A program made the translations under genes and the position numbers. Shown in pieces: positions 1 to 64,000 of a stretch of 64,000 nt of DNA. The notes under the pieces are model-generated. The model was not told the origin of the DNA. It saw only the letters and a program-made list of their open reading frames with translations, and searched no databases. Positions within the stretch are counted from its first letter, which is position 1. Every line of letters starts with the position of its first letter. This DNA comes from Stellaceae bacterium (GTDB taxonomy: Bacteria; Pseudomonadota; Alphaproteobacteria; ATCC43930; CGMCC-115725), in the NCBI GenBank assembly GCA_036510675.1, contig DATCDN010000138.1, positions 109,199 through 173,198 on the forward strand, in the 5' to 3' direction.

Positions 1-564
1 TCGATGCAGGAATATATCCTGCACTCCTGGTCGCTGGTGAAGATGGGGACCACGGCGGCGCAGAAAAAATTGTTCTTCAACCTGCGGCGCATGAAGGGCC
101 GCATCCAGGCCATCGACGATGGCGATCTGTCGCCCGAGAATCTGGCCAAGATCGCCACCGAATTGCGGGTGCCCGAATCCGACGTCATCGACATGAACCG
201 CCGCCTGGCCGGCCCTGACCATTCGCTGAACGCGCCGGTGCGCAACGACAGCGAAGGCGGTGGCGAATGGCAGGATTGGCTGGTCGACGATTCGGACGAC
301 CAGGAAGAGACGCTGGGCGAGATGGAGGAACTCGGCCTGCGCCGCGATCTCCTGACCGCGGCGATGGCGCATCTGACACCGCGCGAGCGGGATATTCTGA
401 ACGAGCGGCGCCTGCGCGACGAGCCGACGACGCTCGAAGACCTCGCCCAGAAATACGGCGTCTCGCGTGAGCGGGTGCGCCAGATCGAGGTGCGCGCCTT
501 CGAGAAGCTGCAAAAGCTGATCAAGGTCAGCGCCACCGAGCGCAAGCTGCTGCCGAGCGGCTAG
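1..564 (+). CDS. rpoH: RNA polymerase sigma-32 (RpoH), 5' end truncated by the window edge
   Basis: The frame is open from base 1. It has the RpoH-box-like QKKLFFNLRRMKG and the region 4 HTH LEDLAQKYGVSRERVRQIEVRAFEKL. Confidence 0.85.
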   Translation, partial: SMQEYILHSWSLVKMGTTAAQKKLFFNLRRMKGRIQAIDDGDLSPENLAKIATELRVPESDVIDMNRRLAGPDHSLNAPVRNDSEGGGEWQDWLVDDSDDQEETLGEMEELGLRRDLLTAAMAHLTPRERDILNERRLRDEPTTLEDLAQKYGVSRERVRQIEVRAFEKLQKLIKVSATERKLLPSG

Positions 565-565
565 T

Positions 566-1600
566 TTAAGACGCCTGCCGCGTCACCAGGCCCGGCAGGC
601 GGGTCGCGATGATCGCCTCGGCGTCGCGCATCATCGTGCGCACGATCTCGCCGGCCGGCATGATCGCGTTGGTCTGACCGACGGATTCGCCCGCCAACAG
701 GCTCATCTCCTCGAAATCGCCGCTGAATTCCGGGGTCGGCGGCAGGCCGGTGAACCGCGGCATCGGCATGGCATTGCCCCCGATGGTCATCTGCCCGATC
801 ACCTTGTGCCCACCCTCGGGCGTCGATTTGTAAGGCGGCGGGTCGTCGCGCCCCAGCCATTCCATCACCACCCGATTGCGCAGCCCGCGCACCGTCGCAT
901 CGGGAAAATCATGGCCGAATATATTGTGCCGCGCGGTGTCGGCGACCGTCGCCACCACCACCCGCCGCTTATATTCCTCATGCGCGAAGGCCTCGGGGCT
1001 GGCCAGCAGGCGCGTGCCGACGCACACACCGTCGGCGCCCAGCGCCAGCACCGCGGCAACAGCGCGCCCGTCGGCGATGCCGCCCGCCGCGACAATCGGC
1101 ACCGTCTCGCCGACCGCGTCGATCACCGCCGGCAGCAGCGACAGCGTCGCCGCGGCGGCGCGATTGTGGCCGCCGGCCTCGCTGCCCTGCACGATCAGCG
1201 CGTCGGCGCGGGCGCGTACCGCGAGCCGCGCCTCGGCGACGCTGCCGATCTGAATCCACACCCGGGTGCCGGCCTCGCGCAGCCGCGCGATCCAGTCATG
1301 CGGCACGTCGTCCCAGAAGAACACGACGACCGGCACCTCTTCCAAGGCGCACAGCTCGATATGCTCAATGCCGTTGAAACGCGGAATGATATTCACGCCG
1401 AACCGGGAATTGCCGCCGGCGCGAATCTCATGAATGGCGGCGCGCAGCGCGTCGACAGGATAGCCGGAGGCGCCGAGCACGCCGAGACCGCCAGCCGCGC
1501 TGACCGCTCGGACCAGCGGCACGGTCGCGACGAACGCCATACCGGCGGAGACGAAGGGATGCGTGAGCCCGTAAGCCTCGGTCAGTCTGGTCTGGATCAT
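566..1600 (-). CDS. nitronate monooxygenase / 2-nitropropane dioxygenase family FMN oxidoreductase
   Basis: 344 aa with NMO-like motifs GLTHPFVSAGMA, GGLGVLGA, VQGSEAGGH and AAGGIADGR. Confidence 0.75.
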   Translation of the reverse strand: MIQTRLTEAYGLTHPFVSAGMAFVATVPLVRAVSAAGGLGVLGASGYPVDALRAAIHEIRAGGNSRFGVNIIPRFNGIEHIELCALEEVPVVVFFWDDVPHDWIARLREAGTRVWIQIGSVAEARLAVRARADALIVQGSEAGGHNRAAAATLSLLPAVIDAVGETVPIVAAGGIADGRAVAAVLALGADGVCVGTRLLASPEAFAHEEYKRRVVVATVADTARHNIFGHDFPDATVRGLRNRVVMEWLGRDDPPPYKSTPEGGHKVIGQMTIGGNAMPMPRFTGLPPTPEFSGDFEEMSLLAGESVGQTNAIMPAGEIVRTMMRDAEAIIATRLPGLVTRQAS

Positions 1601-1616
1601 CCACCCCTCCCTGGGT

Positions 1617-2399
1617 TCAGGTCTGGAACTGTTCCTTCAGCACGCGCTCTTCGAGATTGTGCTCGGGATCGAACAGCATGGTGAACGAGATTTCCGCCGC
1701 CTCGCGCACCGTCACGGTCAGCACGTCGGCGATTTCGGTGAAATCGGCGGCGGCGTTGACCGGGCGGCGCTCGATCTCGATCACGTCGAACCGCACCCGC
1801 GCCTGGTGCGGCAGCAGCGCGCCGCGCCAGCGCCGCGGCCGGAAGGCGCTGATCGGCGTCAGCGCCAGGACCTCGGCGCTGATCGGAATGATCGGCCCGT
1901 GCGCCGAGAGATTATAGGCAGTGCTGCCAACGGGGGTGGCGACCAGCACGCCATCGGCCATCAATTCGTCGAGCCGCACGGTCTGGTCCACGGTGATGCG
2001 CAGCTTGGCCGCCTGGCGGCCCTGGCGCACCAGCGAGACCTCGTTGATGGCGATCGCCGAATGGCTGTTGCCGGCGCGGTCGGTCGCGGTCATTTCGAGC
2101 GGATGGATCATGACCGGCTGGGCCCGCGCCAGCCGTTCCTCCAGCCCGTTCGGCTCATAGCCATTCATCAGAAACCCCACGCTGCCGCGATGCATGCCAT
2201 AAAACGGCACGGTGCTATCGCGATAGCGATGCAATGTCTCCAGCATGAAACCGTCGCCGCCCAGCGCCACGATCAGGTCGGCCGCCTCCGGCGCGACGAT
2301 GCGATAGCGCGCCCGCAATTCTTCGAGCGCGGCCTGGGCGGCCGGTGCTTCGCTGGCGACGATAGCGATCTTTGAGGCGATAGGGGGAAGCCCGCTCAT
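1617..2399 (-). CDS. nadK: NAD kinase
   Basis: 260 aa with the GGDGFML motif, SVGFLMN and [17 protein letters not shown]. Confidence 0.85.
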
Positions 2400-2422
2400 G
2401 GGCGGGGAGTATAGAGCCGGGC

Positions 2423-3415
2423 TTAGCCGCCCGTCACACTCATATGACGCGACACCGCCGGCCGGTCATGGCGGCGGTCGATGATGAAATCATGGCCCTT
2501 GGGCTTGCGGTCGATGGCGGCACGGATCGCGGCCTCGACCGGGGCGTCGCTTTCGGCGGCGCGCAGCGGCGCTCGCAGGTCGGCGGCATCCTCCTGCCCC
2601 AGGCACATGAACAGCGTGCCGGTGCAGGTCAGCCGCACGCGATTGCAGCTTTCGCAGAAATTATGGGTCATCGGCGTAATCAGGCCGAGTCGCTGGCCGG
2701 TCTCGCGGACGGTGTAATAGCGCGCCGGACCGCCGGTGCGATAATCGCTCTCATCGAGCGTCCAGCGCTTGCGCAGATCGGCGCGCACCACCGACAGCGG
2801 CAGATATTGATCGACGCGGGTGCCGGAGCCAACCTCGCCCAGCGGCATGACCTCGATCAGCGTCAGATCGAATCCCTGCTCGCCGCACCAGCCGAGCAGC
2901 CGGTCGAATTCGTCATCGTTGACGCCCTTCAGCGCCACCGCGTTCAGCTTGACCTGGAGGCCGGCGGCCTTGGCGGCGGCGATGCCGTCCATCACCTGCT
3001 CGAAGCGGCCCCAGCGGGTGATCGCCTTGAACTTGGCGGCATCGAGCGTGTCGAGCGAGACGTTGATGCGCTTGACGCCGGCGGCCTTCAAATCCTGGGC
3101 ATATTTGGCGAGCTGGCTGCCGTTGGTGGTCAGCGTCAGCTCGTCGAGGGCGCCCGTCTCCAGGTGCCGGCCCAACGCCTTGAACAGCCACATGATATTG
3201 CGCCGCACCAGCGGCTCGCCGCCAGTCAGGCGCAGCTTCTTGACGCCGAGCCGGATGAAGGCGGTCGATAGCCGGTCGAGTTCTTCCAGCGTCAGGATTT
3301 CCGCCTTGGGCAGAAACGCCATGTCCTCCGACATGCAATAGACGCAGCGGAAATCGCAACGGTCGGTCACCGACACGCGCAGATAGGAGATGGTTCGGCC
3401 GAAGGGATCGATCAT
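2423..3415 (-). CDS. moaA: GTP 3',8-cyclase MoaA (radical SAM, molybdenum cofactor biosynthesis)
   Basis: It has CDFRCVYCM (CxxxCxxC) and a C-terminal CxxC cluster ([14 protein letters not shown]). The ATG at 3415 gives the canonical [18 protein letters not shown]-terminus. The ORF is open up to 3460. Confidence 0.85.
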
Positions 3416-3497
3416 GATGGCTATATGGGTGCGAAGACCTGTGATTTCGAGCGACCCCATACCATAGTGACGCCATGCTGGGGATCAACCGAAATAA

Positions 3498-4127
3498 ATG
3501 GCCGAAACCAGCGCCCCTTCCAGCCCGATCGCCGGCCTGATCCTAGCCGGCGGCCAGGGGCGGCGCATGGGCGGCGACAAGGCGCTGCGCCTCCTCGGCG
3601 GCACGCCCCTCGTGGGCCATGCGATTGCCCGCGCGACACCGCAGGTCGGCCCGCTGGCGATCAGCGCCAATGGGTCGGCGCCATTTGCCGATTTCGGCCT
3701 GCCGATCCTCGCCGACAGCGTGCCGGGCTTCGTCGGACCGCTGGCCGGCATTCTAGCCGGCATGGACTGGGCGGCGGAACAGGGCCTGACGTCGATCGCC
3801 AGCTTCCCCTGCGATGCGCCGCTGTTCCCGCGCGACCTGGTGGCGCGGCTGGCCGAGGCGCGGCGGCGCGAGGGCGCGGTGCTGGCCTGCGCCCGGTCGG
3901 GGGGCCGGCGCCATCCGGTATTCGCGCTATGGCCGACCGAAATGCGGGCGGCGCTACGCGTCGCGCTGACGGATGACGGAATCCGCCGGGTCGCGGATTG
4001 GTGCGCGCGCTATCCGGTCGCCATGGTAGATTTTCCGACGGCGCCGTTCGATCCGTTTTTCAATGTCAACACCCCGAGCGACCTCGCCGAAGCGGAAACA
4101 TTGCTCGCGGCGCACCGATCGGCCTAA
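3498..4127 (+). CDS. mobA: molybdenum cofactor guanylyltransferase MobA
   Basis: 209 aa with the N-terminal LILAGGQGRRMGG-DKAL motif. It is divergent from moaA. Confidence 0.8.
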   Translation: MAETSAPSSPIAGLILAGGQGRRMGGDKALRLLGGTPLVGHAIARATPQVGPLAISANGSAPFADFGLPILADSVPGFVGPLAGILAGMDWAAEQGLTSIASFPCDAPLFPRDLVARLAEARRREGAVLACARSGGRRHPVFALWPTEMRAALRVALTDDGIRRVADWCARYPVAMVDFPTAPFDPFFNVNTPSDLAEAETLLAAHRSA

Positions 4128-4154
4128 TGTGCCACTGATGGTTGCGGGGAGCGG

Positions 4155-4772
4155 ATGAGCACGAACATCGACGTCCGCGTGCTGGAGTTATTGACCGCGC
4201 GCCTCTGCCATGAGCTGGCGGGGCCGGTCTCGGCGGTGGTCAACGGCGTCGAGCTGATGAGCGAAGAAGACCCCGATTTCGTCGCCGACGCGGTGCGGCT
4301 GGTCGGCACTAGCGCGCGCACCGTCTCGAAACGCCTGCAATTCTATCGCTTCGCCTATGGCACGCTGCCCGGCGAGGGGGCATCGACGGCCACCGGGCGC
4401 GACCTCGCGCTTAAATATTTCGATGCCGGCAATGTCCATTGCACTTGGCCGGCGGAGGAGCCGGCGCGGCCGCTCGGGTGGCAGCGCGTCGCCTGCATGC
4501 TGTTGGTTCTGGCCGCCGAGGCGCTGCCCCGCGGCGGCACGGTGACAGTGCGCGGCCAGGGCACGGGCATGGCGATCGAGGCGGATGGCGATGTGGTCCG
4601 CCTGACGCCCGAGGCGCAGGCCGGGTTACAGGCCGACGTCTCGATCGAGAATCTGACGGCGCGCGGCGTCCATGCCCATCTGTGCATGCGCTTCGCCGCG
4701 GATGTCGGGCTGAAAATCGCCCCGCCCCGGCTGGAGCCGCGACGGCTGCGGGTCGAGCTGACCCCGGCCTGA
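4155..4772 (+). CDS. chpT: histidine phosphotransferase ChpT (CckA to CtrA/CpdR relay)
   Basis: 205 aa. LLTARLCHELAGPVSAVVNGVELM matches the ChpT phospho-His helix (Caulobacter LAARLCHDFISPASAIVSGLDLL). It has a degenerate HATPase-like C-terminus and is convergent with ctrA. Confidence 0.8.
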   Translation: MSTNIDVRVLELLTARLCHELAGPVSAVVNGVELMSEEDPDFVADAVRLVGTSARTVSKRLQFYRFAYGTLPGEGASTATGRDLALKYFDAGNVHCTWPAEEPARPLGWQRVACMLLVLAAEALPRGGTVTVRGQGTGMAIEADGDVVRLTPEAQAGLQADVSIENLTARGVHAHLCMRFAADVGLKIAPPRLEPRRLRVELTPA

Positions 4773-4783
4773 GACGGCGCGGC

Positions 4784-5497
4784 TCAGGTCTTGGCGAGCT
4801 TCTTCAGGCCGGCGGCGGCGGGGGCGGGATCGCGCAGCACATAGCCGCGGCCCCACACGGTCTCGATATAATTGTCGCCCTTGGCCGCGGTCGAGAGCTT
4901 TTTGCGTAGCTTGCAGACGAAGACGTCGATGATCTTCGGCTCCGGCTCGTCCATGCCGCCATAGAGATGGTTGAGGAACATCTCCTTGGTCAGCGTGGTG
5001 CCCTTGCGCAGGCTGAGCAATTCGAGGATGCCGTATTCCTTGCCGGTCAAGTGCAAGGGCTTGCCTTCGATATCGACGGTGTGGCTCTCCAGATTGACCG
5101 TGAGCTTGCCGGTGCGGATGGTCGATTCGGCATGGCCCTTGGCGCGCCGGACGATGGCCTGGATGCGCGCCAGCAACTCGCGGCGCTCAAACGGCTTGGT
5201 CAGGAAATCGTCGGCGCCGAAGCCGAGACCCTTCACCTTGTTGTCGAGGCCGGACAGGCCGGACAGGATCAGGATCGGCGTGCGCACCTTGGCCGAACGC
5301 AGCCGGCGCAGCACCTCATAGCCGTCGATGTCCGGCAGCATCAGATCGAGAATGATGATGTCGTAATCATAGAGCTTGCCGATCTCGAGCCCGTCTTCGC
5401 CGAGGTCCGTCGTATCGCAGACGAACCCTTCGGCTTGCAGCATCATCGAAATGCTGGTGGCCGTCGCCGAATCGTCTTCAACCAGAAGCACCCGCAT
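4784..5497 (-). CDS. ctrA: cell-cycle response regulator CtrA (OmpR family)
   Basis: 237 aa. The receiver domain reads [26 protein letters not shown]. The winged-helix part is [51 protein letters not shown], typical of CtrA. Confidence 0.92.
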
Positions 5498-5551
5498 AAC
5501 CCCTCCACCGCGCCAGAACCATCATTCTCTAAAATGCAAGTATAACGGTTC

Positions 5552-5578
5552 TTAATCATCGTTACCAGAACTGTTAAC
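5552..5578. promoter_or_regulatory. CtrA-box-like half sites upstream of ctrA
   Basis: TTAA at 5552-5555 and TTAAC at 5574-5578 are exactly 22 bp apart (two helical turns). An intermediate TTAC lies at 5562-5565. The sites are 55-80 bp upstream of the ctrA ATG. This is not a clean TTAA-N7-TTAAC. Confidence 0.3.
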
Positions 5579-5630
5579 GATGGACGATAAATCAATGGAA
5601 GGGACCGGAAAAGGTTTCGGGCAGGGTCGG

Positions 5631-5933
5631 CTAGCGACGATCTCCGGCGCGATAGCTCTGAAGACGTGTTACGCGTAATCCGGGAATCCCGTGATGATCC
5701 ACCAGGGCCTGCCAGGTGAAGAATTCCTCGGTCGAGAGCTTATAGCGTTCGCACGCTTGCTCGAGGGTGAGGATGCCGCTCTTCACCGCGTCGACGACCG
5801 CGGCCTTGCGCCGAATGACCCATCTCTTGGTATTCGGCGACGGCAGGCCTTCATCGAGCGGCTCCGGTTCCGGCGAGAAGGGAACCGGGGTGCCGAGGGC
5901 ATAGGACATTGTGGTGGCGGGCTTGCTTGGCAT
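5631..5933 (-). CDS. sciP: SciP-like small CtrA inhibitor (DUF1153 helix-turn-helix protein)
   Basis: 100 aa. TKRWVIRRKAAVVDAVKSGILTLEQACERYKLSTEEFFTWQALVDHHGIPGLRVTRLQSYR closely resembles Caulobacter SciP. It lies directly upstream of ctrA on the same strand. Confidence 0.85.
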   Translation of the reverse strand: MPSKPATTMSYALGTPVPFSPEPEPLDEGLPSPNTKRWVIRRKAAVVDAVKSGILTLEQACERYKLSTEEFFTWQALVDHHGIPGLRVTRLQSYRAGDRR

Positions 5934-5958
5934 GGGCGCGAATTTATCGTGGGCGCTC

Positions 5959-5987
5959 TTAACAAAGACCTAAGAGATAGGGTTAAC
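5959..5987. promoter_or_regulatory. near-consensus CtrA box in the sciP/dksA divergent region
   Basis: TTAA-CAAAGAC-CTAA at 5959-5973 (TTAA-N7-CTAA, one mismatch to TTAA-N7-TTAA), plus TTAAC at 5983-5987. It lies just upstream of the sciP start. Confidence 0.4.
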
Positions 5988-6257
5988 GACCGCCCGAATA
6001 AGCCAAAAATGCCGGCCATTCCATCGTGGATCGGACGGCCCGCCCGCTCGGCCGGCAATTCCCCGGCGAATCGGGCGCCCAAGGCGGCCCCACCAGCAGG
6101 CGGCTACCCACAAATCCTGGTGGAATCGCTTAGGCTTTTCAAGCGGCTGGATCGCCATTCTTCCGCTTGCCCGGCTTGGGGGCGATTCATATACTCCGCC
6201 CCGTTATGCCGTCGGGGAGCGGTCATGGTGATGTACGGGGGTCCTACGGAGTTTACG

Positions 6258-6674
6258 ATGCGGCCGATGATTCCGGCGAACTATCGTCCATCCGAGGACG
6301 AGGAGTTCATGAACCCGCGTCAGCTCGAATATTTCCGCCAGAAACTGTTGCAGTGGCGGGAAGAGCTGCTGGTCGAGTCGTCGGGAACCTTGATGAATAT
6401 CAAGGATGGCGGTCTGTCGCAGCCGGACGTGACCGACCGCGCGACACTGGAGACCGACCGCTCGCTCGAGCTGCGAACGCGCGATCGCGAGCGCAAGCTG
6501 GTCTCGAAGATCGACGAGGCGTTGCAGCGCATCGAGGATGGCCGCTATGGCTATTGCGAAGACACGGACGAGCCGATCGGCCTGCGGCGGCTCGAAGCGC
6601 GGCCGATCGCGACCCTGAGCCTCGAGGCGCAGGAGCGGCACGAACGGCGCGAGCGCACCCACCGCGACGACTGA
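6258..6674 (+). CDS. dksA: RNA polymerase-binding transcription factor DksA
   Basis: 138 aa from the ATG at 6258. FMNPRQLEYFRQKLLQWREELL is followed by the coiled-coil DxxDxA tip (DVTDRATLETD). The C-terminus is GRYGYCEDTDEPIGLRRLEARPIATLSLEAQERHE. It is embedded in a longer spurious ORF (5691..6674). Confidence 0.88.
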   Translation: MRPMIPANYRPSEDEEFMNPRQLEYFRQKLLQWREELLVESSGTLMNIKDGGLSQPDVTDRATLETDRSLELRTRDRERKLVSKIDEALQRIEDGRYGYCEDTDEPIGLRRLEARPIATLSLEAQERHERRERTHRDD

Positions 6675-6751
6675 CTGGCGCGGCGCCACCGGGCGCGCCG
6701 CGAACTGTGGTATGCTCCGGGCATTCATCCCCGGAGAGCATCGATTCGCCC

Positions 6752-9256
6752 GTGACCATCGAGACGCTATTGCCCGCCGGCGGTATCGGCGACGACGATC
6801 CGCTGACCCCGGTGCTGATGCCGCAATGGCTGCGCCGGGTGCGCTATACCGGCTTGCTGTTCGGCGCGCTGGGCGTGGTGCTGTTCGCCGCCATCGCGAG
6901 CGGGCTGCTGACCAGCCGGCTGGCGCTGGCGCTGGCGTTGTTTTTCGTGATGCTGGCGGCGATGAGCGGCGTCGCCATTTTTGTCGCGCGCATGGGGGTG
7001 CGCGAGGTCGCGGGCCGCGCGGCCCTCCTCAGCCAGGCGATCGCGGCCTCCCCCAACGCCCACCTGATCGTCGCGCCCGAAGGCTCGATCACCTATGCCA
7101 ATTCGGCGTTCCGGCGCTTTTTCCCCGAGATTCGCACCCTGCCGCTGGAAGTCATCGCCCTTAGCCTGGTCGGCGATGAGGCGGCCAAGGAGTTCCAGCG
7201 CCTGGAGACCGAGGCGGTGGAGCGCGGCCGCGCCAGCGGGCGCCTCGCGATCCGGCGCAGCGCCGGCGCGACGCTGTGGTTCATCGTCTCCGCCAGCCTG
7301 CTGCCGCACAGCCCCGGCTATATGCTGTGGAGCTTCGAGGATATCACCCAGCGCCAGGAAATGGAGCAGGTGATCCGCGAGGAGGGCGAAACCCCCGCCG
7401 ATTTCCTCGACAGCTCGGCGACCGGCTTCTATTCGGTCGATGGCGAGGGCCGCTTCCTGTTGGTCAACCAGACGCTCGCCGATTGGTTCGGCCGCACGCC
7501 GGGCGAACTGGTGGAAAGCGGCGCCCGCCTCATCGATTTCGTCATCGCCGATGGCCCGATCCGCGGTCCCGCCTATGCGCCGTTCGCCGGCGGCGGCGAA
7601 GGCGCCCAGCGGGGCGAGCTGGTGCTGCGCGCCACCGAAGGGCGGCTGATTTACGCCTCGGTCAGCCAGAGCGTGGTGCGCGCCGGCGACCAGCTGCGCA
7701 CCCGCTCGGTGGTGCGCGACCTGACCTCGCAACATGAATGGGCCGAGGCGCTGAAGCGCTCGCGGCTGCGGTTCCAGCGCCTGTTCGCCAACGCGCCGGT
7801 CGGCATCGCGCTGCTGGGCGATCGCGGCCGGATCGAGGAGGCGAACCGCGCGCTCGGCGATATGCTGGGCTCGACCGCCGTCGATCTGATCGGGCGCGAA
7901 CTGGCGGATTTCGTCATCGGCGAGGATCGCGGCCAGGTCGATGCGCATATCGCCGCCGCCAGCCAGGGGCCGGCGCGGCCGGTGGAGGCGCGGCTGATGG
8001 GGCCGCGCGAGATTTGGGCCTCGCTGTTCCTCAGCCGCCTTGAGGGCGAGGACGAGGCGGGGCTGGTCCTGCATGTCATCGACACCACCGAACAAAAGAG
8101 CCTCGAGACCCAATTCGCCCAGTCGCAGAAGATGCAGGCGGTGGGTCAGCTCGCCGGCGGGGTCGCGCATGATTTCAACAATCTGCTGACGGCGATGATC
8201 GGGTTCTGCGATTTGCTGCTGGTGCGGTTCAAGCCGGGCGATCCGTCCTTCGCCGACATCATGCAGATCAAGCAGAACGCCAATCGCGCCGCCAATCTGG
8301 TGCGGCAATTGCTGGCCTTTTCCCGCCAGCAGACCTTGCAGCCGACGGTGCTGAACCTGACCGAGGTGCTGGCCGAACTGTCGAACCTGTTGCGCCGGCT
8401 GATCGGTGAGAAGATCGAGCTGCGCGTCGTGCATGGCCGCGATCTCGGCCTGGTCGAGGTCGATCAGGGCCAGATGGAGCAGGTCGTAATCAATCTCGCC
8501 GTCAATGCCCGCGACGCGATGCCGAATGGCGGCGTGCTGACCATCCGTAGCGCCAACGCCACCATCGCCAGCCCGCTGCGGCGCGGCGTCGAGGTGATGC
8601 CGCCCGGCCAATATGTGCTGATCGAGGTCGGCGATACCGGGTTCGGGATTCCCAAGGAGAATCTATCGCGCATTTTCGAACCGTTCTTTTCCACGAAGGA
8701 GATCGGTAGCGGCACCGGCCTTGGCCTCTCCACCGTCTATGGCATCGTCAAGCAGACCGGCGGCTTCGTCTTCATCGACAGCGAGCCCGGCAAGGGCGCG
8801 CAATTCTCGATCTATCTGCCGCGCGCGCGCGGCAAGGCGGCGGTGCCGGTGCGCCCGATCGAAGCCGGCGACGACAGCGCCGACCTGACCGGCACCGCGA
8901 CGGTGCTGCTGGTCGAGGACGAGGATCCGGTGCGGCTCTTCAGCGCCCGCGCCCTGCGCAACAAGGGTTATCGCGTGATCGAGGCGAAGAGCGGCGAGGG
9001 CGCGCTCGAAATCGTCGAGCGTGGGGCCGAGCAGATCGACCTGATCATTTCCGACGTGGTGATGCCGCGCATGGACGGGCCGGAGATGGCGGCGAAGGTG
9101 CGCGAAAGCCACCCCGACATGAAGGTGATCTTCATCTCGGGCTATACCGAGGAAGCGTTCCGCGACCGGCTGACCCACGATGTCCATTTCCTGCCCAAGC
9201 CCTATAATCTGAAACAGCTCGCGGCCAAGGTGAAGCAGGTGCTGGAGGACGCGTAG
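6752..9256 (+). CDS. cckA: hybrid sensor histidine kinase CckA
   Basis: It has two N-terminal TM helices, PAS regions, the HisKA motif [14 protein letters not shown], HATPase motifs ([25 protein letters not shown]) and a C-terminal receiver ([24 protein letters not shown]). The start is the GTG at 6752 or the ATG at 6818. The tracked ORF start at 6167 overlaps dksA and is rejected. Confidence 0.85.
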
Positions 9257-9260
9257 GGAT

Positions 9261-9462
9261 CAGTCGTCAGTTATCAGTCTTCAGTTATCAGTCTTCAGTT
9301 ATCAGTTATCAGTCTTCAGTTATCAGTCCTGATCGCTATCGACCAACCGCCCAAAAACTGACGACTGATAACTGACGACTGATAACTGATAACTGACGAC
9401 TGACTGATAACTGACGACTGACAACTGACAACTGATAACTGTCAACTGACAACTGACAACTC
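9261..9462. repeat. inverted heptamer-array hairpin (10 x CAGTNNT, 23-nt spacer, 15 x ANNACTG plus one 4-nt partial)
   Basis: Units were read directly. The left arm is 9261-9330 and the right arm 9354-9462. When left unit n pairs with right unit n+1, the order of unit types is mirrored and 64 of 70 positions are complementary, with one 4-nt bulge (9403-9406). Confidence 0.95.
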
Positions 9463-9478
9463 TGGAGGAGGCGAATCC

Positions 9479-10363
9479 ATGAAATCGATCGTCACCGGCG
9501 GCAATCCGGTCGCAACGGTCCTGACCTTTTTGGTCTTTGCGCTGGCGGTGCTGTCGGGCTTCATCGCCCATGGCGGCGATGCGCCGGCTTTCTATGTCAT
9601 TGCCCTTATTCTGGTGGTCATCGCGCTGTTGATACCGCGCACCCTGATGATGGCCAATCAATGGGAGCGCGCGGTGATCCTGCGCGTCGGCAAGCTCGAA
9701 GCGGTGCGCGGTCCCGGCCTGTTCATCATCATCCCGTTCGTCGATTCGGTGGCGGCGATGCTCGACCAGCGCATCCAGACCACCGAGTTCAACGCCGAAT
9801 CCGCGCTCAGCAAGGACACCGTGCCGGTCAATATCGACGCGGTGATCTTCTGGCAGGTGTTTGATTCGGAAAAGGCCGCGCTGGAGATCACCGATTTCCG
9901 CTCCGCGATCGCCCGGGTGGCGCAGACCAGCCTGCGCGAGATGGTCGGCTCGTCCTTCCTCTCGACGCTGCTGTCGGATCGCAAGCAGGCCGACGAGGTG
10001 CTGCGCGCCGAGATCGGCCGCAAGATCGCGGGCTGGGGCATCACCGTTCACACCGTCGAGATTCGCGATGTCGGCATTCCGATGGCGCTGCAGGACGCGA
10101 TGAGCCGCCAGGCGCAGGCCGAGCGCGAGCGCCAGGCCCGCGTACTGCTGGGCCAGGCGGAGGTCGAAGTCGCACAGAAATTCCTCGATGCGGCCGAGAC
10201 CTATTCCAAGAACCCGGCGGCGCTGCAATTGCGGGCGATGAACATCATCTACGAGACCACCAAGGAACGCGGCGCCACCATTCTCATTCCGACCAGCATG
10301 ATCGACGCCATGAATCCGGGCGGCATCCTGGGGCTGGCTAGGGCCGCGCAGGAGGCGAAGTAG
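9479..10363 (+). CDS. SPFH/band 7 (stomatin/prohibitin-like) membrane protein
   Basis: 294 aa with an N-terminal TM segment. The SPFH core reads WERAVILRVGKL..GPGLFIIIPFVDS..TKDTVPVNIDAVIFWQV, followed by a C-terminal coiled coil QAQAERERQARVLL. The SD GGAGG lies at 9464-9468. Confidence 0.85.
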   Translation: MKSIVTGGNPVATVLTFLVFALAVLSGFIAHGGDAPAFYVIALILVVIALLIPRTLMMANQWERAVILRVGKLEAVRGPGLFIIIPFVDSVAAMLDQRIQTTEFNAESALSKDTVPVNIDAVIFWQVFDSEKAALEITDFRSAIARVAQTSLREMVGSSFLSTLLSDRKQADEVLRAEIGRKIAGWGITVHTVEIRDVGIPMALQDAMSRQAQAERERQARVLLGQAEVEVAQKFLDAAETYSKNPAALQLRAMNIIYETTKERGATILIPTSMIDAMNPGGILGLARAAQEAK

Positions 10364-11603
10364 TCCGGGCCGACGCCGAAGTCCGGGTTTCCGGCATCGC
10401 GAGCAGCAACACCAGGAACGCGGCCGCCGCCACCGCGCCCAGACCGAGGAAGGCGGGCGTGTAGCCGAAATGATCGACGATCTCGCCGGCGGCGAGGCCG
10501 CTGATCGAGGCGCCGATCCCTTGCATGGTGGCGACGGCGCCGAGCGCGAGATTGTAGCGGCCGGTGCCGCGCATCAGATCGGCCACCACCAGCGTCGCCA
10601 GCACCGCGAAAATGCCGGCGCCGACGCCATCCAAAAGCTGAATGCCGATCAGCCAGAAGCTGTTGTCGGACAGCGTATAGAGCACCGCGCGGACCGGCAG
10701 CACAGCGAAGCCGGCGAGCAGGAAGGGCTTGCGGCCCCAGGCATTCGCCTTGAGGCCCACCAGCACCGAAATCCCGATCATCACGATTTGCGCCGCGATG
10801 ATGCAGGCCGACATCATCGCCGTCGCTTCCTTCGGGTGCGCGGCCGCCAGCTTCTGCCCGACCAGCGGCAACAGCGGCGCGTTGGCGAAATGAAACAGCA
10901 TCGCGCTGATGCCGAAGATCACCAGCGGCCGGCATTCGAACAGCACGCGCCAGCTCTTGGCGCGGTGCTTGTCGCGCGGCTGCTTGCCGCCGTCGAGGCC
11001 GCGCGCCCGGTCGAGGTCGACGGCGCTGGCCGGGATCGACAGCACCGCCATGATCGCCAGCACGGAAAAGATCGGCGCCAGCAGAAATACCGCGCGCTGG
11101 GTGAAGACATAGCCGACCCCGGCGGCGATGAGCGCGGTGGCGGCGTTGCCGGCATGATCGAACGCGGCGTTGCGCCCCATCCGCCGCGCCAGATACTGGC
11201 GCGCATAAAGGCCGAGCGTCAGGGCCGCGATCGCCGGCACGAAGACGTCGCCGACCACCGCCATGACGGCGTTGGCGACCATCACCGGCCAGAAACTGGG
11301 CACCGCGAACAGCACCCCACCCGACCCCGCGAGAATCGCCAGCGCCAGCACGATGGCGCCGCGCTTGGCCGCGGTGTGGTCGATCGCGGCGCCGATCGGC
11401 GTCTGCAGCGCGAGGCCGAGGAGGCCGCCGATCATCGTGATCAGCCCGACCCGCGACTGGGTCCAATGCAGCTCGGTGATCAGGAAGACATTGAGATAGG
11501 GGCCGAACGCGCCGCGCACGTCGGATTGCGAAAAATTCAGCGCGTCGAGCGACCAGCCGATGCGGCGGCTGGCGCGCTGGCGCGGCTTTATCGCGACAGC
11601 CAT
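10338..11603 (-). CDS. MFS transporter
   Basis: 421 aa, about 12 predicted TM helices and a central basic loop. Its 3' end overlaps the SPFH gene by 26 nt, tail to tail. Confidence 0.75.
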   Translation of the reverse strand: MAVAIKPRQRASRRIGWSLDALNFSQSDVRGAFGPYLNVFLITELHWTQSRVGLITMIGGLLGLALQTPIGAAIDHTAAKRGAIVLALAILAGSGGVLFAVPSFWPVMVANAVMAVVGDVFVPAIAALTLGLYARQYLARRMGRNAAFDHAGNAATALIAAGVGYVFTQRAVFLLAPIFSVLAIMAVLSIPASAVDLDRARGLDGGKQPRDKHRAKSWRVLFECRPLVIFGISAMLFHFANAPLLPLVGQKLAAAHPKEATAMMSACIIAAQIVMIGISVLVGLKANAWGRKPFLLAGFAVLPVRAVLYTLSDNSFWLIGIQLLDGVGAGIFAVLATLVVADLMRGTGRYNLALGAVATMQGIGASISGLAAGEIVDHFGYTPAFLGLGAVAAAAFLVLLLAMPETRTSASARTTSPPARP

Positions 11604-12796
11604 GCGACGCCCAGCGCCAGCGTCAGGATGGTGACCGGCGCGCCGACCAGGAAATAGCGCCAGAACCCTATTCTGATACCGCGCCGCTCGGCCCCCTGCA
11701 CCACGATGAGATTGGCGACCGACCCCAGGATCGTGAAATTGCCGGCCAGCGTCGAGGCCATGGCCAGCACCAGCCAGCCATGCCGCGCATCAGCAAGGGT
11801 CGCGACAAAGGGCTTGAGCACCAGGACGGCGGGCACGTTGCTCACCAGGTTCGAGAGCACTGCTGCTAACAACGCCAGAACCGGCGTTTGGTTCAGCGGC
11901 AACCGGGCGGCGCGCGCCAGAAGGTCGGGCGTCAGCACCGCCTTCTGCATCGCCGCCACCACCACGAACAGCCCGACGAACAGCAGCAGCAGCGACCAGT
12001 CGATGTCGCGATAGACCCGCGCGGGCTTGACCCGGCGCGTCAGAAACAGCGCCGATCCGCCGAGCATCGCCGCCAGCGCCGGCCGCACCCCGAGAAAGCA
12101 CGCGATGATGATCGCCAGCGTCACCAGCACCGCCTTCGCCAGCAGCACGCGGTTGAGATGCACGCGCGGCGGCGCCGCGGTGAAGCGCGCGGCGGACAGG
12201 AATTCGCGCCGCCACGCCACCGCCAGGACCAGGACGATCACCACCAGCGATGCCGCCGCCACCGGCGCGAGGTGGGCCGCGAAATCGCTATAGGCGAGAT
12301 GCGCGACGCTGCCGATCATCATGTTCTGGGGGTTGCCCATGATCGTCGCGGTACCGCCGGCGTTCGACGCCATCGCCAGCGCCAAGAGGTAGGGCACCGG
12401 GTTGCGCTTTACGGCGCGCGCCGTCTCCACCACCAGCGGCGTCAGCATCAGGCAGACCGTGTCGTTGACCAGCACCGCCGACAGAATGCCGGCGACGGCG
12501 ACGATGCCGATCAGCAGCACCAGCGGGCGATGCGCCCGTGCCACGATCCAGCCATGGCACAGCGCGAAGAAGCCCGAAAGATGCAGGTTTGATACCACGA
12601 TCATCATGCCAAGCAGCAGCGCCAGCGTGTCGATGTCGATGGCGTGATACGCCTCTTCCGGTGACAAGGCCCCCACCGCCACCATCAGCGCCGCGCCGAT
12701 CAGCGCCGCCCCGGCACGGTCGAGCCGCAGGCCGGGAATGCGCCCGATCCCGACCACCAGATAGGTCGCGGCGAAGATGATCGCGGTGACGATCAT
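11588..12796 (-). CDS. ArsB/NhaD-superfamily (citrate-transporter-like) anion permease
   Basis: 402 aa polytopic membrane protein. The N-terminus IIFAATYLVVGIGRIPGLRLDRAGAALIGAALMV is typical of the CitMHS/ArsB permease family. Confidence 0.65.
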   Translation of the reverse strand: MIVTAIIFAATYLVVGIGRIPGLRLDRAGAALIGAALMVAVGALSPEEAYHAIDIDTLALLLGMMIVVSNLHLSGFFALCHGWIVARAHRPLVLLIGIVAVAGILSAVLVNDTVCLMLTPLVVETARAVKRNPVPYLLALAMASNAGGTATIMGNPQNMMIGSVAHLAYSDFAAHLAPVAAASLVVIVLVLAVAWRREFLSAARFTAAPPRVHLNRVLLAKAVLVTLAIIIACFLGVRPALAAMLGGSALFLTRRVKPARVYRDIDWSLLLLFVGLFVVVAAMQKAVLTPDLLARAARLPLNQTPVLALLAAVLSNLVSNVPAVLVLKPFVATLADARHGWLVLAMASTLAGNFTILGSVANLIVVQGAERRGIRIGFWRYFLVGAPVTILTLALGVAWLSR

Positions 12797-12929
12797 ACTG
12801 CGCGTCCGCGCACGCGACGGTTGCCGACCATCACCCGCCGGCCGGGCGCGCGGGCGATGATCTCGGTCTCGGCCATCGGGCTATTCTAGCCATTCATGCC
12901 GACCAGCGGCATGTGCTAAAGAGCATCCG

Positions 12930-15029
12930 ATGAGCGACAAACGCCGACGGGGCCTGCGCGCCGACCCAAGCGACCGGCCGCGCCGGGGCCCGCCCGCGCC
13001 GAAATCGCGGGCCGCCGCTGCCCCGCCACCCGTCCCGCCCAAGGATCGCGGGCGCAAGCGCGCGCGCCTCGGCCAGCGCTGGTGGCATTGGGCCGCGTTC
13101 GTCGGGGTGTGGGCGGTGGTCGTGTTCATCGCCGTGCTGGCGTATTTCTGGATGACGCTGCCGCCGATCGACGATCTGACCTCGTCGGCGCGCCGGCCCA
13201 GCGTTACCCTCCTCGGCGGCGACGGCAAGGTCATCGCCACCTTCGGCGACCTGTTCGGCCAGCCGGTCAAGCTCAAGGATTTGCCGCCCTATCTGCCGGA
13301 GGCGGTGATCGCGACCGAAGATCACCGCTTCTACCATCATTTCGGCATCGACGTGATCGGTCTGGTGCGCGCCGCCGTCGCCAATCTGCGCGCCGGCCAT
13401 GTCGTGCAGGGCGGCTCGACCCTGACCCAGCAGCTCGCCAAGAACCTCTTCCTGTCGCCCGACCGCACCATGACGCGCAAAATCCAAGAGGCGCTGCTGG
13501 CGGTGTGGCTGGAGCAGCGCTTCACCAAGAACGAGATTCTCGAAATCTATCTCAACCGCGTCTATTTCGGTGCCGGCGCCTATGGCGTCGATGCCGCGGC
13601 GCATCGCTATTTCGATACCCCGGCGCGCCAGGTGACGCTGTACGAGGCCGCGACCATCGCCGGCTTGTTGAAGGCGCCGACCCGCTATAGCCCCGCGCGC
13701 GATGCCAACGCGGCGGCGATGCGCGCGCTCCACGTTCTCGATGCGATGAAGGAGGCGGGCTATATCGACGCCGGCCAGGAACGGGCGGCGCTGAACCAGG
13801 AAAAGCAGTTGGCGGTGGCCCAGCGCGTGCGGCCCAGCAACCGCTATTTCGCCGACTGGATCTATGAGCAGATCCCCGAATATGCCGGCCTGGGCAATCG
13901 CGACCTGGTCATTACCACGACGCTCGACGCCCGGATGCAGCAGGCGGCGGAGACGGCAATCGACACCACGCTGAGCCAGGACGGCGCCAAGGACAAGGTC
14001 GGCCAGGGCGCGCTGGTGGCGATGACCCCAGACGGCGCCATCCGCGCCATGGTCGGCGGCCGCGATTACAATGGCAGCCAGTTCAATCGCGCGACCCAGG
14101 CGCTGCGCCAGCCCGGCTCGGCCTTCAAATCCATCGTCTACGCGGCGGCGCTGGAGCACGGGCTGAACCCCAATCAGCATTTCAACGATCACCGCATCCG
14201 GATCGGCAAGTGGGAGCCGCGCAATTTCGAGAATGAATATCGCGGCGATGTCAGCGTCGCCGATGCCGTCGCCTTTTCCATCAACACGGTGGCGGCGCAG
14301 GTCATCCAGCGCACCGGCGTCGGCAACGTCATCGCCATGGCGCGCAAGCTGGGCATCACCACCGATCTGCAGCACGATGCCAGCCTGGCGCTCGGCACCA
14401 ACGAGGTGACGCTGATCGAGCTGACCGCCGCCTATGCCAGCTTCGCCAGCGGCGGCATGGGGGCGTGGCCCTATGGCATCGTCGACATCAAGGATAGTAG
14501 CGGCGCCGAGGTCTATCGGCGCGGCGGCTCCGGCCCCGGCCAGGTACTGCCGGCCGAGACCGCCGGCGAGATGAACCGGCTGCTGGCCGGGGTGATCGAT
14601 CGCGGCACCGGACGCGCGGCGCGGCTCGACCGGCCGGCCGCCGGCAAGACCGGCACCACCCAGGATTTCCGCGACGCGCTGTTCATCGGCTATACCGCCC
14701 AGCTCGTCGCCGGGGTGTGGTTCGGCAATGACGACAATTCACCGATGAAGCACATCACCGGCGGCACGCTGCCGGCCAAGACCTGGCACGATTTCATGAT
14801 GGCGGCGATGGCGCGCGCGCCGGTCCGGCCCCTGCCCGGCCCCCCCGCCGGCGCGCGGGCGCCGCAGCTTGCCGGCGCCAATGCGGCGCAACCACGGCTC
14901 GCCGCCGGTGCGCCGCCGGCACGCGGCGGCCTCGATGGGCTGCTCGATCGGATTTTCGGCGCGGATAAGGCCGCCCCGGCGCGCCCCGCCCCGCCGCCGA
15001 CTTACTCCCCGTCCATGCGCTATCGCTGA
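12930..15029 (+). CDS. class A penicillin-binding protein (PBP1A-type transglycosylase/transpeptidase)
   Basis: 699 aa. GT51 motifs are EDHRFYHHFGID and GGSTLTQQLAKN. Transpeptidase motifs are GSAFK (SxxK), SINT (SxN) and KTGTT. It has a basic N-terminus with a TM anchor and a Pro/Ala-rich C-terminus. Confidence 0.9.
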   Translation: MSDKRRRGLRADPSDRPRRGPPAPKSRAAAAPPPVPPKDRGRKRARLGQRWWHWAAFVGVWAVVVFIAVLAYFWMTLPPIDDLTSSARRPSVTLLGGDGKVIATFGDLFGQPVKLKDLPPYLPEAVIATEDHRFYHHFGIDVIGLVRAAVANLRAGHVVQGGSTLTQQLAKNLFLSPDRTMTRKIQEALLAVWLEQRFTKNEILEIYLNRVYFGAGAYGVDAAAHRYFDTPARQVTLYEAATIAGLLKAPTRYSPARDANAAAMRALHVLDAMKEAGYIDAGQERAALNQEKQLAVAQRVRPSNRYFADWIYEQIPEYAGLGNRDLVITTTLDARMQQAAETAIDTTLSQDGAKDKVGQGALVAMTPDGAIRAMVGGRDYNGSQFNRATQALRQPGSAFKSIVYAAALEHGLNPNQHFNDHRIRIGKWEPRNFENEYRGDVSVADAVAFSINTVAAQVIQRTGVGNVIAMARKLGITTDLQHDASLALGTNEVTLIELTAAYASFASGGMGAWPYGIVDIKDSSGAEVYRRGGSGPGQVLPAETAGEMNRLLAGVIDRGTGRAARLDRPAAGKTGTTQDFRDALFIGYTAQLVAGVWFGNDDNSPMKHITGGTLPAKTWHDFMMAAMARAPVRPLPGPPAGARAPQLAGANAAQPRLAAGAPPARGGLDGLLDRIFGADKAAPARPAPPPTYSPSMRYR

Positions 15030-15853
15030 GGGTCGCCGCCCACGGCGCCGCGCCACGCCACCAATTCGCGATAGAAGCCCGCCAGCAGGCTGGCGCTGAG
15101 CGCGACCAGCAGCATGTCGGTGATCGACTCGACGAGGCCGGAGAGGATAGTGAGGCCGAGCGGCGGCTGCGCCAGGACATCGGCGCCGGGCGCGGTCAGA
15201 ACCACGGTCGAGAGCAGGATCGCCGTCACGATCGTGGCCACGACCGTCACCGGCAGCGTCGTCACGATGCTCGCCGCGATCAGCCGCCAGGTATGGCCAC
15301 GCAACAGCCGCCACGCCGCCCCGATGCCCAAGGGCTGGCCGCACGCCGCCGCCGGAAACACCAGGCTACAGCGCACCGCCACCAGCGTCACCGCCAAGCC
15401 GGCGATGACCGCCAGCAGCGCGACCACCGCCACGGTGGCGGTGCTGTCGGCCATCCGCGCCATGGTTACGGCGGCGACCGCGACCACCGTGCCGATCAGC
15501 GCATAGACGACGCAGCCATAAATCAGAAAGCGCGCCCAGGCGCGGAAAAAGGACGCCGCTGGCTGCCGATGGGGATCGCCGACCAGGATCGATTGATGCC
15601 AGCGCACCGCGAAGGCGCTGGCGGCCAACAGCGTGACGACCGCCTGGCCGATGTCGATCGCGTCGAATTGCAGGTCCCCGGTGGCGTGGCGCCCCGGCAC
15701 CAGAAGGTTGGGCACGATCCGCGCCGCCAAGAGGGCCAACAGCATGATCCAGCCGAGATCGAGGATCTGCCCCATCCGGCCGAACACCGTGCGATAGGCA
15801 AAGCGCACTATCGTTCCCACCGCAACCTTGCGCGGCCGCTCCGATCCGTCCAT
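15020..15853 (-). CDS. hypothetical polytopic membrane protein
   Basis: About 277 aa from the ATG at 15853 (alternative 15919), with at least 6 hydrophobic helices. The tracked ORF up to 16474 runs into phoB in another frame and is trimmed. Confidence 0.5.
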   Translation of the reverse strand: MDGSERPRKVAVGTIVRFAYRTVFGRMGQILDLGWIMLLALLAARIVPNLLVPGRHATGDLQFDAIDIGQAVVTLLAASAFAVRWHQSILVGDPHRQPAASFFRAWARFLIYGCVVYALIGTVVAVAAVTMARMADSTATVAVVALLAVIAGLAVTLVAVRCSLVFPAAACGQPLGIGAAWRLLRGHTWRLIAASIVTTLPVTVVATIVTAILLSTVVLTAPGADVLAQPPLGLTILSGLVESITDMLLVALSASLLAGFYRELVAWRGAVGGDPQR

Positions 15854-15939
15854 TCCGCCGCGCCCCGCCACCTCGTCAGGCGCGGGAGCATGCCCGCGAC
15901 CCGCCGGCGCCGCAAGCATCGCGATGGGGCGGCGCGGCC

Positions 15940-16635
15940 CTATTGCGCGGCGGTGTCGAGCGCGTAGCCGGCGGCGCGGACGGTGCGGATAAGGTCGGGG
16001 CGCCCACCCTCGTTCAGCGCCTTGCGCAGCCGGCGGATATGAACATCGACGGTGCGCGGCTCGACTTCGGCGTCGCGGCCCCACACGCCATCGAGCAATT
16101 GCTCGCGCGAGAACACGCGGCCCGGCCGCTCCAAGACGAAGCGCAGCAGGCGAAACTCGGTCGGGCCGAGCCGCACCGGCGCGCCGGCGCGCGCCACGCG
16201 ATGCGCGTGCAAATCCATGACGAGGTCGGAAAAGCCCAGTGTCCGCGCCACCGTCGAGGGGCGGGCGCGGCGGATCACGGCGCGCAGCCGCGCGATCAAT
16301 TCCGAGGGGCTGAACGGCTTGACGATGTAATCGTCGGCGCCGCTGTCGAGGCCACGCACCCGATCCCCCTCCTCGCCGCGCGCCGTCAGGATAATCACCG
16401 GCATTTCGCGCCACGCCGGCACGCGGCGGATCTGGCGACAGATTTCGAGGCCCGAGACGCGTGGCAGCATCCAATCCAGCAGCACGGCGTCGGGCGGCGC
16501 CTCGCGCAGTAGCAGCAGCGCCTCCTCGCCGTCATGCGCCTCGGTGACGACGAAGCCTTCTTTTTCAAGATTGTAGCGCAGCATCGTCACCAACGCCGCT
16601 TCATCCTCCACCACCAGCACGCTTGGACCCGGCAT
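15940..16635 (-). CDS. phoB: phosphate regulon response regulator PhoB
   Basis: 231 aa. The receiver reads VLVVEDEAALVTML..LDWMLPRVSG, and the OmpR-type winged helix is LGPTEFRLLRFVLERPGRVFSREQLLDGVWG..VDVHIRRLRKAL. The start overlaps the phoU stop (TGATG). Confidence 0.9.
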   Translation of the reverse strand: MPGPSVLVVEDEAALVTMLRYNLEKEGFVVTEAHDGEEALLLLREAPPDAVLLDWMLPRVSGLEICRQIRRVPAWREMPVIILTARGEEGDRVRGLDSGADDYIVKPFSPSELIARLRAVIRRARPSTVARTLGFSDLVMDLHAHRVARAGAPVRLGPTEFRLLRFVLERPGRVFSREQLLDGVWGRDAEVEPRTVDVHIRRLRKALNEGGRPDLIRTVRAAGYALDTAAQ

Positions 16636-17372
16636 CAGGCGGACTCCTGGGGCGCGCCCTCGTCGCCGCCCGGCCCGCTCTGCATGCTGGTGCGGTCGCG
16701 CTTGGGGCGCAGCTGGTTGAGCGCGACGCCATGGACGAAGAAGTAGATCGTCTCGGCGATATTGGTGGTGAGATCGCCGACCCGTTCCAGATTCTTGGCC
16801 ATGAACAGAAGATGGGTGGAGACGGTGATGTTGCGCGGGTCCTCGATCATATAGGTCAGCAGCTCGCGGAAGAGGCTGGTGTACATCTCGTCGAGCTCTT
16901 CGTCGCGCAGCCACACCGTCAGCGCCCGGTCGGCGTCGCGGGCGACATAGGCGTCGAGAATGTCCTTCACCATCTGCTGGCAGAAATTACCCATGCGCGG
17001 AATTGCATGCACCGGCCGCACCGGCGGGTTCAGCGACAGCACCAGCGAGCGCTTGGCGACGTTGGCCGCGTAATCGCCGATGCGTTCGAGGTCGCTCGAA
17101 ATCTTCAGCGAGGCCACGATCTGACGCAGATCGCGGGCCATCGGCTGGCGCAGCGCCAAGAGCCGCACCACCAGGCTTTCGACCTCGCGGTCCAATTCGT
17201 CGACCGCGCCGTCGCCTTCCACCACGCGGGTCGCGAGCGGCGTATCGCGCTTCGCCACCGCCTCGATCGCGGCGGCAAGCTGGCTCTCCGCCAGGCCGCC
17301 CATCTGGGTGATGGTATTGTCGAGGCGCCGCAGCTCGTCGTCATAGCTCTTGATGATGTGGTCGGATGCCAT
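16635..17372 (-). CDS. phoU: phosphate signalling complex protein PhoU
   Basis: 245 aa. The duplicated PhoU repeat carries DLERIGDYAANVAK and NLERVGDLTTNIAE. Confidence 0.92.
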   Translation of the reverse strand: MASDHIIKSYDDELRRLDNTITQMGGLAESQLAAAIEAVAKRDTPLATRVVEGDGAVDELDREVESLVVRLLALRQPMARDLRQIVASLKISSDLERIGDYAANVAKRSLVLSLNPPVRPVHAIPRMGNFCQQMVKDILDAYVARDADRALTVWLRDEELDEMYTSLFRELLTYMIEDPRNITVSTHLLFMAKNLERVGDLTTNIAETIYFFVHGVALNQLRPKRDRTSMQSGPGGDEGAPQESA

Positions 17373-17384
17373 TCGCTTCTCGCC

Positions 17385-18269
17385 TCAGCCGAAGCGGCCG
17401 GTGATGTAGTCCTCGGTCTGCTTTTGGCCTGGATGGGTGAAGATGGTTTCGGTCTCGTCGAATTCGACCAGCGCGCCCAGATACATGAACGCGGTGTAGT
17501 CGGAACTGCGCGCCGCCTGCTGCATGTTGTGGGTGACGATGACGATGCAATAGTCGGATTTCAGCTCGGCGATCAGCTCCTCGATGCGCTGGGTCGAGAT
17601 CGGGTCGAGGGCCGACGCCGGCTCGTCCAGCAGCAGGATTTCGGGCTTCACCGCGATGGCGCGCGCGATGCACAGACGCTGCTGCTGGCCGCCGGACAGC
17701 GACAGGCCGCTCTGGCGCAGCTTGTCCTTGACCTCGTTCCACAGGGCGGCGCGCTGCAACGCCTCCTCGACGCGTTCATCCAGCTCGCGCGAACGCAGCC
17801 GCTGATAGAGCCGGATGCCGAACGCGACATTGTCATAGATCGACATCGGGAACGGTGTCGGCTTCTGAAACACCATGCCGATCTTGGCGCGCAGCAGATT
17901 GAGGTCCTGGCCCGGATCGAGAATGTTGTGCCCATCCACCAGCACTTCGCCGGTCGCGCGCTGATCGGGATAAAGCTCATAGATGCGGTTCAGCACGCGC
18001 AGCAGCGTCGACTTGCCGCAACCCGAGGGGCCGATGAAGGCGGTCACCCGCTTGTCGTAGAGTGGCAGGCCGATGCCCTTCAGCGCCTCATATTGCTTGT
18101 AATAAAAACGCAAATCCTTGACCTCGCATTTCACCGCCGGCTTCGGAGCGGCGGCGGCGACGGGGTGCGCGGTGGTTTGCATCGGTTCTATTTTTGGCAT
18201 CGGGGCTTTGGCGGTTCGCGGCGGTGGAGTCACGGCGCCAGAATACTCCCCTGAAAAACCCGTTGTCAT
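17385..18269 (-). CDS. pstB: phosphate ABC transporter ATP-binding protein PstB
   Basis: Walker A is GPSGCGKST, the signature is LSGGQQQRL and Walker B is LLLDEP. The ATG at 18269 overlaps the pstA stop (ATGA). An alternative ATG lies at 18200. Confidence 0.9.
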
Positions 18270-19117
18270 GGTGTCCGGCTGCTCCACCCGGCGAGCATCC
18301 GCGCCAGGACATTGAGGATCAGAATGGTGAAGGTGATCAGCATCGCCCCGCCCCAGGCCAGCGTGCGCCAATCATCATAGGGGCTGAGCGCGAACTGGAA
18401 GATCACCACCGGCAGGTTGGCGATGGGCGCATTCATGTTCGCGCTCCAGAACTGGTTGTTGAGCGCGGTGAACAGCAGCGGCGCGGTCTCGCCGGCGATG
18501 CGCGCCACCGCCAGCATCACGCCGGTCAAAATGCCCTGCATCGCCGCGCGATAGATCACCTGGACGATCACCCGCCATTGCGGCGTGCCCAGCGCGGCGG
18601 CCGCCTCGCGCAAGCCATGCGGCACCAGTTCCAGCATGTTCTCGGTGGTGCGCACCACCACGGGGATGACGATCAGCGCCAGCGCCGCGCTGCCGGCCCA
18701 GGCCGAGAAATGCCCCATCGGCACGACCACGATCTGATAGACGAACAGGCCGATGATGATCGACGGCGCCGACAGCAGGATGTCGTTGACGAAGCGCACC
18801 ACGGACGCCAGCACGCTGCCTTTGCCGAATTCGGAGAGGAAGGTGCCCGTCAGCATGCCGACCGGGGTCCCGACCAGCGTCGCCACGATGGTCATGATCA
18901 GGCTGCCATAGATGGCGTTGGCGAGGCCGCCGGCGCTGCCCGGCGGCGGGGTGCTGGTGGTGAAGAGCGTCCCGCTGATCGCCGGAATGCCGTTGCGCAG
19001 CAGCGCATAAAGCACCAGGAACAGGAAGATCAGACCGAGCGCCGTCGCCGCCATCGAAGCGGCGAGCCAGAGCCGATTGGCGACGCGCCGTCGGGCATAG
19101 CGGCCCATGCTGATCAT
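18266..19117 (-). CDS. pstA: phosphate ABC transporter permease PstA
   Basis: 283 aa permease. It shares an ATGA overlap with pstC upstream and with pstB downstream. Confidence 0.88.
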
Positions 19118-20067
19118 GTCCCCGCCTGGCGCTGCAATCGGATCAGCATGTATTTCGCCGCCGCCAGCACCAGGAAGGTGATGACGAACAGGATGAACCC
19201 CAGCGCGAACAGCGACGAGACATAGAGCGGCGTTACCGCCTCGGTGAACTCGTTGGCGAGCGTCGCCGAAATGGTGGTGCCCGGCGCCAGCAGCGAGGTG
19301 TGGATCTCATGCGCGTTGCCGATGACGAAGGTCACCGCCATGGTCTCCCCCAGGGCGCGGCCCAACCCCAGCATCACGCCGCCGATAATGCCGGTTCGGG
19401 TATAGGGCACGACGATGTCGCGCACCACTTCCGACGTGGTGGCGCCCAACCCATAGGCGGATTCGCGCAGCATCGGCGGCACCGTCAGGAAGACATCGCG
19501 CGTCACCGCGGTGATGAAGGGCAGCACCATCATCGCCAGAATGAAGCCGGCGGTCAGGATGCCCAGTCCCAAGGGCGGCCCCTCGAACAACAGGCCAATC
19601 AGCGGAATGTTGCCCAGCGTATCGATGAGAACCGGCTGCACGGTTTCCTGCAGGAACGGCGCCAGCACGAACAGGCCCCAAATGCCATAGATGATGCTGG
19701 GTATCCCGGCCAGCAGCTCGATCATGGTGCCGATCGGCCGGCGCAAAAACGGCGGACATAGTTCGGTCAGGAAGACCGCGACCCCCAACGCGAGGGGCAC
19801 GCCGATCAGCATCGCGATCGCCGAGGTGGCCAGCGTGCCGAAGATCGCCGGCAGGGCGCCATATTCGTCCTTGACCGGATTCCACGCCATGCTGGTGAGG
19901 AAGCCGGGGCCGAAATGCGCGAAGGCCGGCCAGGCCCCGACGCCCAGCGCCACCATCACCCCGCCCAGCAGCAGCAGCACCAGGATGGCGAAGGCCCGCG
20001 TGGCATTGCGAAACAGCAAATCCCACAGACGCTGCCGATCGTGCCGCGCAACCATCGCAATCGTCAT
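19114..20067 (-). CDS. pstC: phosphate ABC transporter permease PstC
   Basis: 317 aa permease. It is the first gene of a pstC-pstA-pstB-phoU-phoB string. Confidence 0.88.
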
Positions 20068-20113
20068 GTCGGAAAAACGCCTTTCCCTGGGACGGGGAAG
20101 GAGTAGCCGGCCA

Positions 20114-20133
20114 CTGTTACAAGTTTATGACAG
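20114..20133 (-). promoter_or_regulatory. candidate Pho box upstream of pstC
   Basis: The minus strand reads CTGTCAT-AAAC-TTGTAAC. The first repeat is a perfect enterobacterial Pho-box heptamer and the second matches 4 of 7. It lies about 50-65 bp upstream of the pstC ATG. Confidence 0.4.
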
Positions 20134-20168
20134 CACCGCCGATGAGTTGTGGATAACCGGCGGCGCGG

Positions 20169-20714
20169 CTATCCGCCGACCTCGCGGGCGGCGGCGAGCC
20201 AGCGGAACGCCGCGATATCGGGCGCCGGATGGACCGTGCCGCAGCCGCCACAGGTCCGCAACGCGGCGTCGGTGGCGAAGCGTTGGCCCTCAGCATGGTA
20301 CATTTCCTGCGCGATCGCCTTGGCACTGTCCCACACCGCGCGATGAAGCTCGGCGCCGCAGCCACCGCAAAACCATGCCATGCCTTCGAGACCCGCCGGC
20401 TGTGGCTTGTAGCGCAACATGACGTTTTCCTCGGTCGGCACGATCCGGTGCGGCGCGCCCGCCGGAATGTAAATGCAGTCACCCGCCTTCACCGTGAAAC
20501 TGTCGATCGACACGCCTTTGAATTCGACCGTTCCGGCCCCGGATAGCGCCAGCAGCATCGTGTCCTTTTCGCAGATCAGGTGAAATGGCTGCGGCCGGTC
20601 GTTGCGGCTGAGGTGAACCTGAATCTGGATGTCGTCCGGCAGCATCGGCATGTCATCATAGGAGCCAAGCTTCCGGCTTTCGCGCAGCGCCTGAAACGTC
20701 TTCTTGCGCGGCAT
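20169..20714 (-). CDS. cupin dioxygenase resembling 3-hydroxyanthranilate 3,4-dioxygenase, with a C-terminal CxxC..CxxC site
   Basis: 181 aa from the ATG at 20714, with an AGG..AAGG SD after the upstream stop. It has a perfect cupin motif 2 (GDCIYIPAGAPH) and an H/E pair (FHLICE). WFCGGCG..(37 aa)..CGGCGTVHP resembles the rubredoxin-like site of bacterial HAO. Confidence 0.55.
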   Translation of the reverse strand: MPRKKTFQALRESRKLGSYDDMPMLPDDIQIQVHLSRNDRPQPFHLICEKDTMLLALSGAGTVEFKGVSIDSFTVKAGDCIYIPAGAPHRIVPTEENVMLRYKPQPAGLEGMAWFCGGCGAELHRAVWDSAKAIAQEMYHAEGQRFATDAALRTCGGCGTVHPAPDIAAFRWLAAAREVGG

Positions 20715-20722
20715 CCTTGCCT

Positions 20723-21415
20723 CTATTTCCCCGGCGTGCCGGCGGTGGCGGCGAGCAGGGCTTTTCGGCCGGCGATCGCGGCATCGCTCTGGACCGCATA
20801 CCGGTCCCAGCCCCAAGCGGCCACCGGGAATGGCGCATTGACGTGGCCGCAATGCGGGCAGGTGCGCCGCCCCACATCGTCATTGAATTCGGCGAACAGG
20901 GCGGGCATGGCCGCGATCGAAACGAAGGGATAATCGGCCTCATGCGCGTCGGGCGCCGGTGTCGCATCGTATTCCTTGAAGAAAATTTCCTCATGGCATT
21001 TGACGCAACGCAGGCTGCACGCTTCGGTCTGCGGCCCGGCTTCCGCCTGGCGCTGGGTGATGATCATGATCGCGAACGAATTCGGGTCCTTCTCGCGCTT
21101 CAGGAACGAATTGACGCCATGCACGCGGGCGCCGACGAATACCTGTCCGGTCGCGAGCACGCCGCCATTGGCGGCCAGCGTCACCACCACTTCATCCTGG
21201 GTATTGTGGTGGAAGAAGTGGCCGTAATCGGCGTCCGGCCCGCCGAGGATCATGGCGCCCGCCGGCACCATCGCGCCCGGATGAAGATAGGGGAACAGCG
21301 GGATGAGCTGGGTATTGCCGTGCTGCATCGCCTCGAAGGCGTTGACGCGCAGCGGTGGCCGGTCGGCGCGCGGCGGCGCGATCACCAGCATCGGCTCTTG
21401 CGTATCGTCGGGCAT
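20723..21415 (-). CDS. cupin-like putative dioxygenase subunit with a CxxC..CxxC motif
   Basis: 230 aa. It has the metal-site-like HFFHHNTQDEVVV, and CVKC..(about 50 aa)..CPHCGHV. It is 8 nt upstream of the HAO-like gene. Confidence 0.4.
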   Translation of the reverse strand: MPDDTQEPMLVIAPPRADRPPLRVNAFEAMQHGNTQLIPLFPYLHPGAMVPAGAMILGGPDADYGHFFHHNTQDEVVVTLAANGGVLATGQVFVGARVHGVNSFLKREKDPNSFAIMIITQRQAEAGPQTEACSLRCVKCHEEIFFKEYDATPAPDAHEADYPFVSIAAMPALFAEFNDDVGRRTCPHCGHVNAPFPVAAWGWDRYAVQSDAAIAGRKALLAATAGTPGK

Positions 21416-21433
21416 GGCGGACTCCGCGCGGCC

Positions 21434-21715
21434 TTAACGCTTGCCGTATTGTTGCAGCATTTGCGCCATCTCATCGCGCGACTGGGCGAAATGCACCTCA
21501 TGCATTTCGTCGATCGGGAAGCCCAGCACTTCCATCTGTTCCTCGACCTGCTCCTTGGTGTCGGCCTCGAACACGGAGACGATGAGCCCCGAGGCGATGT
21601 TGACGTAAATCTGCCGGAAGGTCGCGATCTTGGCATCCAGCACATTGGCGGCGTTTTGCGCAAGATCGTCGCGCTTCAGCCCCGGCGTGCGGTGAATGGT
21701 GATGAATTGCGGCAT
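21434..21715 (-). CDS. DUF4242-like small protein
   Basis: 93 aa from the ATG at 21715. MPQFITIHRTPGLKRDDL... has the MxxFMxxH-type N-terminus of the DUF4242 family. Confidence 0.5.
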   Translation of the reverse strand: MPQFITIHRTPGLKRDDLAQNAANVLDAKIATFRQIYVNIASGLIVSVFEADTKEQVEEQMEVLGFPIDEMHEVHFAQSRDEMAQMLQQYGKR

Positions 21716-21735
21716 ATCGCTTCTCCCTTTTTTGT

Positions 21736-22317
21736 CTACAGCCCGACATCCTCGGCGAGGCGTCGGGTACGCCGTTCGGCCCAATCGTTACGATCCCGGT
21801 CGTCGGCGCGACGTTCGGCATCGAGCCGGCGCTGAACGCGGACGATGAGACGCTTGAAGGTCCGGATTTCGCTGTCCGATAAATCCGCCATCGCCCGGTC
21901 GTTCACGTCGCGGATCAGCGGCGCCATGGTCGCCGCGAGGCGCCGGCCGCGGGGTGTCAGATGGACCAGACTCTTGCGGCGGTCGTCGGTCGATTTGACC
22001 ACGCGGACCAGCCCTTCGCGTTCCAGAAGCTGGACCGCGACCACGGTCGTCGGCCCCTGGCGGCCGACCCGCCGGGTCAGCTCGCCGCTCGACAGACCGT
22101 CTTCTTCCCACAACTCGCGCAGATAGCGCCATTGGCTGACCGTGACGCCGTGCGCGTCGGCCTCGACGTCCATCGCCTCCTGCCAGCTCTCGGCGAGCCG
22201 ACGGACGTGATAGCCGACGCTGCGCGCCAGCGGGACGAGACCCTCCCCGGCAGGCTCGGGCATCACGGCGGCAAGGACGCGAAGATGATTCACGGGCAAA
22301 CCCATGGGCAAATGCAT
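21736..22317 (-). CDS. MarR family transcriptional regulator
   Basis: 193 aa. The winged HTH reads VTVSQWRYLRELWEEDGLSSGELTRRVGRQGPTTVVAVQLLEREGLVRVVKSTDDRRKSLVHLTPRG. Confidence 0.85.
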   Translation of the reverse strand: MHLPMGLPVNHLRVLAAVMPEPAGEGLVPLARSVGYHVRRLAESWQEAMDVEADAHGVTVSQWRYLRELWEEDGLSSGELTRRVGRQGPTTVVAVQLLEREGLVRVVKSTDDRRKSLVHLTPRGRRLAATMAPLIRDVNDRAMADLSDSEIRTFKRLIVRVQRRLDAERRADDRDRNDWAERRTRRLAEDVGL

Positions 22318-22376
22318 AGATATCTACTAATCTTGTCAGAGTAAGTCTTTGCGCGGCTGTTGTCAAAGGAACGGGG

Positions 22377-23345
22377 ATGGCGATGGAAGCCCGGCTCGAG
22401 CGACCGATTACCCTCAACATGATGGGCGATTGGGGGATCGCGAACCTTCACCGCATCTGCGGCTGGATCGGCGCCGAATTGTGGCGCCGATCGCCCGCGG
22501 GCTCGCGCTTAGCGACCTGGACCGGGCGCGGCGGCACCGACGCGATCGCGGCGGTTCTCGATGGCGAGGTGCAGACCGCCCTGTTCGTGCCCGCCGGTTT
22601 CGTGCGCACCATCTTCGAGGGGCGCGGCATCCTTCATCGCCCCGATGTCGGCCGCCTGCGCGCGCTGGCAACCCTGCCGCAGGACGACCGGCTGGTGTTC
22701 GCCATCGATGCCGGCTTCGGCATCGCCAGCTTTGCCGAGCTGCGCGCCAAGCGCCCGGCGCTGCGCCTCACCACCGCGCCCGATGACGGCGTCAACATGA
22801 CCGGCTTTGCCGCGCATCGGATGCTGGAAGCGTCGGGCGTCGCCGCCGCCACGATCGAAAGCTGGGGCGGCAAAATGCTGCTCGGCGAGGCGCCGTGGGA
22901 TACCATCCCGCTGGCAACGCGCGGCGACGCCGACGCCGTGTTGTTTGAAGCGGTGATGACGCCGTTCTGGAAGGACCTATGCGCCACCCGGCGGATGAAT
23001 TTCCTGCCCTTCGAGGAGACGGCGCTCGCCGCCGTCGAGCGCGACTTTGCCTGGCGGCGCGCCATGGTGCCCCAAGATCGGTTTCCCGGCTTGGCGTCGG
23101 CGTTCGAGGCGCTCGACTTTTCGGACTTTCTGCTCATCTGCCGTGACGATTTGCCGGACGATATCGCCTATGTCATCGCCGCCCTGCTCTGCGAGACGAC
23201 GGATATCCTGGAAAGCCAATATCGCCACATCCCACCCCGGGACAGTCCGGTGACCTATCCCTTGATACCGCGCAAGATCGCGGCCGCGCCGATCCCGCTG
23301 GCGCCGGGCGCGGAACGCTATTATCGCGAACACGGGCTGCGATAA
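22377..23345 (+). CDS. TAXI-family (TRAP-associated) solute-binding-like protein without a signal peptide
   Basis: 322 aa. The C-terminal PLAPGAERYYREHGL resembles the TAXI signature (HPGAxKYYKE). The N-terminus MAMEARLERPITLNMMGDWG has no hydrophobic leader. Confidence 0.5.
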   Translation: MAMEARLERPITLNMMGDWGIANLHRICGWIGAELWRRSPAGSRLATWTGRGGTDAIAAVLDGEVQTALFVPAGFVRTIFEGRGILHRPDVGRLRALATLPQDDRLVFAIDAGFGIASFAELRAKRPALRLTTAPDDGVNMTGFAAHRMLEASGVAAATIESWGGKMLLGEAPWDTIPLATRGDADAVLFEAVMTPFWKDLCATRRMNFLPFEETALAAVERDFAWRRAMVPQDRFPGLASAFEALDFSDFLLICRDDLPDDIAYVIAALLCETTDILESQYRHIPPRDSPVTYPLIPRKIAAAPIPLAPGAERYYREHGLR

Positions 23346-23401
23346 ATCGACTGTGCTTTGACCTTGCCCGGCGCGCCTCATAGACTTGCCCTCCACAAAG
23401 T

Positions 23402-25684
23402 TTGGGGCAGGCCATGGATCACACGATCGTTCGCGTCACGGAAGAGGAGGCCCTGCAATTTCATAAGCGCGGCCTGCCGGGAAAATTGGAAATCGCGGCC
23501 ACCAAGCCGCTGACCACCGCGCATGATCTGTCGCTGGCCTATTCGCCTGGCGTCGCCTTTCCCTGTCTCGCCATCGAGCGCGATCCCGCCACCGCCTACG
23601 ACTACACCGCCAAGGGCAACATGGTCGCGGTGATCACCAACGGCACGGCGGTGCTGGGGCTGGGCGATCTCGGCGCGCTCGCCTCGAAGCCGGTGATGGA
23701 AGGCAAGGCGGTGCTGTTCAAGCGCTTCGCCGGAATCGATGCGGTCGATCTCGAGATCGATACCAAGGATGTCGACCAGTTCGTCAATTGCGTGCGCTAT
23801 CTCCATCCCGCGTTCGGCGGCATCAATCTCGAGGATATCAAGGCGCCCGATTGCTTCGTCATCGAGGAACGGCTGCGCGAACTCCTGGATATTCCCGTCT
23901 TCCATGACGATCAGCACGGCACCGCGATCATCGCCGCGGCGGCGCTGATCAATGCCTGCGATCTGACCGGGCGCGATCTCGCCTCGATCCGCCTGGTGGT
24001 CAACGGCGCCGGCGCCGCCGCCATTGCCTGTGTCGAGCTGATCAAGTCGATGGGCCTGCCCAACGACCATGTCACGCTGTGCGACACCAAGGGCGTCGTC
24101 TATCGCGGTCGCACCGCCGGCATGAACCAATGGAAGTCGGCGCATGCGGTCGAAACCGACCGGCGCACGCTGGCCGACGCGATGGCCGGCGCCGATGTGT
24201 TCTTCGGCCTGTCGGTGAAAGGCGCCGTCACCCCGGCGATGGTGAAGTCGATGGCGGCGCGGCCGATCATCGCGGCAATGGCCAACCCCGATCCCGAAAT
24301 CACGCCCGAGGAGGTCAAATCCGTGCGGTCCGACGCCATCGTGGCGACCGGGCGCTCGGACTATCCGAACCAGATCAACAATGTTCTGGGCTTTCCCTAC
24401 ATTTTTCGCGGTGCCCTCGATGTCCGCGCCTCGACCATCAACGAAGCGATGAAGATCGCCGCCGCCAAGGCGCTGGCGGCGCTGGCGCGCGAGGACGTGC
24501 CGGACGAGGTCGCCGCCGCTTATGCCGGCCAGCGCCTGCGCTATGGCCCCGACTATATCGTGCCGACGCCGTTCGATCCGCGGCTGATCTGGTCGATCCC
24601 GCCCGCGGTCGCGAAGGCGGCGATGGAATCGGGCGTGGCGCGCAAGCCGATCGCCGATCTCGACGCCTATCGCAGCGGCTTGAAGGGCCGCCTCGATCCG
24701 ACGGCGGCCTATCTTCAGCTCGCCTTCGCCAAGGTGCGCGCCAATCCGCGCCGCGTCGTGTTCGCCGAGGGCGAGGATGAGCGCACGATTCGCGCGGCCC
24801 TCGCCTTCCGCGCCGCCGGCTATGGCACACCGGTGCTGATCGGGCGCGAGGATCGCATCGCCGCGACTGCCCACACCATTGGCATGGCGCGGACGGAACC
24901 GCTGGAAATCCACAACGCGGCCCTCTCCACCGCCAACAAGGCCTATACCGATTTCCTCTATCGGCGCCTGCAACGCCATGGCTCGCTGCATCGCGACTGC
25001 CAGCGCATGGTGAACCAGGACCGCAATATCTTCGCCGCCTGCATGGTGGCGTGCGGCGACGCCGACGCGCTGGTCACCGGCGCCACGCGCAACTATTTTA
25101 CCGCCTTCGAGGAAATCACCCGCGTGATTGGGCCGAAGCCGGGCCACCGCGTCTGCGGCTATTCGCTGCTGCTGTCACGCGACCGCTCGGTCCTGGTATC
25201 GGACACCACCGCGCACCCGACGCCAAACGGCGAAGAACTGGCCGACATTGCGATGCAGGCCGCGCAGCAGGCGCGCGGCATGATCGGGTTCGAGCCACGC
25301 GTCGCGCTGCTGTCCTATTCCACCTTCGGCAATCCGATCCGCGCCGACGCCGACCGGGTGCGCGAGGCGGTCGCGATCCTCGACACGCGCAAGCCCGATT
25401 TCGAATATGACGGCGAGATGAGCGTCGAGGTCGCGCTGAATCACCGCCTGATGCGCGAGCGCTATCCCTTCTGCCGCCTCAGCGGACCGGCCAACGTGCT
25501 GATCATGCCGGGCCTCCACACCGCCAGCATCGCCTCGCAGCTCTTGGAGCAGATGGGCGGCGGCCGGCATATCGGGCCGTTGCTGATGGGCCTCGGCCGG
25601 CCCGCGCAAATCATTGAAATGGGCGCGACCGTCTCCGACTACGTCAATCTTGCCGCGCTCGCCGCCCACGAAGCGATTGGATGA
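23402..25684 (+). CDS. maeB: NADP-dependent malic enzyme (malic enzyme plus PTA-like domain)
   Basis: 760 aa. The N-terminal malic enzyme part has [26 protein letters not shown] and [11 protein letters not shown]. The C-terminal domain of about 330 aa is phosphotransacetylase-like. Confidence 0.92.
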
Positions 25685-27063
25685 ACCCGACCGCGCGCTG
25701 GTTGCTGGCGGCTCTGTTTCTCGCCAGCCCCGCGCTCGCGGCGTTCCTGATCCTGGCCCTCGCCGGCGCGTTGGCGCCGGGTCCCGCCGCGCTCGCGGCC
25801 TTCCTGGTGGCGATCGCGATCGCCCTCATCTCGCGCCCGATCCATCTCGGCCTGACGCGGCTGCGCGCGGCCGTCGATGCCATGGCGGAAGACGATGCGG
25901 CGCGGCCCGAGATCGACAGCGTATCGCCCGCGATCCGCGAGCTGTGGCTCGCCATCATGCGCTGGGCGCGCGCCGCGCGGACCCAGGCGCGGGCCCGCGA
26001 AGCCGCGATCGGTACCGCGCAATTGGTGCTCCATCATTTGCCCGACCCGGTGCTGGTGCTGGACGAGCGGCGGCGGATCGCGCGCACCAACGAGGCCGCC
26101 GAAATACTGCTGGGCCGCAATCTTTTGGGTCGCGACCTCGCGGTGGCGCTGCGCCAGCCAGCGCTGCTGGCGGCCACCGACGCGGTGCTGCGCGGCGAGC
26201 GCGACCGGCTGGTCGAATTCGACCTCGCGACGCCGATCGAGCGGCATTTCTCGGCGCGGATCGTGCCGCTGACCCCGGCGCGAGCCGACGGCAGTGTCGT
26301 GTTGATCCTCCACGATGTCACGGTATTGAAACGCAGCGATCGGCTGCGCGCCGATTTCGCCGCCAATGCCAGCCATGAGCTGCGCACGCCGCTGACCGCG
26401 CTGATCGGCTTCATCGAGACGCTACGCGGGCCGGCGCGCGATGACCCGGCGGCGCGCGATCGTTTCCTCGCGATCATGGCGGAGCAGTCGGCGCGCATGG
26501 CGCGGCTGGTGGAGGATCTGCTGGCGCTGGCAAAAATCGAGATGAACGAGCATCGGACCCCGACGGCGCTGGTCGATATTCGCGATCTCATCGAGCGCGT
26601 AGCGAGCGGGCTGGAGCAGCGCGCCGCCGCACGCGACATGATCATCCGGCGGACCGTTCCCGCCGAGACTCCGGCGGTGGTCGGCGATGCCGACGAGCTG
26701 GCGCAGGTCTTTCAGAATCTTCTCGACAACGCGATCAAATACGCCCGCGCGGGGACCGTCGTGGCGGTGACGGCGGGACCATCGCCAAAAGCCCTACTCG
26801 GCGCGCGGGCGGCGCTGGCGATCACCATCGCCGACCAGGGCGAGGGGATTTCGCGCGAGCATCTGGCGCGGCTGACCGAGCGGTTCTATCGCGTGGGCAC
26901 CGCGCGGTCGCGCGAATTGGGCGGGACCGGCTTGGGCCTCGCCATCGTCAAGCACATTGTCAATCACCATCGCGGCGCGATCGATATCGACAGCGAGATT
27001 GGCAAGGGCTCGGTATTCACGGTTCATTTGCCGGTGGCGCCGCCGTCTACCATCGCCGGCTGA
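25681..27063 (+). CDS. phoR: phosphate regulon sensor histidine kinase PhoR
   Basis: 460 aa with N-terminal TM helices and a PAS region. HisKA is FAANASHELRTPLTAL and HATPase is NLLDNAIKY..DQGEGI..GGTGLGLAIVKHIV. The ATG overlaps the maeB stop (ATGA at 25681-25684). Confidence 0.85.
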   Translation: MNPTARWLLAALFLASPALAAFLILALAGALAPGPAALAAFLVAIAIALISRPIHLGLTRLRAAVDAMAEDDAARPEIDSVSPAIRELWLAIMRWARAARTQARAREAAIGTAQLVLHHLPDPVLVLDERRRIARTNEAAEILLGRNLLGRDLAVALRQPALLAATDAVLRGERDRLVEFDLATPIERHFSARIVPLTPARADGSVVLILHDVTVLKRSDRLRADFAANASHELRTPLTALIGFIETLRGPARDDPAARDRFLAIMAEQSARMARLVEDLLALAKIEMNEHRTPTALVDIRDLIERVASGLEQRAAARDMIIRRTVPAETPAVVGDADELAQVFQNLLDNAIKYARAGTVVAVTAGPSPKALLGARAALAITIADQGEGISREHLARLTERFYRVGTARSRELGGTGLGLAIVKHIVNHHRGAIDIDSEIGKGSVFTVHLPVAPPSTIAG

Positions 27064-27069
27064 TCGGCG

Positions 27070-27180
27070 CTAGAGTGCGATCCGGCCGGAGAAATCGCAC
27101 TCTAATCATTGAATTAGAGGCGGATTCACGCCTGATGGAATCGCGAATGCGATTCCATCAAAGGCGATCCGACTCTAGAG
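27070..27180. repeat. composite palindromic intergenic element (three nested or adjacent perfect hairpins)
   Basis: There is an 11-bp stem (27071-27081 / 27094-27104), a 7-bp stem (27100-27106 / 27113-27119) and a 12-bp stem with a GAAT loop (27133-27144 / 27149-27160). CTAGAG motifs lie at both ends. Confidence 0.85.
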
Positions 27181-27226
27181 TTGCTCGGCGCGGCACTCGC
27201 CGCATGAGCGAATAGGGGGAAACGCA

Positions 27227-27610
27227 ATGTCGGACATTACATGGCTGCTGATCGCGGTCATCGTCGGCCTGGTGCAAATCATGCTCGCGGCGCAGATGGC
27301 ACAAAAATATCGTAGCCTCGATTGGAACGTCGGTCCGCGCGACACCTCGATTCCGGTTGAAGGCACCGCCGGCCGCTTGGAGCGTGCCTATCGCAATTTC
27401 CTCGAGACGTTTCCCCTGTTCGCGGCGGCGCTGATCGCGGTGGTGATCCAGCACAAGTCGGGTGGCACGTCCCATTGGGGCGCGCTGCTCTACGTCATCG
27501 CGCGCATCGTCTATGTGCCGCTGTATGCCCTGGGCGTGAAGTATGTCCGCACAGCGGTCTGGGCGGTCTCGATCGTCGGCATCGTGATGCTGATCGTCGC
27601 GGCGTTCTAA
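27227..27610 (+). CDS. MAPEG family membrane protein (glutathione-transferase-like)
   Basis: 127 aa with 3-4 TM helices. RAYRNFLETFPLFAAAL and YVIARIVYVPLY are typical of bacterial MAPEG. Confidence 0.75.
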   Translation: MSDITWLLIAVIVGLVQIMLAAQMAQKYRSLDWNVGPRDTSIPVEGTAGRLERAYRNFLETFPLFAAALIAVVIQHKSGGTSHWGALLYVIARIVYVPLYALGVKYVRTAVWAVSIVGIVMLIVAAF

Positions 27611-27616
27611 AGGGGA

Positions 27617-27749
27617 CAGTTATCAGTTATCAGTTATCAGTTATCAGTTGTCAGTCTGATAACTGACGACTGACGACTGACGACTGACGACTGACGACTG
27701 ACGACTGATAACTGACGACTGACGACTGATAACTGACGACTGACGACTA
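27617..27749. repeat. inverted heptamer-array hairpin (6 x CAGTNNT directly abutting 13 x ANNACTG)
   Basis: The left arm is 27617-27658 (CAGTTAT x4, CAGTTGT, CAGTCTG). The right arm is 27659-27749 (ATAACTG x3, ACGACTG x9, ACGACTA). It fills almost the whole 143-bp gap between the two convergent stop codons. Confidence 0.95.
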
Positions 27750-27753
27750 CCCG

Positions 27754-28716
27754 TTAAACGTCAATCACCAGAATATCCGACAGCGCCCGCGACACGCAGG
27801 GCGTAAAGATCTTGCCGCTCTCATGTTCCTGCTTGGTCAGGATCAGGTCGCGATGGTCGGGCACGCCCGATACGATATTGGTGAGACAGGTCGCGCACAC
27901 GCCTTGTTCGCACGAGACCGGAATATCGATCCCGACGGCGCGTAGCGCCTCGACCACCGTCTTGTCCTTGGGGATGGTAATGAGCTGGCCGGTCTTCTTG
28001 ATTTCGACCAGAAACTCGGTCGCGTCTCCGGGTTTCGCCGCGACGCCGGTGAACCGCTCAAGGTGGAGATGCGCATCGTCCCACCCCAGCTTCTTCGCAA
28101 CATCGACGGCGACGTCCATCATGATGCCGGGGCCGCAAATATAGACATGCTTGCCCGGATCGGGCGCGCCGAGGAAGGCCGCGAGGTCGGGGCGCTGTTC
28201 CTCGGGACCGTCATCGAAGTGGAATTGTACCTGGGGCGCGAATTCCGCCGCCGTCACGCGTTCGTAAAACGCCGTGCGGGCGCGGCTCCGTGTGCAGTAA
28301 TGGAAGGTGAACGGCGCCGCGACGGCATGGAGGCGCTCGGCCATAGCGAGGATCGGCGTGACGCCGATGCCGCCGGCCAGCAGTACCGTCTCCTTGGCGT
28401 CGGTCGCCAGCGGAAAGAGATTGTGCGGCCCGCGAATGACGACGGTATCGCCCTCCGCCACGGTGTCGCAGAAGGCAGCGGAGCCGCCGCGCCCGGCTAG
28501 CTCGCGCTGGACGCCCAGCACATAGCGATGGCGCTCCGACGGCGCGTTGCTCAGCGAGAATTGCCTGATCTTGTCGCCGATCTTGACGTCGAGATGGGCG
28601 CCCGCCTCGAACGGCGGCAATTCCTTGCCGTCGGGATCGACCAGTTCATAGGAATAGATGCCGGTCGCTTCTTCGCGCTTCGCGGCGATCCGCGTCGAAA
28701 ACCAATCGGAACTCAT
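27754..28716 (-). CDS. PDR/VanB-family oxidoreductase (flavin reductase plus plant-type 2Fe-2S ferredoxin domain)
   Basis: 320 aa. It has the flavin-binding RQFSLSN, NAD-binding LLAGGIGVTP and the C-terminal cluster CEQGVCATC. Confidence 0.85.
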   Translation of the reverse strand: MSSDWFSTRIAAKREEATGIYSYELVDPDGKELPPFEAGAHLDVKIGDKIRQFSLSNAPSERHRYVLGVQRELAGRGGSAAFCDTVAEGDTVVIRGPHNLFPLATDAKETVLLAGGIGVTPILAMAERLHAVAAPFTFHYCTRSRARTAFYERVTAAEFAPQVQFHFDDGPEEQRPDLAAFLGAPDPGKHVYICGPGIMMDVAVDVAKKLGWDDAHLHLERFTGVAAKPGDATEFLVEIKKTGQLITIPKDKTVVEALRAVGIDIPVSCEQGVCATCLTNIVSGVPDHRDLILTKQEHESGKIFTPCVSRALSDILVIDV

Positions 28717-28737
28717 ACGCTCTCCAGAAGGAAGTGC

Positions 28738-29382
28738 TCAGCCGCTTGCCCCAGCGGCTGGGCCGTGGCGCTCCGATCCAATGCCACGAAGTACGAGCCG
28801 GATCAATTCCTCCGCGATGTGTCGCATGGAGCCGGTCGGTTCCTTGCCTGGCCAATGCGCGGCCGCGTTGCACATGCCGAGGATGGCGTCCGCCGCGACA
28901 TGAATATCGACATCGCCGCGCAATTCCCCCGCCGCGATACCCTCTTCGATCAAACCCTCGACGATGCGCTCATAGCGCCGCGCCAGCTTCCCGATGCGGC
29001 GCCGCGCCTCCTTGGGCAGAAACCGTACCTCATGGAGATAGGCGCGCAGACTGGCGCAATTGCTGGCCAGCGGCTCGATATGGCGGCGCATGATATTGGC
29101 CAACCGCTCGGTCGCGGAGCCGGGGCCGCCGCCGATCGTCTCGCTGTCGGCGATAATATGTTCGATGCCGCGCTGACACACCTGCTCCAGCGCCGCCTCC
29201 TTCGAGGTGAAATAGTAATAGAGGCTGGCCTGGCGCATGCCCAGGCGATCGGCGATATCCTGCGTGGACGCACCATGGAAGCCCAGTTCGGCGAATACCG
29301 AAGCCGCCGCTTCCAGCACTTCCTCCGCCCGCCGCCGCGGCCCGGCGCTCAACATGCGTACCTTGACGACGCCGTCGCTCAT
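28738..29382 (-). CDS. TetR family transcriptional regulator
   Basis: 214 aa from the ATG at 29382. The HTH reads FAELGFHGASTQDIADRLGMRQASLYYYFTSKEA. The longer tracked ORF (to 29604) is rejected. Confidence 0.85.
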   Translation of the reverse strand: MSDGVVKVRMLSAGPRRRAEEVLEAAASVFAELGFHGASTQDIADRLGMRQASLYYYFTSKEAALEQVCQRGIEHIIADSETIGGGPGSATERLANIMRRHIEPLASNCASLRAYLHEVRFLPKEARRRIGKLARRYERIVEGLIEEGIAAGELRGDVDIHVAADAILGMCNAAAHWPGKEPTGSMRHIAEELIRLVLRGIGSERHGPAAGASG

Positions 29383-29844
29383 GGCCGGCTCGCAATCATT
29401 GGCATTATCCCCATGTCGCGGCGATTTCCGCCCGAAATTGTTCGCAGCGCCCGGTACGGCGTCAAGCGCTGGGATCACAACCCAGCCGGGCGGTTCTGCG
29501 TGATCCCGGGGACGCCACACGCTGACGCCACACTCTAGGGACACGGGCCGAAATGCGCGGACAAATCGGGCAGGGGCGCCGCAAGCCTGGCACACCCACA
29601 CCACATTTTAGCCACGCCGCCGCCTTGATTGTCACACGATCCGCCCCGGTATCGAGGGATTCAGTGGATTTGCGCGGGTTTTCCGTGTCGGGAATACGAT
29701 GATGAATTGCGGCGATCATGCCCTGTATCGGGCGCCACAATTCACAATCGCGCCATAAGATCACCCCACTCCCCCATCAATTTCTCCCCTGTGACGGATG
29801 GCGCCCTGCGGTGTCAATCCCTCGACCAGTGTGGAGGAACAAAC

Positions 29845-30030
29845 ATGAACGCGATCAGAACCGACCTCTCCCCCAGCTCCAACAGCGTCGTTGCCTTGTT
29901 CCCCGACGGCTTGCTGGCCTTCGAAATGCCGCGCGGCGCGACCTTCGCGGAGCTGGCGGAACGGATCGGCAGCCTTGGCGATGCCATGCACGAAATCCCG
30001 ATCAGCGTCGCCGTTCGGACCGCGTTCTAA
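29845..30030 (+). CDS. hypothetical 61-aa protein upstream of the ECF sigma
   Basis: A strong SD (GGAGGA at 29833-29838) precedes the ATG at 29845. I recognise no family. It does not look like NepR. Confidence 0.45.
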   Translation: MNAIRTDLSPSSNSVVALFPDGLLAFEMPRGATFAELAERIGSLGDAMHEIPISVAVRTAF

Positions 30031-30068
30031 GACGCCGCCCGACCTGCCCGCCACAAGAGGAGCCACCC

Positions 30069-30563
30069 ATGACACAAGCGAATCCGACCTTCACCCGGCA
30101 ACTCGGCGAAAAGATGCCCGACCTGCGCCGTTACGCGCGGCGCCTGACCGGCAACACCGCCGACGCGGAAGATCTGCTGCAGGATTGCCTGTTGCGCGCG
30201 ATGGTCAACTGGCACCGCTTCCAGGAGGGGACCAATCTGCGCGCCTGGCTGTTCACCGTGATGCGCAATCTGCACATCAATTCCTATCGCCGGCCATCGC
30301 ATCACGAGGTGGCGTTGCCGCCCGACGAGCTGGCGATCGTGGCGCCGGCCCGGCCGCCCGCGCAGGAAGCCGCGGTCGAAATGACCGATTTCATGCGCGC
30401 GTTCGATCGGCTGAGCGCCGCCCGGCAGGAGACCATCATGATGGTTGGCTGGGATGGCATGAGTTATGACGACGCGGCATCGCGGTTGGGCGTGCCGACC
30501 GGCACGGTTCGCTCGCGGCTGTCGCGCGCCCGTGAAGAATTGCGCGACGCACTGAGGGGTTAA
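30069..30563 (+). CDS. ECF (sigma-70 family) RNA polymerase sigma factor
   Basis: 164 aa. Region 2 reads DAEDLLQDCLLRAMVNWHRFQEGTNLRAWLFTVMRNLHINSYRR. Region 4 reads MSYDDAASRLGVPTGTVRSRLSRAREEL. From memory it resembles EcfG/SigF-type alphaproteobacterial ECFs. Confidence 0.85.
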   Translation: MTQANPTFTRQLGEKMPDLRRYARRLTGNTADAEDLLQDCLLRAMVNWHRFQEGTNLRAWLFTVMRNLHINSYRRPSHHEVALPPDELAIVAPARPPAQEAAVEMTDFMRAFDRLSAARQETIMMVGWDGMSYDDAASRLGVPTGTVRSRLSRAREELRDALRG

Positions 30564-30567
30564 GCAA

Positions 30568-30861
30568 ATGGCCGAGAAAACCAAGACGGAAACCGACCTC
30601 GAAAAGTTGATGGCGGATGTCCAATCATTGAAGCGCGACATTGCGGCGCTGGCCGAACATTCCCGCGGCACGCTGTGGACCGGCGCCTCGGACACCGCCA
30701 ACGCGATCAGCGCCGAGGCAAGCCGCCTCTATGATGGCGTCGCCTCGCAGAGCCGGCGGTCGGCCAAGGCGGTCAGCACGCAGGTCGAGGAACAGCCGCT
30801 GCTCAGCATTCTGATCGCGTTCGGGATCGGATTCCTGGGTGGCCGCGTGCTGCCCCGCTAG
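30568..30861 (+). CDS. DUF883 (ElaB/YqjD-like) C-tail-anchored membrane protein
   Basis: 97 aa. A coiled N-terminal part is followed by the C-terminal anchor PLLSILIAFGIGFLGGRVL. It starts 4 nt after the sigma stop. Confidence 0.7.
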   Translation: MAEKTKTETDLEKLMADVQSLKRDIAALAEHSRGTLWTGASDTANAISAEASRLYDGVASQSRRSAKAVSTQVEEQPLLSILIAFGIGFLGGRVLPR

Positions 30862-30882
30862 GCCGGACGGGGGGACGGGGTT

Positions 30883-31329
30883 ATGAACGGATTATTACGA
30901 AGCGCGCTGGCCATCACCGGCGTCGAGGCGCTCGCCGAAACCGCGCAGGCCAGGGCGCGGCACCTGATGGTGGCGGCGGTGTGCGGCGCGATCGCCGCCA
31001 TCCTGGTGATCGCGGCGGTGATGTGGTTCGACATCGCGCTCTTTTTCTATTGCGCCGCTCGGCTGGGCCCTGGGATCGCCGCGCTGATTTCGGGCGGCGC
31101 GCTGATCGTCGTGGCGCTTCTCGCCCTGGTGCCGATGGCGATGCGTTCGCATCCCGGCCGCCGTCTGCCGCCGCCGGTTTCCAATCCGGTGGCAGGCATC
31201 GCGGTCGCCGACTTGGCCGGCCGGGCGGTTCACGAGGCCAACGCGCTCTTTCGCGAGCATAAGGGCACGGTCATCGTCGCCGCGGCGCTTGCCGGTCTCT
31301 TCCTCAGTGCCCGCGACCGCCGGCACTGA
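30883..31329 (+). CDS. YqjE/Holin-X-like small membrane protein
   Basis: 148 aa with two central TM helices. It follows the DUF883 gene, as yqjE follows yqjD in E. coli. Confidence 0.5.
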   Translation: MNGLLRSALAITGVEALAETAQARARHLMVAAVCGAIAAILVIAAVMWFDIALFFYCAARLGPGIAALISGGALIVVALLALVPMAMRSHPGRRLPPPVSNPVAGIAVADLAGRAVHEANALFREHKGTVIVAAALAGLFLSARDRRH

Positions 31330-31352
31330 GCCGTTTCTTCTGGCCACAAAAA

Positions 31353-31376
31353 GGGGCCGCGCAACCGCGCGGCCCC
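31353..31376. terminator. bidirectional intrinsic terminator hairpin
   Basis: A perfect 10-bp GC stem GGGGCCGCGC-AACC-GCGCGGCCCC has AAAAA on its 5' side (a T5 tract for minus-strand csbD) and TTCACTTTG on its 3' side. It sits between convergent genes. Confidence 0.8.
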
Positions 31377-31397
31377 TTCACTTTGTATCCGCCGACG

Positions 31398-31586
31398 TCA
31401 ATCGGCCTTGTTCACGGCATCGCGGATCGCATCCTTGGCGCCGCCCACCGCGTTCTGAACCTTGCCGGCGGCATGCTGGGCTTGGCCTTCCCGGCGCAGC
31501 TTTTCGTCACCGGTCACTTTGCCGGCCGCTTCCTTGACGTTGCCGGCCGCTTCCTTGGCGGCGCCGGCGACCCGATCCTTATCCAT
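31398..31586 (-). CDS. CsbD family general-stress protein
   Basis: 62 aa from the ATG at 31586, preceded by the SD AGGAGAG. MDKDRVAGAAKEAAGNVKEAAGKVTGDEKLRREGQ is the CsbD signature. Confidence 0.85.
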   Translation of the reverse strand: MDKDRVAGAAKEAAGNVKEAAGKVTGDEKLRREGQAQHAAGKVQNAVGGAKDAIRDAVNKAD

Positions 31587-31677
31587 CGTTCTCTCCTGTC
31601 GAAGATGATTCGCGTGCGCTTTGCCCGATCGGACGGAAAGCAAGGGCTTCCGTCCGACCGGATCCCGCGACTCTAGA

Positions 31678-32250
31678 CTAGGCGTCGTGCCCGTATTTGA
31701 AGGCCGGCATCGATTGGAGTTCGGCCTTGCTGGCATTGGGCATGGTCAGCGACTTCTTGTCGTTGGGCGCCCATTGCAGCTGATCGAACGGCACCGCCAC
31801 CAGCTTCGCGCCGATGCCGAGAAAGCCGCCGACCGAGATCACCGCCATGGTCGCTTTGTTGTTCTGACCGAGCATGATGTCTTCGACCTTGCCGATCGAT
31901 TCGTCCTTGTCGTTCACCACGGCGGTGCCGATGATCTTGCTGGCGCGGTGGCCGGCCATGTCACCGGGAGCCGCCCCCATATCGGGCGCCGTCGCGACAT
32001 GCGTGTCGTCCTTCATGTCGGCGCTGGCGCTGGGCGGCGACGCCTTCATCTCCTTCTGATCCATCTCGGCGCTGGGCGCGGTGGCCTTCATATCCGTCTC
32101 CGCGCTGGGTTTCGGCGCCGGATTGCTCGGCGACATGGCTGAGGGCGGCGACGCGGTGCCGGCCGGCGACGCCGGCTGGGCGGCGGCGGGCAGCGCGAAG
32201 GCGGCCGCCGCCAGGGCCAGAACGGCGATCTGGGTCGATGATGTGCGCAT
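31678..32250 (-). CDS. secreted PRC-barrel domain protein with a Met/Asp/Lys-rich low-complexity N-terminal region
   Basis: 190 aa from the ATG at 32250. The signal peptide ends in ..ALPAAAQP. The PRC-barrel part reads IIGTAVVNDKDESIGKVEDIMLGQNNKATMAVISVGGFLGIGAKLVAVP. Confidence 0.7.
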   Translation of the reverse strand: MRTSSTQIAVLALAAAAFALPAAAQPASPAGTASPPSAMSPSNPAPKPSAETDMKATAPSAEMDQKEMKASPPSASADMKDDTHVATAPDMGAAPGDMAGHRASKIIGTAVVNDKDESIGKVEDIMLGQNNKATMAVISVGGFLGIGAKLVAVPFDQLQWAPNDKKSLTMPNASKAELQSMPAFKYGHDA

Positions 32251-32469
32251 GGAGAGGTTCCCTTTGGTTCGTTGACGAGGGCGGCATCGACTTGCCGTCC
32301 ATTGTGCAAGGGAAACACCGGCCGACCGGCCGTCATTCCCGGCGTCCGGCGCATTGCGTGGAAACCCCAATTCTCCACAATCGCACCACACCAAATCCGC
32401 AATCGCCGCGCAAATTCGCACCCATGGCGCGACCGGAACGGTTTGCGAACCAGTCTTTGGGGGAGCCCG

Positions 32470-33600
32470 ATGGGGCCCGGCGGCACGATCGAAGTTAACA
32501 CCACGATCGAGATCGAAACGGCGCCGCCGCCACCCGCGCCCCCGCATATCGAGATCGAGTTGCCGACCGAATTCCGCAACGTCGTTCTGACCATGATCCT
32601 GGCGATCATCGTCTTCTATACGCTCTATTTCGCGCGCGAGGTCTTCGTGCCGGTCTTGCTGGCGATGCTGTTGCGCCTGTTTTTGCAATTACCGATGAAT
32701 TTCCTGACCGACCGTCATGTGCCGCGTGTCCTCGCCGCCCTTCTCATCCTGATCGGGTTTCTTGGGATCGTCGGCGGACTCGGTTCGGCATTCGGCGGCC
32801 CGGCCAGCGATTGGATCGCCAAGGCACCCAGCAACTTCAGTCACATGAAGGACCGGCTGGAATTCATCAAGCAGCCGATCGAGCAGATGCAAAGCATCGC
32901 GCATCGCATCGACGGCATCGTCGCGGGATCGGCGCCGACGAGCCAGACGGTGACGCTCGCCGGACCGGGCCTCGGCGGGTTTCTCGCCGCGAACACGCAA
33001 TCCCTGGTGCGCAGCGCCGGCACCGTCGTGCTGCTGCTGTTCTTCCTGCTGGCGGGAGGAGACACGTTCCGGCGGCGGCTTGTCGAGATTCTGCCGCGCC
33101 TTAGCGATAAGAAGCAGGCGGTGGAGATCGTCAATGAGATCGAAAACAGTATCTCGGGATACCTTCTGTCGATCACCGTGATCAATGCCGGACTGGGGCT
33201 GCTGACCGGTGTCGCGTTCTATTTCTGTGGCATGCCGGCGCCGGCCTTGTGGGGCGCCGTGGCCTTCATCTTCAACTTCATTCCGTTTGTCGGGCCATTG
33301 TGCGCGATCGCGGTCTTCTTCATGGCCGGCATCCTCAGTTTCTCCAGCAATTGGCTGGCGCTGCTGCCGGTCGGCATCTACATCGTGCTGATTCTGATCG
33401 AGGGCCAGCTCGTGACGCCGACCGTGCTGGCCCGCCGCTTCAGCCTCAATCCGGTGGCGGTGGTGATATCGCTGATCTTCTGGTTCTGGATGTGGGGCAC
33501 CCCCGGGGCGCTGTTGGCGGTGCCGATGCTGGCCGCCTTCAAGATCGTCTGCGACCATGTCCGGCCGCTGACCGCGATCGGACATTTCCTCGAAGGCTGA
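32470..33600 (+). CDS. AI-2E family transporter (PerM-like permease)
   Basis: 376 aa from the ATG at 32470, with the SD GGGGGAG. It is polytopic. FIPFVGP and LIEGQLVTP are typical of the family. Confidence 0.8.
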   Translation: MGPGGTIEVNTTIEIETAPPPPAPPHIEIELPTEFRNVVLTMILAIIVFYTLYFAREVFVPVLLAMLLRLFLQLPMNFLTDRHVPRVLAALLILIGFLGIVGGLGSAFGGPASDWIAKAPSNFSHMKDRLEFIKQPIEQMQSIAHRIDGIVAGSAPTSQTVTLAGPGLGGFLAANTQSLVRSAGTVVLLLFFLLAGGDTFRRRLVEILPRLSDKKQAVEIVNEIENSISGYLLSITVINAGLGLLTGVAFYFCGMPAPALWGAVAFIFNFIPFVGPLCAIAVFFMAGILSFSSNWLALLPVGIYIVLILIEGQLVTPTVLARRFSLNPVAVVISLIFWFWMWGTPGALLAVPMLAAFKIVCDHVRPLTAIGHFLEG

Positions 33601-33667
33601 GGTCGAAGGGGGAACGATGCGATGGGCGCGAGGCGTATCTGGCAGGCGCTGCTCTAATCGGTCGAGC

Positions 33668-34450
33668 TTAGACCGGCACCGCCTCGATGGTCGCGGCGTC
33701 GAGCTCGAAGCTGCCATCCTCGGCCACCGCGAAGTGACGCCGTGTCTCCGCCGAGACGAGGCGCTGGACCGCGCGAATCGCCTCGGCCTGAACGGCGGGC
33801 GTGTTCATGCGCGCGATCCACGGGCCGAACGCGATCGGGACCCGGCGCGGCGTGATCCCGGTCACGGCGAAGCCGGCGTCGGCGAGTGCCGCGCGAAATT
33901 CGGCCTCGGAATAATTCCGGACATGCGAGGGGTCGCGAAACAGCTCGAACGCCTGGAGAAAGGTGTCGAGCGCCGGCTTTCCCGGCGACACCGTATCCAT
34001 GAAGACGGCGCGGCCATTGCCCTTGAGGACGCGGCGCGCCTCACGCAGCGCGGCCGCGAGATCGCTCCAATGATGCATGCTGAAGCGCGTCACCACCAGG
34101 TCGAACGCGCCGTCGTCGAAGGGCAGCGTTTCGACCGCACCCTGCCGGGTCGCGATATTGTCGAGACCGCGCCGCGTCGCTTCGCCGGCCACCGCGTCGA
34201 GCATGTCGCGCGACAGATCATAGGCGACCACCGCGCCGACATGCGGCGCCACCGCGAAGGCGGCATGGCCGCCGCCGCAGCCCAAATCCAGCACGCGTCC
34301 CACGCCCTGCCCGATCACCGACCGGCTGAGCCAGGTCAGATCCTCGCCCTGGCTGTGGGTCGGGCTGGTGACATAGGCCGCCGCGCGCGGCCCGAACTGC
34401 GCCACCACCAGCGCGTCTTGGTCCTGATCCGCCATCTTGCTCTCCCGCAC
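33668..34450 (-). CDS. class I SAM-dependent methyltransferase
   Basis: 260 aa with motif I VLDLGCGGGH, followed by FDLVVTRFSMHHW. Confidence 0.8.
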   Translation of the reverse strand: MRESKMADQDQDALVVAQFGPRAAAYVTSPTHSQGEDLTWLSRSVIGQGVGRVLDLGCGGGHAAFAVAPHVGAVVAYDLSRDMLDAVAGEATRRGLDNIATRQGAVETLPFDDGAFDLVVTRFSMHHWSDLAAALREARRVLKGNGRAVFMDTVSPGKPALDTFLQAFELFRDPSHVRNYSEAEFRAALADAGFAVTGITPRRVPIAFGPWIARMNTPAVQAEAIRAVQRLVSAETRRHFAVAEDGSFELDAATIEAVPV

Positions 34451-34453
34451 CGG

Positions 34454-34666
34454 CTACATCGGGCGGGTCGTGGATGCGGGAATGGGAATGTTGTTGTCCC
34501 GTCGATAAGCGAGCACCGCACGAATTGCCTCTTCGGCCATCGTGAGGGCCTCTGCTTCCGTGTCGCCTTCGGTGACAATTTCGGGCAGCGCGGGCACCGA
34601 GACGGTAAAGCCGCCCTCCAATTGCGGCTCGAGAACCACCGTGAAATCAAACCGCGCCATCGACAT
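34454..34666 (-). CDS. HicB-like (UPF0150) antitoxin-fold protein with no adjacent HicA
   Basis: 70 aa. FTVVLEPQLEGGFTVSVPALPEIVTEGDTEAEALTMAEEAIRAVL is the HicB N-terminal fold signature. It ends 3 nt before the methyltransferase start. Confidence 0.65.
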   Translation of the reverse strand: MSMARFDFTVVLEPQLEGGFTVSVPALPEIVTEGDTEAEALTMAEEAIRAVLAYRRDNNIPIPASTTRPM

Positions 34667-34724
34667 TCTCCGGAATTGATGCGCTCAACCCTACCGCGGT
34701 GACCGATGCGCGTCGAGACCGGCG

Positions 34725-35600
34725 CTAATCCCGATCGCTCTGGGCGGCTTCGCGGCGGAACGGATGGCCGGGATAGACGCCCAGTATCTTCACCTCGCGG
34801 GTGAAGAACGCCAATTCCTCCAGCGCGAGCCGCAGATTGCGATCCTTCGGGTGGCCCTCGACATCGGCATAGAATTGCGTCGCGGTGAAGCGCCCGCCGA
34901 CCATGTAGCTTTCCAGCTTGGTCATGTTGATGCCGTTGGTGGCGAAGCCGCCCAGCGCCTTATAAAGCGCGGCGGGCACGTTGCGCACCGCGAAAACGAA
35001 GGTGGTGACCGTCAGGCCGATATTGGGCTTCGGCCATTGCGGCTTGCGCGCCATGACCAGGAAGCGTGTGGTGTTGTGCTCGGCATCCTCGATGTTCTTC
35101 TTCAGCGAGACGAGGCCGTAAATCTTGCCCGCGAGCTCGGACGCGATCGCCGCCTCCGTCTTGTCGCCGCGCGCCGCCACCTCGGCCGCCGCGCCCGCGG
35201 TATCCGTCGCCACCACCGGCGTCACCCCCAGCGCGCGGATCAGATCGCGGCATTGCGACAGCGCATGGACATGGGAGTGCACGGTCTTCAGCGATTTCAG
35301 CGTGGCGCCGCGCGGCGCCAACAGGTGATGCTCGACGCGCTGATAATGCTCGCCGATGATATGAAGGTTGGAGCCCGGCATCAGGTGATGGATGTCGGCG
35401 ACGCGTCCGGCGACCGAATTCTCGATCGGCAGCAGGGCGAGGCGCGCCTTGTTGCGGCGCACCGCCGCCATCGCGTCCTCGAACCCGACGCACGGCAGGG
35501 TCGTCATGCGCGGGAATACCTGGCGACAGGCGAGATCGGAATAGGCGCCGGGCTCCCCCTGGAACGCGATGGTATTGGCGGGATCGGATTTCGTGCTCAT
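34725..35600 (-). CDS. pheA: prephenate dehydratase
   Basis: 291 aa from the ATG at 35600, which overlaps the kdsB stop (ATGA). It has IAFQGEPGAYS, PIENSVAGRV and TRFLVM, plus an ACT domain. The longer tracked ORF is rejected. Confidence 0.9.
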   Translation of the reverse strand: MSTKSDPANTIAFQGEPGAYSDLACRQVFPRMTTLPCVGFEDAMAAVRRNKARLALLPIENSVAGRVADIHHLMPGSNLHIIGEHYQRVEHHLLAPRGATLKSLKTVHSHVHALSQCRDLIRALGVTPVVATDTAGAAAEVAARGDKTEAAIASELAGKIYGLVSLKKNIEDAEHNTTRFLVMARKPQWPKPNIGLTVTTFVFAVRNVPAALYKALGGFATNGINMTKLESYMVGGRFTATQFYADVEGHPKDRNLRLALEELAFFTREVKILGVYPGHPFRREAAQSDRD

Positions 35601-36376
35601 GAGTCGCTTGCTTCCATAAGGTGGCGCGCCCGCGCGAGATCGTCGGGCGTATCGACGCTCATCGGCACCGCGTCGACCAGCGCCACGTCGATGCGCATGC
35701 CGGCATCGAGCGCGCGCAGTTGCTCCAGCCGCTCGCGCGCCTCGATCGGCGAAGGCGGCAACGCCACGAACCGCTCCAGCGCGGCGCGGCGAAACGCATA
35801 GATGCCGATATGGTGATAGTGCGGCCCATCGCCCGACGGCACCAGGTTGCGGCTGAAATAAAGCGCGCGGGCGATGCGCGCGCCGGGCGCGAAGCCCGCC
35901 GCCACTTTCACCGCCGCCGGACTGGCGCGCTCCCAATCCTCGCGCATCGGAGAGGCGAGGGTCGCGATCTCGACGCCGGGGTCGGCCAGCGGTTCAAGCG
36001 ATGCCAGAACCAGCGCGGGATCGAGCAGCGGCAGATCGCCCTGGAGGTTGACCACCACATCATGGCGCCGCGCCGGATCGAGCCGCATCACCGCCTCATG
36101 AATGCGATCGGAGCCGGAGGGGTGGTCGGGCCGGGTCAGCACCGCGTGGCCGCCCGCCTGCTCGATCGCGTCGGCGATTTCACGCTCGGCGCACGCGACC
36201 ACCACCGGTCCCGCCGCCGCCGCGACCGCCCGGCGCCAGACATGCACGATCATCGGGCGGCCCCGAATGTCCGCCAGCGGTTTCCCCGGCAGGCGGGTCG
36301 ACGCCATGCGGGCCGGGATCACGATGAGCGGCGACGAGGACGGCATGGCGATGGCCGATTTCCGATTCAGGGACAA
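35597..36376 (-). CDS. kdsB: 3-deoxy-manno-octulosonate cytidylyltransferase
   Basis: It has IVIPARMASTRLPGKPLADIRGRPMIVHV and NLQGDLPLL. An alternative ATG lies at 36346. Confidence 0.9.
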   Translation of the reverse strand: MSLNRKSAIAMPSSSPLIVIPARMASTRLPGKPLADIRGRPMIVHVWRRAVAAAAGPVVVACAEREIADAIEQAGGHAVLTRPDHPSGSDRIHEAVMRLDPARRHDVVVNLQGDLPLLDPALVLASLEPLADPGVEIATLASPMREDWERASPAAVKVAAGFAPGARIARALYFSRNLVPSGDGPHYHHIGIYAFRRAALERFVALPPSPIEARERLEQLRALDAGMRIDVALVDAVPMSVDTPDDLARARHLMEASDS

Positions 36377-36561
36377 ATTGCGGCGTTATGCCGCACGAAA
36401 TCAAGGGCTTGGCGCTGCTCGGTCCGGGGCCGGCACGATAAAGTGCGCGCCCAGCTTCAATCACATTTCGTTTGTCTTGTCAGCGAAATTTGGCGTAATT
36501 GCCGGGCTGCGGGTAGCCCCGTAGGGTCACATGGTGGGAAATCAGGCCGAGGGTTTTGTCG

Positions 36562-37407
36562 ATGTCCTTTGAGATGAACAAGATCCTGGGCGCGCTGTTG
36601 GGCGCCATGATCCTGGCGATGGCGACCGGAATCTTCGCCGGCATGCTGGTACACCCCACGGAATTGGCGAAGCCGGTCTATATGGTCGCGGGCGTCAAGA
36701 CCGCGGCGGCGACCGCCACCCCCGCGGCACCGGCCGGCCCCGCGCCGGTCGGGCCGCTGCTCGCCGGCGCCAGCGCCGCCAACGGCAAGGACATCACCCA
36801 CCGCCTGTGCGTCGCCTGTCACACCTTCGACAAGGGCGATCCGAATCGCATCGGCCCCAATCTCTTTGGCGTGTTCGATCAGCCGATCGCCGAGGGCCAT
36901 GCCGGCTACGCCTTCTCGTCGGCGCTGAAGACGCATGACAAGAGCAAGTGGACGCCCGATCTGCTGAACGCTTGGTTGACCAATCCCCAGGATTTCGCGC
37001 ACGGCACCAAGATGACCTTCGTCGGTCTACCCAAGGTGAAGGATCGGGCCGACGTCATCGCCTATCTCGACTCGCTCAGCGACAATCCCGAGCCGCTGAA
37101 GAAATTCGAGACCGCCCCGAAAGCGGCGGCGGCACCCGCCAAACCCGCGGCACCCGCGCCAGCGGCGAAGACGCCGGCGGCAGCCCCGGCCAAGACTACG
37201 CCGGCCGCACCGGCGGCGAAGGCACCCGCGCCACCGGCGACACCGGCACCGGCCGCGAAAGCCCCGACGCCGGCGGCACCGGCCGCTGCTCCAGCAGCGC
37301 CGGCCGCACCCGCCAAGGCGGCGCCGCCACCCGCGACCAATCAGACGCCGCCCGCCGGCACCCAGCCCGCGACGCAGCCGGCGCCGCCCACCACCGGCGG
37401 CAAATAG
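36562..37407 (+). CDS. membrane-anchored class I cytochrome c with a C-terminal Pro/Ala-rich tail of about 100 aa
   Basis: It has an N-terminal TM helix, the heme motif CVACH and the axial Met region GTKMTF. From about residue 180 onward the sequence is almost pure A/P/K/T. The ATG is at 36562; the tracked ORF starts at a TTG at 36556. Confidence 0.8.
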   Translation: MSFEMNKILGALLGAMILAMATGIFAGMLVHPTELAKPVYMVAGVKTAAATATPAAPAGPAPVGPLLAGASAANGKDITHRLCVACHTFDKGDPNRIGPNLFGVFDQPIAEGHAGYAFSSALKTHDKSKWTPDLLNAWLTNPQDFAHGTKMTFVGLPKVKDRADVIAYLDSLSDNPEPLKKFETAPKAAAAPAKPAAPAPAAKTPAAAPAKTTPAAPAAKAPAPPATPAPAAKAPTPAAPAAAPAAPAAPAKAAPPPATNQTPPAGTQPATQPAPPTTGGK

Positions 37408-37424
37408 CCGATGGCGGCGCGCGG

Positions 37425-38195
37425 ATGATCGGCGCCGCCGACATCGCGCTGGCTGAACGGCTCGCCGACGCGGCGGGGGAGATCGCCCGGCGCTATTTCC
37501 GCCAGCCGCTCGCCGTCGAGGACAAGGCCGATCGCTCGCCCGTGACGATGGCCGACCGCGAGGCCGAGGCCGCGATGCGTACGCTGATCGAGGCACGGTT
37601 CCCCGATGACGGCATTCTCGGCGAGGAGCATGGCACCGTCCGCGGCGATGCCAGGCGGGTCTGGGTGCTCGACCCGATCGACGGCACCAAGAGCTTCATC
37701 GCCGGCATTCCGCTGTTCGGCATCCTGATCGCGCTGGTGGAGGATGGCGCGCCGGTGCTGGGGATCATCGATCAGCCGGTGCTGCGCGAGCGGTGGGTCG
37801 GCATCGCCGGCCAGCCGACGCGCAAAAACGGCACGCCGGTTCGCACCCGCGCCTGCGCCCAACTGGCGGATGCGTCGCTCTATGCGACCTCGCCGGACAT
37901 GTTCGGCGCCGACCGGCCCGCGTTCGACCGGCTGTCGCGCGCGGTGAAGGCGACGCGCTTCGGCGCCGATTGCTATGCCTATGCCCAGGTGGCGAGCGGT
38001 TTCATCGACCTCGTCGTCGAGGCCGACCTCAAGCCCTATGATTATTGCGCACTGGTGCCGGTGATTGATGGCGCCGGCGGTGCGATAACCGATTGGCAGG
38101 GCAAGCCGCTCGGGCTCCACTCCGACGGTCGCGTGGTCGCGTCGGGAGACTCCCGCCTCGCCGCCCAGGCGCGCGCCGTGCTGAATGGGGGCTGA
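37425..38195 (+). CDS. hisN: histidinol-phosphatase, inositol monophosphatase family (HisN type)
   Basis: 256 aa from the ATG at 37425. IMPase motifs are ILGEE, WVLDPIDGTKSFI and the C-terminal WD motif ITDWQG. Confidence 0.7.
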   Translation: MIGAADIALAERLADAAGEIARRYFRQPLAVEDKADRSPVTMADREAEAAMRTLIEARFPDDGILGEEHGTVRGDARRVWVLDPIDGTKSFIAGIPLFGILIALVEDGAPVLGIIDQPVLRERWVGIAGQPTRKNGTPVRTRACAQLADASLYATSPDMFGADRPAFDRLSRAVKATRFGADCYAYAQVASGFIDLVVEADLKPYDYCALVPVIDGAGGAITDWQGKPLGLHSDGRVVASGDSRLAAQARAVLNGG

Positions 38196-38290
38196 CTGGG
38201 GCTGACCGGCGCCGCGTGACGCCGCCGGCCATTGTCCGGCCCGGCTCGGATCTCTAGAGTGCAAACGATTCGCGTCGCTTCGAGGTGTCC

Positions 38291-40105
38291 ATGCGCTTTG
38301 CCCTCTGCGTGCTGTTCGCCGGCCTGCTCTTCGCCGGCGCCGCCGTCGCCAAGCCCAGCGGCGGCCTCGCGCTCTATGGCGACCAAAAATACCAGCCCGG
38401 CTTCACCCATTTCGATTACGTCAATCCCGACGCGCCCAAGGGCGGCGCCGTCAAATTCAACGCCATCGGCACCTATGACACGTTCAACCCCTTCACCTTG
38501 AAGGGCGTGAAGGCGGAGGGGTTGGGCTATCTCTACGATACGCTGATGGTGGCGTCGGCGGACGAGCCCGATTCGCAATATGGGCTGGTGGCGCAAAGCG
38601 TCGAGGTGGCGCCCGACCGCCTGTCGGTGACCTTCGAGCTGCGGCCCGAGGCGCGCTTTCACGACGGCAGCCCGATCACCCCGGCCGATATTGTGTGGAC
38701 CTTCGACACGTTGAAGGCCAAGGGCGCGCCGCAATATCATCTCTATTACGCCGATGTGCTGAAGGCGGAACCGGTTGGCGCGCGCGGCGTCAAATTCACG
38801 TTCCGCAATGCCGACAACCGCGAATTGCCGCTGATCATCGGCGAGCTGCCGGTCTTGTCGAAAGAATATTGGCAGGGCCGCGATTTCGAGAAGACCTCGC
38901 TCGACCGGCCGCTGGGCAGCGGTCCCTACACCATCGCCGCGTTCGATCCGGGCCGGTCGATTACCTATCGCCGGGTCGCCGATTATTGGGCGAAGGACCT
39001 GCCGGTGATGAAGGGCCGATTCAATTTCGGCACCATCCGCTATGATTATTACCGCGACGCGTCGGTCGCGCTCGAGGCGTTCAAGGCCGGGCAATACGAT
39101 TTGCGCCAGGAGAACGTCGCCAAGAATTGGGCGATCGGCTACACCAGCCCCGCGCTGGCCGCCGGCCTGATCAAGAAGGCGATGATCAAGAACGAGGTGC
39201 CGCAAGGCATGCAGGCCTTCGCCTACAACACGCGCCGGCCGCTGTTCAAGGACCCGCGCGTGCGGGAGGCGCTGGACTACCTGTTCGATTTCGAGTGGGC
39301 CAACAAGAATCTGTTCTATGGCGCCTATGAACGCACCGAGAGTTATTTCTCCAACTCCGACCTGGCGGCGAGCGGCCTGCCCAGCGCGGACGAGCTGAAA
39401 ATTCTCGAGCCGCTGAAAAGCGAAGTGCCGGCCGCGGTCTTCACCAATGTCTATCACGCGCCCAAGACCGACGGCACCGGCAACATCCGCGACAGTCTCA
39501 AGAAAGCGCTGACGCTGCTGCACGGCGCCGGCTGGGACGTGAAGGGCGGCCGCCTCCTCAATGCGCAAGGCCAGCAATTCAGCTTCGAATTTCTCAATGT
39601 CGAGTCCGACTTCGAGCGCATCATCCTGCCCTTCGGCGATAATCTGCGCCGCATCGGTATCGCCATGAATCTGCGCACCGTCGATCCGGCGCAATATCAG
39701 AACCGGCTCAACGACTATGATTACGACATGACGGTGACGGTGATTCCGGAATCGTTGTCGCCGGGCAACGAACAGCGCGGCTATTGGAATTCGGCCGCGG
39801 CCGACGAGCCTGGCGGCAACAATGTCATGGGGGTGAAGAGCAAGGCGATCGACCGGCTGGTCGATGCGATCATCGCCGCGCCCGACCGGCCCAGCCTGCT
39901 GACCCGCGTCCATGCGCTCGACCGCGTGCTGCTGGAAAGCCACTATGTGATTTCCAATTGGCACATCGCGGTGTTCCGCGTCGCCTATTGGGACAAGTTC
40001 GGCCGCCCGAAGACCAGCCCGCCCTATTCGCTGGCGCTCGATAGCTGGTGGGTCGATCCGGCGCTGGACAAGGCGCTGACGGCGAACAAGGCCAAGCTGC
40101 GGTAG
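38291..40105 (+). CDS. yejA: peptide/microcin C-type ABC transporter substrate-binding protein (family 5)
   Basis: About 604 aa with a signal peptide ([12 protein letters not shown]). Its length and sequence are YejA-like, and it heads a yejA-B-E-F gene order. A GTG at 38285 is also possible. Confidence 0.85.
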
Positions 40106-40119
40106 CTGGCGGCGCCGCG

Positions 40120-41196
40120 ATGCTCGCCTACGCCATTCGCCGCATCCTGCTGATGATCCCGACCCTGTTCGCGATCATCGTCGTCAATTTCTTCATCATT
40201 CAAGCGGCACCGGGCGGGCCGGTCGATCAGATGATCGCGCAGCTCAAAGGGCGCGGCAACGTCACCGGGCGCGTCACCAGCGCCGGCGGCGAGCTCGCGC
40301 CCAATGCCTCGGCGCAAAGCCGCGCGTCGCGCGGCATCGACCCGGCACTGCTGGCGCGGCTCAACAAGCTCTATGGCTTCGACAAGCCGCCGCTCGAACG
40401 CTTCTGGATCATGATCAGGCACTATGTGACGTTCGATTTCGGCACCAGCTTCTACAGCGACCGGCGCGTGATCACCCTGCTCGTCGATAAATTGCCGGTG
40501 TCGCTGTCGCTGGGCCTGTGGACGACGCTGCTGGTCTATCTCATCTCGATCCCGCTCGGCATCGCCAAGGCGGTGCGCGATGGCTCGGCGTTCGATGTCT
40601 GGACCAGCGCCGTGGTCATCGTCGGCTATGCGATTCCGGGCTTCCTGTTCGCGATCCTGCTGGTGGTGCTGTTCGCCGGCGGCAGCTATTTCCAATGGTT
40701 CCCACTGCGCGGCCTCGTCTCCGACGATTGGTCGGAGCTCGATCTGTTTCATCAGATACTCGATTATTTCTGGCACATCGCCTTGCCGGTCACGGCGCTG
40801 GTGATCGGCGGCTTCGCCAGCCTGACCATGCTGACCAAGAATTCCTTCCTCGAGGAAATCAACAAGCAATATGTCGTGACCGCGCGCGCCAAGGGGTTGA
40901 GCGAGCGGCGCGTGCTCTATGGCCATGTCTTCCGCAATGCGATGCTGCTGGTGATCGCGGGCTTTCCCGCCGCGTTCGTCGGCATCCTCTTTACCGGCGC
41001 CCTGCTGGTCGAGGTGATCTTCTCGCTCGACGGGCTGGGCCTGCTGGGCTTTCAGGCCGCGCTGGGCCGCGACTACCCGGTCATGTTCGGCACGCTCTAC
41101 ATCTATACGCTGGTCGGGCTGGTGATGAAGCTGATCAGCGATCTGACCTACATGCTGGTCGATCCGCGCATCGATTTCGCGACCCGCAACACATGA
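40120..41196 (+). CDS. yejB: ABC transporter permease YejB
   Basis: 358 aa. [27 protein letters not shown] is the DppB/OppB-type N-terminus. Confidence 0.85.
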
Positions 41197-42224
41197 TGGG
41201 GCGGCCGCTTACGCCGCTGATGCGGCGGCGCCTCGCCAATTTCCGCGCCAACAGCCGCGGCTATTGGTCGATGTGGTTTTTCCTGGTGCTGTTCGTCGCC
41301 AGCCTGTTCGCCGAATTCATCGCCAACGACCGGCCGCTGATCGTGTCCTATGACGGGCATTTCATGTTCCCGATCATTCGCGATTACACCGAGACCGAGC
41401 TGGGCGGCGACCTGCCGATCGACGCCGATTTTCGCGATCCCGAAGTGGCGGCGCGCATCGAGGCGAAGGGCTGGATGCTGTGGCCGCTGATCCCGTTCGA
41501 TTATCGCGCCATCAATTTCCACCTGCCTTCGCCCGCGCCGTCGCCGCCCAGCGCCGTCAACTGGCTGGGGACCGACGATCAGGGCCGCGATGTGTTCGCG
41601 CGCCTCATCTATGGCTTCCGCATTTCGGTGCTGTTCGGCCTGGTGCTGACGGTGCTGAGCTCGATCATCGGAGTCGCGGCCGGCGCAATCCAGGGCTATT
41701 ACGGCGGCCTGACCGACCTCGCGGCACAGCGGTTCCTCGAAATCTGGTCGGGCCTGCCGGTGCTCTATCTGCTGATCATCCTCTCCAGCATCATCCAGCC
41801 AAATTTCTGGTGGCTCCTGGGCATTATGCTGCTGTTCTCGTGGATGTCGCTGGTCGATCTGGTGCGCGCCGAATTTCTGCGCGCGCGCAATTTCGACTAT
41901 GTCCGCGCCGCCAAGGCGCTCGGCGTGTCGAACCCGGTGATCATCTGGCGCCATGTTTTGCCCAACGCGATGGTGGCGACGCTGACCTTCCTGCCGTTCA
42001 TCCTCAATGGCTCGATCACGACGCTGACCTCGCTCGATTTCCTTGGCTTCGGCTTGCCGCCCGGCTCGCCGTCGCTGGGCGAATTGCTGTCCGAGGGCAA
42101 GAGCAACCTGCAAGCGCCATGGCTGGGCCTGACCGCGTTCTTCACGCTCGGCCTGATGCTGAGCCTCTTGATCTTCATCGGCGAAGCGGTGCGCGACGCC
42201 TTCGATCCGCGGAAGATGGGATAG
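41193..42224 (+). CDS. yejE: ABC transporter permease YejE
   Basis: 343 aa. The start overlaps the yejB stop (ATGA). It is a DppC/OppC-type permease with [17 protein letters not shown]. Confidence 0.85.
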
Positions 42225-42233
42225 GGTAATTGT

Positions 42234-42261
42234 CAGTCTTCAGTTGTCAGTTTTCAGTCAG
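42234..42261. repeat. left heptamer arm of the four-helix-bundle cassette (CAGTCTT CAGTTGT CAGTTTT CAGTCAG)
   Basis: Read directly. The last unit overlaps the AGGAG SD (42260-42264) of the downstream ORF. Confidence 0.9.
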
Positions 42262-42266
42262 GAGAA

Positions 42267-42626
42267 ATGCAGAATTTCCGCGACCTCAAGGTTTGGAGCA
42301 AGGCTCATGCGGTTGTGATTGCCGTGTACGCCGCGACCGAGCCGTTTCCAGCGGCGGAGCGTTTTGGCCTCACAAGCCAGATGCGTCGGGCCGCTTCCTC
42401 GATTCCGGCGAATATCGCCGAGGGATGCGGCCGTTCGAGCAATGCCGATTTGGCGCGCTTTCTCCATATCGCATTGGGATCGGCAAGCGAGCTCGACTAC
42501 TTTTTACTGCTCGCCCGCGATCTGAAATTCTTAAAGCCTCCAATTCACGACGATCTCCGCGCCAATGTTCAAGAGGTCAAACGAATGCTCGGCGGCCTGA
42601 TCGGTCGCGTCAGAACTGATGACTGA
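42267..42626 (+). CDS. four-helix-bundle protein (23S rRNA intervening-sequence protein / DGR Avd fold family)
   Basis: 119 aa. FRDLKVWSKAH, ERFGLTSQMRRAASSIPANIAEGCGR and FLHIALGSASELDYFLLLA match the TIGR02436/PF05635 pattern as I remember it. Confidence 0.85.
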   Translation: MQNFRDLKVWSKAHAVVIAVYAATEPFPAAERFGLTSQMRRAASSIPANIAEGCGRSSNADLARFLHIALGSASELDYFLLLARDLKFLKPPIHDDLRANVQEVKRMLGGLIGRVRTDD

Positions 42627-42646
42627 AAACTGATGACTGAAAACTT
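42612..42646. repeat. right heptamer arm of the cassette (AGAACTG ATGACTG AAAACTG ATGACTG AAAACTT)
   Basis: Read directly. It contains the ORF stop (42624-42626) and the yejF ATG (42633-42635). It includes a perfect 14-nt tandem duplication (42618-42631 = 42632-42645). Confidence 0.9.
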
Positions 42647-44243
42647 ATTGTCCGTCTCCCACCTCTCGGTCGCGTTCCGATCCGGTGACTCGATTGTCGC
42701 CGCCGTAAAGGACGTCTCGTTCGACATCGCCAAGGGCGAGACGGTCGCGCTGGTCGGCGAATCCGGGTCGGGGAAATCCGTGACGGCGCTATCGATTCTG
42801 CAACTCCTGCCCTATCCCGCCGCCAGCCACGGGCCGGGCAGCAGCATCAAGTTCGAGGGGCGCGAGCTGGTCGGCGCGCCCGCCAAGACACTGCGCGCGG
42901 TGCGCGGCAACCGCGTCGCGATGGTGTTTCAGGAGCCGATGACCTCGCTGAACCCACTGCACACCATCCGCAAGCAGATCACCGAGACCCTGTTCCTGCA
43001 CAAGCATCTGGGCCGCGCCGCGGCGACGGCGCGCGCCATCGAATTGCTGAAGCTGGTCGGGTTGAGCGAGGCGGAAAAGCGGCTCGACGCCTATCCCCAT
43101 CAATTGTCGGGCGGGCAGCGCCAGCGCGTGATGATCGCGATGGCGCTCGCCAACGAGCCGGCTCTGTTCATCGCCGACGAGCCGACCACCGCGCTCGACG
43201 TCACCATCCAGGCGCAACTCCTGAAATTGCTCAAGGAATTGCAGGCGCGCTTCGGCATGGCGATGCTGATGATCACCCACGATCTGACCATCGTGCGCAA
43301 GGTGGCGGACCGGGTGATGGTGATGACGCAAGGCGAGATCGTCGAGCGCGGCACCGTCGCCGAGATCTTCGCCCGGCCCCAGCATCCCTATACCAAGCGG
43401 CTGCTCGCCGCCGAGCCCAAGGGCGAGCCGGTGTCGATCGAACCGCCGCCGCCGGTGGTGCTGGAGACCAAGAATCTGCGGGTGTGGTTCCCGATCCGCG
43501 CCGGCCTGTTCCGCCGTACCGTCGGCTACATCAAGGCGGTGGACGGCGTCGATGCGGTGGTGCGGCAGGGCGAGACGCTGGGCATTGTCGGCGAGTCCGG
43601 GTCCGGCAAGACGACGCTGGCGCTGGCGCTGTTGCGGCTCACCCGGAGCGAGGGCGATATCATCTATGCCGGCCGGCCGATCGATGGCATTTCGGAGCGC
43701 GCGATGCGCCCCTTACGCCGCGAATTGCAGATTGTGTTCCAGGACCCGTTCGCCAGCCTGTCGCCGCGCCTCTCGATCGCGCAGATCGTCGAGGAAGGGC
43801 TGACGGTGCATCGCATCGGCGCCAATCGCGACGAACGCCGCGTGCTGATTCGCGACGTGCTGCAAGAGGTCGGGCTCGATCCCGCGGCCGCCGACCGCTA
43901 TCCGCATGAATTTTCCGGCGGCCAGCGCCAGCGCGTCGCCATCGCCCGCGCCCTGGTGCTGAAGCCGCGCCTCGTCATGCTGGACGAGCCGACCTCGGCG
44001 CTCGATGTCTCGATCCAGGCGCAGATCGTCGATCTGTTGCGCGATCTTCAGCGGCGGCATGGCCTCGCCTATCTCTTCATCAGCCACGATCTGCGCGTGG
44101 TGCGCGCGCTGGCGCACGATCTGATCGTGATGAAGGACGGCAAGGTGGTCGAGGCCGGGCCGGCGAAGGAGATTTTCGCGGCGCCGAAAGAACCTTACAC
44201 CCGCGCGCTCATGGCCGCCGCTTTCGACCTTGCCGTGGCTTAG
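42633..44243 (+). CDS. yejF: ABC transporter ATP-binding protein YejF (fused double ATPase)
   Basis: 536 aa. There are two Walker A motifs ([18 protein letters not shown]), two signatures ([16 protein letters not shown]) and two Walker B motifs. The N-terminus [15 protein letters not shown] parallels E. coli YejF MTQTLLAIENLSVGF. Confidence 0.9.
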
Positions 44244-44577
44244 GCGCGCGCTCGCGCCGCCGCCAGCCGCGCGCGACATGGGCCTTCAGCACCAGCTCGC
44301 GGCCGTAGAATCCCAGCCATAATTGCAGGGCGAAGAACACCGCCGCCATCGCCGCCTGCCCACCCAGGCTCCAATTGCGCGGCAGCAGCCAGACCAGCCC
44401 CAGATCGACCACCCACAGCGCCACGAAAATCGCGCCCCAGCGCGGCAGGCGCTGAACGAACAGCGGAATCCCAAGCACGCCCGAGAACAGGAACAGAATC
44501 CAGTCGAACCCGTCGCGGAACGGCTTCACCGCGCCGGTCTTCGGGTTCTCCAGCAGCAGCTCGCGGACCTGGCTCAC
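44209..44577 (-). CDS. small membrane protein (DUF2628-like)
   Basis: 122 aa with two or three TM helices and a basic C-terminus. Its 3' end overlaps yejF by 35 nt, tail to tail. Confidence 0.45.
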   Translation of the reverse strand: MSQVRELLLENPKTGAVKPFRDGFDWILFLFSGVLGIPLFVQRLPRWGAIFVALWVVDLGLVWLLPRNWSLGGQAAMAAVFFALQLWLGFYGRELVLKAHVARGWRRRERAPKPRQGRKRRP

Positions 44578-44595
44578 GGTTGGCTCATCGACGAG

Positions 44596-45969
44596 TCACT
44601 GGCCGAACCGCTCCGCGATCAGGGCATAGGCGGCGCGCAGGGCCAGCGCTTCGCCGCCCTCCGGCCGGCCGGGGCGCGATTTCTGGTTCCACGCGAAGGT
44701 ATCGACATGCGCCCAGCGCGTGCCGGGCGAGACGAATTCCTGGAGGTACAGCGCCGCCTGGATCGCGCCGGCGAAACCCGATTCCGAGACATTGTTGAGA
44801 TCGGCGATCGGGCTTTTATACATGTCGCGATAGCCGGCCCACAGCGGCAGGCGCCATAAGGGATCGGCCTGCCCAGTGCCGGCGCGCAGGAAATCGGCGG
44901 CAAGGCTATCGTCATTGGCGAACAGCGCCGGCAGGTCGGGCCCCAGCGCCACCCGCGCCGCACCGGTCAGCGTGGCAAAATCCAGCAGCAGCGCCGGGTT
45001 CTCGCCATCCGCCTCGGCCAGCGCGTCGCACAGGATCAGCCGGCCCTCGGCATCGGTATTGCCGATCTCGACGGTCAGGCCCTTGCGCGTCTTGACGATG
45101 TCGAGCGGCCGCATCGCATCGGCGGAGACGGAATTCTCCACCGCCGGGATCAGCACCCGCAGCCGCACCGGCAGGCCAGCCGCCATGATCGCGTGCGCCA
45201 GGCCCAGCATGGTCGCGGCGCCGCCCATGTCTTTCTTCATCAGCCGCATGCCGCCACCGGGCTTGAGATCGAGCCCGCCCGTGTCGAAACACACGCCTTT
45301 CCCGACCAGCGTCACTTTCGGCGCGCCCGGATCGCCCCAAGTCAGATCGACGAGGCGCGGCGCCCGCGCCGCCGTGCTGGCCCGCCCGACCATGTGGATG
45401 GTCGGGTAATTCTGCTCCAGCAGCGCGGCGCCGACGATCAGCCGGCAATCGGCGCCGTGGCGGCCTGCCAGCGTTTCGGCGGCGGCGGCAAGCTCGGCCG
45501 GCCCCATATCCTCGGCCGGGGTGTTGATGAGATCACGCGCCAGGAAGATCCCCTCGGCCAGGCGCTCCACCAGGCCACGATCCGCCGCGCCCGGCCAGAC
45601 CAGCTTGGCCCAGCCCTTCTTGCGCGCCTTATAGCGGGTGAAGCGATAGCCGCCGAGCGCCCAGCCCAGCGCCAGCGCGGTCGCGGCGTCGGGCGCGACA
45701 TCGAGCGCGTAGCCGCGCTCCGGCAAGGTGTCGGGCAGGCTCGCCAGCGCCCACAGCGGCTCCGCCGGGCGCCACCCCACCAGCACCCGCGTCAGCCCGC
45801 CTTCGGCATCGGGCAGCAGGGCGACCTGGCCCGGCTCGGCCGTGAAGCCGGTGGTTTCGGTCCAGCGCCGCGCCGGGGCATCGAGCCCGCCGAGACAGGC
45901 CGGAAGTTCGCCGGCGGCGACCGGGGTTACCGGAACCGCGCCGGCCGCATCGCTGATAAAGGGCAACAA
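44596..45969 (-). CDS. M17 family leucyl aminopeptidase-like protein
   Basis: 457 aa. M17 catalytic motifs are VGKGVCFDTGGLDLKP and NTDAEGRLILCDAL. Confidence 0.85.
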   Translation of the reverse strand: MLPFISDAAGAVPVTPVAAGELPACLGGLDAPARRWTETTGFTAEPGQVALLPDAEGGLTRVLVGWRPAEPLWALASLPDTLPERGYALDVAPDAATALALGWALGGYRFTRYKARKKGWAKLVWPGAADRGLVERLAEGIFLARDLINTPAEDMGPAELAAAAETLAGRHGADCRLIVGAALLEQNYPTIHMVGRASTAARAPRLVDLTWGDPGAPKVTLVGKGVCFDTGGLDLKPGGGMRLMKKDMGGAATMLGLAHAIMAAGLPVRLRVLIPAVENSVSADAMRPLDIVKTRKGLTVEIGNTDAEGRLILCDALAEADGENPALLLDFATLTGAARVALGPDLPALFANDDSLAADFLRAGTGQADPLWRLPLWAGYRDMYKSPIADLNNVSESGFAGAIQAALYLQEFVSPGTRWAHVDTFAWNQKSRPGRPEGGEALALRAAYALIAERFGQ

Positions 45970-46043
45970 GGGCTTCTCCCCATCCTATTCTTCTGATATT
46001 GCGCCGCCGCGCGGCAATCGCCACAGTGGCGCCAGGATAACCG

Positions 46044-46715
46044 ATGCCGGACTTCATCATCTATATCGGGAATAGAGTCTATTCCTCCTGGTCGCTGCGC
46101 GGCTGGCTGCCGCTGAAGCAGCTCGGCGTGCCGTTCGAGGAAGTGATGATCCCGCTCTATGACGAGGGCAGCAAGGACGCGATCCTGCGGCAATCGCCCT
46201 CCGGCAAGGTGCCGGCCCTGCACCATAAGGGGCGCATGGTATGGGAATCCCTGGCCATCGGCGAGTATCTGGCCGAGGAATTTCCCGCGGCCCGGCTCTG
46301 GCCCGAGGAGGCCGGCGCGCGGGCGCTGGCGCGCGCGGTGAGCGCCGAGATGCATGCCGGCTTCGCCAATCTGCGGGTCGAGCTGTCGATGAATTTGCGC
46401 CGCATCATTCCCGGCCGCCGCTTCTCGCCCGATGCGCTGGCGCAGATCGCGCGCGTGCAGGCCATCTGGCGCGACTGTCGCGCGCGCCACGGCGCCGGCG
46501 GGCCGTTCCTGTTCGGTCACTTCACCATCGCCGATGCGATGTACGCGCCGGTGGTGACGCGGTTCCGCACCTACGGGATCGAACTCGATCCGATGTGCGA
46601 GACCTATGCCGAGGCGATCTGGGAATTGCCGGCGATGATCGCCTGGTGCGAGGCGGCGGCCAAGGAAACCATCGTGATCGACAAATTCGAATACGAGCCG
46701 GGCGGCTCGATATGA
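46044..46715 (+). CDS. glutathione S-transferase family protein
   Basis: 223 aa. It has a thioredoxin-like N-domain (SSWSLRGW..GKVPAL..ESLAIGEYL) and a helical C-domain. Confidence 0.8.
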   Translation: MPDFIIYIGNRVYSSWSLRGWLPLKQLGVPFEEVMIPLYDEGSKDAILRQSPSGKVPALHHKGRMVWESLAIGEYLAEEFPAARLWPEEAGARALARAVSAEMHAGFANLRVELSMNLRRIIPGRRFSPDALAQIARVQAIWRDCRARHGAGGPFLFGHFTIADAMYAPVVTRFRTYGIELDPMCETYAEAIWELPAMIAWCEAAAKETIVIDKFEYEPGGSI

Positions 46716-46750
46716 GGACGCACTCTATTTATCCCAGCGTGGAGGCTGAC

Positions 46751-48361
46751 ATGGCCCAAATCACTTTGCCGCAAGGCGTGGAACTCAAGGGGCCGATGAA
46801 ACCCGGCTTCGAGCGTGTCGTCACCCCCGAGGCAATCGCTTTCATCGTCGAGCTGGAGCGCACATTCGGCGCGGAACGCAAGCGCCTCTTGGCGCGGCGG
46901 CAGGAGGTTCAGGCCAAGCTCGATGCCGGCTGGAAGCCCGATTTCCTGGCGGAGACCAAGGCGATCCGCGATGCCGACTGGACCGTGGCGCCGCTGCCCA
47001 AGGATCTGCTCGACCGCCGCGTCGAGATCACCGGCCCGACCGACCGCAAGATGGTGATCAACGCGCTCAACTCCGGCTCGTCCGTGTTCATGGCGGATTT
47101 CGAGGATGCCAACACGCCGAGCTGGACCAATCTGATCGAGGGCCAGCTCAATTTGATGGATGCGGTGCGGCGCGACATCTCGTTCGATGATCCATCGAAC
47201 AAGAAACACTATCAGCTCAACCCGCGCACCGCCGTCCTGCTGGTGCGGCCGCGCGGCTGGCATTTGCCGGAGGCGCATGTCATCGTCGACGGCCAGCCGA
47301 TGTCGGGCAGCCTCTTTGATTTCGGCCTCTATTTCTTCCACAATGTGAAGGAATTGATGGCGCGCAACACCGGCCCCTATTTCTATCTGCCCAAGATGGA
47401 ATCGCATCTCGAGGCGCGGCTGTGGAACGAGGTGTTCGTCCACGCCCAGGCCAGGCTCGGCGTGCCCAAGGGCACCATCAAGGCGACCGTGCTGATCGAG
47501 ACCATTCTCGCCGCGTTCGAGATGGACGAGATTCTCTATGAGCTGCGCGATCATTCCGCCGGCCTCAATTGCGGGCGCTGGGACTATATCTTCAGCACCA
47601 TCAAGAAATTCGCCGAGGACCCGGCACGTGTGATGCCGGATCGCGGCCAGGTCACGATGACCGCGCACTTCATGCGCTCCTACAGCCAGCACCTGATCAA
47701 GATCTGTCACCGCCGCAATGTGCATGCGATGGGCGGCATGGCGGCGCAAATCCCAATCCGCAACGATCCCGCCGCCAACGAGGCGGCGATGGAGAAGGTG
47801 CGCGCCGACAAACTGCGCGAGGCCGGCGACGGGCATGACGGCACCTGGGTCGCGCATCCGGGCCTGGTGCCGATCGCCAAGGAAATTTTCGACAAGCAGA
47901 TGCCGGAGGCGAACCAGATCGCGCGCAAGCGCCAGGATGTCCACGTCACCGCCGACGATCTGCTGCGCGTGCCGGAGGGCACCATCACCGAGGCCGGGCT
48001 GCGCCAGAATCTCAATGTCGGCATCGGCTATCTCGAGGCGTGGCTGCGCGGCATCGGCTGCGTGCCGCTTTATAATCTGATGGAGGACGCCGCCACGTCG
48101 GAGATCAGCCGCGCCCAGGTCTGGCAATGGATTCGCCACCAGGCGAAAATGACCGACGGGCGCACCGTCGATCTGGCGACGTGCAAGACGATCATCGACG
48201 AGGAATTGGCGAAGCTCAAGGCGCTGGCGGGCGACGAGGCGTTCGACAAGGGGCGCTATGGCGATGCCGCCAAGATGTTCACCGATTTGCTGGCGGCGCC
48301 GAAATTCCCCGACTTCCTCACTTTGCCCGCTTATGAGGAGATCGTGGCGGAAGGCGCGTGA
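46751..48361 (+). CDS. aceB: malate synthase A
   Basis: 536 aa from the ATG at 46751, with the SD GGAGG at 46741. It has VEITGPTDRKMVINALNSG, FMADFEDANTPSW, YFYLPKMESHLEARLWN and GLNCGRWDYIFS. Confidence 0.92.
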   Translation: MAQITLPQGVELKGPMKPGFERVVTPEAIAFIVELERTFGAERKRLLARRQEVQAKLDAGWKPDFLAETKAIRDADWTVAPLPKDLLDRRVEITGPTDRKMVINALNSGSSVFMADFEDANTPSWTNLIEGQLNLMDAVRRDISFDDPSNKKHYQLNPRTAVLLVRPRGWHLPEAHVIVDGQPMSGSLFDFGLYFFHNVKELMARNTGPYFYLPKMESHLEARLWNEVFVHAQARLGVPKGTIKATVLIETILAAFEMDEILYELRDHSAGLNCGRWDYIFSTIKKFAEDPARVMPDRGQVTMTAHFMRSYSQHLIKICHRRNVHAMGGMAAQIPIRNDPAANEAAMEKVRADKLREAGDGHDGTWVAHPGLVPIAKEIFDKQMPEANQIARKRQDVHVTADDLLRVPEGTITEAGLRQNLNVGIGYLEAWLRGIGCVPLYNLMEDAATSEISRAQVWQWIRHQAKMTDGRTVDLATCKTIIDEELAKLKALAGDEAFDKGRYGDAAKMFTDLLAAPKFPDFLTLPAYEEIVAEGA

Positions 48362-48365
48362 CCCT

Positions 48366-50696
48366 TTAGAGCCGCGCCGCGCGTAGCCGCAGCGCGTTGC
48401 CGACCACCGTCACCGACGAGAGGCTCATCGCGGCGCTGGCGATCATCGGGTTGAGCAGCAGGCCGGTCCACGGATAGAGCATTCCGGCGGCGATCGGCAC
48501 CGCCGCCGCGTTGAAGATAAAGGCGAAGAACAGGTTCTGCCGGATATTGGCCATGGTCGCGCGCGACAGATTCCGCGCCCGCATCAGGCCGGCGAGATCG
48601 CCCTTCACCAACGTAATCCCGGCGCTCGCCATCGCGATGTCGGTGCCGGTGCCCATGGCGATGCCGATCTGGGCCTGCGCCAGCGCCGGCGCGTCGTTGA
48701 TGCCGTCGCCCGCCATGGCGACGATGCGGCCCTCGGCCTGTAGCTGCTTCACCGCCGCCGCCTTGTGATCGGGCAGCACCTCCGCGATCACCTCGACGAT
48801 GCCGAGCCGTCGCGCCACCGCATCGGCGGTGGCGCGGCTGTCGCCGGTCAGCATCACGATGCGGATACCCTCCCGACGCAGCCTGGCGATCGCGCCGCGG
48901 GCGCTGTCCTTGATCGGATCGGCGACCGCGATCATGCCCGCCGCCCGGCCATCGACCGCCACCAGCACCACCGTCTCGCCCTCGCGGCGCCGCGCCTCGG
49001 CGCGGGCCGGCAGATCGCCCGGCGCGATGCCTAGCGCCGCCAGCAGCGCTTCATTGCCGATCCCGACGGCGCGGCCCTCGACGGTGCCGGTGATGCCGGT
49101 CCCGGCATGGGACTGAAAATCGCGCGCGCCCGGCAGGGCGATGCCGCGATCCGACGCCGCGCCAAGGATCGCCGCCGCCAGCGGATGCTCGCTGCCCTGC
49201 TCCAGGCTGGCGGCGAGGCGCAGTAAATCGTTTTCGCCGATGCCGCCAAGGCCCACCACCGCCTCGATGCCGGCGAGACGCGGCCTGCCTTCGGTCAGCG
49301 TGCCGGTCTTGTCGATCACCAGCGTATCGATCGTCTCCATCCGCTCCAGCGCCTCGGCGCTTTTCACCAGGACGCCCATGCCGGCGCCGCGCCCGATGCC
49401 GACCATGATCGACATCGGCGTCGCGAGGCCCAGCGCGCAGGGACACGCGATGATCAGCACCGCGACGGCGTTCAACAGCGCATAGGCGATTTTCGGCTCC
49501 GGTCCCCAGACGCCCCAGGCAATCGCCGACGCGATCGCAATGGCCATCACCGCCGGCACGAACCACGACGCGACCCGGTCCGCCAAACCCTGGATCGGGG
49601 CGCGCGTGCGCTGCGCCTCGCCGACCATGGCGACAATGCGCGCCAGCACCGTCGCGGCGCCGACCCGCTCGGCGCGCATGATCAGGCTGCCGCTGGTGTT
49701 TTGCGTCGCGCCTGTCACCGGATCGCCCGGACCTTTTTCTACCGGCATCGGCTCGCCGGTAATCATCGATTCATCGATGGCGCCGCGCCCGTCGAGCACC
49801 ACGCCATCGACCGGCACCTGCTCGCCGGGGCGGATGCGCAGCCGGTCGCCGACCGCGACCTGATTGAGCGGAATATCCTCCTCGCGCCCGTCGCCGCGCA
49901 GGATGCGTGCCTGTTTCGGCGCCAGATTCAGTAGGGCGCGGATCGCGCCATTGGTCTGGGCGCGCGCGCGCAGCTCCAGCACTTGGCCCAGCAGCACCAG
50001 GGTGACGATGACGGCACTGGCCTCGAAATAAACCGCGATGCCGCCATGCATCATCCTCGCATGAGCCGGGAATAGACCCGGCATCACCGCCGCCACCACG
50101 CTGTAGCCATAGGCGACGCCGGTGCCGAGCGCGATCAGCGTGAACATGTTGAGGCTGCGATTCACCACCGACTGCCAGCCGCGTACGAAGAACGGCGCGC
50201 CCGCCCACAGCACCACCGGACTGGCCAGCGCGAATTGCAGCCAGACGAAGCCCGCCGGCGTCAGCGCGCGCGACACCGGCGCGCCGAAAAGATCGTCGGC
50301 CATCGCCAGCAGGAACAGCGGCAGCGCCAGCGCCAGCGCGATCCAGAAGCGGCGGCTCATATCGATCAGCGCCGGGTTGGGCGCGTCCGCCGCCGTCACC
50401 GAAGCAGGCTCCAGCTCCATGCCGCATTTGGGACAGGCGCCCGGCCCGTCGCGCACAATCTCGGGATGCATCGGGCAGGTCCACGGCACGCCCGGCGCCG
50501 CGCCAGGCGGCGCCGGGCGTGCCGGCGGCGGGTTTAGATATTTCTCCGGTTCGGCGATGAATTTGTCGCGGCACCGCGCGCCGCAAAAATAATGCGTCGT
50601 GCCGCGATAGTCATGCCGGTACTTGGCGGTCGCGGAATCGACGCTCATCCCGCACACCGGATCGCGGGCCGCATGGTCGGAATCGGGTTCGGTCAT
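48366..50696 (-). CDS. copA: Cu(I)-type heavy-metal P-type ATPase with N-terminal TRASH/YHS and CPMHPE..CPKCGM modules
   Basis: 776 aa from the ATG at 50696. It has [15 protein letters not shown] (TRASH/YHS), [17 protein letters not shown], the TM motif [17 protein letters not shown] and GDGINDAP. Confidence 0.88.
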
Positions 50697-50737
50697 GGCA
50701 CGGCGTGGGTCATGGCATGACGTTATATAGTAACGAT

Positions 50738-51724
50738 TCAGCTTGGGTCGAACGCCGTTGTCTCGCGCGATTGCCAGCCATTCTCGGCGTTGCGCAGCCA
50801 GCTTCCCGAAATCGGCGCGTCGATCGCCGCCCAGGGAATGAAGGGCGTGCGCTTGCCGATCGCCCACACTTCGACGCGCAGGCTGGACCGCGCGCTAGGG
50901 CCGCGCGCGTGAAATCCGAATGTGTCGGCCACCACCAGCGTATTCGCCGGCACGCCCAGCACGCGCGGCGGCGGCAGGCCGAGGCGCGCCAGTTCCGCCA
51001 CCGCGACACGGAAGGAGCCTTCCCGCGTCTCGCCGTCGGTCGAATGCGCGGCCTCGAGGCTGCGCGCGCGCTCCCAGGCCAGCCGTCGCGGCGTCAGGAT
51101 GTGGGAGCCGGGAACATAGGAGAATGCCCCCTCATCCTCGGGCACGTCGGTCAGGAACAGCCACGCCTTCACCGTGGGGTGGAACGTGTCGGCATGGACC
51201 AGGGTCTGCGGATCGGGATCGCCGGCGCGGACATGACGCAGCACGCTTTGGAGATAGACCGAAGGCGCCGCCGCGCGCCCGCCGACATAGGCGATGAGAT
51301 GGCGCCATTCGGCGTTCGCCAACAGCGCGCGCAGGGCCGGCAGCGCCGCCAGCACCGCCGGGGTCGCGGTGATCTTGCGCAGCTTGGTATCGCCCTCGAA
51401 CTTTTCGCGCACGGTGCAGCGATAGGCGGCAACCTCGCCGCGCAGCGCCGCGAAGTCGGCCGCCGGCAGGAAATCGCGCCGCACGATATAGCCGTCGCGG
51501 GCGAAATCGGCCCGCGCCTCGGCGCTGACCAGCGGCGCGAGGCGCCGGCGGCGCGCGGCGGTGATCCGGTGCGCCACCGTCACCCGCGCTTCGTGCAGCC
51601 CCCAGCCATTCAGGGTGGGGCTGCCGATCAGCAGATTGTCCTCGAACGATTTGGCGCTGGTGAATAGCTGCGGCAGCGCCAGCGGCGTGGTCACGACCCG
51701 GCGAAACAGCGCATCGCTAATCAT
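50738..51724 (-). CDS. phytanoyl-CoA dioxygenase (PhyH) family Fe(II)/2-oxoglutarate oxygenase-like protein
   Basis: 328 aa. [32 protein letters not shown] gives an HxD..H-type facial triad pattern. Confidence 0.55.
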
Positions 51725-51821
51725 GATTGTATATAGCGGATTTCCGCCATTTTTTTGCCTTCGCGCCGGCCGTTTGCATTAGCATGGGGCACGCGCCGCG
51801 TCGGCAATCGGAGAGAGAGAC

Positions 51822-54143
51822 ATGGCAGGTTTCGGCATTGGGCAACCTATCCGCCGGGTCGAGGATAAACGGTTCCTCACCGGGCATGGCACCTATATTG
51901 AAGACATAACCCTGCCCCGCCAAGCCTATGCGGTTCAAGTCCTGTCGCCGCACGCCCATGCCCGGATCGTAAGTATCGACAAAAGCCCAGCCGAAGCCGC
52001 GCCCGGCGTGCTGTGCGTGCTGACCGGCACCGATGCCGCGGCCGAGGGCGTCGGGCCGATGTTCCCGCTGATGCCCGAGGATATGGGTGGGCCCAAGGGC
52101 TTCCGCGCGCCGCGCTTTCTGCTGGCGACCGGCAAGGTGCGCTATGTCGGCGAGCGCGTGGCATTCGTCGTCGCCGAGACGCTGGCCCAGGCGCAGGACG
52201 CCGCCGAACTGGTCGCGGTCGAGTACGCGTCTCTGCCCGCGGTGATCGATGCCGAGGCCGCGCTGAAGGACGGCGCGCCCAAGATTTGGGACGAATGCCC
52301 GACCGGCAACATCATCTTCTCGCTGGCGATGGGCAATAAAGAGGCGACCGACGCCGCCTTCGCCGCCGCCGCCCACCGGGTCACCCTGCGCATGATCAAC
52401 AACCGCGTCTCCGCCAATTCAATGGAGACGCGCGGCTACATGGGCGATTACAACGCGGGCGACGATTTCTATACGCTTTACACCACGACCCAGAACCCGC
52501 ATGGCGCGCGCGCCACCATCGCCGGCCAGATATTCCATGTGCCGGAAAGCCAGGTCCGCGTCATCGCCAAGGATGTCGGCGGCGGCTTCGGCATGAAAGG
52601 CGACGTTTACCCCGAAGAGGCGCTGGTACTGTGGGCGTCAAAGAAGATCGGCCGGCCGGTGAAATGGATTTCGTCGCGCAGCGAGGGGCTGCTGAACGAC
52701 ACCCATGGCCGCGACCAGATCGTCACCGGCGAAATGGCGCTGGACAAGGACGGCAAGATTCTGGGCGTGCGCGCGCACAGCATCACGCCGCTGGGCGGCA
52801 ATGTCTCCGGCGCCGGGGTCATTCCGGCGATGTCGGCGCTGTCGATGATCCCGCAAGTCTATACCGTGCCGGCGCTCTATCTCACCGGCCATGCCGTCTT
52901 CAACAACACCGCGCCGATGGGTCCCTATCGCGGCGCCGGCCGGCCGGAGGCGACCTATTTCACCGAACGGCTGATCGAGCACGCGGCGCGGGCAATGGGC
53001 ATGGATCCCGTCGAAATCCGGCGGCGCAATTTCATCGCCTCATCCGCGATGCCGCACACCACCCAGACCGGCGTCACCTATGACAGCGGCGATTTCGCCG
53101 CTACCATGGCGAAATGCATCGAGATGGCCGATTGGGACGGCTATGGCGCGCGCAAAGCCGCCAGCACCGCGAACGGCAAGATGCGCGGCCGGGGCCTGAT
53201 CTATTATCTTGAGACGTGCGGCATCTTCAACGACCGCATGGAGCTGCGGTTCGATCCCAGCGGCTCGGTCACCATCGTCGCCGGCACCTTCAGCCATGGT
53301 CAAAGCCACGCCACCACCTTCGCGCAGATGGTGTCGGAATGGCTGGGCGTGCCATTCGAGAGCATCCGGTTCATTCAGGGCGATACCAACCAGGTCTCGT
53401 TCGGTCGCGGCACCTATGGCTCGCGCACTTCGTCAGTGGGCGGCGGCGCGCTGAAGGTCGCGGCGGCGAACCTCGTCGAAAAGGCCAAGAGCCTCGCCAG
53501 CCACCTGATGGAGGCGGCGCCGGCGGATATTCAGTTCGAAAACGGCCGCTTCACCATCGTCGGCACCGATAAATCGATGGCGCTGGTCGATGTCGCCAAG
53601 GCGGCCTATGCACCGATGTTCCTGCCGCCGGATTTCGGCGTCGGGCTGGAGGCCAGCGGCACCGCCGACGGCGTGCCGAACTTCCCCAATGGCTGCCACA
53701 TCTGCGAATTGGAGATCGATCCCGAAACCGGCATGGTGCGGATCGACCGCTATACCGTCGTCGACGATGTCGGCATGGTGATCAATCCGCTGATCGTCGA
53801 GGGGCAGATCGTCGGCGGACTGGCCCAGGGCTTCGGCCAGGCGCTCCAGGAAATCGTGCGCTATGACCCGGAATCGGGCCAGTTGCTGACCGGCAGCTTC
53901 ACCGACTACACCATGCCGCGCGCGGAGGACATGCCGGAGTTCGAGTGCGGCTTTAACAACGTGCCGTGCAAGACCAACGCGCTCGGCATCAAGGGCGCCG
54001 GCGAGGCCGGCTCGGTCGGCGCGCCGCCGGCGGTGATCAACGCCATCATCGACGCGCTGGCGCCGCTGGGCGTCAAGACCATCGACATGCCGGCGACACC
54101 GCTTAATGTATGGAGCACGATCAACGCCGCCAAGGCGGCCTGA
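51822..54143 (+). CDS. xanthine dehydrogenase family molybdopterin-binding large subunit (CoxL-like, AYRGAGR-type)
   Basis: 773 aa. The N-terminus is GIGQPIRRVEDKRFLTGHGTYIEDI, and the active-site loop reads GPYRGAGRPEATYFTERL. The C-terminus has KGAGEAGSVGAPPAVINAI. Confidence 0.85.
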   Translation: MAGFGIGQPIRRVEDKRFLTGHGTYIEDITLPRQAYAVQVLSPHAHARIVSIDKSPAEAAPGVLCVLTGTDAAAEGVGPMFPLMPEDMGGPKGFRAPRFLLATGKVRYVGERVAFVVAETLAQAQDAAELVAVEYASLPAVIDAEAALKDGAPKIWDECPTGNIIFSLAMGNKEATDAAFAAAAHRVTLRMINNRVSANSMETRGYMGDYNAGDDFYTLYTTTQNPHGARATIAGQIFHVPESQVRVIAKDVGGGFGMKGDVYPEEALVLWASKKIGRPVKWISSRSEGLLNDTHGRDQIVTGEMALDKDGKILGVRAHSITPLGGNVSGAGVIPAMSALSMIPQVYTVPALYLTGHAVFNNTAPMGPYRGAGRPEATYFTERLIEHAARAMGMDPVEIRRRNFIASSAMPHTTQTGVTYDSGDFAATMAKCIEMADWDGYGARKAASTANGKMRGRGLIYYLETCGIFNDRMELRFDPSGSVTIVAGTFSHGQSHATTFAQMVSEWLGVPFESIRFIQGDTNQVSFGRGTYGSRTSSVGGGALKVAAANLVEKAKSLASHLMEAAPADIQFENGRFTIVGTDKSMALVDVAKAAYAPMFLPPDFGVGLEASGTADGVPNFPNGCHICELEIDPETGMVRIDRYTVVDDVGMVINPLIVEGQIVGGLAQGFGQALQEIVRYDPESGQLLTGSFTDYTMPRAEDMPEFECGFNNVPCKTNALGIKGAGEAGSVGAPPAVINAIIDALAPLGVKTIDMPATPLNVWSTINAAKAA

Positions 54144-54168
54144 AGGACCATTACCAGGGGGGAACAGC

Positions 54169-54522
54169 ATGCGCCTTGCATTATCCATCGTCGCCGCTTT
54201 GGTGTTGAGCTACGGCGTCGCGCTGGCCGATCCGGTCGGAAATTATCGCGTCGCCGGCACCAATCCCGGCGGCGACGGCAAATATTCCGGCGAGGTCGCC
54301 ATCTCCAAGACCGGCGATACCTTCAAGGTCGTCTGGGATATCGAGGGTGACAAATATGTCGGCACCGGCATCGGGTCGAAGGACTTCATCGCCGTCTCCT
54401 ACAAATCGGGCGACCATACCGGCCTCGCGCTCTATGCCGAGCAGCCCGACGGCTCCTGGTCCGGGTTCTGGACCTATGCCGGCGGCAAGAAAATCGGCAC
54501 CGAGCGCTGGATCAAGGAATGA
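54169..54522 (+). CDS. hypothetical secreted protein
   Basis: 117 aa from the ATG at 54169. The signal peptide is MRLALSIVAALVLSYGVALA. I recognise no family. Confidence 0.5.
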   Translation: MRLALSIVAALVLSYGVALADPVGNYRVAGTNPGGDGKYSGEVAISKTGDTFKVVWDIEGDKYVGTGIGSKDFIAVSYKSGDHTGLALYAEQPDGSWSGFWTYAGGKKIGTERWIKE

Positions 54523-54737
54523 TACCAGCGTGATACCAGCGTGATACTGGCTTGGTAACGCAATGACGGCCCCATAGGGGCCAGAAAGCTATAGCATTTC
54601 AGCCCGAACCGCAGGATCATTCCGGCGTACGATGTGTTCCTCTAATTCCACTCCGGCAATCTTTCCCATCGCCATCCCCGCAAAAACCAGGACCTGCAAT
54701 TCTTGCTGCTGATCGTCAGAACGGCATTGCTCGGGCG

Positions 54738-55955
54738 ATGATGTACGCGCTCTATCAAGCCCAAAGCGACATGACCGAGCCGTTTCGCGCAATGGCGCGT
54801 TTCGCGGTGGATCAGCTCGCTTATTTCCAGGGCAAGGGGTTCGACGATGCCCTGACCCGGCGCCTGTCGGCGACCTATGAGATCATGGGCCGCACCGCCC
54901 TGACCCATCGCCGGCCCGACTATGGCATTGCCACGACCCGCGTCGGCGAGCGCGACATCGCGGTCCACGAGGAAGCGGTGGACACGACGCCATTCTGCAC
55001 GCTCCTGCATTTCCGCAAGGCGGCCGCGCCCGCGCAATCGCCGGTGCTGCTGGTGGCGCCGCTGTCGGGTCATTTCGCGACGCTGCTGCGCGACACCGTG
55101 CGCACCATGCTGCCGGAGCACGATGTCTACATCACCGACTGGCACAATGCGCGCGACGTTTCGTTGAGCCATGGCCGCTTCGGCCTCGACGAATATATCG
55201 AGCATCTGATGCGGTTCTTGGGAAAGCTGGGGCCCGGCGCGCATCTGGTGGCGGTCTGCCAGCCGGTGGTGCCGGCACTCGCCGCGGCGGCGCTGTTGGC
55301 ACAGGACAATAGTCCCGTGCAGCCGCGCAGCCTGACGCTGATGGCGGGGCCGATCGATACCCGCGTCAATCCGACCGAGGTCGATGCGTTCGCCACGTCG
55401 CATCCGCTGCCTTGGTTCGAGCAGACGCTGATCGGCAGCGTGCCGCTCCGCTTCGCCGGTGCGTTCCGCCGGGTCTATCCCGGCTTTCTGCAGCTGGCCA
55501 GCTTCCTCGGCATGAATCCCGAGCGGCATATCAAAAGCTTTCACGATCTCTACCAGCACATTGTCCAAGGCGAAGCCGAAGAGGCCGACACCATCCGCGC
55601 CTTCTATGAGGAATATTTCGCGGTGATGGACCTGCCTGCCGAGTTCTATCTGGAAACGGTGTCCAAGATTTTCCAGGACCATGAATTACCACTCGGCAAG
55701 CTGACCTATCGCGGCGCCCAGATCGAGCCGAGCGCGATCACCCGCACCGCGCTGTTCACCATCGAGGGCGAGCGCGACGATATCTGTTCGGCCGGCCAGA
55801 CCCTGGCGGCACACGATCTGTGCACCGGCATACCGGCCGCCATGAAGCGTCATCACCTCCAGACCGGCGTCGGACATTACGGCGTCTTCGCCGGCCGGAA
55901 ATGGCAGACTCAAATCTACCCTCAGCTGCGCGACTTCATCCACGCCAGCGAATAG
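54738..55955 (+). CDS. phaZ: intracellular polyhydroxyalkanoate (PHB) depolymerase
   Basis: 405 aa. MMYALYQAQSDMTEPFRAMA.., PLSGHFATLLRDTV and ITDWHNARDV are typical of the TIGR01849-type PhaZ. Confidence 0.85.
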   Translation: MMYALYQAQSDMTEPFRAMARFAVDQLAYFQGKGFDDALTRRLSATYEIMGRTALTHRRPDYGIATTRVGERDIAVHEEAVDTTPFCTLLHFRKAAAPAQSPVLLVAPLSGHFATLLRDTVRTMLPEHDVYITDWHNARDVSLSHGRFGLDEYIEHLMRFLGKLGPGAHLVAVCQPVVPALAAAALLAQDNSPVQPRSLTLMAGPIDTRVNPTEVDAFATSHPLPWFEQTLIGSVPLRFAGAFRRVYPGFLQLASFLGMNPERHIKSFHDLYQHIVQGEAEEADTIRAFYEEYFAVMDLPAEFYLETVSKIFQDHELPLGKLTYRGAQIEPSAITRTALFTIEGERDDICSAGQTLAAHDLCTGIPAAMKRHHLQTGVGHYGVFAGRKWQTQIYPQLRDFIHASE

Positions 55956-56067
55956 CCGCCCCTGCGCGCGAGGAAGGCGAGGGTCGTCGAGGAAACAAGA
56001 CTGGGCGCGCCGATTTGGGCTAAAACATTCCCCAGATAGAGCAATCCACAGAGTTGGCATGTGAACG

Positions 56068-58407
56068 ATGGATGACAGCAACGCACTCGCCTTGATGAAA
56101 TTCGGCATCGGCCAGCCGGTGTCGCGCACCGAAGACCCGAAATTATTGAAGGGCGAAGGCCGCTATACCGACGATTTGAATTTCCCCGGCCAGGTCTATG
56201 CGGTGATGGTGCGCAGCCCCTATGCGCACGGCATCATCAAGAGCCTCGACACCGCCGCGGCGAAGACGATGCCCGGCGTGCTGGGCGTTTATATCTGGGA
56301 CGATCTGGCCAAGGCCGGCATCGGCATGACCAAGGCGCCGACCATGATCCCCAATCGCGACGGCTCGCCGGTCAAGCTGAAGCCGCGCCCCGCCCTCGCG
56401 TCGGGCAAGGTGCGTTACGCCGGCGAGGCGGTCGCCTGCGTCGTCGCCGCCACCATCGCGCAAGCCAAGGACGCGGTCGAAACTGTGGTCCTCGATATCG
56501 AGCAACTACCCGCCGTCACCGGCATCGCGGAGGCGATCGCGCCCGGCGCGCCGCTGGTGCATGACGAGGCGCCGGGGAATATCGCGCTCGATTTTCATTA
56601 CGGCGACACGGAGGCGGTGAACGCCGCCTTTGCCAGGGCCGCCCATGTCACCACGCTGATGCCGAAGAGCCAGCGCATCGTCGTCAACCCGATGGAGCCG
56701 CGCGCCGCCATCGCCGAGTTCAGGGATGGCCGCTACATCCTCAATGTCTGCTCGCAAGGCGTGTTCGGCCTGCGCCAGAGTCTCGCCGGCGACATCCTCC
56801 AAGTGCCGCCTAAGCAGGTGCAGGTGCTGACCGGCAATGTCGGCGGCTCGTTCGGCATGAAGATCATCGCCTATCCCGAATACATCGCCGCGATCCACGC
56901 CGCGAAGCAACTGGGCCGGCCAGTGAAGTGGACCGACGATCGCAGCGGCGCCTTCGTCTCCGACAATCACGGCCGCGATCATGAGGTGACGGCAGAACTC
57001 GCCCTCGACCGGGAGGGTAATTTTCTCGCCGTGCGCCTCAGCGGCCACGGCAATTACGGCGCCTTTCTCGGCCTGCCGCTGCAGGTCACCACCAACGCGG
57101 TGAAGAATGTCATCGGCGTCTATCGCACGCCGCTGGTCGAGGTCTCGACCAAATGCGTCCTGACCAACGCGACGCCGGTCGGCGCCTATCGCGGCGCCGG
57201 GCGGCCCGAGGGCAATTATTATATGGAGCGGCTGGTGACGCTGGCCGCGCTGGAAATGGGCATCGACCCGCTCGCGCTGCGCCGTCGCAATCACATCCAG
57301 CCGTCGCAGATTCCCTATAAGACACCGTCGAATCTTATCTATGACAGCGGCGATTATCCGGCGCTGCTGACGGAAGGCATCGACGCCGCCGACTGGAACG
57401 GTTTCGCCGCGCGCCGCGCCGACAGCGAGAAGCGCGGCAAGCTGCGCGGCCGCGGCATCGGTCACTATCTCGAAGTGACGGCACCACCGGGCAAGGAAAT
57501 GGGCGGCATCCGGTTCGAGACCAATGGCGACGTCACGATCATCACCGGCACGCTCGATTACGGCCAGGGCCACGCCGCGCCCTTCGCGCAGGTGCTGGTC
57601 GAAAAGCTCGGCATTCCCTTCCACCGCATCCGGCTGCTGCAGGGCGACAGCGACGAGTTGCTGTTCGGCGGCGGCACCGGCGGCTCGCGCTCGATCATGT
57701 CGAGCGGCACCGCCATCGTGCAGGCCAGCGACCAGGTGATCGACAAGGGCAAGCAGCTCGCCGGCCATTTCCTCGAGGCGGCGGTCGCCGATATCGAATT
57801 CGCGGGCGGGCGCTTCACCATCGCCGGTACCGATCGTGCCATCGGCATCATGGAACTGAACGAGCGCCTGCGCGCCGCATCGACCCTGCCGGAGGGCCTG
57901 CCGAGCTCGCTCGATGTCTCGCTGGTGGCGGACACGCCGCCTTCGGCCTTCCCCAATGGCTGTCACGTCTGCGAGGTCGAGATCGACCCCGAGACCGGGG
58001 TGGTGCAGATCGCGCGCTATCACATGGTCGATGATTTCGGCGTCATCGTGAATCCGCTGATGGTCGAGGGCCAGGTCCATGGCGGCGTCGTCCAGGGTAT
58101 CGGCCAAGCGCTGATGGAGATGACGCGCTATGACAGCGCGGGTCAGCTCCTGACCGGCTCGTTCATGGATTACGCCATGCCCCGCGCAGGCGACGTGCCG
58201 AGCTTCTCCTTCCACAGCCATCCGGTGCCGGCCAACAGCAATATCCTCGGCGTCAAGGGATGCGGCGAGGCTGGCTGTTCGGGCTCGCTGCCCGCGGTGA
58301 TGAACGCGGTGGTCGATGCGCTGTCGGTCTTTGGGATCAGGCATATCGACATGCCCGCCTCCCCGCATCGGGTCTGGCAGGCGATCCGGGACGCACGACG
58401 CGCCTGA
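56068..58407 (+). CDS. second xanthine dehydrogenase family molybdopterin-binding large subunit (CoxL-like paralogue)
   Basis: 779 aa. The N-terminus is GIGQPVSRTEDPKLLKGEGRYTDDL, and the active-site loop reads GAYRGAGRPEGNYYMERL. The C-terminus has KGCGEAGCSGSLPAVMNAV. It is collinear with the 51822 gene. Confidence 0.85.
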   Translation: MDDSNALALMKFGIGQPVSRTEDPKLLKGEGRYTDDLNFPGQVYAVMVRSPYAHGIIKSLDTAAAKTMPGVLGVYIWDDLAKAGIGMTKAPTMIPNRDGSPVKLKPRPALASGKVRYAGEAVACVVAATIAQAKDAVETVVLDIEQLPAVTGIAEAIAPGAPLVHDEAPGNIALDFHYGDTEAVNAAFARAAHVTTLMPKSQRIVVNPMEPRAAIAEFRDGRYILNVCSQGVFGLRQSLAGDILQVPPKQVQVLTGNVGGSFGMKIIAYPEYIAAIHAAKQLGRPVKWTDDRSGAFVSDNHGRDHEVTAELALDREGNFLAVRLSGHGNYGAFLGLPLQVTTNAVKNVIGVYRTPLVEVSTKCVLTNATPVGAYRGAGRPEGNYYMERLVTLAALEMGIDPLALRRRNHIQPSQIPYKTPSNLIYDSGDYPALLTEGIDAADWNGFAARRADSEKRGKLRGRGIGHYLEVTAPPGKEMGGIRFETNGDVTIITGTLDYGQGHAAPFAQVLVEKLGIPFHRIRLLQGDSDELLFGGGTGGSRSIMSSGTAIVQASDQVIDKGKQLAGHFLEAAVADIEFAGGRFTIAGTDRAIGIMELNERLRAASTLPEGLPSSLDVSLVADTPPSAFPNGCHVCEVEIDPETGVVQIARYHMVDDFGVIVNPLMVEGQVHGGVVQGIGQALMEMTRYDSAGQLLTGSFMDYAMPRAGDVPSFSFHSHPVPANSNILGVKGCGEAGCSGSLPAVMNAVVDALSVFGIRHIDMPASPHRVWQAIRDARRA

Positions 58408-58415
58408 CGGCCTCG

Positions 58416-58841
58416 CTAGGAAATCACGCGCAGCGACCGCACGCGGGAAAAGTCGCGATCATGGGTCACGAGGGCGGCCGCATTGATTGCCAAAGCACTC
58501 GCAACTTGAAGCGCATCGGGGAGCTTCAGCCGCAGCGAGGCGCGCAATCGCGCCGCACTTTCGGCGATGTCGATGGTGAGGTTGACGAATTCCCAGGAAG
58601 CGATCGCTGCCCGGTAACGCTCCATCAGGGCTTCATCGCCGACTTGAAGTGGACCGGTCAGGACTTCGGTGATGGTTATCGGCGTGACGGCAAACCGAAG
58701 GCGGCCCTCGCGCTGCGCCACGAAGAATGGCCGGAACCGCGGCGCGAAATTGGGATGCTTCTCAAAGATATAAATAATCGGCGCGGAATCCAACAGAAGG
58801 AGCGCGTCCTCCGGCAAATCATCGGGACCTAGCGGTCCCAT
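58416..58841 (-). CDS. vapC: PIN-domain toxin (VapC-like)
   Basis: 141 aa. The N-terminal LLLDSAPIIY carries the first PIN acidic residue. The C-terminus reads DALQVASALAINAAALVTHDRDF. Confidence 0.75.
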   Translation of the reverse strand: MGPLGPDDLPEDALLLLDSAPIIYIFEKHPNFAPRFRPFFVAQREGRLRFAVTPITITEVLTGPLQVGDEALMERYRAAIASWEFVNLTIDIAESAARLRASLRLKLPDALQVASALAINAAALVTHDRDFSRVRSLRVIS

Positions 58842-59080
58842 TCGTCGCGCATTTTGCGAATCGTCTCCGTGCTATCGTCGCCCCACAAGCCTCGACCCGA
58901 CCCCTCAAGATCCAGGATCGAAAGCTGACGTGCCGACCGTACATAATCCTTCATCGGCACGAGCGCCGCCACTGGCTTGCCATGCCGGGTAATGACCGTC
59001 GATTGGCCTTTCTCGGCGGCATCGAGCAGGTCGGGAAGCTGGTTGCGCGCTTCCTCCGCGCCCTTACGCAGGGTGTCCAT
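58829..59080 (-). CDS. Phd/YefM-type antitoxin paired with the PIN toxin
   Basis: 83 aa from the ATG at 59080. ARNQLPDLLDAAEKGQSTVITRHGKPVAALVPMKDY is the Phd/YefM signature. It overlaps the vapC start by 13 nt. It lies inside a long spurious ORF (58829..60313). Confidence 0.75.
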   Translation of the reverse strand: MDTLRKGAEEARNQLPDLLDAAEKGQSTVITRHGKPVAALVPMKDYVRSARQLSILDLEGSGRGLWGDDSTETIRKMRDEWDR

Positions 59081-59233
59081 GATGGGACTGTACAGCACCG
59101 TACAGGTTGCGTCAAATCCGGGCCACGACAAGCCCTCGTCCGACGCGCCGGAACCATGGAATGCGCGCTTGAAGCGGGCGTGAAAGCCCCGTAACGTCCG
59201 CGCCGCAACGATAATATATTTAGTGGAGCGCCC

Positions 59234-60325
59234 ATGAAGGCCGCCTTGTTCTCTCCCGTCGCCTATCAGGGCACCGCGTCCCCCGGCTGGCCCGTCCCCG
59301 CCGATGTCTATTCCCAGGAAGCGGCCGCCCATTCCTTTAGCAGCGCGATCGAGCGGTTCCGCCTCGCCGACGAGATCGGCTTCGACTGGGTGACGGTGGC
59401 CGAGCATCATTTCTCGCCGTTTTCGCTGACGCCCAATCCGATGCTGTTGGCCGGCGCGCTGACCCAGGTGGTGAAGCGGGCCAAGATCGCGGTGCTGGGC
59501 CCGACCCTGCCGATGCTCAACCCGGTGCGCGTCGCCGAGGAATTCGCGATGCTCGACACCATCACCGGCGGCCGGGTGATCGCGGGCCTGATGCGCGGCA
59601 CGCCCAACGAATATGTCACCTACAACATCAATCCCGAGGAATCGCGCGCGCGGTTTCAGGAGGCGCTGCAATTGCTGCGCATGGCGTGGACCGAGCCGCA
59701 GCCCTTCGGCTGGCAGGGGCGGCACTATGAATTCCGCGCCATCTCGGTGTGGCCGCGCCCGGTACAGAAACCGCATCCGCCGATCTATATGTCGGGCTCC
59801 AGTCCGGAATCGGGCGAGTTCGCGGCCAAGAACCAGGTCGGCCTCGGCTTCGCGGTGACGACGATTCCGCTGGCGACCAAGGCCGCCGCATATTACCGCG
59901 AACAAGCCAATATCGCGGGATGGACGCCGACGCCGAACGACATCATCTATCGCTGCGGCATCCATGTCGCCGATACCGACGATCAGGCGCAGGCGGACAT
60001 GGCGAACTTGCCGGCGCAGCGGCGGTTTTCGATCTCCAATCCCGCGCTCGAGCAGGCGGTGGCCGGCACCTCCTATTACGGCCGCGATTTCGAGGCGCAG
60101 CGCGGCCGCGTCGGCCGACCGGGCGCGATCAAGGACGCGGTCGAGAACGGGCAGATTCTGCTCGGTTCGCCCGCGACGGTGATGACGCAGATCGGCCGCA
60201 TCCGCGACGAGATCGGCGCCGGCATTCTCGACCTGATCTTCATGCATCCGACCGATGACAAGGCACGCCACGCCATCGAACTGTTCGGCGCCAAGGTGCT
60301 GCCGCGCCTCCACGAAATGGAATAA
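59234..60325 (+). CDS. LLM-class (luciferase-like) flavin-dependent oxidoreductase
   Basis: 363 aa with DEIGFDWVTVAEHHFSP and RVAEEFAMLDTITGGRVIAG. Confidence 0.8.
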   Translation: MKAALFSPVAYQGTASPGWPVPADVYSQEAAAHSFSSAIERFRLADEIGFDWVTVAEHHFSPFSLTPNPMLLAGALTQVVKRAKIAVLGPTLPMLNPVRVAEEFAMLDTITGGRVIAGLMRGTPNEYVTYNINPEESRARFQEALQLLRMAWTEPQPFGWQGRHYEFRAISVWPRPVQKPHPPIYMSGSSPESGEFAAKNQVGLGFAVTTIPLATKAAAYYREQANIAGWTPTPNDIIYRCGIHVADTDDQAQADMANLPAQRRFSISNPALEQAVAGTSYYGRDFEAQRGRVGRPGAIKDAVENGQILLGSPATVMTQIGRIRDEIGAGILDLIFMHPTDDKARHAIELFGAKVLPRLHEME

Positions 60326-60330
60326 GTGAC

Positions 60331-61113
60331 ATGAGTTTTCAGGAGCATTACGTCGAGGCGGACGGATTTCGCATCCGCTATCTCGAAGCCGGCCAGGGCG
60401 AGCCTTTGGTGTTTTTCCATGGCGGAGGCGGCGTTCATCTTTCCAAGATGCACGACATGCTCGCCGCGAAGCGCCGCATCATCGCGTTCGAAGTGCCGGG
60501 CTTCGGCGACTCACCGGTCAACACCCGCACCCAATCGATGGCGGAGCTGGCCACGACCATGGGCGCGGCCGTCGCCGCGCTCGGCATCGACAAGTTCGCG
60601 GTGATGGGCATTTCCTTCGGCGGCAAGCTGGCGCTGTGGACCACGATCCTGCATCCGGAGAAAATCACGGCGGCGGTGCTGATCGCGCCGGCGGCCATTC
60701 GTCCCGAGAATGCGGTGCCGCCGAGTTCGCCAGCGGAAATGCGCGCCATCATGTACGCCCATCCCGAGCGCATCCCCGCCGGGCCGCCGCCGAATCCCGA
60801 GGCGATGAAGAAAAACATGGGCTTCGCCATGCGCATCATCGGCCCCGGACGCGACACCGAGATGGAGGCGCGGATGGCTGATACCAAGGTGCCGGTGCTG
60901 GTGCTGATGGGCACCGCCGACCGGCTGATTCCGCCGGCGATGGGCCGGCACTATCGCGAGAAGCTGCCCGATTGCCATGTCGTGATGGTCTATGACGCCG
61001 CCCATGCGGTCGACACCGACCGGCCCGAAGCCTGCTTCGCGGTAGTCGATGATTTCCTGATGCGTCAGGGTAAATTCGTCGTCAGCAACGAGAACGGCGT
61101 CATTTTTCCTTAA
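60331..61113 (+). CDS. alpha/beta hydrolase
   Basis: 260 aa. The oxyanion motif is FFHGGGG, the nucleophile elbow is GISFGG and the C-terminal His region is YDAAHAV. Confidence 0.8.
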   Translation: MSFQEHYVEADGFRIRYLEAGQGEPLVFFHGGGGVHLSKMHDMLAAKRRIIAFEVPGFGDSPVNTRTQSMAELATTMGAAVAALGIDKFAVMGISFGGKLALWTTILHPEKITAAVLIAPAAIRPENAVPPSSPAEMRAIMYAHPERIPAGPPPNPEAMKKNMGFAMRIIGPGRDTEMEARMADTKVPVLVLMGTADRLIPPAMGRHYREKLPDCHVVMVYDAAHAVDTDRPEACFAVVDDFLMRQGKFVVSNENGVIFP

Positions 61114-61140
61114 GCGCCGCCCGGCAAAGCTCCCATGCGT

Positions 61141-61250
61141 GCTTCGAGACGCGCGCGGCGCGCGCTCCTCGGCATGAGGAGCTTGGGAAAACGGCAGTAA
61201 GAAAAACCCTCATCCCGAGGAGCGGTCCGTGGTTCGACTGCTCGTCGAGC
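61141..61250. repeat. REP-like palindromic element A
   Basis: The inner inverted repeat is CGCTCCTCGGCATGAGG (61163-61179) / CCTCATCCCGAGGAGCG (61208-61224), 16 of 17 complementary, with a 28-nt loop. It shares the 11-mer TCGACTGCTCG (61234-61244) with element B. Confidence 0.8.
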
Positions 61251-61287
61251 ATATAGTTCGCGGCGACGTCGGCGGCGGCTTCGGGCG

Positions 61288-61386
61288 CGCGATCTTGGTC
61301 GCGGCGGGAATTATCCGCGCCTCGTTCCGCAGCCCGTCGCGCGGCCCGACCTCAACCAGGCGCACATACCGGGGCAACGCCGCCAT
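61288..61386 (-). pseudogene. 5' remnant of hydroxymethylglutaryl-CoA lyase (liuE/hmgL), about 33 codons
   Basis: The ATG directly follows the mccA TGA (TGAATG). MAALPRYVRLVEVGPRDGLRNEARIIPAATKIA matches the conserved HMGL N-terminus (V+IVEVGPRDGLQNE). The similarity then stops, and the frame runs as a Pro/Ser/Thr-rich stretch with no HMGL similarity to a TGA at 61210-61212, inside REP-like element A. Confidence 0.7.
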
Positions 61387-63288
61387 TCAACCCGCCGCCG
61401 GGGTGAAGCCGATCAGCACGGCGCCTTCATCGACCAGTTCGCCCACCGCATAATTGATGGCATCGACAATGCCGTCGGCCGGGGCGGCGATGGTGTGCTC
61501 CATCTTCATCGCTTCCAAGATAAGGATCGGCTGGCCGCGTTTCACCGTCTCCCCCGAGCGCGCCAGCACCTGCACGATCTTGCCCGGCATCGGCGCGGTA
61601 AGCCGCCCGCCCGCCGCCGCGACATCCGCGCGGTCGGCCCAGGGATCGACATAGTCGAGCTGCCACGAGCCGTTGCCGTCGATGACGGTGAAGCGGCTGC
61701 CGATTCTCACGACGTCAATTTCGTCCGCCACTCGCGGCATGGCGATGTCGCCGTCGCGGATCGAGACAACCCGCTCGCCGTCGCCCTCTCGCCAGCCGAT
61801 TTCCCGCGCGACCGGACCGTCCAGCCGCCAGCCGTCGCGCATCGCCCAGGGCGAGTGCGGGTCGCCGCTGGCCGCCGGCTTCTCGTCGGCGATCAGGGCG
61901 CGGCTCGCCGCGAGATAGGCAGCTTCCGGCGCGGCGGGCGCGGCCAGCGCGATGCGATGGCGCGGGATGAAGCCGGTATCGACGGCGCCGTCGATGAAAT
62001 CGGGCTGACGCGTCAGCCGCAACAGGAAATCGCGATTGGTGGTCACGCCGGCGATCCGGTATTGCGACAATCCGTCGGCGAGGCGATGGATCGCGGCCGC
62101 GCGATCCGCGCCCCAGGCCACCAGCTTGGCGATCATCGGGTCATAGAACGGCGTCACCCGATCGCCTTCGCGCACCCCCGTTTCGATGCGCAGATCGGGC
62201 GCGGGTGGCGGCGCGCGCAATCGCACCAGTGTTCCGGTGGCGGGCAGGAAGTCGCGCTCGGGATCCTCGGCGTAGACGCGCGCCTCGACGGCATGGCCCC
62301 GCGCGGTGATTTGGTCCTGTTCCAGCGGCAGCGCCTCGCCCGCCGCCACGCGCAATTGCCACTCGACCAGATCGAGGCCGGTGATCATCTCCGTCACCGG
62401 ATGCTCGACCTGGAGGCGCGTGTTCATTTCCATGAAATAGAAATCGGTGCCCTCGACGATGAACTCGATGGTGCCGGCATTGACATAGCGCACCGCGCGC
62501 GCGGCGGTCACGGCGGCCTCGTGCAGCGCGCGCCGCATGCTGGGGTCGAGGGCGAACGCGGGCGCCTCCTCGATCACCTTTTGATGGCGACGCTGCACCG
62601 AACAATCGCGCTCGTGCAGGTGGACGACATTATTGAAGCGGTCGCCGAACACCTGCACCTCGATATGGCGCGGCCGCTCCAGATATTTTTCGATCAGCAC
62701 CCGGTCGTCGCCGAACGCCGACAGCGCTTCGCGTTGGGCGCCCGCCAGCGCGGCCGCGAGTTCGCCCGGCCGCTCGACCACCCGCATGCCCTTGCCGCCG
62801 CCGCCGGCCCAGGCCTTGATCAGCACCGGATAGCCGATCTGTCGTGCCGCATCGGCGAGGCGCTCGGGATGCTGATCGTCGCCATGATAGCCGGGCACCA
62901 CCGGCACCCCGGCGAGTTCCATCAATTGCTTGGCCGCCGCCTTCGAGCCCATGGCCCGGATCGCGTCCGCCGAGGGACCGACAAAGACCAGCCCGGCTGT
63001 CGCGACCGCCGCCGCGAAATCGGCATTCTCGGCCAGGAAGCCATAGCCGGGATGGACCGCCCGCGCGCCCATCTGGCGTGCCGCGTCGATGATCGCCGCG
63101 CCATTGAGATAGGAGTCGCGCGGTGCCGCCGGGCCGATGCGAACCGCCTCGTCGGCGTCGCGCACATGCAACGCGTCGGCATCGGCATCGGAATAGACCG
63201 CGACCGTGGCGATGCCCATTCGGCGCGCTGTGCGGATCACCCGACACGCGATCTCGCCGCGATTGGCGATCAGCAGTTTTTGGAACAT
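61387..63288 (-). CDS. mccA: 3-methylcrotonyl-CoA carboxylase alpha subunit (biotin carboxylase plus BCCP domain)
   Basis: 633 aa. The N-terminus is MFQKLLIANRGEIACRVIRTA. It has an ATP-grasp domain and the biotinylation motif EAMKMEH. It lies between a hydratase gene and an HMGL remnant, which is liu-operon context. Confidence 0.8.
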   Translation of the reverse strand: MFQKLLIANRGEIACRVIRTARRMGIATVAVYSDADADALHVRDADEAVRIGPAAPRDSYLNGAAIIDAARQMGARAVHPGYGFLAENADFAAAVATAGLVFVGPSADAIRAMGSKAAAKQLMELAGVPVVPGYHGDDQHPERLADAARQIGYPVLIKAWAGGGGKGMRVVERPGELAAALAGAQREALSAFGDDRVLIEKYLERPRHIEVQVFGDRFNNVVHLHERDCSVQRRHQKVIEEAPAFALDPSMRRALHEAAVTAARAVRYVNAGTIEFIVEGTDFYFMEMNTRLQVEHPVTEMITGLDLVEWQLRVAAGEALPLEQDQITARGHAVEARVYAEDPERDFLPATGTLVRLRAPPPAPDLRIETGVREGDRVTPFYDPMIAKLVAWGADRAAAIHRLADGLSQYRIAGVTTNRDFLLRLTRQPDFIDGAVDTGFIPRHRIALAAPAAPEAAYLAASRALIADEKPAASGDPHSPWAMRDGWRLDGPVAREIGWREGDGERVVSIRDGDIAMPRVADEIDVVRIGSRFTVIDGNGSWQLDYVDPWADRADVAAAGGRLTAPMPGKIVQVLARSGETVKRGQPILILEAMKMEHTIAAPADGIVDAINYAVGELVDEGAVLIGFTPAAG

Positions 63289-63306
63289 GCGATCATGTTG
63301 GAAATT

Positions 63307-63446
63307 CGTTCGTGCGTCCCTCGACTGCTCGCGCCGCTGACGCGGCGCTCCGCGCTCGGGATGAGGATTTTTCTTCGTGCCATCAAAATTTCACCTCATC
63401 CTGAGCACGCAGCCCCGATGAAATCGGGGCGAGTAGTCGAAGAACG
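63307..63446. repeat. REP-like palindromic element B (multi-hairpin)
   Basis: The inner inverted repeat is GCTCGGGATGAGG (63354-63366) / CCTCATCCTGAGC (63394-63406), with a 27-nt loop. The outer arms are 63307-63332 / 63429-63446. Side hairpins lie at 63333-63348 and 63412-63428. Confidence 0.8.
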
Positions 63447-63463
63447 CAATTGTTCCGGCAGCG

Positions 63464-64000
63464 CTATGGCCGCCACGCGGGCTTGCGCTTCTCCAGGAAG
63501 GCCGTCGTCCCTTCGCGCCCCTCGGCGCCGGCGCGCGCATCGGCGCTGGCCTTGGAGGTATCGCGCAAGACCTCATCATCGACATCGCGATTGGCGAGAT
63601 CGATGGCGAGCCGCTTCGACACCGCCTGCGCCCGCGCGCCGCCCTCGAGCAGCATCGCGACGAATTTCTCCACCAGCGTATCGAGCTCGGCGCGCGGCAC
63701 GATCTCGTGGATCAGGCCGATGCGCCGCGCCTCGTCCGCCGCGATGCGCTCGGCGGTCTGGAACAAGCGGCGCGACGCGCGCGATCCGATGGCCGCGACG
63801 AGATAGGGGCCGATGGTGCCCGGCACCAGACCGAAACGCACTTCGCTGACGGCGAATACCGCCTCGGTCGCGGCGATGGCGATGTCGCAGCACGCGATCA
63901 ACCCGACGCCGCCGGCGAACGCCGCGCCATTGACGCGCGCGACGGTGGGCTTCGGAAATTCGTTCAGCCGCCGCAGCATCGTGGCGAGGCCCATCGCGTC
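63464..64000 (-). CDS. enoyl-CoA hydratase/isomerase family protein (probable methylglutaconyl-CoA hydratase), N-terminus beyond the window
   Basis: KPTVARVNGAAFAGGVGLIACCDIAIA and FAVSEVRFGLVPG are crotonase motifs. The frame is open to the window end. Confidence 0.8.
   Translation of the reverse strand, partial: DAMGLATMLRRLNEFPKPTVARVNGAAFAGGVGLIACCDIAIAATEAVFAVSEVRFGLVPGTIGPYLVAAIGSRASRRLFQTAERIAADEARRIGLIHEIVPRAELDTLVEKFVAMLLEGGARAQAVSKRLAIDLANRDVDDEVLRDTSKASADARAGAEGREGTTAFLEKRKPAWRP

Follow-up and report, generated by a model that had tools for sequence, protein, structure and literature searches.

Between a cckA-like gene and a slipin gene of a Stellaceae bacterium lies a long imperfect palindrome made of tandem heptamers, which we call array A. 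The explanation that we consider probable, taken as a whole, is that array A belongs, as an ORF-less member, to a family of heptamer-armed elements and is a tolerated selfish passenger with a stem that serves as a site of RNase III-type processing or of 3' protection. The gene-bearing form of the family carries a small gene in its loop, in cellular genomes typically a PF05635 four-helix-bundle gene. The heptamer-arm hairpin family is very widespread and barely described.

Anatomy of array A

The window, that is, the whole 64-kb stretch of DNA analyzed, contains on its plus strand a CckA-like hybrid histidine kinase gene (positions 6740 to 9256, with 6740 a putative start) that has PAS, HisKA, HATPase_c, and REC domains by Pfam and a TAG stop codon at 9254 to 9256. 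Compared with the NCBIfam CckA model NF046020, this gene scored 733 bits over profile positions 33 to 868 of 868, which misses the equivalog cutoff of 1,000 bits. The downstream gene, also on the plus strand (9479 to 10363, with its ATG at 9479), encodes a slipin/SPFH (Band_7) protein (Pfam PF01145, E = 5.9e-35), and one source record names it "slipin family protein [Stellaceae bacterium]". Its SD, GGAGGAGG, is at 9463 to 9470 on the same strand. Array A begins 4 nucleotides (nt) past the cckA TAG and ends 1 nt short of the SD and 17 nt short of the ATG. The gene caller runs one minus-strand ORF through the heptamer array.

Reparsing the sequence between the two genes returned exactly the parts described in an earlier note on this DNA, namely, 10 CAGTNNT units, a 23-nt spacer, 15 ANNACTG units, and one partial unit of 4 nt. 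The left arm (9261 to 9330; like all of the hairpin parts given here, it has no strand) consists of the 10 tandem CAGTNNT heptamers, which read as TCAGTNN when counted from 9260, and its NN series from 5' to 3' is CG, TA, CT, TA, CT, TA, TA, CT, TA, and CC. The unique 23-nt loop, GATCGCTATCGACCAACCGCCCA, occupies 9331 to 9353, and the right arm extends from 9354 to 9462, with its single 4-nt unit, ACTG, at 9403 to 9406. The paired part of the right arm is 9354 to 9434 in the MFE structures, with the ACTG as a bulge. Left units 10 to 1 stand opposite right units 2 to 11, and right unit 1 falls within the loop. Recounting this register gave the same 64 complementary positions out of 70 that had been claimed, and array A is a genuine long imperfect palindrome. 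The mismatches follow a rule in which each left CTT lies opposite a right CGT (read as the reverse complement), which makes a T:C mismatch. Right-arm units 12 to 15 (9435 to 9462; ATAACTG, TCAACTG, ACAACTG, and ACAACTC) have no partner, and these 28 nt are predicted to form a single-stranded tail that separates the stem from the slipin SD, which the MFE fold leaves unpaired or weakly paired.

The RNA fold of array A has a free energy of about −105 to −109 kcal/mol (−109 kcal/mol for 9250 to 9485; z = −12.5; equaled by 0 of 200 shuffles), and the DNA fold has one of −61.7 kcal/mol (z = −12.3). TRF reported period-7 arrays at 9259 to 9327 and 9356 to 9461. When at most one mismatch was allowed, CAGTNNTCAGTNNTCAGT had 41 matches in the 64-kb window, at three loci only, and 100 shuffles gave 0.00. 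The G+C content of array A is 43%, versus 66% for the window. There was no match to Rfam at the gathering score in the 64-kb window, and a scan of the array A region showed no promoter-like site.

Alleles at the cckA-slipin site

The cckA site presents a natural allelic series (empty, 5+5 units, 10+15.6 units, and replacement by another element) that makes mobility, repeat dynamics, and RNA processing directly testable. More distant Stellaceae (L091 to L097) have empty cckA-slipin spacers of 13 to 16 nt, which agrees with the presence/absence difference that the earlier note had expected at orthologous cckA 3' regions. Because array A is missing from these spacers, it must have been gained in the recent ancestry of the present lineage. 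The polymorphism in unit number that had also been anticipated was found between near-identical strains, with a short allele of 5+5 units (L089) that has the identical loop GATCGCTATCGACCAACCGCCCA and coherent flanks, versus the 10+15.6 units of array A. The arms of array A evolve rapidly in length, in steps of whole units. Each arm makes duplicates of variants that it already has, since the CT:CG mismatch is copied along, and the arms remain in register despite the unit duplication.

Another strain (L004) has an unrelated palindromic element at this site, followed by the same slipin SD, and this allele would fit an ancestral TAG-GGAGGAGGCGAA. A GGA stands at both ends of array A (TAG GGA, then the element, then GGA GGAGG), but 3 nt are too short to judge duplication, and any target-site duplication is at best this 3-nt GGA. 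An exact search of metagenome_contigs with the loop GATCGCTATCGACCAACCGCCCA gave no matches.

Other heptamer elements in the window

Array B (27617 to 27749) is a second gene-less hairpin, with about 6 CAGTNNT units, a tip of about 6 nt, and 12 ANNACTG units. A MAPEG gene and a Fer2-reductase gene converge on it, and it takes up the 143-nt gap between them, at distances of 6 nt and 4 nt from the respective stop codons. Its RNA fold has a free energy of −67 kcal/mol (z = −9.9).

At 42.2 kb, a cassette carries a gene between such arms. The left arm (42230 to 42261; 4 TCAGTNN units) begins 6 nt past the stop codon of an ABC permease gene. The gene itself (42267 to 42626, plus strand) encodes a PF05635/TIGR02436 four-helix-bundle protein of the 23S rRNA IVS protein family, which is Avd-like (Pfam PF05635, E = 5.7e-38; TIGR02436, E = 2.2e-36; PDB 2GSC, E = 2.8e-20). 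The right arm (42614 to 42645; 4 NNACTGA units) encodes the final codons of this ORF (..RTDD*) and overlaps both its stop codon and the ATG of an ABC ATPase gene (42633). The earlier proposal that array A has the same unit (TCAGTNN/NNACTGA), polarity, and architecture as the arms around this ORF held up. The product of the cassette matches PF05635/TIGR02436 alone, with no transposase domain, and PADLOC gave no defense-system match. The ORF is orthologous across Stellaceae, with 42 synonymous versus 34 nonsynonymous codon differences. Two sequences considered as same-genome paralogues of the cassette (P0014 and P0097) were rejected as such, as they are its orthologues in other Stellaceae species.

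A widespread family of heptamer-armed elements

We defined the family by the arrangement 5'-(TCAGYNN)n-loop-(NNRCTGA)m-3', with tandem heptamers and a conserved 5-nt core, and array A follows this unit order with 10 + 15.6 units of the TCAGT type. At least 573 PF05635 relatives were confirmed in GTDB species representatives. With a threshold of at least three heptamer units per side, 78 evaluable PF05635 loci from many phyla had heptamer arrays on both sides in 53 cases and on one side in 16, that is, on at least one side in 69. A strict detector found both arms at 46 of 75 PF05635 loci and 0 runs in shuffled sequence. In 38 of the 53 two-armed loci (permuted mean, 22; maximum, 30), the left and right cores are reverse complements of each other, and CAGT and CAGC cores are never mixed between the two arms of any of these 53. 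At the orthologous permease-ATPase site of different Stellaceae, both arms jointly switch among TCAGT, TCAGC, and TAAGC. Lineage-specific recognition of the arms by the protein was considered and rejected, since arm-core type and protein phylogeny are weakly coupled (61.7% within versus 58.3% between classes).

Gene-less hairpins are abundant in metagenome and viral scans, with at least 123 metagenomic and at least 163 viral hairpins among the matches listed, and 21 were present in the 1.26 Mb of PF05635 loci. The stop codon of a long ORF was within 60 nt (mostly 0 to 12 nt) of 69 of 82 metagenomic and 142 of 163 viral hairpins among the matches listed, versus 5 to 7 in shifted controls. TAG was not significantly enriched among these hairpin-adjacent stop codons (p = 0.16), leaving no more than a modest phase signal. 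The (TCAGY)...(RCTGA) polarity is that of at least 120 viral stretches, versus 3 with the mirror arrangement, and within the fetched loci, the numbers are 375 versus 6.

Among the matches listed, 1 of the 123 metagenomic hairpins shared its contig with a PF05635 gene, and no viral hairpin locus did. In phage contigs, the same arms surround genes of other kinds, among them those for a DNA methylase, an HTH_17 protein, and an antitoxin-like protein, and PF05635 is therefore not an obligatory partner. In one phage contig, almost all gene boundaries have a family hairpin, another member of the family takes up the spacer between tRNA-Ile and tRNA-Ala in an rRNA operon, and many others, array B among them, are located between convergent genes. 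We found no transposase or recombinase association with the heptamer-arm family, nor was the hairpin-PF05635 architecture described in the literature searched by family name and repeat strings.

Proposed role of array A

We propose that array A is a largely neutral or selfish passenger that would gain and lose units through slipped-strand mispairing and that may be tolerated because it is placed exactly between a stop codon and an SD. Its role as an RNA stem upstream of the ribosome-binding site is a computed one. Read-through from cckA would produce an imperfect stem of about 70 bp, a candidate substrate for an RNase III-type enzyme, comparable to those of IVSs, of the processing stems of rRNA, and of the intercistronic sites of T7. 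If cut there, the cckA mRNA would be parted from the slipin cistron and would keep a stem that protects its 3' end, and the slipin SD would then lie behind a 28-nt unstructured leader of the (ACUGACA) type. In 74 folds (73 oriented hairpins and array A), there were 104 sense versus 110 antisense G.U pairs with equal MFEs, and since there is no sense/antisense asymmetry, nothing favors a constraint at the RNA level over one at the DNA level.

The hairpin might instead be a regulatory element selected by the host, with heptamers that bind an RNA- or DNA-binding protein (possibly pentameric PF05635 in trans) or act as a non-SD ribosome-loading leader and a unit number that tunes or phase-varies slipin translation. 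The right arm does stop 1 nt before the SD with four unpaired units, five of the seven unit positions are conserved with a variable dinucleotide, the polarity is strict, and the unit number varies between strains. Direct TAACTGA repeats, a unit also found in the right arm, lie a few nucleotides from start codons in Beggiatoaceae and have been proposed as translational regulator sites (PMC4679880), and Geobacter heptanucleotide arrays (MTYCTGA) have been annotated as putative global-regulator sites (PMC2700814). However, no conserved regulatory need is evident, since related species have an empty site with a plain SD and the sister strain has an unrelated element. Moreover, hairpins are associated with stop codons, at gene 3' ends, and not with starts, and many, including array B, lie between convergent genes. 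We consider host-selected regulation unlikely on this evidence.

Origin of the gene-less hairpins

Array A had been interpreted in the earlier note as a cargo-less derivative of a full element. This relationship is supported at the family level, where PF05635 genes are found between such arms across phyla, but not for the loop of array A, whose resemblance to the 3' end of the ORF is not significant. The R-M-L codons of the PF05635 family adjoin the left arm in 4 of 21 hairpin loops, from three independent loci (L035, L039, and L061) and on the forward strand only, where 0.07 was expected (P of ~6e-5 for at least 3). The retention of these PF05635 C-terminal codons in some loops elsewhere indicates that those hairpins are deletion derivatives. 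The R-M-L motif was not enriched in short-loop metagenomic hairpins (1 observed versus 0.6 expected), and a PF05635 profile HMM run on translated hairpin loops was without discriminating power for fragments of 5 to 15 amino acids. The array A loop reads ..LIAIDQPPKN*, and the CCTGATCG common to loop and cassette is not significant. We did not accept this similarity as evidence of an ORF remnant, as an 8-mer that the loop has in common with the 3' end of the cassette gave a shuffle p of 0.03 and a reverse-complement control scored higher.

The MITE-like relation proposed earlier also stands in part, for the derivation of ORF-less forms at the family level; a MITE in the strict sense does not, as there is no transposase in the cargo, the loops are unique, and only the unit consensus is common to the copies. 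As with MITEs, array A is short, noncoding, and multicopy, has inverted ends, shows presence/absence polymorphism, and has longer relatives that carry a gene. Its arms match the terminal inverted repeats of MITEs (64/70), but they are arrays and not unique TIRs. Unlike MITEs, the family has no transposase-encoding parent, its ends are tandem arrays of variable length, its loops are unrelated between copies, and a target-site duplication is not clear. Array A is not a classical MITE. The loops of array A, array B, the 123 metagenomic hairpins among the matches listed, and 10 hairpins of one viral contig are all different, and unrelated loops among copies in one genome are unlike copy-and-paste elements. 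The only near-identical pair of loops (L104) was rejected as a copy-and-paste event, since the flanks are alike too, which points to a segmental duplication.

A quite improbable alternative to transposition is that each hairpin was generated in place, as one heptamer was added repeatedly, or slipped, on the two 3' ends of a break or at a small preexisting hairpin (telomere-like healing), with expansion to follow. Such a process would give every hairpin its own loop, and two-ended 3' addition would have the strict 5'-TCAGY...RCTGA-3' polarity on both strands as its outcome. The expansion of arms through duplication of their own variants and the homology of PF05635 to Avd, a protein that serves DGR reverse transcriptases as their cofactor, are also consistent with it. 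However, no polymerase or reverse transcriptase is linked to the heptamer-arm family, several loops keep PF05635 codons and thus descend from cassettes, the variable NN positions speak against a fixed template, and the scheme is purely inferential.

Unlikely readings: terminator and assembly artifact

As a very stable stem directly past a stop codon, array A could terminate transcription intrinsically, or attenuate it, between cckA and the slipin gene, but we regard this as very unlikely. There is no U-tract after the stem in array A or in the family (3.1 T per 12 nt downstream in the sense orientation versus 3.9 in the antisense), a scan of 9257 to 9478 found no terminator-like site, the stem is rich in A+T (its G+C content is 43%, that of the window 66%), and the ancestral 13- to 16-nt spacer implies cotranscription. 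Finally, other assemblies have contig breaks within the arrays (L350 and L001, the latter with a partial copy of array A), but an assembly artifact, which the earlier note had named as its refutation, or a chimeric repeat collapse is improbable in the extreme, since the full array A is base-for-base identical in two further JGI assemblies (L002 and L003), identical copies of array B are present in two other assemblies and of the cassette in four, and the short allele of L089 is coherent and shares the loop and flanks.

Broader significance

Heptamer repeats (TAACTGA and STRR) and S23p-bearing rRNA IVSs have been separate puzzles for decades. The very large PF05635/TIGR02436 family comprises thousands of proteins, includes solved structures, and has no known function. 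The locus ties these together, in that the same arms occur as free hairpins past stop codons, as brackets of PF05635 genes in many phyla, as brackets of other small phage genes, and in rRNA operon spacers. We tentatively raise the possibility that heptamer-armed hairpins, PF05635 cassettes, and ORF-containing rRNA IVSs are one unnamed pan-bacterial, phage-borne element class with its own way to make or move inverted heptamer arrays. The polarity resembles that of a linear element with telomere-like 3'-added repeats, and PF05635, a pentameric Avd homologue, might act on the arrays. If true, the one-class reading would explain the origin of rRNA IVSs and of TAACTGA and STRR-type repeats and the function of PF05635. 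On the practical side, heptamer arrays interrupt short-read assemblies and lead gene callers astray, as with the ATPase start at 42633 inside an arm.

Comparison with known systems

In REPIN-RAYT systems, many short intergenic palindromic doublets form hairpins, preferentially after genes, and a protein gene present in far fewer copies has these repeats, inverted relative to each other, on its two sides. The RAYT protein is a Y1 (IS200-like) transposase, and REPIN copies share their whole sequence. The array A family is similar in having hairpin doublets after genes and a rarer repeat-flanked protein gene. It differs in that the flanked gene is PF05635, which encodes a 119-amino-acid four-helix bundle without a known catalytic motif and not a RAYT, and in that its members share a 5-nt core only and have unique loops.

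RNase III stems, such as T7 intercistronic sites and the stems bracketing 16S and 23S rRNA, are long imperfect duplexes between cistrons or around a whole gene. The family hairpins at nearly every gene boundary of one phage contig and the one in an rRNA operon spacer are placed similarly. The known sites are unique sequences and not heptamer arrays, and the role of array A is putative.

Cyanobacterial STRR heptamers are tandem 7-nt intergenic repeats. The "class 3" heptanucleotide sites of Geobacter (MTYCTGA) have been drawn as strand-switching pairs (PMC2700814). STRR and Geobacter sites resemble array A as tandem 7-nt intergenic repeats with a CAGT/CTGA-type core; unlike array A, they have been described as repeats or putative regulator sites, with no hairpin-plus-cargo or PF05635 link reported.

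The TAACTGA repeats (MacGregor 2015, PMC4679880) have the identical heptamer, as ATAACTG/TAACTGA units form part of the right arm of array A. In both, related heptamers are mixed, with ATAACTG, ACGACTG, and ACAACTG interleaved in the right arm. Like array A, TAACTGA arrays lie just upstream of start codons, show 7-nt-step indels between strains, and are places where assemblies break; they are direct repeats of 2 to 6 copies (up to 43), with a single inverted set, in Beggiatoaceae, Cyanobacteria, and Bacteroidetes (PMC4679880). That study made no hairpin or PF05635 link and reported no arrays from Alphaproteobacteria (PMC4679880), whereas the unit in array A is part of a hairpin arm.

The 23S rRNA IVSs of Leptospira, Coxiella, Brucella, and Xanthomonas are located in helix 9, 25, or 45 of 23S rRNA, whereas array A is in an mRNA intergenic spacer between protein genes. 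IVSs have a few GACAGAT units, versus the long TCAGYNN arrays of array A. The likenesses are a stem of terminal inverted repeats, a PF05635 ("S23p") ORF in the loop, and the existence of ORF-less versions, and the window shows this layout, with the cassette at 42.2 kb as the ORF form and array A as the ORF-less form. The distribution of IVSs is sporadic and looks horizontally transferred, as does that of the heptamer elements. In the Coxiella IVS, which encodes the same protein family, the stem region has tandem heptamers that vary in number by strain, and RNase III cuts at the first repeat (PMC4990558).

Results

Array A, a heptamer-repeat hairpin with no gene in its loop, lies between a CckA-like hybrid kinase gene, whose TAG stop is at 9254-9256, and a Band_7/slipin gene. 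Ten CAGTNNT units form the left arm (9261-9330), followed by a unique 23-nt spacer (9331-9353) and a right arm (9354-9462) of 15 ANNACTG units plus a 4-nt ACTG at 9403-9406; GGAGGAGG begins at 9463, and the slipin ATG is at 9479. The sequence is as the earlier note described it, and in that note's register we reproduced the complementarity at 64 of 70 positions and the four outer right-arm units (9435-9462) that have no partner. We also confirmed that every left CTT stands opposite a right CGT (read as reverse complement), a T:C mismatch that gives no wobble pair on either strand. Allowing at most one mismatch, CAGTNNTCAGTNNTCAGT matched 41 times in the window versus 0.00 in shuffles, and all 41 matches were confined to three loci: array A at 9.3 kb, array B at 27.6 kb (27617-27749), a second gene-less hairpin between convergent MAPEG and Fer2-reductase genes, and the cassette at 42.2-42.6 kb (42230-42645), where a PF05635 ORF sits between two heptamer arms.

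For array A, TRF called period-7 repeats at 9259-9327 and 9356-9461. The array has a G+C content of 43%, versus 66% for the window. The predicted RNA fold of 9250-9485 has an energy of -109 kcal/mol (z = -12.5), and the DNA fold of the array has one of -61.7 kcal/mol (z = -12.3). With a TGA every 7 nt, all three reading frames meet stop codons in the 3' arm of either strand. A mechanical ORF list included a 301-aa minus-strand ORF (9323-10228) that crosses the right arm (..VVSCQLTVISCQLSVVSYQS..); read in the minus direction, the right-arm repeat has no stops, and gene callers may therefore report spurious repeat-encoded "proteins" at loci of this kind.

In an exact-protein look-up with slipin, the whole 222-nt spacer was base-for-base identical in two independent JGI assemblies (L002 and L003), so array A is not an assembly artifact; a Logan contig (L001) starts within its right arm. 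The earlier note had proposed comparing the cckA 3' regions of relatives, and these differed both in the presence of the hairpin and in unit number. A near-identical strain (L089), with one SNP in the cckA tail and a slipin listed at 100% identity but as a separate protein (P0122), has a 113-nt spacer carrying the hairpin with the identical 23-nt loop and 5 left and about 5 right units, versus 10 + 15.6 in the window. Both arms of array A therefore gain or lose whole units. Since the 5 + 5 allele already has the CT(left):CG(right) mismatch and the long allele shows it repeatedly, each arm grew by duplicating its own units, with the register nonetheless kept.

In another contig encoding the identical slipin protein (L004; ENA ERZ27294387 k141_413836), the stop-to-SD interval is wholly replaced by an unrelated, G+C-rich element of 152 nt (L004 62-213, orthologous to window 9257-9462), built of the nested palindromes CCCTCTCCGCCCC..GGGGCGGAGAGG and GGTGAGGTGGG..CCCACCTCACC, with no copy within the window. 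The cckA-slipin site is thus a hotspot for palindromic elements. In other assemblies, including the sample carrying the L004 allele, array B and the cassette were identical, which makes the cckA site the most dynamic of the three. The spacer is 37 nt at 86% identity (L090), 16 nt at 82% (L091), and 13 nt, ACAGGGAGGGCGC, at 79% (L092 to L097). Judging from these relatives, the compact spacer is the ancestral state, which makes the hairpin a recent gain. The 37-nt spacer (L090 1464-1500) holds one GACAACTGAAAAC that matches one to two right-arm units and could be a remnant left by a lost hairpin, a seed, or a chance match.

The cassette ORF (42267-42626) encodes a PF05635 protein (Pfam E = 5.7e-38; also TIGR02436, "four helix bundle protein") that is weakly related to DGR Avd; its nearest solved structures are 2GSC and 2RLD, each with five chains deposited. 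The cassette arms pair in the predicted fold, and the ORF ends within the right arm (42614-42645), which supplies its final residues and stop. Within the same arm is the called ATG (42633) of the downstream ABC ATPase gene, whose called start reads MTENLL.., where orthologues have MPSLL or MSSLL. Orthologues of the cassette occurred in several Stellaceae species and one Rhizobiaceae MAG, always between the ABC permease and ABC ATPase genes of one peptide-transporter-type operon (SBP_bac_5/BPD_transp_1/ABC_tran). The ORF was intact, with about 42 synonymous versus 34 nonsynonymous codon differences over 119 codons, and is under purifying selection. By lineage, the arms are TCAGT, TCAGC, or TAAGC, and both always switch jointly.

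We scanned GTDB species representatives with a profile built from close homologues of the cassette protein and confirmed at least 573 PF05635 relatives. The best 80 of these (53 to 72% identity) came from Acidobacteriota, Chloroflexota, Nitrospirota, Planctomycetota, Proteobacteria, Cyanobacteriota, Bacteroidota, Spirochaetes, Verrucomicrobia, and one Bathyarchaeia MAG, and on inspection nearly all of them were flanked by inverted heptamer arrays. Arms of at least three units were present on both sides in 53 of 78 loci, on one side in 16, and on neither in 9; a strict TCAGY/RCTGA detector found both arms in 46 of 75 loci and no runs in shuffled sequence. The arm core varies among loci (CAGC is commonest, then CAGT, TAGC, TAAGC, CTAGC, and TCGGC), and the left core was the reverse complement of the right in 38 of the 53 two-armed loci (permuted mean, 22; maximum, 30), with CAGT never paired with CAGC. 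The PF05635 C terminus covaries with the core, ending ..LKADS* with GCTGA arms and ..VKTDN* or ..RVRTDD* with ACTGA arms. Still other cores make up the heptamer arms of more distant viral PF05635 genes.

Gene-less hairpins were the common form of the family. Within 1.26 Mb around PF05635 genes there were 21 L-R hairpins with loops of at most 120 nt, about nine of them 10 to 30 nt upstream of a PF05635 ATG and about eight independent, one with 17 + 24 units. A pattern of three units, a 5- to 35-nt loop, and three units gave at least 120 matches each in metagenome_contigs and viral_contigs. The 123 metagenomic hairpins listed (83 CAGC, 40 CAGT) had a median of 4 + 4 units and a maximum of 8/10, which makes array A unusually long; their loops were all different, and only one had a PF05635 gene on the same contig. 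Among the 82 of these that were evaluable, 69 had the stop of a long ORF reading toward the hairpin within 60 nt, mostly at 0 to 12 nt, 16 had such stops on both sides, as array B does, and 4 lay inside a long ORF; control positions shifted by 300 to 400 nt gave 5 to 7 stop-adjacent cases. For the viral hairpins listed, 142 of 163 were stop adjacent. The mirror arrangement, with the RCTGA arm first, occurred in 3 stretches of the whole viral collection versus at least 120, and 6 times versus 375 within the fetched loci.

In metagenomic loci L098 to L217, the spacing between the upstream stop and the first strict unit had a mode of 3 nt and was in phase with the array (mod 7 = 3) in 19 of 65 cases, so that the stop, often TAG, occupies the place of a degenerate outermost unit (TTAGC-like); TAG enrichment among these stops was not significant.

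Some viral contigs were riddled with hairpins (L303 from IMGVR_UViG_3300045933_000102; L241, L252, and L253 from IMGVR_UViG_3300045936_000120), and in one of them, 10 hairpins with all-different loops mark almost every gene boundary over 14 kb. On phage contigs, the same arms also enclose small non-PF05635 genes, encoding an N6_N4 DNA methylase, an HTH_17 protein, and an antitoxin-like protein. In a proteobacterial MAG (L026), a gene-less hairpin (3503-3640) takes up exactly the tRNA-Ile/tRNA-Ala spacer in an rRNA operon, with a PF05635 gene about 375 nt after the 5S gene. Between tRNA-Ala and the 23S gene of that operon lie 2.6 kb (3724-6297) with a 592-aa RCC1-like-repeat ORF, an unusual arrangement for such an operon that may reflect misassembly. 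Short-read contigs terminate inside arrays (L001 and L350), and contigs with close PF05635 homologues are mostly about 1 to 2 kb. Metagenome assemblies evidently break up at the arrays, and true copy numbers are therefore probably higher than counted.

Discussion

Array A was recently gained at a compact operon junction, and units are quickly gained and lost in each arm. Arm complementarity is kept, in array A and family-wide, the polarity is strict, and the hairpins lie right after stop codons.

Some gene-less hairpins are cassettes minus most of the ORF. Four of the 21 loops (one each in L035 and L061 and two, from tandem copies, in L039) still have the R-M-L codons of the conserved ..EVKRML.. 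motif, which lie 5 to 12 nt past the left arm and only on the forward strand (expected, 0.07; P for at least three, 5.6e-5). The loop of array A reads ..LIAIDQPPKN* in a frame closed by the TGA of the arm (family consensus, ..ALIARVKTDN*) and shares CCTGATCG with the cassette 3' end; its resemblance to that end or to the PF05635 C terminus is not significant, which leaves descent of array A from a cassette plausible. Speculatively, heptamer repeats could be added in situ at 3' ends, with which the strict polarity is compatible. The earlier reading of array A was largely right, except for its strict MITE analogy and its RNA role, which is a prediction. Copy-and-paste spread of the MITE/REPIN kind fits poorly, because no transposase is present, each loop is unique, and PF05635 is missing from hairpin-rich contigs. 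Two hairpins 2.5 kb apart in L104 (3745-3819 and 6284-6358) have nearly identical 30-nt loops, but their flanks are also alike, so the pair reflects a local segmental duplication and not transposition.

Units would be gained and lost by slipped-strand mispairing. In IVSs, the intervening sequences of 23S rRNA, a PF05635 family ORF lies in a stem-loop excised by RNase III, and the Coxiella IVS stem contains tandem heptamers in variable number, with the 5' cut at the first repeat (PMC4990558). On this precedent, we infer that read-through from cckA would form an imperfect duplex of roughly 70 bp, a candidate substrate for RNase III-type processing. Cleavage would uncouple the two cistrons, and in the predicted fold the 3' stem would stay on the cckA mRNA and a 28-nt unstructured leader would precede a free SD. 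The sense and antisense strands do not differ in G.U pairs or MFEs, which counts against an RNA-specific constraint, as does the lack of a U-tract or terminator-like site.

The searchable literature gave no description of the heptamer hairpin architecture or its polarity, of stop-codon adjacency, of a systematic association with PF05635 genes, or of hairpin abundance in phage contigs. Cyanobacterial STRRs are an earlier description of part of this picture. TAACTGA direct repeats are known from Beggiatoaceae, Cyanobacteria, and Bacteroidetes (PMC4679880), heptanucleotide sites were described earlier in Geobacter (PMC2700814), and heptamers are known in the Coxiella IVS (PMC4990558). We class array A as a palindromic intergenic repeat element related to IVSs.

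Follow-up and report, generated by a model that had tools for sequence, protein, structure and literature searches.

What are the three clusters of tandem heptamers in a 64-kb stretch of DNA from a soil alphaproteobacterium of the Stellaceae, and how are they related to the small four-helix-bundle gene that one of them encloses? Across the whole stretch (64,000 nt, called the window here), all 39 matches to CAGTNNTCAGTNNT fall at three loci; shuffled sequence gave an expectation of 0.00. Period-7 arrays were placed at the same three positions by TRF, in agreement with direct reading, and no further CAGT-N3-CAGT pairs occur in the 64 kb outside these loci. Counting units arm by arm reproduced the total of 53 given in the initial annotation. 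The parts of the three loci are as follows:

9261-9330, + strand: locus 1 5' arm, 10 CAGTNNT units (TAT x5, CTT x3, CGT, CCT)
9331-9353, unstranded: locus 1 loop, a non-repeat spacer
9354-9461, + strand: locus 1 3' arm, 15 NNNACTG units (15 ACTG cores)
27617-27655, + strand: locus 2 5' arm, 6 CAGT cores (TAT x4, TGT)
27656-27748, + strand: locus 2 3' arm, 12 ACTG cores and a partial ACGACT (CGT-type x9, TAT-type x3)
42230-42261, + strand: locus 3 5' arm, 4 CAGT cores (42234-42258 in the unit count)
42267-42626, + strand: enclosed gene, encoding a 119-aa four-helix-bundle protein, PF05635 / TIGR02436, S23p family ("23S rRNA IVS protein")
42612-42646, + strand: locus 3 3' arm, AGAACTG, ATGACTG, AAAACTG, ATGACTG, AAAACTT (4 ACTG cores and the degenerate AAAACTT)

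All three loci are intergenic, with the TCAGTNN arm always 5' and the NNACTGA arm always 3', and they represent copies of a single type of element, a member of the TAACTGA repeat family in the form of a stem-loop with heptamer-array arms. Only the four nucleotides CAGT/ACTG had been described as invariant. Position 7 of CAGTNNT, the T that precedes CAGT, is likewise fixed in 39 of 39 exact two-unit matches, so the conserved core is better written as five nucleotides, TCAGT/ACTGA, with two variable positions; degenerate units at array edges, CAGTCAG at locus 3 among them, deviate from it. A listing of units per locus bears out the locus-specific variants that had been noted. Seven units are exact TAACTGA, eight are exact TCAGTTA, and the remainder are variants differing by one or two nucleotides. 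Rfam holds no family that matches the array elements.

The fit of these elements between their neighbours is close, each hairpin in the window starting 3-6 nt past a stop codon and ending some 17 nt short of a start codon or overlapping it. At locus 1 the 5' arm begins 3 nt past the stop codon of a hybrid histidine kinase gene (6167-9256), and the 3' arm, which includes one truncated 4-nt unit (9400-9403) and places TGA in all three frames, stops 17 nt short of the ATG (9479) of an SPFH/slipin gene whose Shine-Dalgarno sequence, GGAGGAGG, follows directly. The predicted fold has an energy of -105 kcal/mol (z = -12.9), and the loop at 9331-9353 holds no gene remnant. Locus 2 begins 6 nt past the stop codon of a MAPEG gene (27227-27610) and lies between convergent genes, with a ferredoxin reductase gene on the minus strand (27754-28716); it has no loop, its dyad centre being TCAG-T-CTGA, and its predicted fold reaches -62 kcal/mol (z = -10.1). 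By direct reading no U-tract follows either of these gene-less hairpins, and neither has the form of an intrinsic terminator. In some phage structural operons a hairpin of this kind occupies almost every intercistronic gap.

The reading that we favour, tentatively and at somewhat less than even confidence, is that the arrays are intercistronic stem-loops built by slippage and acting on RNA, and that locus 3 is an IVS-like cassette outside the ribosomal genes. The element, which occupies exactly the space from a stop codon to the following ribosome-binding site, would act on the transcript, which would fold into a long imperfect double-stranded stem, while the 3' arm would place a stop in every frame shortly before the start codon that follows. 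RNase III, which is specific for double strands, could cut a stem of this kind, or the stem could shield RNA ends; by analogy with the intercistronic hairpins of other operons it might thereby set the stability and translational coupling of the flanking cistrons. In favour of this reading we count the fold potential, the placement and the lack of a terminator described above, together with the arm covariation, growth in place, cassette conservation, gene-to-array association and Coxiella precedent set out below.

The heptamer itself has already been published, as the TAACTGA direct repeats of MacGregor (2015, Front Microbiol 6:1397; PMC4679880), who argued that they are putative binding sites of a post-transcriptional regulator. 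The unit is identical to that of the window, and in both cases it is intergenic and lies just upstream of start codons, giving stops in three frames when read forward and LSVISYQ when translated in reverse; indeed, repeat-encoded ORFs of the VISYQLS type are present in our ORF list and are the artefacts that they had been taken to be. The published repeats are direct, the 170 sets of the Maribeggiatoa genome including only one inverted pair, whereas the window arrays are hairpins of strict polarity, one of them around a PF05635 gene, a link absent from that paper. The known hosts also differ, being Beggiatoaceae, Cyanobacteria, a few Bacteroidetes and Thiocystis. What is new here is that the hairpin form is common, that its polarity is strict, and that it recurs through some phage structural operons. 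The cyanobacterial STRR heptamers, which had been proposed as an analogue, are likewise intergenic tandem heptamers, but they are a loose match only, otherwise sharing the 7-nt period and the CAGT found in two of their units; the exact counterpart is the TAACTGA repeat.

Other abundant palindromic repeats that are intergenic and co-transcribed with operons (REP/BIME with RAYT, Correia/nemis, ERIC) resemble the window elements, and a RAYT gene can even sit between inverted REP copies, much as at locus 3. Hairpins of the REP/BIME, Correia/nemis and ERIC classes affect mRNA stability or serve as RNase III substrates. They are fixed-length units with a defined palindrome, in contrast to the variable-number heptamers described here, and RAYT is an HUH transposase while PF05635 has no known catalytic activity. 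The arrays are distinct from REP/BIME, and from CRISPR, as had been asserted.

Judging from orthologous sites, the arrays form and change length where they stand, 7 nt at a time. The initial annotation had suggested in-situ amplification, and this is upheld by the site of locus 1, where related lineages carry 0, 2, about 9 or 25 units; among the published repeats, strains (of Cyanothece, for instance) likewise differ by 7-nt indels, and assemblies break within the repeats (PMC4679880). At all three loci the arrays, unit number included, are identical in contigs assembled independently from four or five samples of one population, so they are not assembly artefacts. This bears on the idea that they are contingency loci, in which units gained or lost at high frequency would turn the downstream gene on or off (phase variation). 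The arrays do lie just 5' of start codons, and heptamer repeats drive phase variation of the Haemophilus hmw genes (PMC8262952, PMC12721329). We nonetheless regard this explanation as highly improbable, given the identical unit numbers, the fact that a 7-nt change 5' of a start codon leaves the reading frame unshifted, and the housekeeping character of the neighbouring genes (transporter, slipin, MAPEG).

The single polarity reported as part of a shared architecture holds at the three loci and well beyond them, CAGT...ACTG being found at 90 other metagenome and viral loci and the opposite dyad, ACTG...CAGT, at none. That this polarity is independent of the orientation of flanking genes is true but automatic, because CAGT...ACTG is unchanged by reverse complementing; the non-trivial part is the absence of the opposite dyad. 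Among 40 cassettes with two-sided arrays, the TCAG type lies upstream and the CTGA type downstream in 24, with the reverse in 2. The claim that the right arm is always longer fared less well, standing at loci 1 and 2, depending at locus 3 on one degenerate unit, and failing family-wide, since a comparison across 71 cassettes gave 29 with a longer downstream arm and 28 with a longer upstream one (Wilcoxon p = 0.95).

Within a locus the two arms change together and stay complementary at the 5-nt core. In 40 cassettes the consensus unit of the 5' arm differs from the reverse complement of the 3' arm at 1.27 of 7 positions within loci and 2.63 between loci, and none of 5000 shuffles was as low as 1.27; at the orthologous yejE/yejF junction of one Stellaceae lineage, too, both arms have changed. 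At the two variable positions, in-register complementarity did not exceed that of shuffled unit order (0.52 vs 0.56). Some 32 of the 80 metagenome loci have one arm without a partner, and nearly all of the published TAACTGA repeats are direct, so a hairpin is not required for the unit's own role; nor is the strict polarity accounted for by a simple stem model. Pairing confined to the core, the single arms and the polarity all count against the RNA-level reading.

Some of these features would be expected of functionless by-products, in which slippage-prone repeats, tolerated between genes, would keep their palindrome through template switching (quasipalindrome correction) and the PF05635 gene would be a selfish passenger. 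Unit number drifts among lineages, the variable positions are unconstrained for pairing, the genes downstream of the published repeats share no function (PMC4679880), and heptamers are an over-represented class of long simple-sequence repeat in bacteria, a statement cited in PMC4692102. That said, both polarity counts (90 vs 0; 24 vs 2) speak against this, and the explanation also sits poorly with the tight fit of phage-operon arrays between a stop codon and the next start, the identical arrays in one population's samples, the conservation of the enclosed gene, and the higher conservation of array positions between Xanthomonas species than of controls (90% vs 70%; PMC4692102). We consider it improbable.

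At locus 3 the repeats are interwoven with coding sequence. The 5' arm begins 5 nt past the stop codon of a yejE-like ABC permease gene, which ends at 42224, and extends into the GGAG Shine-Dalgarno of the enclosed gene. The 3' arm encodes the last four codons of that gene and its TGA stop (42624-42626), and then supplies the ATG (42633) and first four codons of a yejF-like ABC ATPase gene (42633-44243). In the predicted fold the arms pair across the enclosed gene. This arrangement, an array hairpin enclosing a four-helix-bundle gene, is found again across many bacterial phyla as well as in phages. It resembles the 23S rRNA IVS of Leptospira and Coxiella, in which a PF05635 ORF lies between long-stem inverted repeats (PMC4990558). 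In Coxiella the IVS encodes S23p, the terminal stem beside the ORF start carries two or three tandem heptamers in strain-variable number, and RNase III cuts at the first heptamer repeat in vitro (PMC4990558). Unlike the IVS, the locus 3 cassette lies not in rRNA but within an ABC-transporter operon, with a gene on either side; its arms are heptamer arrays throughout, and gene-less copies exist elsewhere in the genome. On the RNA-level reading, the loop of a yejABEF-like transcript would carry the PF05635 (S23p) gene in the layout of an RNase III-excised IVS, with loci 1 and 2 as gene-less copies of the same element.

Might the inverted arrays instead be recombination or insertion sites in DNA, their hairpin potential incidental? 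They could then be a transposon- or MITE-like end pair with multiple binding sites, or a landing pad at which small gene cassettes are exchanged by homologous recombination between arrays. Repeats that are direct within an arm and inverted between arms recall multi-site transposon ends, and PF05635 proteins are 52-65% identical across distant phyla and phages, a sign of horizontal transfer; the gene is 57% GC in a 66% GC genome (66% also in the window), and in L121 another small gene (HicB-like) is enclosed by CAGT/ACTG arms. In a co-occurring strain whose SPFH protein is 100% identical, an unrelated GC-rich palindromic element replaces the locus 1 hairpin. Fold tests, too, gave little preference for the RNA sense strand: sense-strand arms fold slightly better in 77 cassettes (46 vs 31, p = 0.025), there is no such bias in phage operons of known direction (11 vs 15), and at locus 1 the minus strand folds better than the plus (-120 vs -105 kcal/mol). 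The same fold tests weigh against an RNA structure. Against a DNA-level element, no transposase, integrase or target-site duplication was seen at any locus, hairpin spacers hold no remnants of a PF05635 gene, and the gradual variation in unit number at one orthologous site is better matched by local expansion than by insertion of a fixed-size element. The yejE/yejF cassette, moreover, is syntenic and, among three lineages, as diverged as its neighbours (PF05635 protein 68-75% identical, yejE 78-82%, yejF 74-78%) and has thus long been immobile. The cassette is old and vertically inherited, with the enclosed gene under constraint, and a DNA-level role as recombination or insertion sites is in our view an unlikely account of the arrays.

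The association of arrays with a four-helix-bundle ORF, proposed in the initial annotation, holds in one direction. Homologues of the PF05635 clade lie inside inverted heptamer arrays at 60 of 71 loci in more than 10 phyla, viral copies being likewise flanked by period-7 arrays, and of the 79 loci whose flanks were long enough to be tested, 58 have flanking inverted repeats. Arrays occur at a density of 1.26 per kb close to the gene and 0.055 per kb elsewhere (23-fold), and the enrichment is specific to period 7, other periods scoring about zero. Starting from the arrays, the association is weak: the gene adjoins an array at 1 of 80 metagenome and 0 of 80 viral loci (1/160), is found anywhere on the contig at 3 of 160, and in the window is present at locus 3 only, as the single match in an HMM scan of all ORFs.

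These figures bear on whether the PF05635 protein is a trans-acting partner, a basic homopentameric ring that would bind tandem heptamers (RNA or ssDNA) with one core per subunit, in the manner of TRAP on spaced triplets. Its gene would be autoregulated between its own binding sites, while arrays lacking the gene would form its regulon or, by analogy with REP and RAYT, be copies whose spread it promotes. The recurrence of arrays at the gene's ends fits this idea, as do the single core shared by gene-flanking and gene-less arrays in the window, the slightly greater likeness of distant and near arrays of one locus than of random pairs (n = 10, p ~0.05), and MacGregor's argument for regulator binding sites. 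The protein is basic (pI 9.35) and shares the four-helix-bundle superfamily fold with Avd of diversity-generating retroelements, a distant, nucleic-acid-binding relative; the matches are weak (bAvd, E = 7.5e-4; NF033474, 29.9 bits), far below the family cut-offs of 40 and 80 bits, and the gene has neither a reverse transcriptase nor a template/variable repeat next to it, being flanked by the yejE-like and yejF-like genes.

The nearest published inverted-pair architecture adds a further parallel. The GGGAATC / GGGGAYT repeats of Xanthomonas and Nostoc (Rehm et al. 2015, PMC4692102) are intergenic tandem heptamers like those of the window, with a different unit that is G-rich, quadruplex-capable and without stop codons; Xanthomonas has 70-75 convergent inverted pairs of single polarity, conserved in position between species and variable in length. 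In the supplementary table of that study one GGGAATC array adjoins the S23p gene XCC0516, though the S23p connection is not drawn there. XCC0516 (PDB 2GSC, Xanthomonas campestris) is the family's best-matching solved structure, and the array that it abuts, of 4 units, is made of that genome's own dispersed heptamer. A trans-acting role still strikes us as rather doubtful, since arrays vastly outnumber genes, hairpin-rich phage operons have no PF05635 gene in the DNA examined, and no residue beyond the array-encoded C-terminus clearly tracks core type. At the orthologous yejE/yejF junction of one Stellaceae lineage, both arms have switched from CAGT/ACTG to AAGC/GCTT, and the protein between them is still ~73% identical.

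The heptamer arrays of the window are confined to three loci. The CAGTNNTCAGTNNT pattern has 39 matches across the whole 64 kb, all of them within these loci and against 0.00 expected, and Tandem Repeats Finder placed period-7 arrays at the same coordinates. Each locus is an inverted pair, with TCAGTNN units in its 5' arm and NNACTGA units in its 3' arm.

Heptamer arrays of the window, their settings and the enclosed gene (window positions; units given as 5' arm + 3' arm)
Locus 1: 5' arm 9261-9330, 3' arm 9354-9461; 10 + 15 units; a hybrid histidine kinase gene and a slipin/SPFH gene on either side, both plus strand
Locus 2: 5' arm 27617-27655, 3' arm 27656-27748; 6 + 12 units, plus a partial unit; gap of convergent MAPEG and ferredoxin-reductase genes
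Locus 3: 5' arm 42234-42258, 3' arm 42612-42646; 4 + 4 units, plus a degenerate unit; junction of a yejE-like permease and a yejF-like ATPase gene in an ABC transporter operon
Gene within locus 3: 42267-42626; 119-aa four-helix-bundle ORF, PF05635 / TIGR02436, "23S rRNA intervening sequence protein" (S23p)

Direct reading and counting arrives at the same 53 units as the initial annotation, which had also taken a 4-nt CAGT core to be the invariant part of the unit. CAGT is indeed fixed, but the preceding T is equally fixed in all exact matches, so that the unit has a TCAGT/ACTGA core and two variable positions. Departures from this core in the window are restricted to degenerate edge units; locus 1 also holds a truncated 4-nt unit at 9400-9403, and no further CAGT-N3-CAGT pairs occur elsewhere in the 64 kb. 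Fifteen heptamers are exactly TAACTGA (7) or TCAGTTA (8), the remainder being CGACTGA, CAACTGA, AGACTGA and similar, and TGA recurs every 7 nt within the 3' arms. The arrays are 35-45% GC, compared with 66% for the window. The sequence comes from a metagenome-assembled genome of Stellaceae (Alphaproteobacteria). Assembly error is excluded as the origin of the arrays, because four or five independent samples gave contigs with identical arrays.

The arms of loci 1 and 2 are adjacent and form long predicted stems, with folds of -105 kcal/mol (z = -12.9) and -62 kcal/mol (z = -10.1), respectively, while those of locus 3 pair over about 26 bp around the ORF. At locus 1 the 3' arm ends 17 nt before the ATG, and at locus 3 the ATG of the next gene is contained in the 3' arm. 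Intrinsic terminators were considered and rejected, given the low GC content of the arrays and the lack of a T run in the bases that follow the 3' arms (CTCTGGAGG at locus 1, ACCCGTTAAACG at locus 2). No Rfam family, rRNA included, was matched in the window.

The gene enclosed by locus 3 matches PF05635 with E = 5.7e-38 (129.8 bits, cut-off 33.8) and TIGR02436 with E = 2.2e-36, and among solved structures it comes nearest to XCC0516 of Xanthomonas campestris (PDB 2GSC, E = 2.8e-20). Array units (42612-42646) supply its last four codons and TGA stop. Seven bases past that stop the array likewise provides the start of the yejF-like gene, namely its ATG and first four codons (MTEN); in the window this gene has no Shine-Dalgarno sequence. 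At two orthologous Stellaceae loci the yejF start lies 28-41 nt past the stop codon, outside the array. An HMM scan found no second PF05635 gene in the window, and a weak HMM match at 30556-30858 is not PF05635 by Pfam.

The locus 3 cassette, that is, the gene together with its inverted arms, is also found at the yejE|yejF junction of two further Stellaceae lineages. Among the three lineages the four-helix-bundle protein is 68-75% identical, with yejE at 78-82% and yejF at 74-78%; because the cassette has diverged much as its neighbours have, it is old, vertically inherited and constrained. One of the other lineages keeps CAGT/ACTG arms and the other has AAGC/GCTT on both arms, a concerted change. 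Very distant phyla, and one contig labelled Bathyarchaeia (L027), carry homologues 52-65% identical, and the window gene is 57% GC where the window is 66%; this distribution and composition point to horizontal spread, though with vertical inheritance within Stellaceae.

The locus 1 site provides a different view of array history (L-numbers denote loci fetched for comparison).

The locus 1 site in the window and in relatives (SPFH identity; content of the site)
Window: 100%; 25 units
L352: 84%; about 9 degenerate units
L351: 86%; 2 units
L353: 82%; empty spacer of 16 nt
L093: 100%; unrelated GC-rich palindromic element

These differing unit numbers indicate that arrays grow and shrink in place and are replaceable, and the amplification in situ proposed in the initial annotation is borne out by the 25, about 9, 2 or 0 units at orthologous sites. 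Population-level variation in unit number, which had been suggested as a check, did not appear: there were no differences among the four or five samples. Phase variation has this uniformity against it and strikes us as highly improbable. In L093 (ENA ERZ27294387, k141_413836), from a co-occurring strain with the same kinase gene end, positions 1-216 are orthologous to window 9240-9481, and several short palindromes (CCCTCTCCGCCCC...GGGGCGGAGAGG and others) replace the hairpin; this element is absent from the window.

A much wider view comes from 80 loci fetched because they encode homologues 52-65% identical to the window's four-helix-bundle protein, drawn from Acidobacteriota, Chloroflexota, Planctomycetota, Nitrospirota, Verrucomicrobiota, Cyanobacteriota, Proteobacteria and other phyla. 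Period-7 arrays reach a density of 1.26 per kb within 150 nt of the gene against 0.055 per kb elsewhere in the loci, and periods 5, 6 and 8-11 near the gene are at about zero. Where flanks are complete, 60 of 71 homologue loci have arrays on at least one side and 40 on both, and a significant inverted repeat joins the flanks in 58 of the 79 loci with sufficient flank. Viral copies of the gene are flanked likewise. The cores vary by locus (CAGC in 39, TAGC in 16, CAGT in 14, AAGC in 5, plus others), and the two arms vary together: the 5' consensus unit differs from the reverse complement of the 3' unit by 1.27 mismatches within a locus and 2.63 between loci, a within-locus value reached in none of 5000 shuffles.

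The association of arrays with four-helix-bundle genes supposed in the initial annotation thus holds strongly from gene to array and only weakly from array to gene. Among 80 metagenome loci that hold four or more CAGTNNT units, a PF05635 gene lies between the arms in one (L106) and elsewhere on the contig in two more; 80 viral array loci (620 kb) contain none. About half of the metagenome array loci are hairpins and about 32 of the 80 are single arms. Even permissive HMM settings revealed no PF05635 remnants in the hairpin spacers, and thus no sign that gene-less hairpins are decayed cassettes. In L121, CAGT (6 units) and ACTG (14 units) arms at 1692-2168 surround a 337-nt spacer whose ORF begins MKLTAVFEPAEEGGYTCFVEE and, by eye, has the look of a HicB-type antitoxin, suggesting that arrays may enclose cargo besides PF05635.

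That the protein binds the repeats has the gene-to-array association on its side. Among protein residues tracking core type (CAGC, CAGT, TAGC), the top columns proved to be the array-encoded C-terminus, and the remaining columns could reflect phylogeny; with these results and the many gene-less arrays alongside, we consider binding unlikely.

All three loci of the window read CAGT...ACTG, as had been pointed out, yet the accompanying claim that this is independent of flanking-gene orientation says little: CAGT...ACTG is unchanged by reverse complementing, so the independence is automatic. The polarity itself is strict. In 160 further metagenome and viral loci fetched by DNA pattern, hairpin-type pairs number 90 for CAGT...ACTG and 0 for the opposite dyad, ACTG...CAGT. 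Among the 40 two-sided homologue cassettes, 24 have TCAG-type units upstream and CTGA-type units downstream and 2 the reverse, the remaining 14 being same-sense pairs or too ambiguous for a call. As a consequence of this polarity, three-frame stops fall in the 3' arm of 40 of 51 cassettes, compared with the 5' arm of 16 of 49. In 32 of 71 cassettes the enclosed ORF ends at a stop codon inside the array. A longer right arm, in contrast, is not a general property: of 71 cassettes, 29 have their longer arm downstream and 28 have it upstream (p = 0.95), and the three-for-three pattern of the window is best taken as chance.

Phage operons present the hairpins in another setting. In five IMG/VR contigs (L263, L270, L289, L299 and L306), almost every gap between co-directional genes holds a CAGT-to-ACTG hairpin, which starts 2-13 nt past the stop codon and ends about 16-21 nt before the next start. 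The genes so separated include those for virion morphogenesis and head-tail connector proteins, and the stretches examined yielded no PF05635 gene.

Several known repeat classes share superficial features with the arrays. Cyanobacterial STRR are tandem heptamers of CCCCAGT, TTGGTCA or CAACAGT; the initial annotation had named them as an analogue, and a 7-nt period and the letters CAGT are indeed common to both, but the unit (TCAGTNN) and the host (Stellaceae) differ, and the arrays do not belong to this class. REP/BIME elements are fixed imperfect palindromes of 20-40 nt with a conserved head, copies of which flank an HUH (RAYT) gene, and CRISPR consists of 25-40 nt direct repeats with unique spacers. 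The earlier separation of the arrays from both stands, since the arms are inverted, variable in unit number, built of head-to-tail 7-nt units without spacers, and enclose a four-helix-bundle gene. In diversity-generating retroelements, Avd sits beside a reverse transcriptase and template/variable repeats; the window protein scores 29.9 against a cut-off of 80 for NF033474 and has yejE-like and yejF-like neighbours, and it was not assigned to that class.

The closest relatives of the unit are the "TAACTGA direct repeats" of the Maribeggiatoa genome, also found in Cyanobacteria and a few Bacteroidetes (MacGregor 2015, PMC4679880). That genome has about 170 sets (169-170), only one of them an inverted pair, mostly just 5' of start codons; strains differ by 7-nt indels, TAACTGA read forward gives stops in three frames, and the reverse orientation translates as LSVISYQ (PMC4679880). 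MacGregor proposed an unidentified post-transcriptional regulator, with S23p unmentioned, and described a protein, BOGUAY_0693, with 29 close matches in the genome (PMC4679880). The window arrays resemble these repeats in their tandem TAACTGA units or single-base variants, intergenic position, three-frame stops and, at loci 1 and 3 (the genes at locus 2 are convergent), a forward arm near a start codon; they differ in that all three loci are inverted pairs, not direct repeats only. Xanthomonas GGGAATC heptamers form 70-75 convergent inverted pairs at conserved positions (Rehm et al. 2015, PMC4692102), and a 4-unit array overlaps the annotated start codon of XCC0516, the S23p protein of structure 2GSC, without comment by the authors (PMC4692102, supplementary table). 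The XCC0516/XCC0517 array adjoins accB, and the S23p gene seems inserted in a conserved operon, as in the window. In Coxiella, S23p is encoded by the 23S intervening sequence (Warrier et al. 2016, PMC4990558), the terminal stem of which contains 2-3 tandem heptamers of strain-variable number and is cut there by RNase III (PMC4990558). Locus 3 likewise has a PF05635 ORF inside terminal inverted repeats that form a stem, but it is flanked by ABC permease and ATPase genes and does not lie in helix 25 or 45 of 23S rRNA.

The best-supported reading, which we hold tentatively and with somewhat less than even confidence, is an intercistronic stem-loop built by slippage and acting on the transcript. 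In its favour are the predicted folds, the way the two arms vary together, the layout of the phage operons, the exact stop-to-start fit and the Coxiella precedent. RNase III would cleave the stem, or the stem would shield RNA ends; the 3' arm would stop translation in all three frames and serve the next gene as a leader, and locus 3 would be the counterpart, outside rRNA, of the S23p intervening sequence. Weak or negative sense-strand tests, unconstrained variable positions and the commonness of single arms are counted against this stem-loop, and it leaves the strict polarity unaccounted for. The asymmetry of G-U over A-C pairs leans weakly towards the sense strand in cassettes (46 vs 31, p = 0.025) and not at all in phage operons (11 vs 15). 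A role at the level of DNA, in recombination or insertion, for which the lack of a clear strand preference can be cited, seems improbable to us. In a register test the variable positions of the arms were no more complementary than with shuffled unit order; the idea of arms as mirror copies was therefore dropped, the apparent mirror order at locus 1 not being general. An absence of any function, for which these positions might be cited and against which the strict polarity and the constrained cassette can be set, likewise has little probability in our estimation.

Because the TAACTGA unit was previously described, the arrays are not a new kind of element. What is new is the hairpin form with absolute polarity, its occurrence in Alphaproteobacteria and phage operons and, most importantly, the finding that genes of one PF05635 clade nearly always lie inside inverted heptamer arrays; no statement of a general association between PF05635/S23p and heptamers was found in the open-access literature, and subscription journals and database family descriptions may differ. 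In many bacterial genomes no long simple repeats are more over-represented than tandem heptamers, and to our knowledge the STRR, GGGAATC and TAACTGA heptamers have been described repeatedly with neither function nor partner assigned. Proteins of the PF05635 family are common, have crystal structures and gave their fold to Avd of diversity-generating retroelements, outside which we know of no role for them. The findings bring together three lines of literature that had stood apart and put an old question within reach of experiment. Should the link between gene and array, with its three parts (a gene nearly always within inverted arrays, covarying arms, strict polarity), be causal, the heptamer and PF05635 puzzles would both be open to simple experiments, for which Xanthomonas campestris offers a tractable organism, and ribosomal intervening sequences would be connected to general intercistronic RNA elements that phages use too. 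A bolder proposal, to which we assign a low probability, is that PF05635/S23p proteins are the binding partners of heptamer repeats and that gene and arrays form a spreading control or self-propagating system. The pentameric S23p ring would then read several TCAGY-type cores in RNA or single-stranded DNA, its gene would sit between its own sites, and with the dispersed hairpins it would constitute a horizontally spreading post-transcriptional control or a self-propagating system ranging from rRNA intervening sequences to phage operons.

In practical terms, the arrays displace gene starts and ends and yield false ORFs, as had been anticipated, and they break metagenome assemblies. Contigs with close homologues are mostly about 1-2 kb, and those of the window loci in L090, L096 and L100 end inside arrays; since repeats break short-read assemblies, cassettes are probably under-counted in metagenome bins. 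Some cassettes are more elaborate than that of the window: in the set L026 (2332-3065), L036 (2339-2500), L044 (3115-3429) and L012 (398-730), some have multiple consecutive hairpins around the gene, some have a complete upstream hairpin, then the gene, then an extra 3'-type arm, and one has two PF05635 gene copies within 2 kb. At L150 (407-805) the homologue is split over two adjacent frames, likely a frameshift or pseudogene, and has direct GACTGAA/GGCTGAA units on either side, with an inverted set after them.

Follow-up and report, generated by a model that had tools for sequence, protein, structure and literature searches.

A CAGT-core heptamer palindrome between convergent MAPEG and reductase genes, and the dispersed repeat family to which it probably belongs

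What is a run of 7-nt repeats doing between two convergent stop codons, and does the long hairpin that it can form end transcription? These questions are raised by a 143-bp gap (27611-27753) in a Stellaceae genome, in which the gene for a MAPEG-family membrane protein and the gene for a reductase converge, and in which heptamers at 27617-27749 occupy 133 of the 143 bp. All positions given without a further label are those of the window, by which we mean the whole 64,000-nucleotide stretch of DNA that was analysed. We think it fairly probable that the gap holds one member of a dispersed family of CAGT-core heptamer repeats that has evolved by slippage, and that it is not a canonical intrinsic terminator.

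The array and its family

The original prediction held that six CAGTNNT units abut thirteen ANNACTG units without a spacer, that the tip of the palindrome is CAGT-CTGATA-ACTG, and that the right arm holds nine exact copies of ACGACTG, six of them consecutive. The sequence and a table of the units bear out each part of this description (Table 1). TRF finds both arms at a period of 7, with 5.6 and 12.4 copies, 96% and 90% matches, and scores of 71 and 146 for the left and right arms, respectively. The units of the right arm follow each other in the order ATAACTG, ACGACTG x6, ATAACTG, ACGACTG x2, ATAACTG, ACGACTG and ACGACTA; only this thirteenth unit is degenerate, lacking its final G, as is usual for the terminal units of the CAGT-core family. 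The three ATAACTG units and the four CAGTTAT units correspond to TAACTGA on either strand, and the other units keep the core. The array ends 6 nt from the stop codon on the MAPEG side and 4 nt from the stop codon on the reductase side, where the stop reads TTA on the + strand (27754-27756). Pfam agrees with the names that the two flanking genes had been given; the reductase combines DmmA-like_N/NAD-binding domains with a C-terminal 2Fe-2S (Fer2) domain. The C-terminus of the MAPEG protein has the same length as in congeners, indicating that the array has not truncated this gene.

Table 1 Features of the MAPEG-reductase gap and of the genes on either side, in window positions
Feature	Position	Strand	Basis
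MAPEG-family membrane protein gene (127 aa)	27227..27610	+	Pfam PF01124, E 1.9e-22; stop TAA 27608-27610
Purine-rich 6-nt spacer AGGGGA between stop codon and first unit	27611..27616		Sequence
Left arm, six CAGTNNT units: CAGTTAT x4, CAGTTGT, CAGTCTG	27617..27658		Sequence, TRF, unit table
Palindrome tip CAGT-CTGATA-ACTG; kept in the sister lineage as CAGTCTGACAACTG	27652..27665		Sequence comparison
Right arm, 13 ANNACTG units (3 ATAACTG, 9 ACGACTG, terminal ACGACTA)	27659..27749		Sequence, TRF, unit table
Six identical ACGACTG units in a row, 42 bp, signature of slippage expansion	27666..27707		Unit table
21-nt block ATAACTG ACGACTG ACGACTG/A x2, three-unit duplication	27708..27749		Unit table
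4-nt spacer CCCG ahead of the reductase stop; end ACGAC.ACCCGTTAA common to the sister lineage	27750..27753		Sequence comparison
Reductase gene (320 aa), convergent with the MAPEG gene	27754..28716	-	Pfam PF00111, PF22290, PF00175

The focal array is one of about 38 in the genome (3.62 Mb in 138 contigs, 65% G+C, 95% complete), 26 of which are clear pairs of a CAGT arm and an ACTG arm. There are 108 pattern hits genome-wide, compared with 0 for the control, in which the heptamer is read backwards. The CAGT arm lies 5′ in 24 cases, and the reverse arrangement occurs in none. Arrays usually consist of about 4+4 units, and the number of units per arm ranges from about 2 to 22. Six arrays are expanded: C22 (11 units in the left arm and 5 in the right), C57 (~12 and 4), C90 (22 and 11), C129 (8 and 3), the cckA copy (10 and 15) and the focal array (6 and 13). 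The expansions are runs of a single unit, namely CAGTTCT x7, CAGTTTT x15, CAGTTGT x6 and, at the focal site, ACGACTG x6. We reject the idea that the right arm is longer throughout the family, since C22, C57, C90 and C129 have more units in the left arm than in the right.

We determined the gene context of the arrays using gene calls from a crude GC3-based ORF picker. Divergent gaps hold 0 of 37 arrays (P ~9e-4 by gap count, 5e-5 by intergenic bases), convergent gaps hold 15 of 37 as against 17% expected (P 5e-4), and co-directional gaps hold 22 of 37. At 40 junctions, the distance in the sense direction from the stop codon to the first full CAGT unit has a median of 7 nt and a range of 1-19 nt; at about 12 of the 40, the first unit is degenerate and overlaps with the stop codon. 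TAG is over-represented among the stop codons at these junctions (19 of 40, compared with 29% genome-wide; P 0.015). Many sibling junctions have a GGAA, GGAG or GGGG spacer after the stop codon, similar to the focal AGGGGA, and the spacer between cobS and cobT consists almost entirely of array. The design that these arrays appear to follow is a CAGTNNT run facing an ANNACTG run, in one polarity, beginning a few nucleotides after a stop codon. Two heptamer palindromes lie in tandem in a single gap at C129:2513-2666, which suggests either repeated seeding or duplication of a whole element.

Seven of eight genomes of the same genus have arrays of this type, with only 1-10 pattern hits each as against 108 here, and in an even sample of the class, arrays were found in only 6 of 400 other genomes. 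The genome is thus an outlier in its group. Two small or unrelated genomes of the class sample, G036 and G404, have long arrays that match the backwards-heptamer control and belong to other heptamer families, whose core is different. A scan for the palindromic form, with one genome per species, listed at least 120 stretches from at least nine phyla (Acidobacteriota, Chloroflexota, Planctomycetota, Verrucomicrobiota, Bacteroidota, Desulfobacterota, Gemmatimonadota, Gamma- and Alphaproteobacteria), with Stellaceae MAGs among the matches listed. We analysed stop anchoring in the first 80 of these at least 120 loci (L041-L120), which contain 84 elements. For 81% of the elements, at least one end lies no more than 25 nt from the stop codon of an ORF of at least 100 codons, compared with 11% for random positions in these loci, and the median distance from element to stop in the 80 loci is 5 nt. 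The outermost units in these loci keep AGT and lose the C, giving defined ends of the form AGTNNT...ANNACT. Across the 120 listed loci (L041-L160), the polarity count is 147 to 0, with about 120 of the 147 having been preselected by the search pattern.

History of the site

At the focal site, the array is absent from all eight genomes of the same genus (G001-G008), the flanks of which are 75-85% identical at the DNA level. The MAPEG and reductase genes are convergent in six of the eight (G001 and G003-G007); the gene neighbours are different in G002 and G008. A distance of about 1 bp separates the two stop codons in G006 and G001, and one of 27 bp in G004; unrelated sequence fills the gap in G005 (118 bp), G003 (407 bp) and G007 (534 bp). 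Neither protein has changed in the length of its C-terminus, so the array lies precisely between stop codons that almost abut. The MAPEG-reductase gap is an insertion hotspot in the genus. The gap inserts at 117322-117847 of G007 (L003) and 103636-104033 of G003 (L004) are unannotated, and the insert of G007 starts with a CT-rich palindrome, CTCCTTCTCCTCCCTTGAGGGGAGGAGAAGG.

Close strains were found by looking up the exact protein in three other metagenome assemblies, in which the flanks are 99.62%, 99.96% and 100% identical. The 143-bp gap is identical in two of these assemblies; the third contig, which is identical throughout its 1.1 kb, stops within the array and agrees with it up to that point. 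A 138-contig draft, together with a public contig that breaks off within the array, might suggest that the array is an artefact of short-read metagenome assembly. However, the identical gap is present in two spanning assemblies, one of them from a strain that differs at 24 of 6384 flanking bases, and variation among the units makes the array resolvable, its longest perfect run being 42 bp. The array is not an assembly artefact; the independent assemblies have already refuted this explanation, the probability of which we put at next to nothing.

A sister lineage was reached through a second MAPEG variant of the same 90% cluster, in four assemblies with flanks 95.6-95.9% identical to those of the focal site. 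The sister gap is 60 bp long and reads TAA AAGATTT CAGTCGT CAGTCGT CAGTTGT CAGTTAT CAGTCTG ACAACTG ACGACG ACCCG TTA. Its array has about 5+2 units as against 6+13, with only one to two units in the right arm, and differs strongly in composition. The two arrays have in common the tip (CAGTCTGA[C/T]AACTG) and the right end (ACGAC.ACCCGTTAA), and we conclude from this that they are orthologous. The CAGTCGT units of the sister are the exact complement of the ACGACTG units of the focal array. This comparison shows an array already in place in the short interval between the convergent stops in the common ancestor of the focal and sister lineages. The sister hairpin is compact and nearly perfect, with 18 bp and -30 kcal/mol compared with about -62 kcal/mol for the focal hairpin.

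Sibling arrays elsewhere in the genome, inside operons or at their ends, differ between near-identical strains: by the presence or absence of one AAAACTG unit (7 nt) at C90:7870-8123 (adh-GH1), by an ATGACTG-AAAACTG pair (14 nt) at C22:20098-20222 (atpF-adh), and by 35 nt together with unit changes at C57:2108-2242 (cobS-cobT). These length changes fall mostly inside runs of repeated units. Note that the comparisons use short-read assemblies, in which the unit counts of C90, the longest sibling array, may be unreliable; because its 105-bp perfect run is near the read length, the single-unit difference at C90 is the least certain of the three. The original prediction had described a dynamic repeat in which runs of identical units arise by slippage, and the sister array and the sibling differences of 7, 14 and 35 nt support this. 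Invariance of unit number across divergent relatives would have spoken for a conserved structural sequence instead; the counts are identical only among strains that are 99.6-100% identical, and differ both in the sister lineage and among the siblings.

Parsimony alone would place a gain of the array after this lineage had separated from the congeners, in preference to a separate loss in every congener. The two arms would then have gained and lost units independently by replication slippage, and the runs of six ACGACTG and four CAGTTAT units probably arose by slippage in the focal lineage. Against this slippage picture stands the invariance of the focal array among the close strains examined.

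Upstream of the MAPEG gene, at 27075-27185, is a 98-bp palindrome-rich, MITE-like insertion flanked by a direct repeat of 7 bp, CTAGAGT; in the sister lineage this site is empty and has a single CTAGAGT. There are at least six copies of this element in the genome, 92-99% identical (C138:11228, C47:9238, C34:9822, C82:32458, C55:137 and C55:7112), and related copies occur in the congeners G007, G005 and G002.

Arm pairing, folding and known repeats

The predicted folding energies for the RNA of the gap are -61.6 (z -10.1) and -62.3 kcal/mol (z -8.6) for the + and - strands, respectively, and 0 of 200 shuffles fold as well. A CAGTTAT unit set against an ACGACTG unit forms five Watson-Crick pairs, one G-U pair and one mismatch, i.e. 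71% Watson-Crick pairing, or 86% including the wobble. The arms had been described as about three quarters complementary. The pairing itself is confirmed, but it is not special to this element and represents the family baseline, since two arms drawn from different elements match one another just as well as the two arms of a single element: complementarity at the variable positions is 0.67 for real arm pairs and 0.71 for shuffled pairs (P 0.92). We therefore reject an origin by inverted duplication, and likewise compensatory upkeep of the arms. Among 16 co-directional cases, fold energy does not differ between sense and antisense strands (P 0.78), and G-U pairs show no preference for the sense strand (30 vs 41); hence, we also reject selection on a sense-strand RNA hairpin. 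We conclude that the hairpin arises as a side effect of the invariant 4-nt core together with one T/A position, since these can pair whatever the register, and not from arm-to-arm matching. Three results argue against structural selection on the hairpin: the arms are unmatched, there is no sense bias, and the stem energy is halved between the sister lineages. A search of the gap against Rfam returned only sub-threshold look-alikes of miRNA hairpins, which are generic hairpin matches.

REP and BIME elements of enterobacteria and pseudomonads are dispersed extragenic palindromes that follow genes and occur in convergent or co-directional gaps, not in divergent ones. They are often found near stop codons and are thought to act on mRNA 3′ ends. 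REPs, which RAYT transposases mobilise, are single palindromes of 20-40 nt with a GTAG head. The heptamer arrays are similar in being dispersed palindromes after genes, near stops and absent from divergent gaps; the focal element differs in consisting of 133 bp of tandem heptamers rather than a single imperfect palindrome of 20-40 nt with a GTAG head. We found no match to PF01797 (RAYT, Y1 transposase) in the genome, which is 95% complete, and no reverse transcriptase. An origin from a REP/RAYT system or a retroelement is therefore rejected. No direct repeat flanks the focal array, with relatives too diverged (75-81%) to fix the boundaries of an insertion. The family copies have their unit class in common, and not their unit order or their loops.

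Heptanucleotides such as CCCCAGT and CAACAGT were reportedly described by Mazel and colleagues in 1990 as the STRR repeats of heterocystous cyanobacteria. Like the units studied here, to which they are close, these are tandem 7-nt units that contain CAGT, are intergenic, highly repeated and unexplained; they differ from the focal units at the variable positions. We know of no description of STRR repeats with a palindromic arrangement or with anchoring at stop codons. The STRR repeats are mentioned, with their sequences not given, in PMC4692102.

Among the long simple repeats of many bacterial genomes, heptamers are the most strongly over-represented, and they stand without an explanation (PMC4679880, PMC4692102). 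TAACTGA repeats are known from marine Beggiatoaceae, Cyanobacteria and some Bacteroidetes (MacGregor 2015; PMC4679880). The heptamer is identical, ATAACTG and CAGTTAT being the TAACTGA unit read in a different phase or from the opposite strand. These repeats too are intergenic and at gene boundaries, vary by indels in 7-nt steps between close strains, are lacking in relatives with the same gene neighbourhood, and are of unknown function (PMC4679880). However, they are direct repeats that lie mostly just upstream of start codons, with one inverted set in the Beggiatoa genome (PMC4679880), whereas the family described here has two opposed arms that make up a palindrome and is anchored after stop codons. 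The focal array also has freer variable positions, with ACGACTG dominant. It consists of head-to-tail 7-nt units with an ACTG/CAGT core, is intergenic and varies in 7-nt steps, as is characteristic of the TAACTGA class. We conclude that it joins the known CAGT/TAACTGA heptamer class. Its host appears to be alphaproteobacterial, a group that is listed neither for the TAACTGA repeats (PMC4679880) nor in PMC4692102.

Inverted heptamers have been described in two further settings. In Xanthomonas, arrays of GGGAATC commonly have about four units, are in some cases inverted pairs that can form stem-loops, and vary widely in length at the same intergenic sites among related species (Rehm et al. 2015; PMC4692102). 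Unlike the CAGT-core units, GGGAATC is G-rich, has been studied as a G-quadruplex former and has no CAGT core (PMC4692102). In Coxiella burnetii, ORF-bearing intervening sequences of the 23S rRNA have a heptamer-repeat stem around a PF05635-type (S23p) gene; the repeat number varies by strain, and the stem is cut by RNase III (PMC4990558). The likeness extends to the window itself, in which arms of the focal type enclose a PF05635 gene (42225-42646). The heptamer in Coxiella is GACAGAT and not CAGTNNT, and the focal element is free of genes and lies outside rRNA (PMC4990558 for the Coxiella elements).

Termination, cargo, binding or seeding

The array had been noted to sit where a bidirectional terminator would be expected, yet to have no U tract. 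The latter point is right: a consensus scan of 27100-28000 found no terminator-like site, promoter or U tract, and the stem is followed by ACCCGUUAAAC on the + strand and by UCCCCUUUAGAA on the - strand. The focal array does not have the form of an intrinsic terminator, which is a short G+C-rich stem-loop followed directly by a U tract. The hairpin might nonetheless be a selected bidirectional terminator, or a 3′-end stabiliser of the MAPEG and reductase transcripts, that acts without a U tract. Consistent with this, the array fills a convergent gap that holds no other terminator, its stems are very stable on both strands, the sister lineage keeps a hairpin, though a smaller one, and arrays are enriched in convergent gaps and absent from divergent ones. 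Canonical terminators are, moreover, not above shuffle level in the surrounding 20 kb (13 terminator-like sites vs 11.9 in shuffles, i.e. no enrichment), although this wider scan carries little information. However, the U tract is missing on both sides, and the 22 of 37 arrays that lie between co-directional genes are often inside apparent operons (cobS-cobT, adh-GH1) and mostly only ~7-45 nt before the next start codon. Two hairpin-free congeners manage with stops about 1 bp apart, the energy of the stem varies two-fold between the sister lineages, and there is neither compensatory matching of the arms nor a sense-strand bias. The bidirectional-terminator role is thus not supported, and we consider selection for termination or stabilisation unlikely. 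Nothing shows that the focal array is a dedicated terminator; such a role is unlikely given the lack of a U tract and the location of most arrays between co-directional genes.

Could the array instead have once carried a gene? One element of the family does so, 15 kb from the focal array: between its arms, at 42225-42646, it carries a PF05635 (23S_rRNA_IVP) gene (42267-42620), the only PF05635 gene in the genome. The bracketing arms, CAGTCTT CAGTTGT CAGTTTT ... ATGACTG AAAACTG ATGACTG AAAACTT, have the unit class and polarity of the focal array, and arms and ends of the same class would be expected if the focal array were an emptied IVS-type cassette whose PF05635 gene had been deleted from between the arms. 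We consider this very unlikely. The focal arms abut at a 6-nt tip with no PF05635 gene between them, no spacer and no gene remnant; the sister lineage has none of these either; and about 37 empty elements, with mutually unrelated loops, stand against one with cargo. Among the congeners, arrays occur in seven of eight genomes and a PF05635 gene in one of eight, a comparison that is weak because several of the congener genomes are incomplete. On these counts, we tentatively reject the idea that the arrays depend on the PF05635 gene. A further explanation, in our view quite unlikely, is that the array is a binding platform, with a protein or the ribosome reading the CAGT/ACUG core every 7 nt on DNA or RNA and the hairpin being incidental. 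One candidate for the factor is PF05635, a small four-helix-bundle protein whose gene is bracketed by such arms at 42225-42646. Binding of this kind fits the conservation across phyla of only the 4-nt core and one T/A position, the polarity fixed relative to gene ends, and the lack of matching between the arms, and an RNA-binding regulator has been proposed for TAACTGA repeats (MacGregor 2015; PMC4679880). However, the candidate binder is only putative, with PF05635 occurring once in the genome and in one of eight congeners although seven of the eight have arrays, and a range of about 2 to 22 units per arm would be odd for a tuned binding site.

We return to the explanation that we favour, a dispersed heptamer repeat that evolves by slippage. 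Each of the convergent transcripts that extends into the gap would fold there into a long, imperfect stem (about -60 kcal/mol), and this stem might act as a barrier to 3′ exonucleases, as a substrate for RNase III, or as both. The genome has an RNase III gene, and given that the heptamer stem of Coxiella is cut by RNase III (PMC4990558), cleavage by RNase III or a block to 3′ exonucleases would, by analogy, be the most likely effect on the transcripts. We propose that the array is tolerated on account of its position, which is outside both coding and promoter sequence.

The anchoring at stop codons, the defined ends and the polarity fixed across phyla nevertheless amount to more order than a neutral slippage repeat would have, and point to a seeding mechanism or a function. 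It is possible, though not likely, that CAGT-core heptamer hairpins are a distinct and undescribed class of element, actively seeded at stop codons by a sequence-specific mechanism, in which case the focal array would be an expanded working module and not junk. The AGT...ACT ends, the single polarity and the conservation in at least nine phyla favour this explanation. Such a class may be functionally connected with processing by RNase III and with the PF05635 'IVS protein'; for example, the stem might place a stop codon next to the following start codon, preserving translational coupling.

The locus represents a natural time series, from a site that is empty in eight congeners, through the compact 18-bp hairpin of the sister lineage, to the 6+13 units that are frozen among strains 99.6-100% identical. 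Three rules of the family, i.e. stop anchoring, one polarity and unmatched arms, constrain any model of its origin or function, and speak against labelling hairpins of this kind as terminators in annotations. A seeding mechanism or a binding factor, should there be one, would account for a common, ignored feature of many environmental bacterial genomes and of rRNA intervening sequences.

Follow-up and report, generated by a model that had tools for sequence, protein, structure and literature searches.

In the 64,000-nucleotide stretch of Stellaceae DNA analysed here (the window), a small four-helix-bundle (4HB) gene was found between yejE and yejF, enclosed by inverted arrays of tandem heptamers, and this arrangement is probably a cassette of the intervening-sequence (IVS) type that lives in an mRNA instead of an rRNA. 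A preliminary description had located the gene in a 408-bp gap between the yejE stop codon (TAG, 42222–42224) and the yejF ATG (42633), and its coordinates for the end of yejE, the start of yejF, the gap, the ORF, and the heptamers all hold (Table 1). The presence of a heptamer-flanked ORF at this junction was confirmed and goes far beyond chance: CAGTNNTCAGTNNTCAGT, allowing at most one mismatch, had 41 matches across the window, whereas 100 shuffles gave 0.

Table 1. Features of the yej cassette and of the related heptamer hairpins, with positions in the window.
Feature	Position	Strand	Basis and remarks
yejE, permease	41193..42224	+	NF011596, 517.8 bits; start deduced from a 343-aa alignment with orthologues; stop abuts the stem foot
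Long-range RNA stem (predicted), 5' strand, 7 + 3 + 22 pairs	42224..42260	+	MFE and centroid fold
5' arm, four CAGTNNT heptamers	42234..42261	+	Sequence, repeat search
AGGAG, Shine-Dalgarno of the 4HB gene; inner stem end	42260..42264	+	Sequence and fold
4HB gene, 119 aa, PF05635/TIGR02436	42267..42626	+	HMMs, PDB 2GSC match, dN/dS
3' arm, five ANNACTG heptamers, the last imperfect; includes 4HB stop and yejF start codon	42612..42646	+	
Long-range RNA stem (predicted), 3' strand	42620..42653	+	Fold
YejF-like double ABC ATPase gene	42633..44243	+	NF011713, 742 bits against 834 for an equivalog
ORF-less hairpin	9259..9461	.	(CAGTNNT)~10, 28-nt loop, (ANNACTG)~15; fold z = -12.8
ORF-less hairpin	27617..27748	.	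(CAGTTAT)~6 then (ACTGACG)~13, almost no loop; z = -9.9

The heptamers of the 5' arm read CAGTCTT, CAGTTGT, CAGTTTT, and CAGTCAG, and those of the 3' arm AGAACTG, ATGACTG, AAAACTG, ATGACTG, and the imperfect AAAACTT. The latter arm encodes the last five codons of the 4HB gene and its TGA stop, and the AUG of yejF lies 7 nt past this stop, within a predicted 22-bp helix and without a Shine-Dalgarno sequence of its own. The 13-bp perfect complement reported before, 42248–42260 with 42620–42632, was found again. The repeat tool extended it to arms of 26 nt (42235–42260 and 42620–42645, 88% complementary) separated by 359 nt, and the best ungapped register over 28 nt gave 24 Watson-Crick pairs plus 2 G-U, against only 14.9 +/- 1.1 pairs, with a maximum of 19, for shuffled arms. 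The minimum free energy (MFE) fold of 42222–42655 joined the two strands listed in Table 1 (z = -4.9), with agreement of the centroid. The resulting stem of 32 predicted pairs encloses the whole 4HB ORF, which supports the earlier view that this ORF occupies the loop of a stem formed over a long distance. No Rfam family matched anywhere in the window, and no promoter or terminator was found within the cassette, which suggests that it is transcribed together with yejABEF.

The order of domains in the operon (SBP_bac_5, two BPD_transp_1, double ABC ATPase) fits yejABEF, a microcin C-type peptide ABC importer. YejE scored above the cut-off of 439 for its NCBIfam model, whereas the product of yejF, although its best match was the YejF model, stayed under the equivalog cut-off and is therefore called YejF-like. 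As to the inserted ORF, it proved to be a clear member of the family proposed for it, with scores well over the cut-offs of both PF05635 (129.8 bits versus 33.8, residues 5–109 of 119) and TIGR02436 (124.4 bits versus 24). Its product has a pI of 9.35 and matched PDB 2GSC_A (XCC0516), a solved pentameric four-helix-bundle relative, over residues 7–115 (E = 2.8e-20), and 0 families of the PADLOC defence models matched it at E <= 0.01. PF05635/TIGR02436, a family with thousands of members and homologous to Avd, was functionally uncharacterised as of a 2024 preprint (10.1101/2024.02.27.582315).

The possible identity of this protein with Avd itself did not stand. It shares with the Avd of diversity-generating retroelements (DGRs) the four-helix-bundle fold, common to Avd and IVS proteins, as well as the small size, the basic character, and the pentamer of solved relatives (PMC10053308), and it gave weak matches to the Avd models NF033474 (29.9 bits) and PF22296 (20.4 bits). 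Those scores are, however, far under the respective cut-offs of 80 and 40. In agreement with the preliminary description, the large ORFs up to about 10 kb to the left and right yielded no domain of a reverse transcriptase (RT), transposase, or integrase, and no RT was found among the called genes of the orthologous loci of 10 Stellaceae species. The gene also holds a conserved position in a transporter operon, and its heptamer arms are no template/variable repeat (TR/VR) pair. An orphan Avd whose RT and TR/VR reside elsewhere is therefore scarcely credible here, being effectively refuted at the yej locus.

The 10 Stellaceae species carry the cassette at the identical yejE–yejF junction. In all the orthologues, 23 to 26 of 28 arm positions pair, and each arm keeps 4(–5) heptamer units despite dS values of 1 or more. 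The dN/dS of the 4HB protein ranges from 0.05 to 0.2 in this family, with 0.05 at a dS of about 1, so the protein is under strong purifying selection. In two sister species, the 4HB stop and the yejF start overlap by 1 nt (TGATG). In more distant relatives, the search for empty sites revealed yejE–yejF junctions without cassette, with overlapping stop and start codons: 35 of the 56 scorable relatives showed junctions of 30 nt or less (from -13 to +29), several of them with GTGA or ATGA overlaps, and none of these 35 contained a 4HB gene. Among 80 metagenome loci from outside Stellaceae, most junctions were empty as well and a few had other small inserts, with neither a 4HB gene nor heptamer arrays, so that no filled or hairpin-only junction was detected in this set. 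The cassette thus occupies a place where the yejE stop and the yejF start otherwise overlap.

A close pair of species, L167 and L001, showed that the arms and the ORF behave as one exchangeable unit. YejE and YejF are 93% and 90% identical between them and the 4HB protein only 66%. At the nucleotide level, yejE and yejF retain 90–97% identity and the arms plus ORF 55–70%, and the lower identity is confined precisely to the interval from the yejE stop to the yejF ATG. This indicates that arms and ORF were replaced in one piece, whose break points coincide with the outer arm ends. Of the earlier proposal of an insertion cassette, the self-contained nature is supported by this replacement and by the empty junctions of distant relatives; a recent or sporadic insertion is not, as the cassette is fixed in 10 species under purifying selection.

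Both arms also switch heptamer type jointly between species, with CAGT, CAGC, and AAGC types. Cognate arms and arms of the same type formed 20–25 Watson-Crick pairs over 28 positions, arms of different type (CAGT versus AAGC) 15–20, and the combinations with CAGC 18–22; duplex energies agreed with these counts. Since non-cognate arms of the same type pair as well as cognate ones, complementarity is maintained at the level of the heptamer type and not by fine compensatory change. Fine compensatory covariation was consequently dropped, and only co-variation by type is claimed. A homogenising process at the DNA level could produce such complementarity without selection on RNA pairing.

The type-level complementarity, together with a replacement bounded by the outer arm ends, speaks for a mobile element acting primarily at the DNA level, in which the arms would be terminal inverted repeats or recombination substrates (for instance, as hairpin or cruciform DNA) and the 4HB protein a mobility or maintenance factor. 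The RNA stem would then be a by-product, and the ORF-less hairpins would be landing pads or derivatives that are not autonomous. The same-dialect ORF-less hairpins in the window point in that direction too, as do a partial duplication of arm, RBS, and first 8 codons in L001, a 411-bp unit present at two loci of one MAG with 99% identity, the scatter of close homologues (52–67% identity) over more than 10 phyla, with one in a CPR bacterium and one in an archaeal bin, and the variety of contexts (rRNA, cas operons, dprA–topA, yejE–yejF). In contrast, no transposase, integrase, or RT was found within roughly 10 kb of the cassette or in the orthologous loci, and no consistent target-site duplication is visible. 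Moreover, the position is stable across the bacterial family, with divergence of cassette and flanks broadly tracking each other (r = 0.66), and the four-helix-bundle fold is not known to have nuclease or recombinase chemistry. An apparent remnant of the 4HB ORF in the loop of the hairpin at 9259–9461 was not significant either, as its match to the 3' end of the ORF vanished when the part encoded by the array was left out (p about 0.4). We regard the DNA element as rather unlikely, although it and the RNA-level reading are mutually compatible. A 6-bp candidate for the target-site duplication, ATTGTC, flanks the cassette and was rejected: the left copy is part of a heptamer, the right one corresponds to conserved yejF codons, and the pair is absent in the orthologues.

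The association between gene and arrays extends to the whole family. The 78 homologues analysed represent more than 10 phyla, and 74 of them had at least one flanking heptamer array, compared with 3 of 307 control segments (1%). Three or more units were found upstream of 63 and downstream of 65 of these 78 genes, upstream and downstream arrays were mutually reverse complementary in 49 of 54 cases, and the 4HB stop codon fell inside the downstream array in 41 of 65. A T-Y-A-G-Y core is common to the heptamers across phyla, AG being kept in 60 of 63 arm consensus units. Arrays were likewise present in all 10 isolate plasmid examples inspected. Some members have direct instead of inverted arrays (Pseudanabaena, Gemmatirosa), and the array of one member has a period of 8. 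Within the open-access literature, no report of a general link between PF05635 and heptamer arrays was found, and an earlier description elsewhere is possible; the sole relevant precedent is a local description of heptamers beside such an ORF in Coxiella (PMC4990558).

Heptamer arrays of the yej type are not unique to the cassette, as shown by the two ORF-less hairpins in the window, one flanked by the genes of a hybrid histidine kinase and a Band_7 protein (9259–9461), and the other taking up the whole spacer of a convergent gene pair, MAPEG and Fer2-domain (27617–27748). Such arrays can therefore exist without a 4HB gene in cis. Arrays of unrelated heptamer sequence, also ORF-less, were found in 4HB-bearing loci, and in prokaryotes the heptamer is reported to be the commonest class of intergenic tandem repeat, of unknown function (10.1101/309039; PMC4692102; PMC4679880). 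All this would fit generic intergenic hairpins of the REP or terminator kind, generated by slippage and functionally unconnected with the 4HB genes that happen to be tolerated or to land there. Such an origin is nevertheless very unlikely in view of the enrichment of arrays at the ends of 4HB genes, about 60-fold over control segments from the same loci, and of their density in 4HB loci, about 40 times that of the yejF controls. The joint replacement of arms and ORF, the frequent location of the ORF end inside the array, the constant number of units per arm in the 10 species, and the core kept across phyla argue against it as well.

Returning to a cassette of the IVS type within an mRNA, we infer from the sequence a ribosome relay, a cleavage by RNase III, and a binding of the repeats by the protein. 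The cassette would be cotranscribed with yejABEF, and its arms would pair in the RNA as a stem of about 32 bp around the ORF, burying the stop codon of the 4HB gene together with the AUG of yejF and leaving the 4HB Shine-Dalgarno at the inner end. A ribosome that terminates on yejE, whose stop codon lies at the stem foot, would open the stem, and the 4HB ORF would be translated next. The ribosome on this ORF would then melt the 3' arm and halt at a stop codon 7 nt before the yejF AUG, from which re-initiation on yejF could follow, so that the relay would stand in for the ancestral direct coupling between yejE and yejF. By likeness to the IVSs of rRNA, the stem is likely a substrate of RNase III. 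The effects suggested in the preliminary description, a split of yejABE from yejF by this enzyme and a gating of yejF translation by the stem, are plausible.

The relay alone would not explain the amino-acid conservation of the 4HB protein. More speculatively, this basic and probably pentameric protein may act on heptamer-repeat nucleic acid, in its own arms as well as in the ORF-less hairpins. For the family as a whole, we tentatively put forward, as a possibility short of probable, that PF05635/TIGR02436 proteins are the trans-acting partners of tandem heptamer repeats. A ring-shaped basic protein would read T-Y-A-G-Y arrays at about one unit per subunit and would either control processing or translation of the transcripts bearing them, or maintain, spread, and swap arrays and cassettes; IVSs would then be the rRNA-borne minority of a phylum-spanning class of cassettes.

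These results indicate that the ORF-bearing IVS module is not specific to rRNA: its usual place is between protein-coding genes, it can be passed on stably together with a protein under constraint, and it can be swapped as a whole. The near-obligatory pairing with arrays that share a core offers a concrete nucleic-acid target to test for PF05635/TIGR02436, and the existence of an associated gene family makes the dominance of 7-nt tandem repeats in bacterial intergenic regions a directly testable question. In addition, the yej cassette suggests a natural case of a gene that, inserted in a translationally coupled junction, has to hand ribosomes over to the ATPase gene behind it.

Among known systems, the 23S rRNA IVSs of Coxiella burnetii, Leptospira, and Azospirillum have a PF05635 ORF in common with the yej cassette, whose ORF is 41% identical to that of Azospirillum, and in them too complementary arms of tandem heptamers predict a long stem around the ORF. 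The 23S gene of Azospirillum lipoferum 4B (plasmid AZO_p2) contains a PF05635-type ORF between inverted heptamer arrays, which is the same build and bears out the rRNA IVS topology proposed at first. In Coxiella, tandem heptamers precede the IVS ORF and RNase III cuts at the first of them (PMC4990558). For that ORF, decay and a probable lack of expression are reported (PMC4990558), whereas in yej, 10 species have an intact ORF under strong constraint. The location also differs, helix 25 or 45 of the 23S rRNA in one case and the mRNA between yejE and yejF in the other. Finally, the yej arms, unlike those of rRNA IVSs, extend over the stop of the cargo gene and the start of the one that follows, an overlap that suggests the involvement of translation.

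Intergenic heptamer repeats are also the basis of the cyanobacterial STRR. Published examples include TAACTGA repeats in Beggiatoaceae, Cyanobacteria, and Bacteroidetes (PMC4679880) and repeats in Xanthomonas and Nostoc (PMC4692102). They have the same unit as the arrays in the window, which read ...GATAACTGACGACTGA..., and both are intergenic, often located directly before start codons, patchy across phyla, and provided with stop codons in all three frames of the forward units. Those reports describe arrays alone, with no associated gene and no mention of four-helix-bundle proteins, whereas the yej arrays are inverted arms around a gene of a specific family. On the reason for such repeats, the literature offers "no clear clue" (10.1101/309039) and states that "no mechanism is evident" (PMC4679880).

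The yej arms also resemble REP/BIME or MITE palindromes in being dispersed intergenic hairpins with a genome-specific "dialect" and with both ORF-less and protein-coding copies, but they consist of tandem 7-mers in variable number without a fixed palindrome, and the protein is not a RAYT or transposase. Intercistronic stem-loops processed by RNase III and translationally coupled junctions are known from other operons, and as in yej, a long stem lies between cistrons or stop and start are adjacent or overlapping. The yej stem differs from them in its long range (359 nt), its tandem heptamers, and the protein gene in its loop.

Our results showed that the element between yejE and yejF is a discrete, exchangeable module of the 23S rRNA intervening sequence (IVS) type, made of a gene for a 119-aa four-helix-bundle protein (4HB) and two complementary arms of heptamer repeats, and that this cassette was inserted into a coupled operon junction, with 4HB under selection. 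The gene ends, the ORF, and the heptamers were found where the preliminary description had placed them (Table), with the 3' arm overlapping the end of 4HB (its last five codons and the TGA stop) as well as the first codon of yejF. A repeat finder returned arms of 26 nt with 88% complementarity (42235–42260 and 42620–42645), and the pairing over four units, also described at that stage, amounted to 24 Watson-Crick plus 2 G-U pairs in the best ungapped 28-nt register, compared with 14.9 ± 1.1 pairs (maximum 19) for shuffled arms. The surrounding operon is of the Yej type (SBP_bac_5, two BPD_transp_1 permeases, and a double ABC ATPase); YejE reached its NCBIfam cut-off, and YejF was the best match of the ATPase gene, yet scored below the equivalog cut-off. 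No promoter-like or terminator-like sites were detected inside the cassette, and, as previously noted, no reverse transcriptase, transposase, or integrase domains were found in the large ORFs within ~10 kb on each side.

Table. Features of the cassette and of the other heptamer arrays in the window
Feature	Position	Strand	Remarks
yejE stop codon	42222–42224	+	TAG
5' arm	42234–42261	+	four CAGTNNT units, preceding the 4HB ORF
4HB ORF	42267–42626	+	119 aa; AGGAG just upstream
3' arm	42612–42646	+	five ANNACTG units, the fifth imperfect
yejF start codon	42633	+	ATG
ORF-less hairpin	9259–9461		~10 CAGTNNT, 28-nt loop, ~15 ANNACTG; fills the hybrid histidine-kinase / Band_7 gene spacer
ORF-less hairpin	27617–27748		~6 + ~13 units, nearly loopless; fills the MAPEG / Fer2-domain gene spacer (convergent genes)

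The pattern CAGTNNTCAGTNNTCAGT, allowing at most one mismatch, had 41 matches in the window and none in 100 shuffles. The predicted folds of the two ORF-less hairpins were very stable (z = −12.8 and −9.9, in the order of the table), and the protein-family HMM recognized a single 4HB gene in the whole window; thus, the genome has a "dialect" of CAGT(T/C)NT heptamer hairpins, just one of which houses the gene. These heptamers match the TAACTGA-type repeats of Beggiatoaceae, Cyanobacteria, and Bacteroidetes; the paper describing those states that "no mechanism is evident" and names no gene associated with them (PMC4679880). When 7,006 genomes were surveyed, tandem heptamers came out as the most abundant intergenic repeats, and the authors had "no clear clue" as to their function (10.1101/309039); a further report deals with them (PMC4692102).

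The assignment of the ORF to the four-helix-bundle family was upheld by PF05635 (129.8 bits, cut-off 33.8) and TIGR02436 (124.4 bits, cut-off 24). The preliminary label of "Avd / 23S-IVS-type" had to be narrowed, as identity with the DGR accessory protein Avd was ruled out by the models NF033474 (29.9, cut-off 80) and PF22296 (20.4, cut-off 40). The nearest solved relative of 4HB, which has a pI of 9.35, is the pentameric XCC0516 (PDB 2GSC, E = 2.8e-20). An identical protein of a Stellaceae bacterium is annotated in the database as a "four helix bundle protein", which places the window in an alphaproteobacterial MAG. As late as 2024, the domain was described as lacking a functional characterization (10.1101/2024.02.27.582315).

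Ten distinct Stellaceae sequences were obtained by looking up the nearest homologues and adding one locus of the genome scan (the window and loci L170, L175, L172, L174, L161, L167, L164, L168, and L001 from other genomes). In all ten, the 4HB gene occupied the same yejE-yejF junction and encoded an intact protein, each arm had four, rarely five, heptamers, and the arms paired at 23–26 of 28 positions. The dN/dS ratio against the window copy was 0.05 in the nearest relatives (dS ~1) and 0.13–0.2 in the others, pairwise identities of 4HB and the adjacent YejF were correlated (r = 0.66, p = 1e-6), and a pair of sister species had 4HB and yejF overlapping by their stop and start codons (TGATG). 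The cassette is an old, fixed, and constrained resident of this junction in Stellaceae. In locus L001, part of the cassette was also duplicated in tandem ahead of the 4HB gene (2880–3000): a 5' arm with RBS, ATG, and the first eight codons (MQNFRDLE) comes first, and another 5' arm with RBS then leads into the full ORF.

Outside this family, the search for empty sites was carried out on 80 metagenome loci with YejF relatives (53–75% identity), in 56 of which the junction could be scored. It did not exceed 30 nt (−13 to +29) in 35 of the 56, with several GTGA/ATGA stop/start overlaps, and the 4HB gene was absent from all the loci retrieved (n = 80, 56 junctions scored). These short junctions without the gene imply that the ancestral state was a translationally coupled junction, and that the cassette is an insertion. 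Other bacteria carried different small inserts there: a two-ORF module (L089 546–1283, L101 77–934, L112 207–966, L133 1770–2489) encoding a small MNKIV...DEWD protein and a second one, PIN/VapC-like by eye only; a 1.1-kb single ORF (L113 1147–2259); and a 373-bp non-coding insert (L088 2115–2489). Small cassettes appear to have landed at this junction repeatedly. True heptamer arrays appeared at a single yejF-type control locus, L155 (1–90, 195–230, 1207–1343), where they were of the CAGC/GCTGA type and lay at two junctions of one ABC-transporter operon, in one case directly before a start codon, with no four-helix-bundle gene within the 3.3 kb covered.

Seven of the Stellaceae species had CAGT/ACTG arms, two AAGC/GCTT (L164, L168), and one CAGC/GCTG (L001). 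Cognate and same-type arms gave 20–25 Watson-Crick pairs of 28 and CAGT x AAGC combinations 15–20, near the shuffled level, in agreement with the duplex energies; as non-cognate arms of the same type paired as well as cognate ones, co-variation holds at the level of heptamer type. Loci L167 and L001, with arms of different types, shared 93% identity in YejE and 90% in YejF, compared with 66% in 4HB, and their nucleotide identity fell from 90–97% along yejE up to its stop to 55–70% in arms and ORF, rising to ~90% from the yejF start. The pairs L161-L001 and L161-L164 showed similar discordance. In-place divergence under purifying selection cannot yield such a drop, and the alignment indicates that arms and ORF were replaced by a different allele, the exchanged segment being bounded by the outer arm ends. 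This exchange as a unit, together with the empty junctions of other relatives, bears out the earlier suggestion of a self-contained cassette. The main alternative to a role of the arms in RNA is that they act at the DNA level, in mobility or recombination, which would account for the sharp edges of the swap and is compatible with the RNA reading, but neither a recombinase near the cassette nor a consistent target duplication was found.

Regarding the role in RNA, the long-range stem anticipated from the sequence was recovered in both the MFE and the centroid folds of 42222–42655 (z = −4.9), in which 42224–42260 pairs with 42620–42653 through 7 + 3 + 22 pairs and encloses the whole ORF. The predicted 22-bp helix (42239–42260/42620–42641) holds the 4HB stop (42624–42626) and the yejF AUG (42633–42635), which lacks a Shine-Dalgarno sequence; the Shine-Dalgarno sequence of 4HB occupies an internal loop of 3 nt at the stem's inner end, and the foot of the stem adjoins the yejE stop codon. 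In the mechanism that we propose, the cassette would be co-transcribed with the yej operon, its arms pairing as a ~32-bp stem; ribosomes ending at the yejE stop would open the foot, translation of 4HB would melt the 3' arm, and ribosomes stopping 7 nt (or −1 nt) from the yejF AUG could re-initiate there. The predicted stem would also be of sufficient length for RNase III, the enzyme that cuts the homologous arms of Coxiella. A ribosome relay of this kind requires that the ORF stay open and leaves its amino-acid conservation unexplained, so 4HB must also have a function as a protein.

The likeness to an rRNA IVS was reinforced by a tblastn search of plasmid records: in replicon AZO_p2 of Azospirillum lipoferum 4B, a 4HB homologue flanked by inverted CAGAGGA-type/TCCTCTG-type heptamer arrays lies within a 23S rRNA gene, recognized by Rfam LSU with 2529 bits. 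In the Coxiella IVS, three to four GACAGAT heptamers are reported to precede the ORF, with the 5' cut by RNase III falling at the first repeat (PMC4990558). The window cassette is alike in build, with heptamer arms around an ORF of the family, but lies outside rRNA, the location that defines these elements; by analogy, it may work like an ORF-bearing 23S rRNA IVS.

A genome scan detected 80 loci with 4HB homologues (52–67% identity) in Acidobacteriota, Chloroflexota, Planctomycetota, Nitrospirota, Cyanobacteriota, Gemmatimonadota, Proteobacteria, a CPR bacterium, and a Bathyarchaeia bin. Among the 78 genes that were complete and had sufficient flanking sequence, arrays (at least three units, exact 4-mer core, period 7) were present within 100 nt upstream in 63, at or after the stop in 65, on both sides in 54, and on either side in 74, against 3 of 307 control segments from the same loci. 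Upstream and downstream arrays were reverse complements in 49/54, the modal length was four units, and the stop codon lay within or abutted the array in 41/65. TRF found 207 period-7 arrays in 439 kb of 4HB loci and ~5 true ones, all at one locus, in 342 kb of yejF controls. The coding-strand consensus of the 5' arm was T-Y-A-G-Y-N-N (AG in 60/63, AGC in 48/63). Since the array is the only systematic companion of the gene and its core is conserved across phyla, we propose that 4HB may bind heptamer-repeat RNA or DNA. Of all the results, this family-wide association is of the greatest interest and lends itself best to testing; beyond the local Coxiella note, no link of the family to flanking heptamer arrays was found in the open-access literature, and the closed literature may contain one.

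In isolate plasmids, all ten examples inspected had flanking arrays, inverted in eight, and lodgings included gaps between cas6/cas4 and cmr2/cmr3; occurrence inside cas loci was noted by an earlier survey (PMC3936711). Genes with arrays in the cas6/cas4 and cmr2 (cas10)/cmr3 gaps were those of L179 (Pseudanabaena), L182 (Anabaena sp. 90), and L181 (Picosynechococcus), the upstream array of L179 being (AAAAGCT)x17 and its downstream array direct rather than inverted. The dprA-topA junction is a second family-wide fixed site, with the cassette and AGCTNCT-type arms conserved in seven Acidobacteriaceae MAGs (L034, L056, L059, L062, L069, L078, and L079, ~2900–3500 each; dprA/topA domains checked in L062, the other six placed by common flanking sequence).

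In a Nannocystaceae MAG, a 411-bp unit comprising the ORF from codon 2, the 3' array, and ~45 nt further was 99% identical at two loci (L023 2999–3409 and L025 2996–3406), in the latter adjoining a tRNA gene and bounded by a ~25-bp direct repeat (caagcgcgccgcgaagaac). The arms of the L019 homologue (2905–2980 and 3373–3443) kept the TCAG/CTGA core, but with period 8 (self-identity 0.73, vs. 0.21 at period 7). Finally, far flanks of L024, L053, L055, and L015 contained heptamer arrays and hairpins of unrelated units (AGGCGAN, AATTGAG/CTCAATT, GGATTTN, CACTTTC), so in genomes bearing 4HB the 7-nt period is more general than the TYAGY core.
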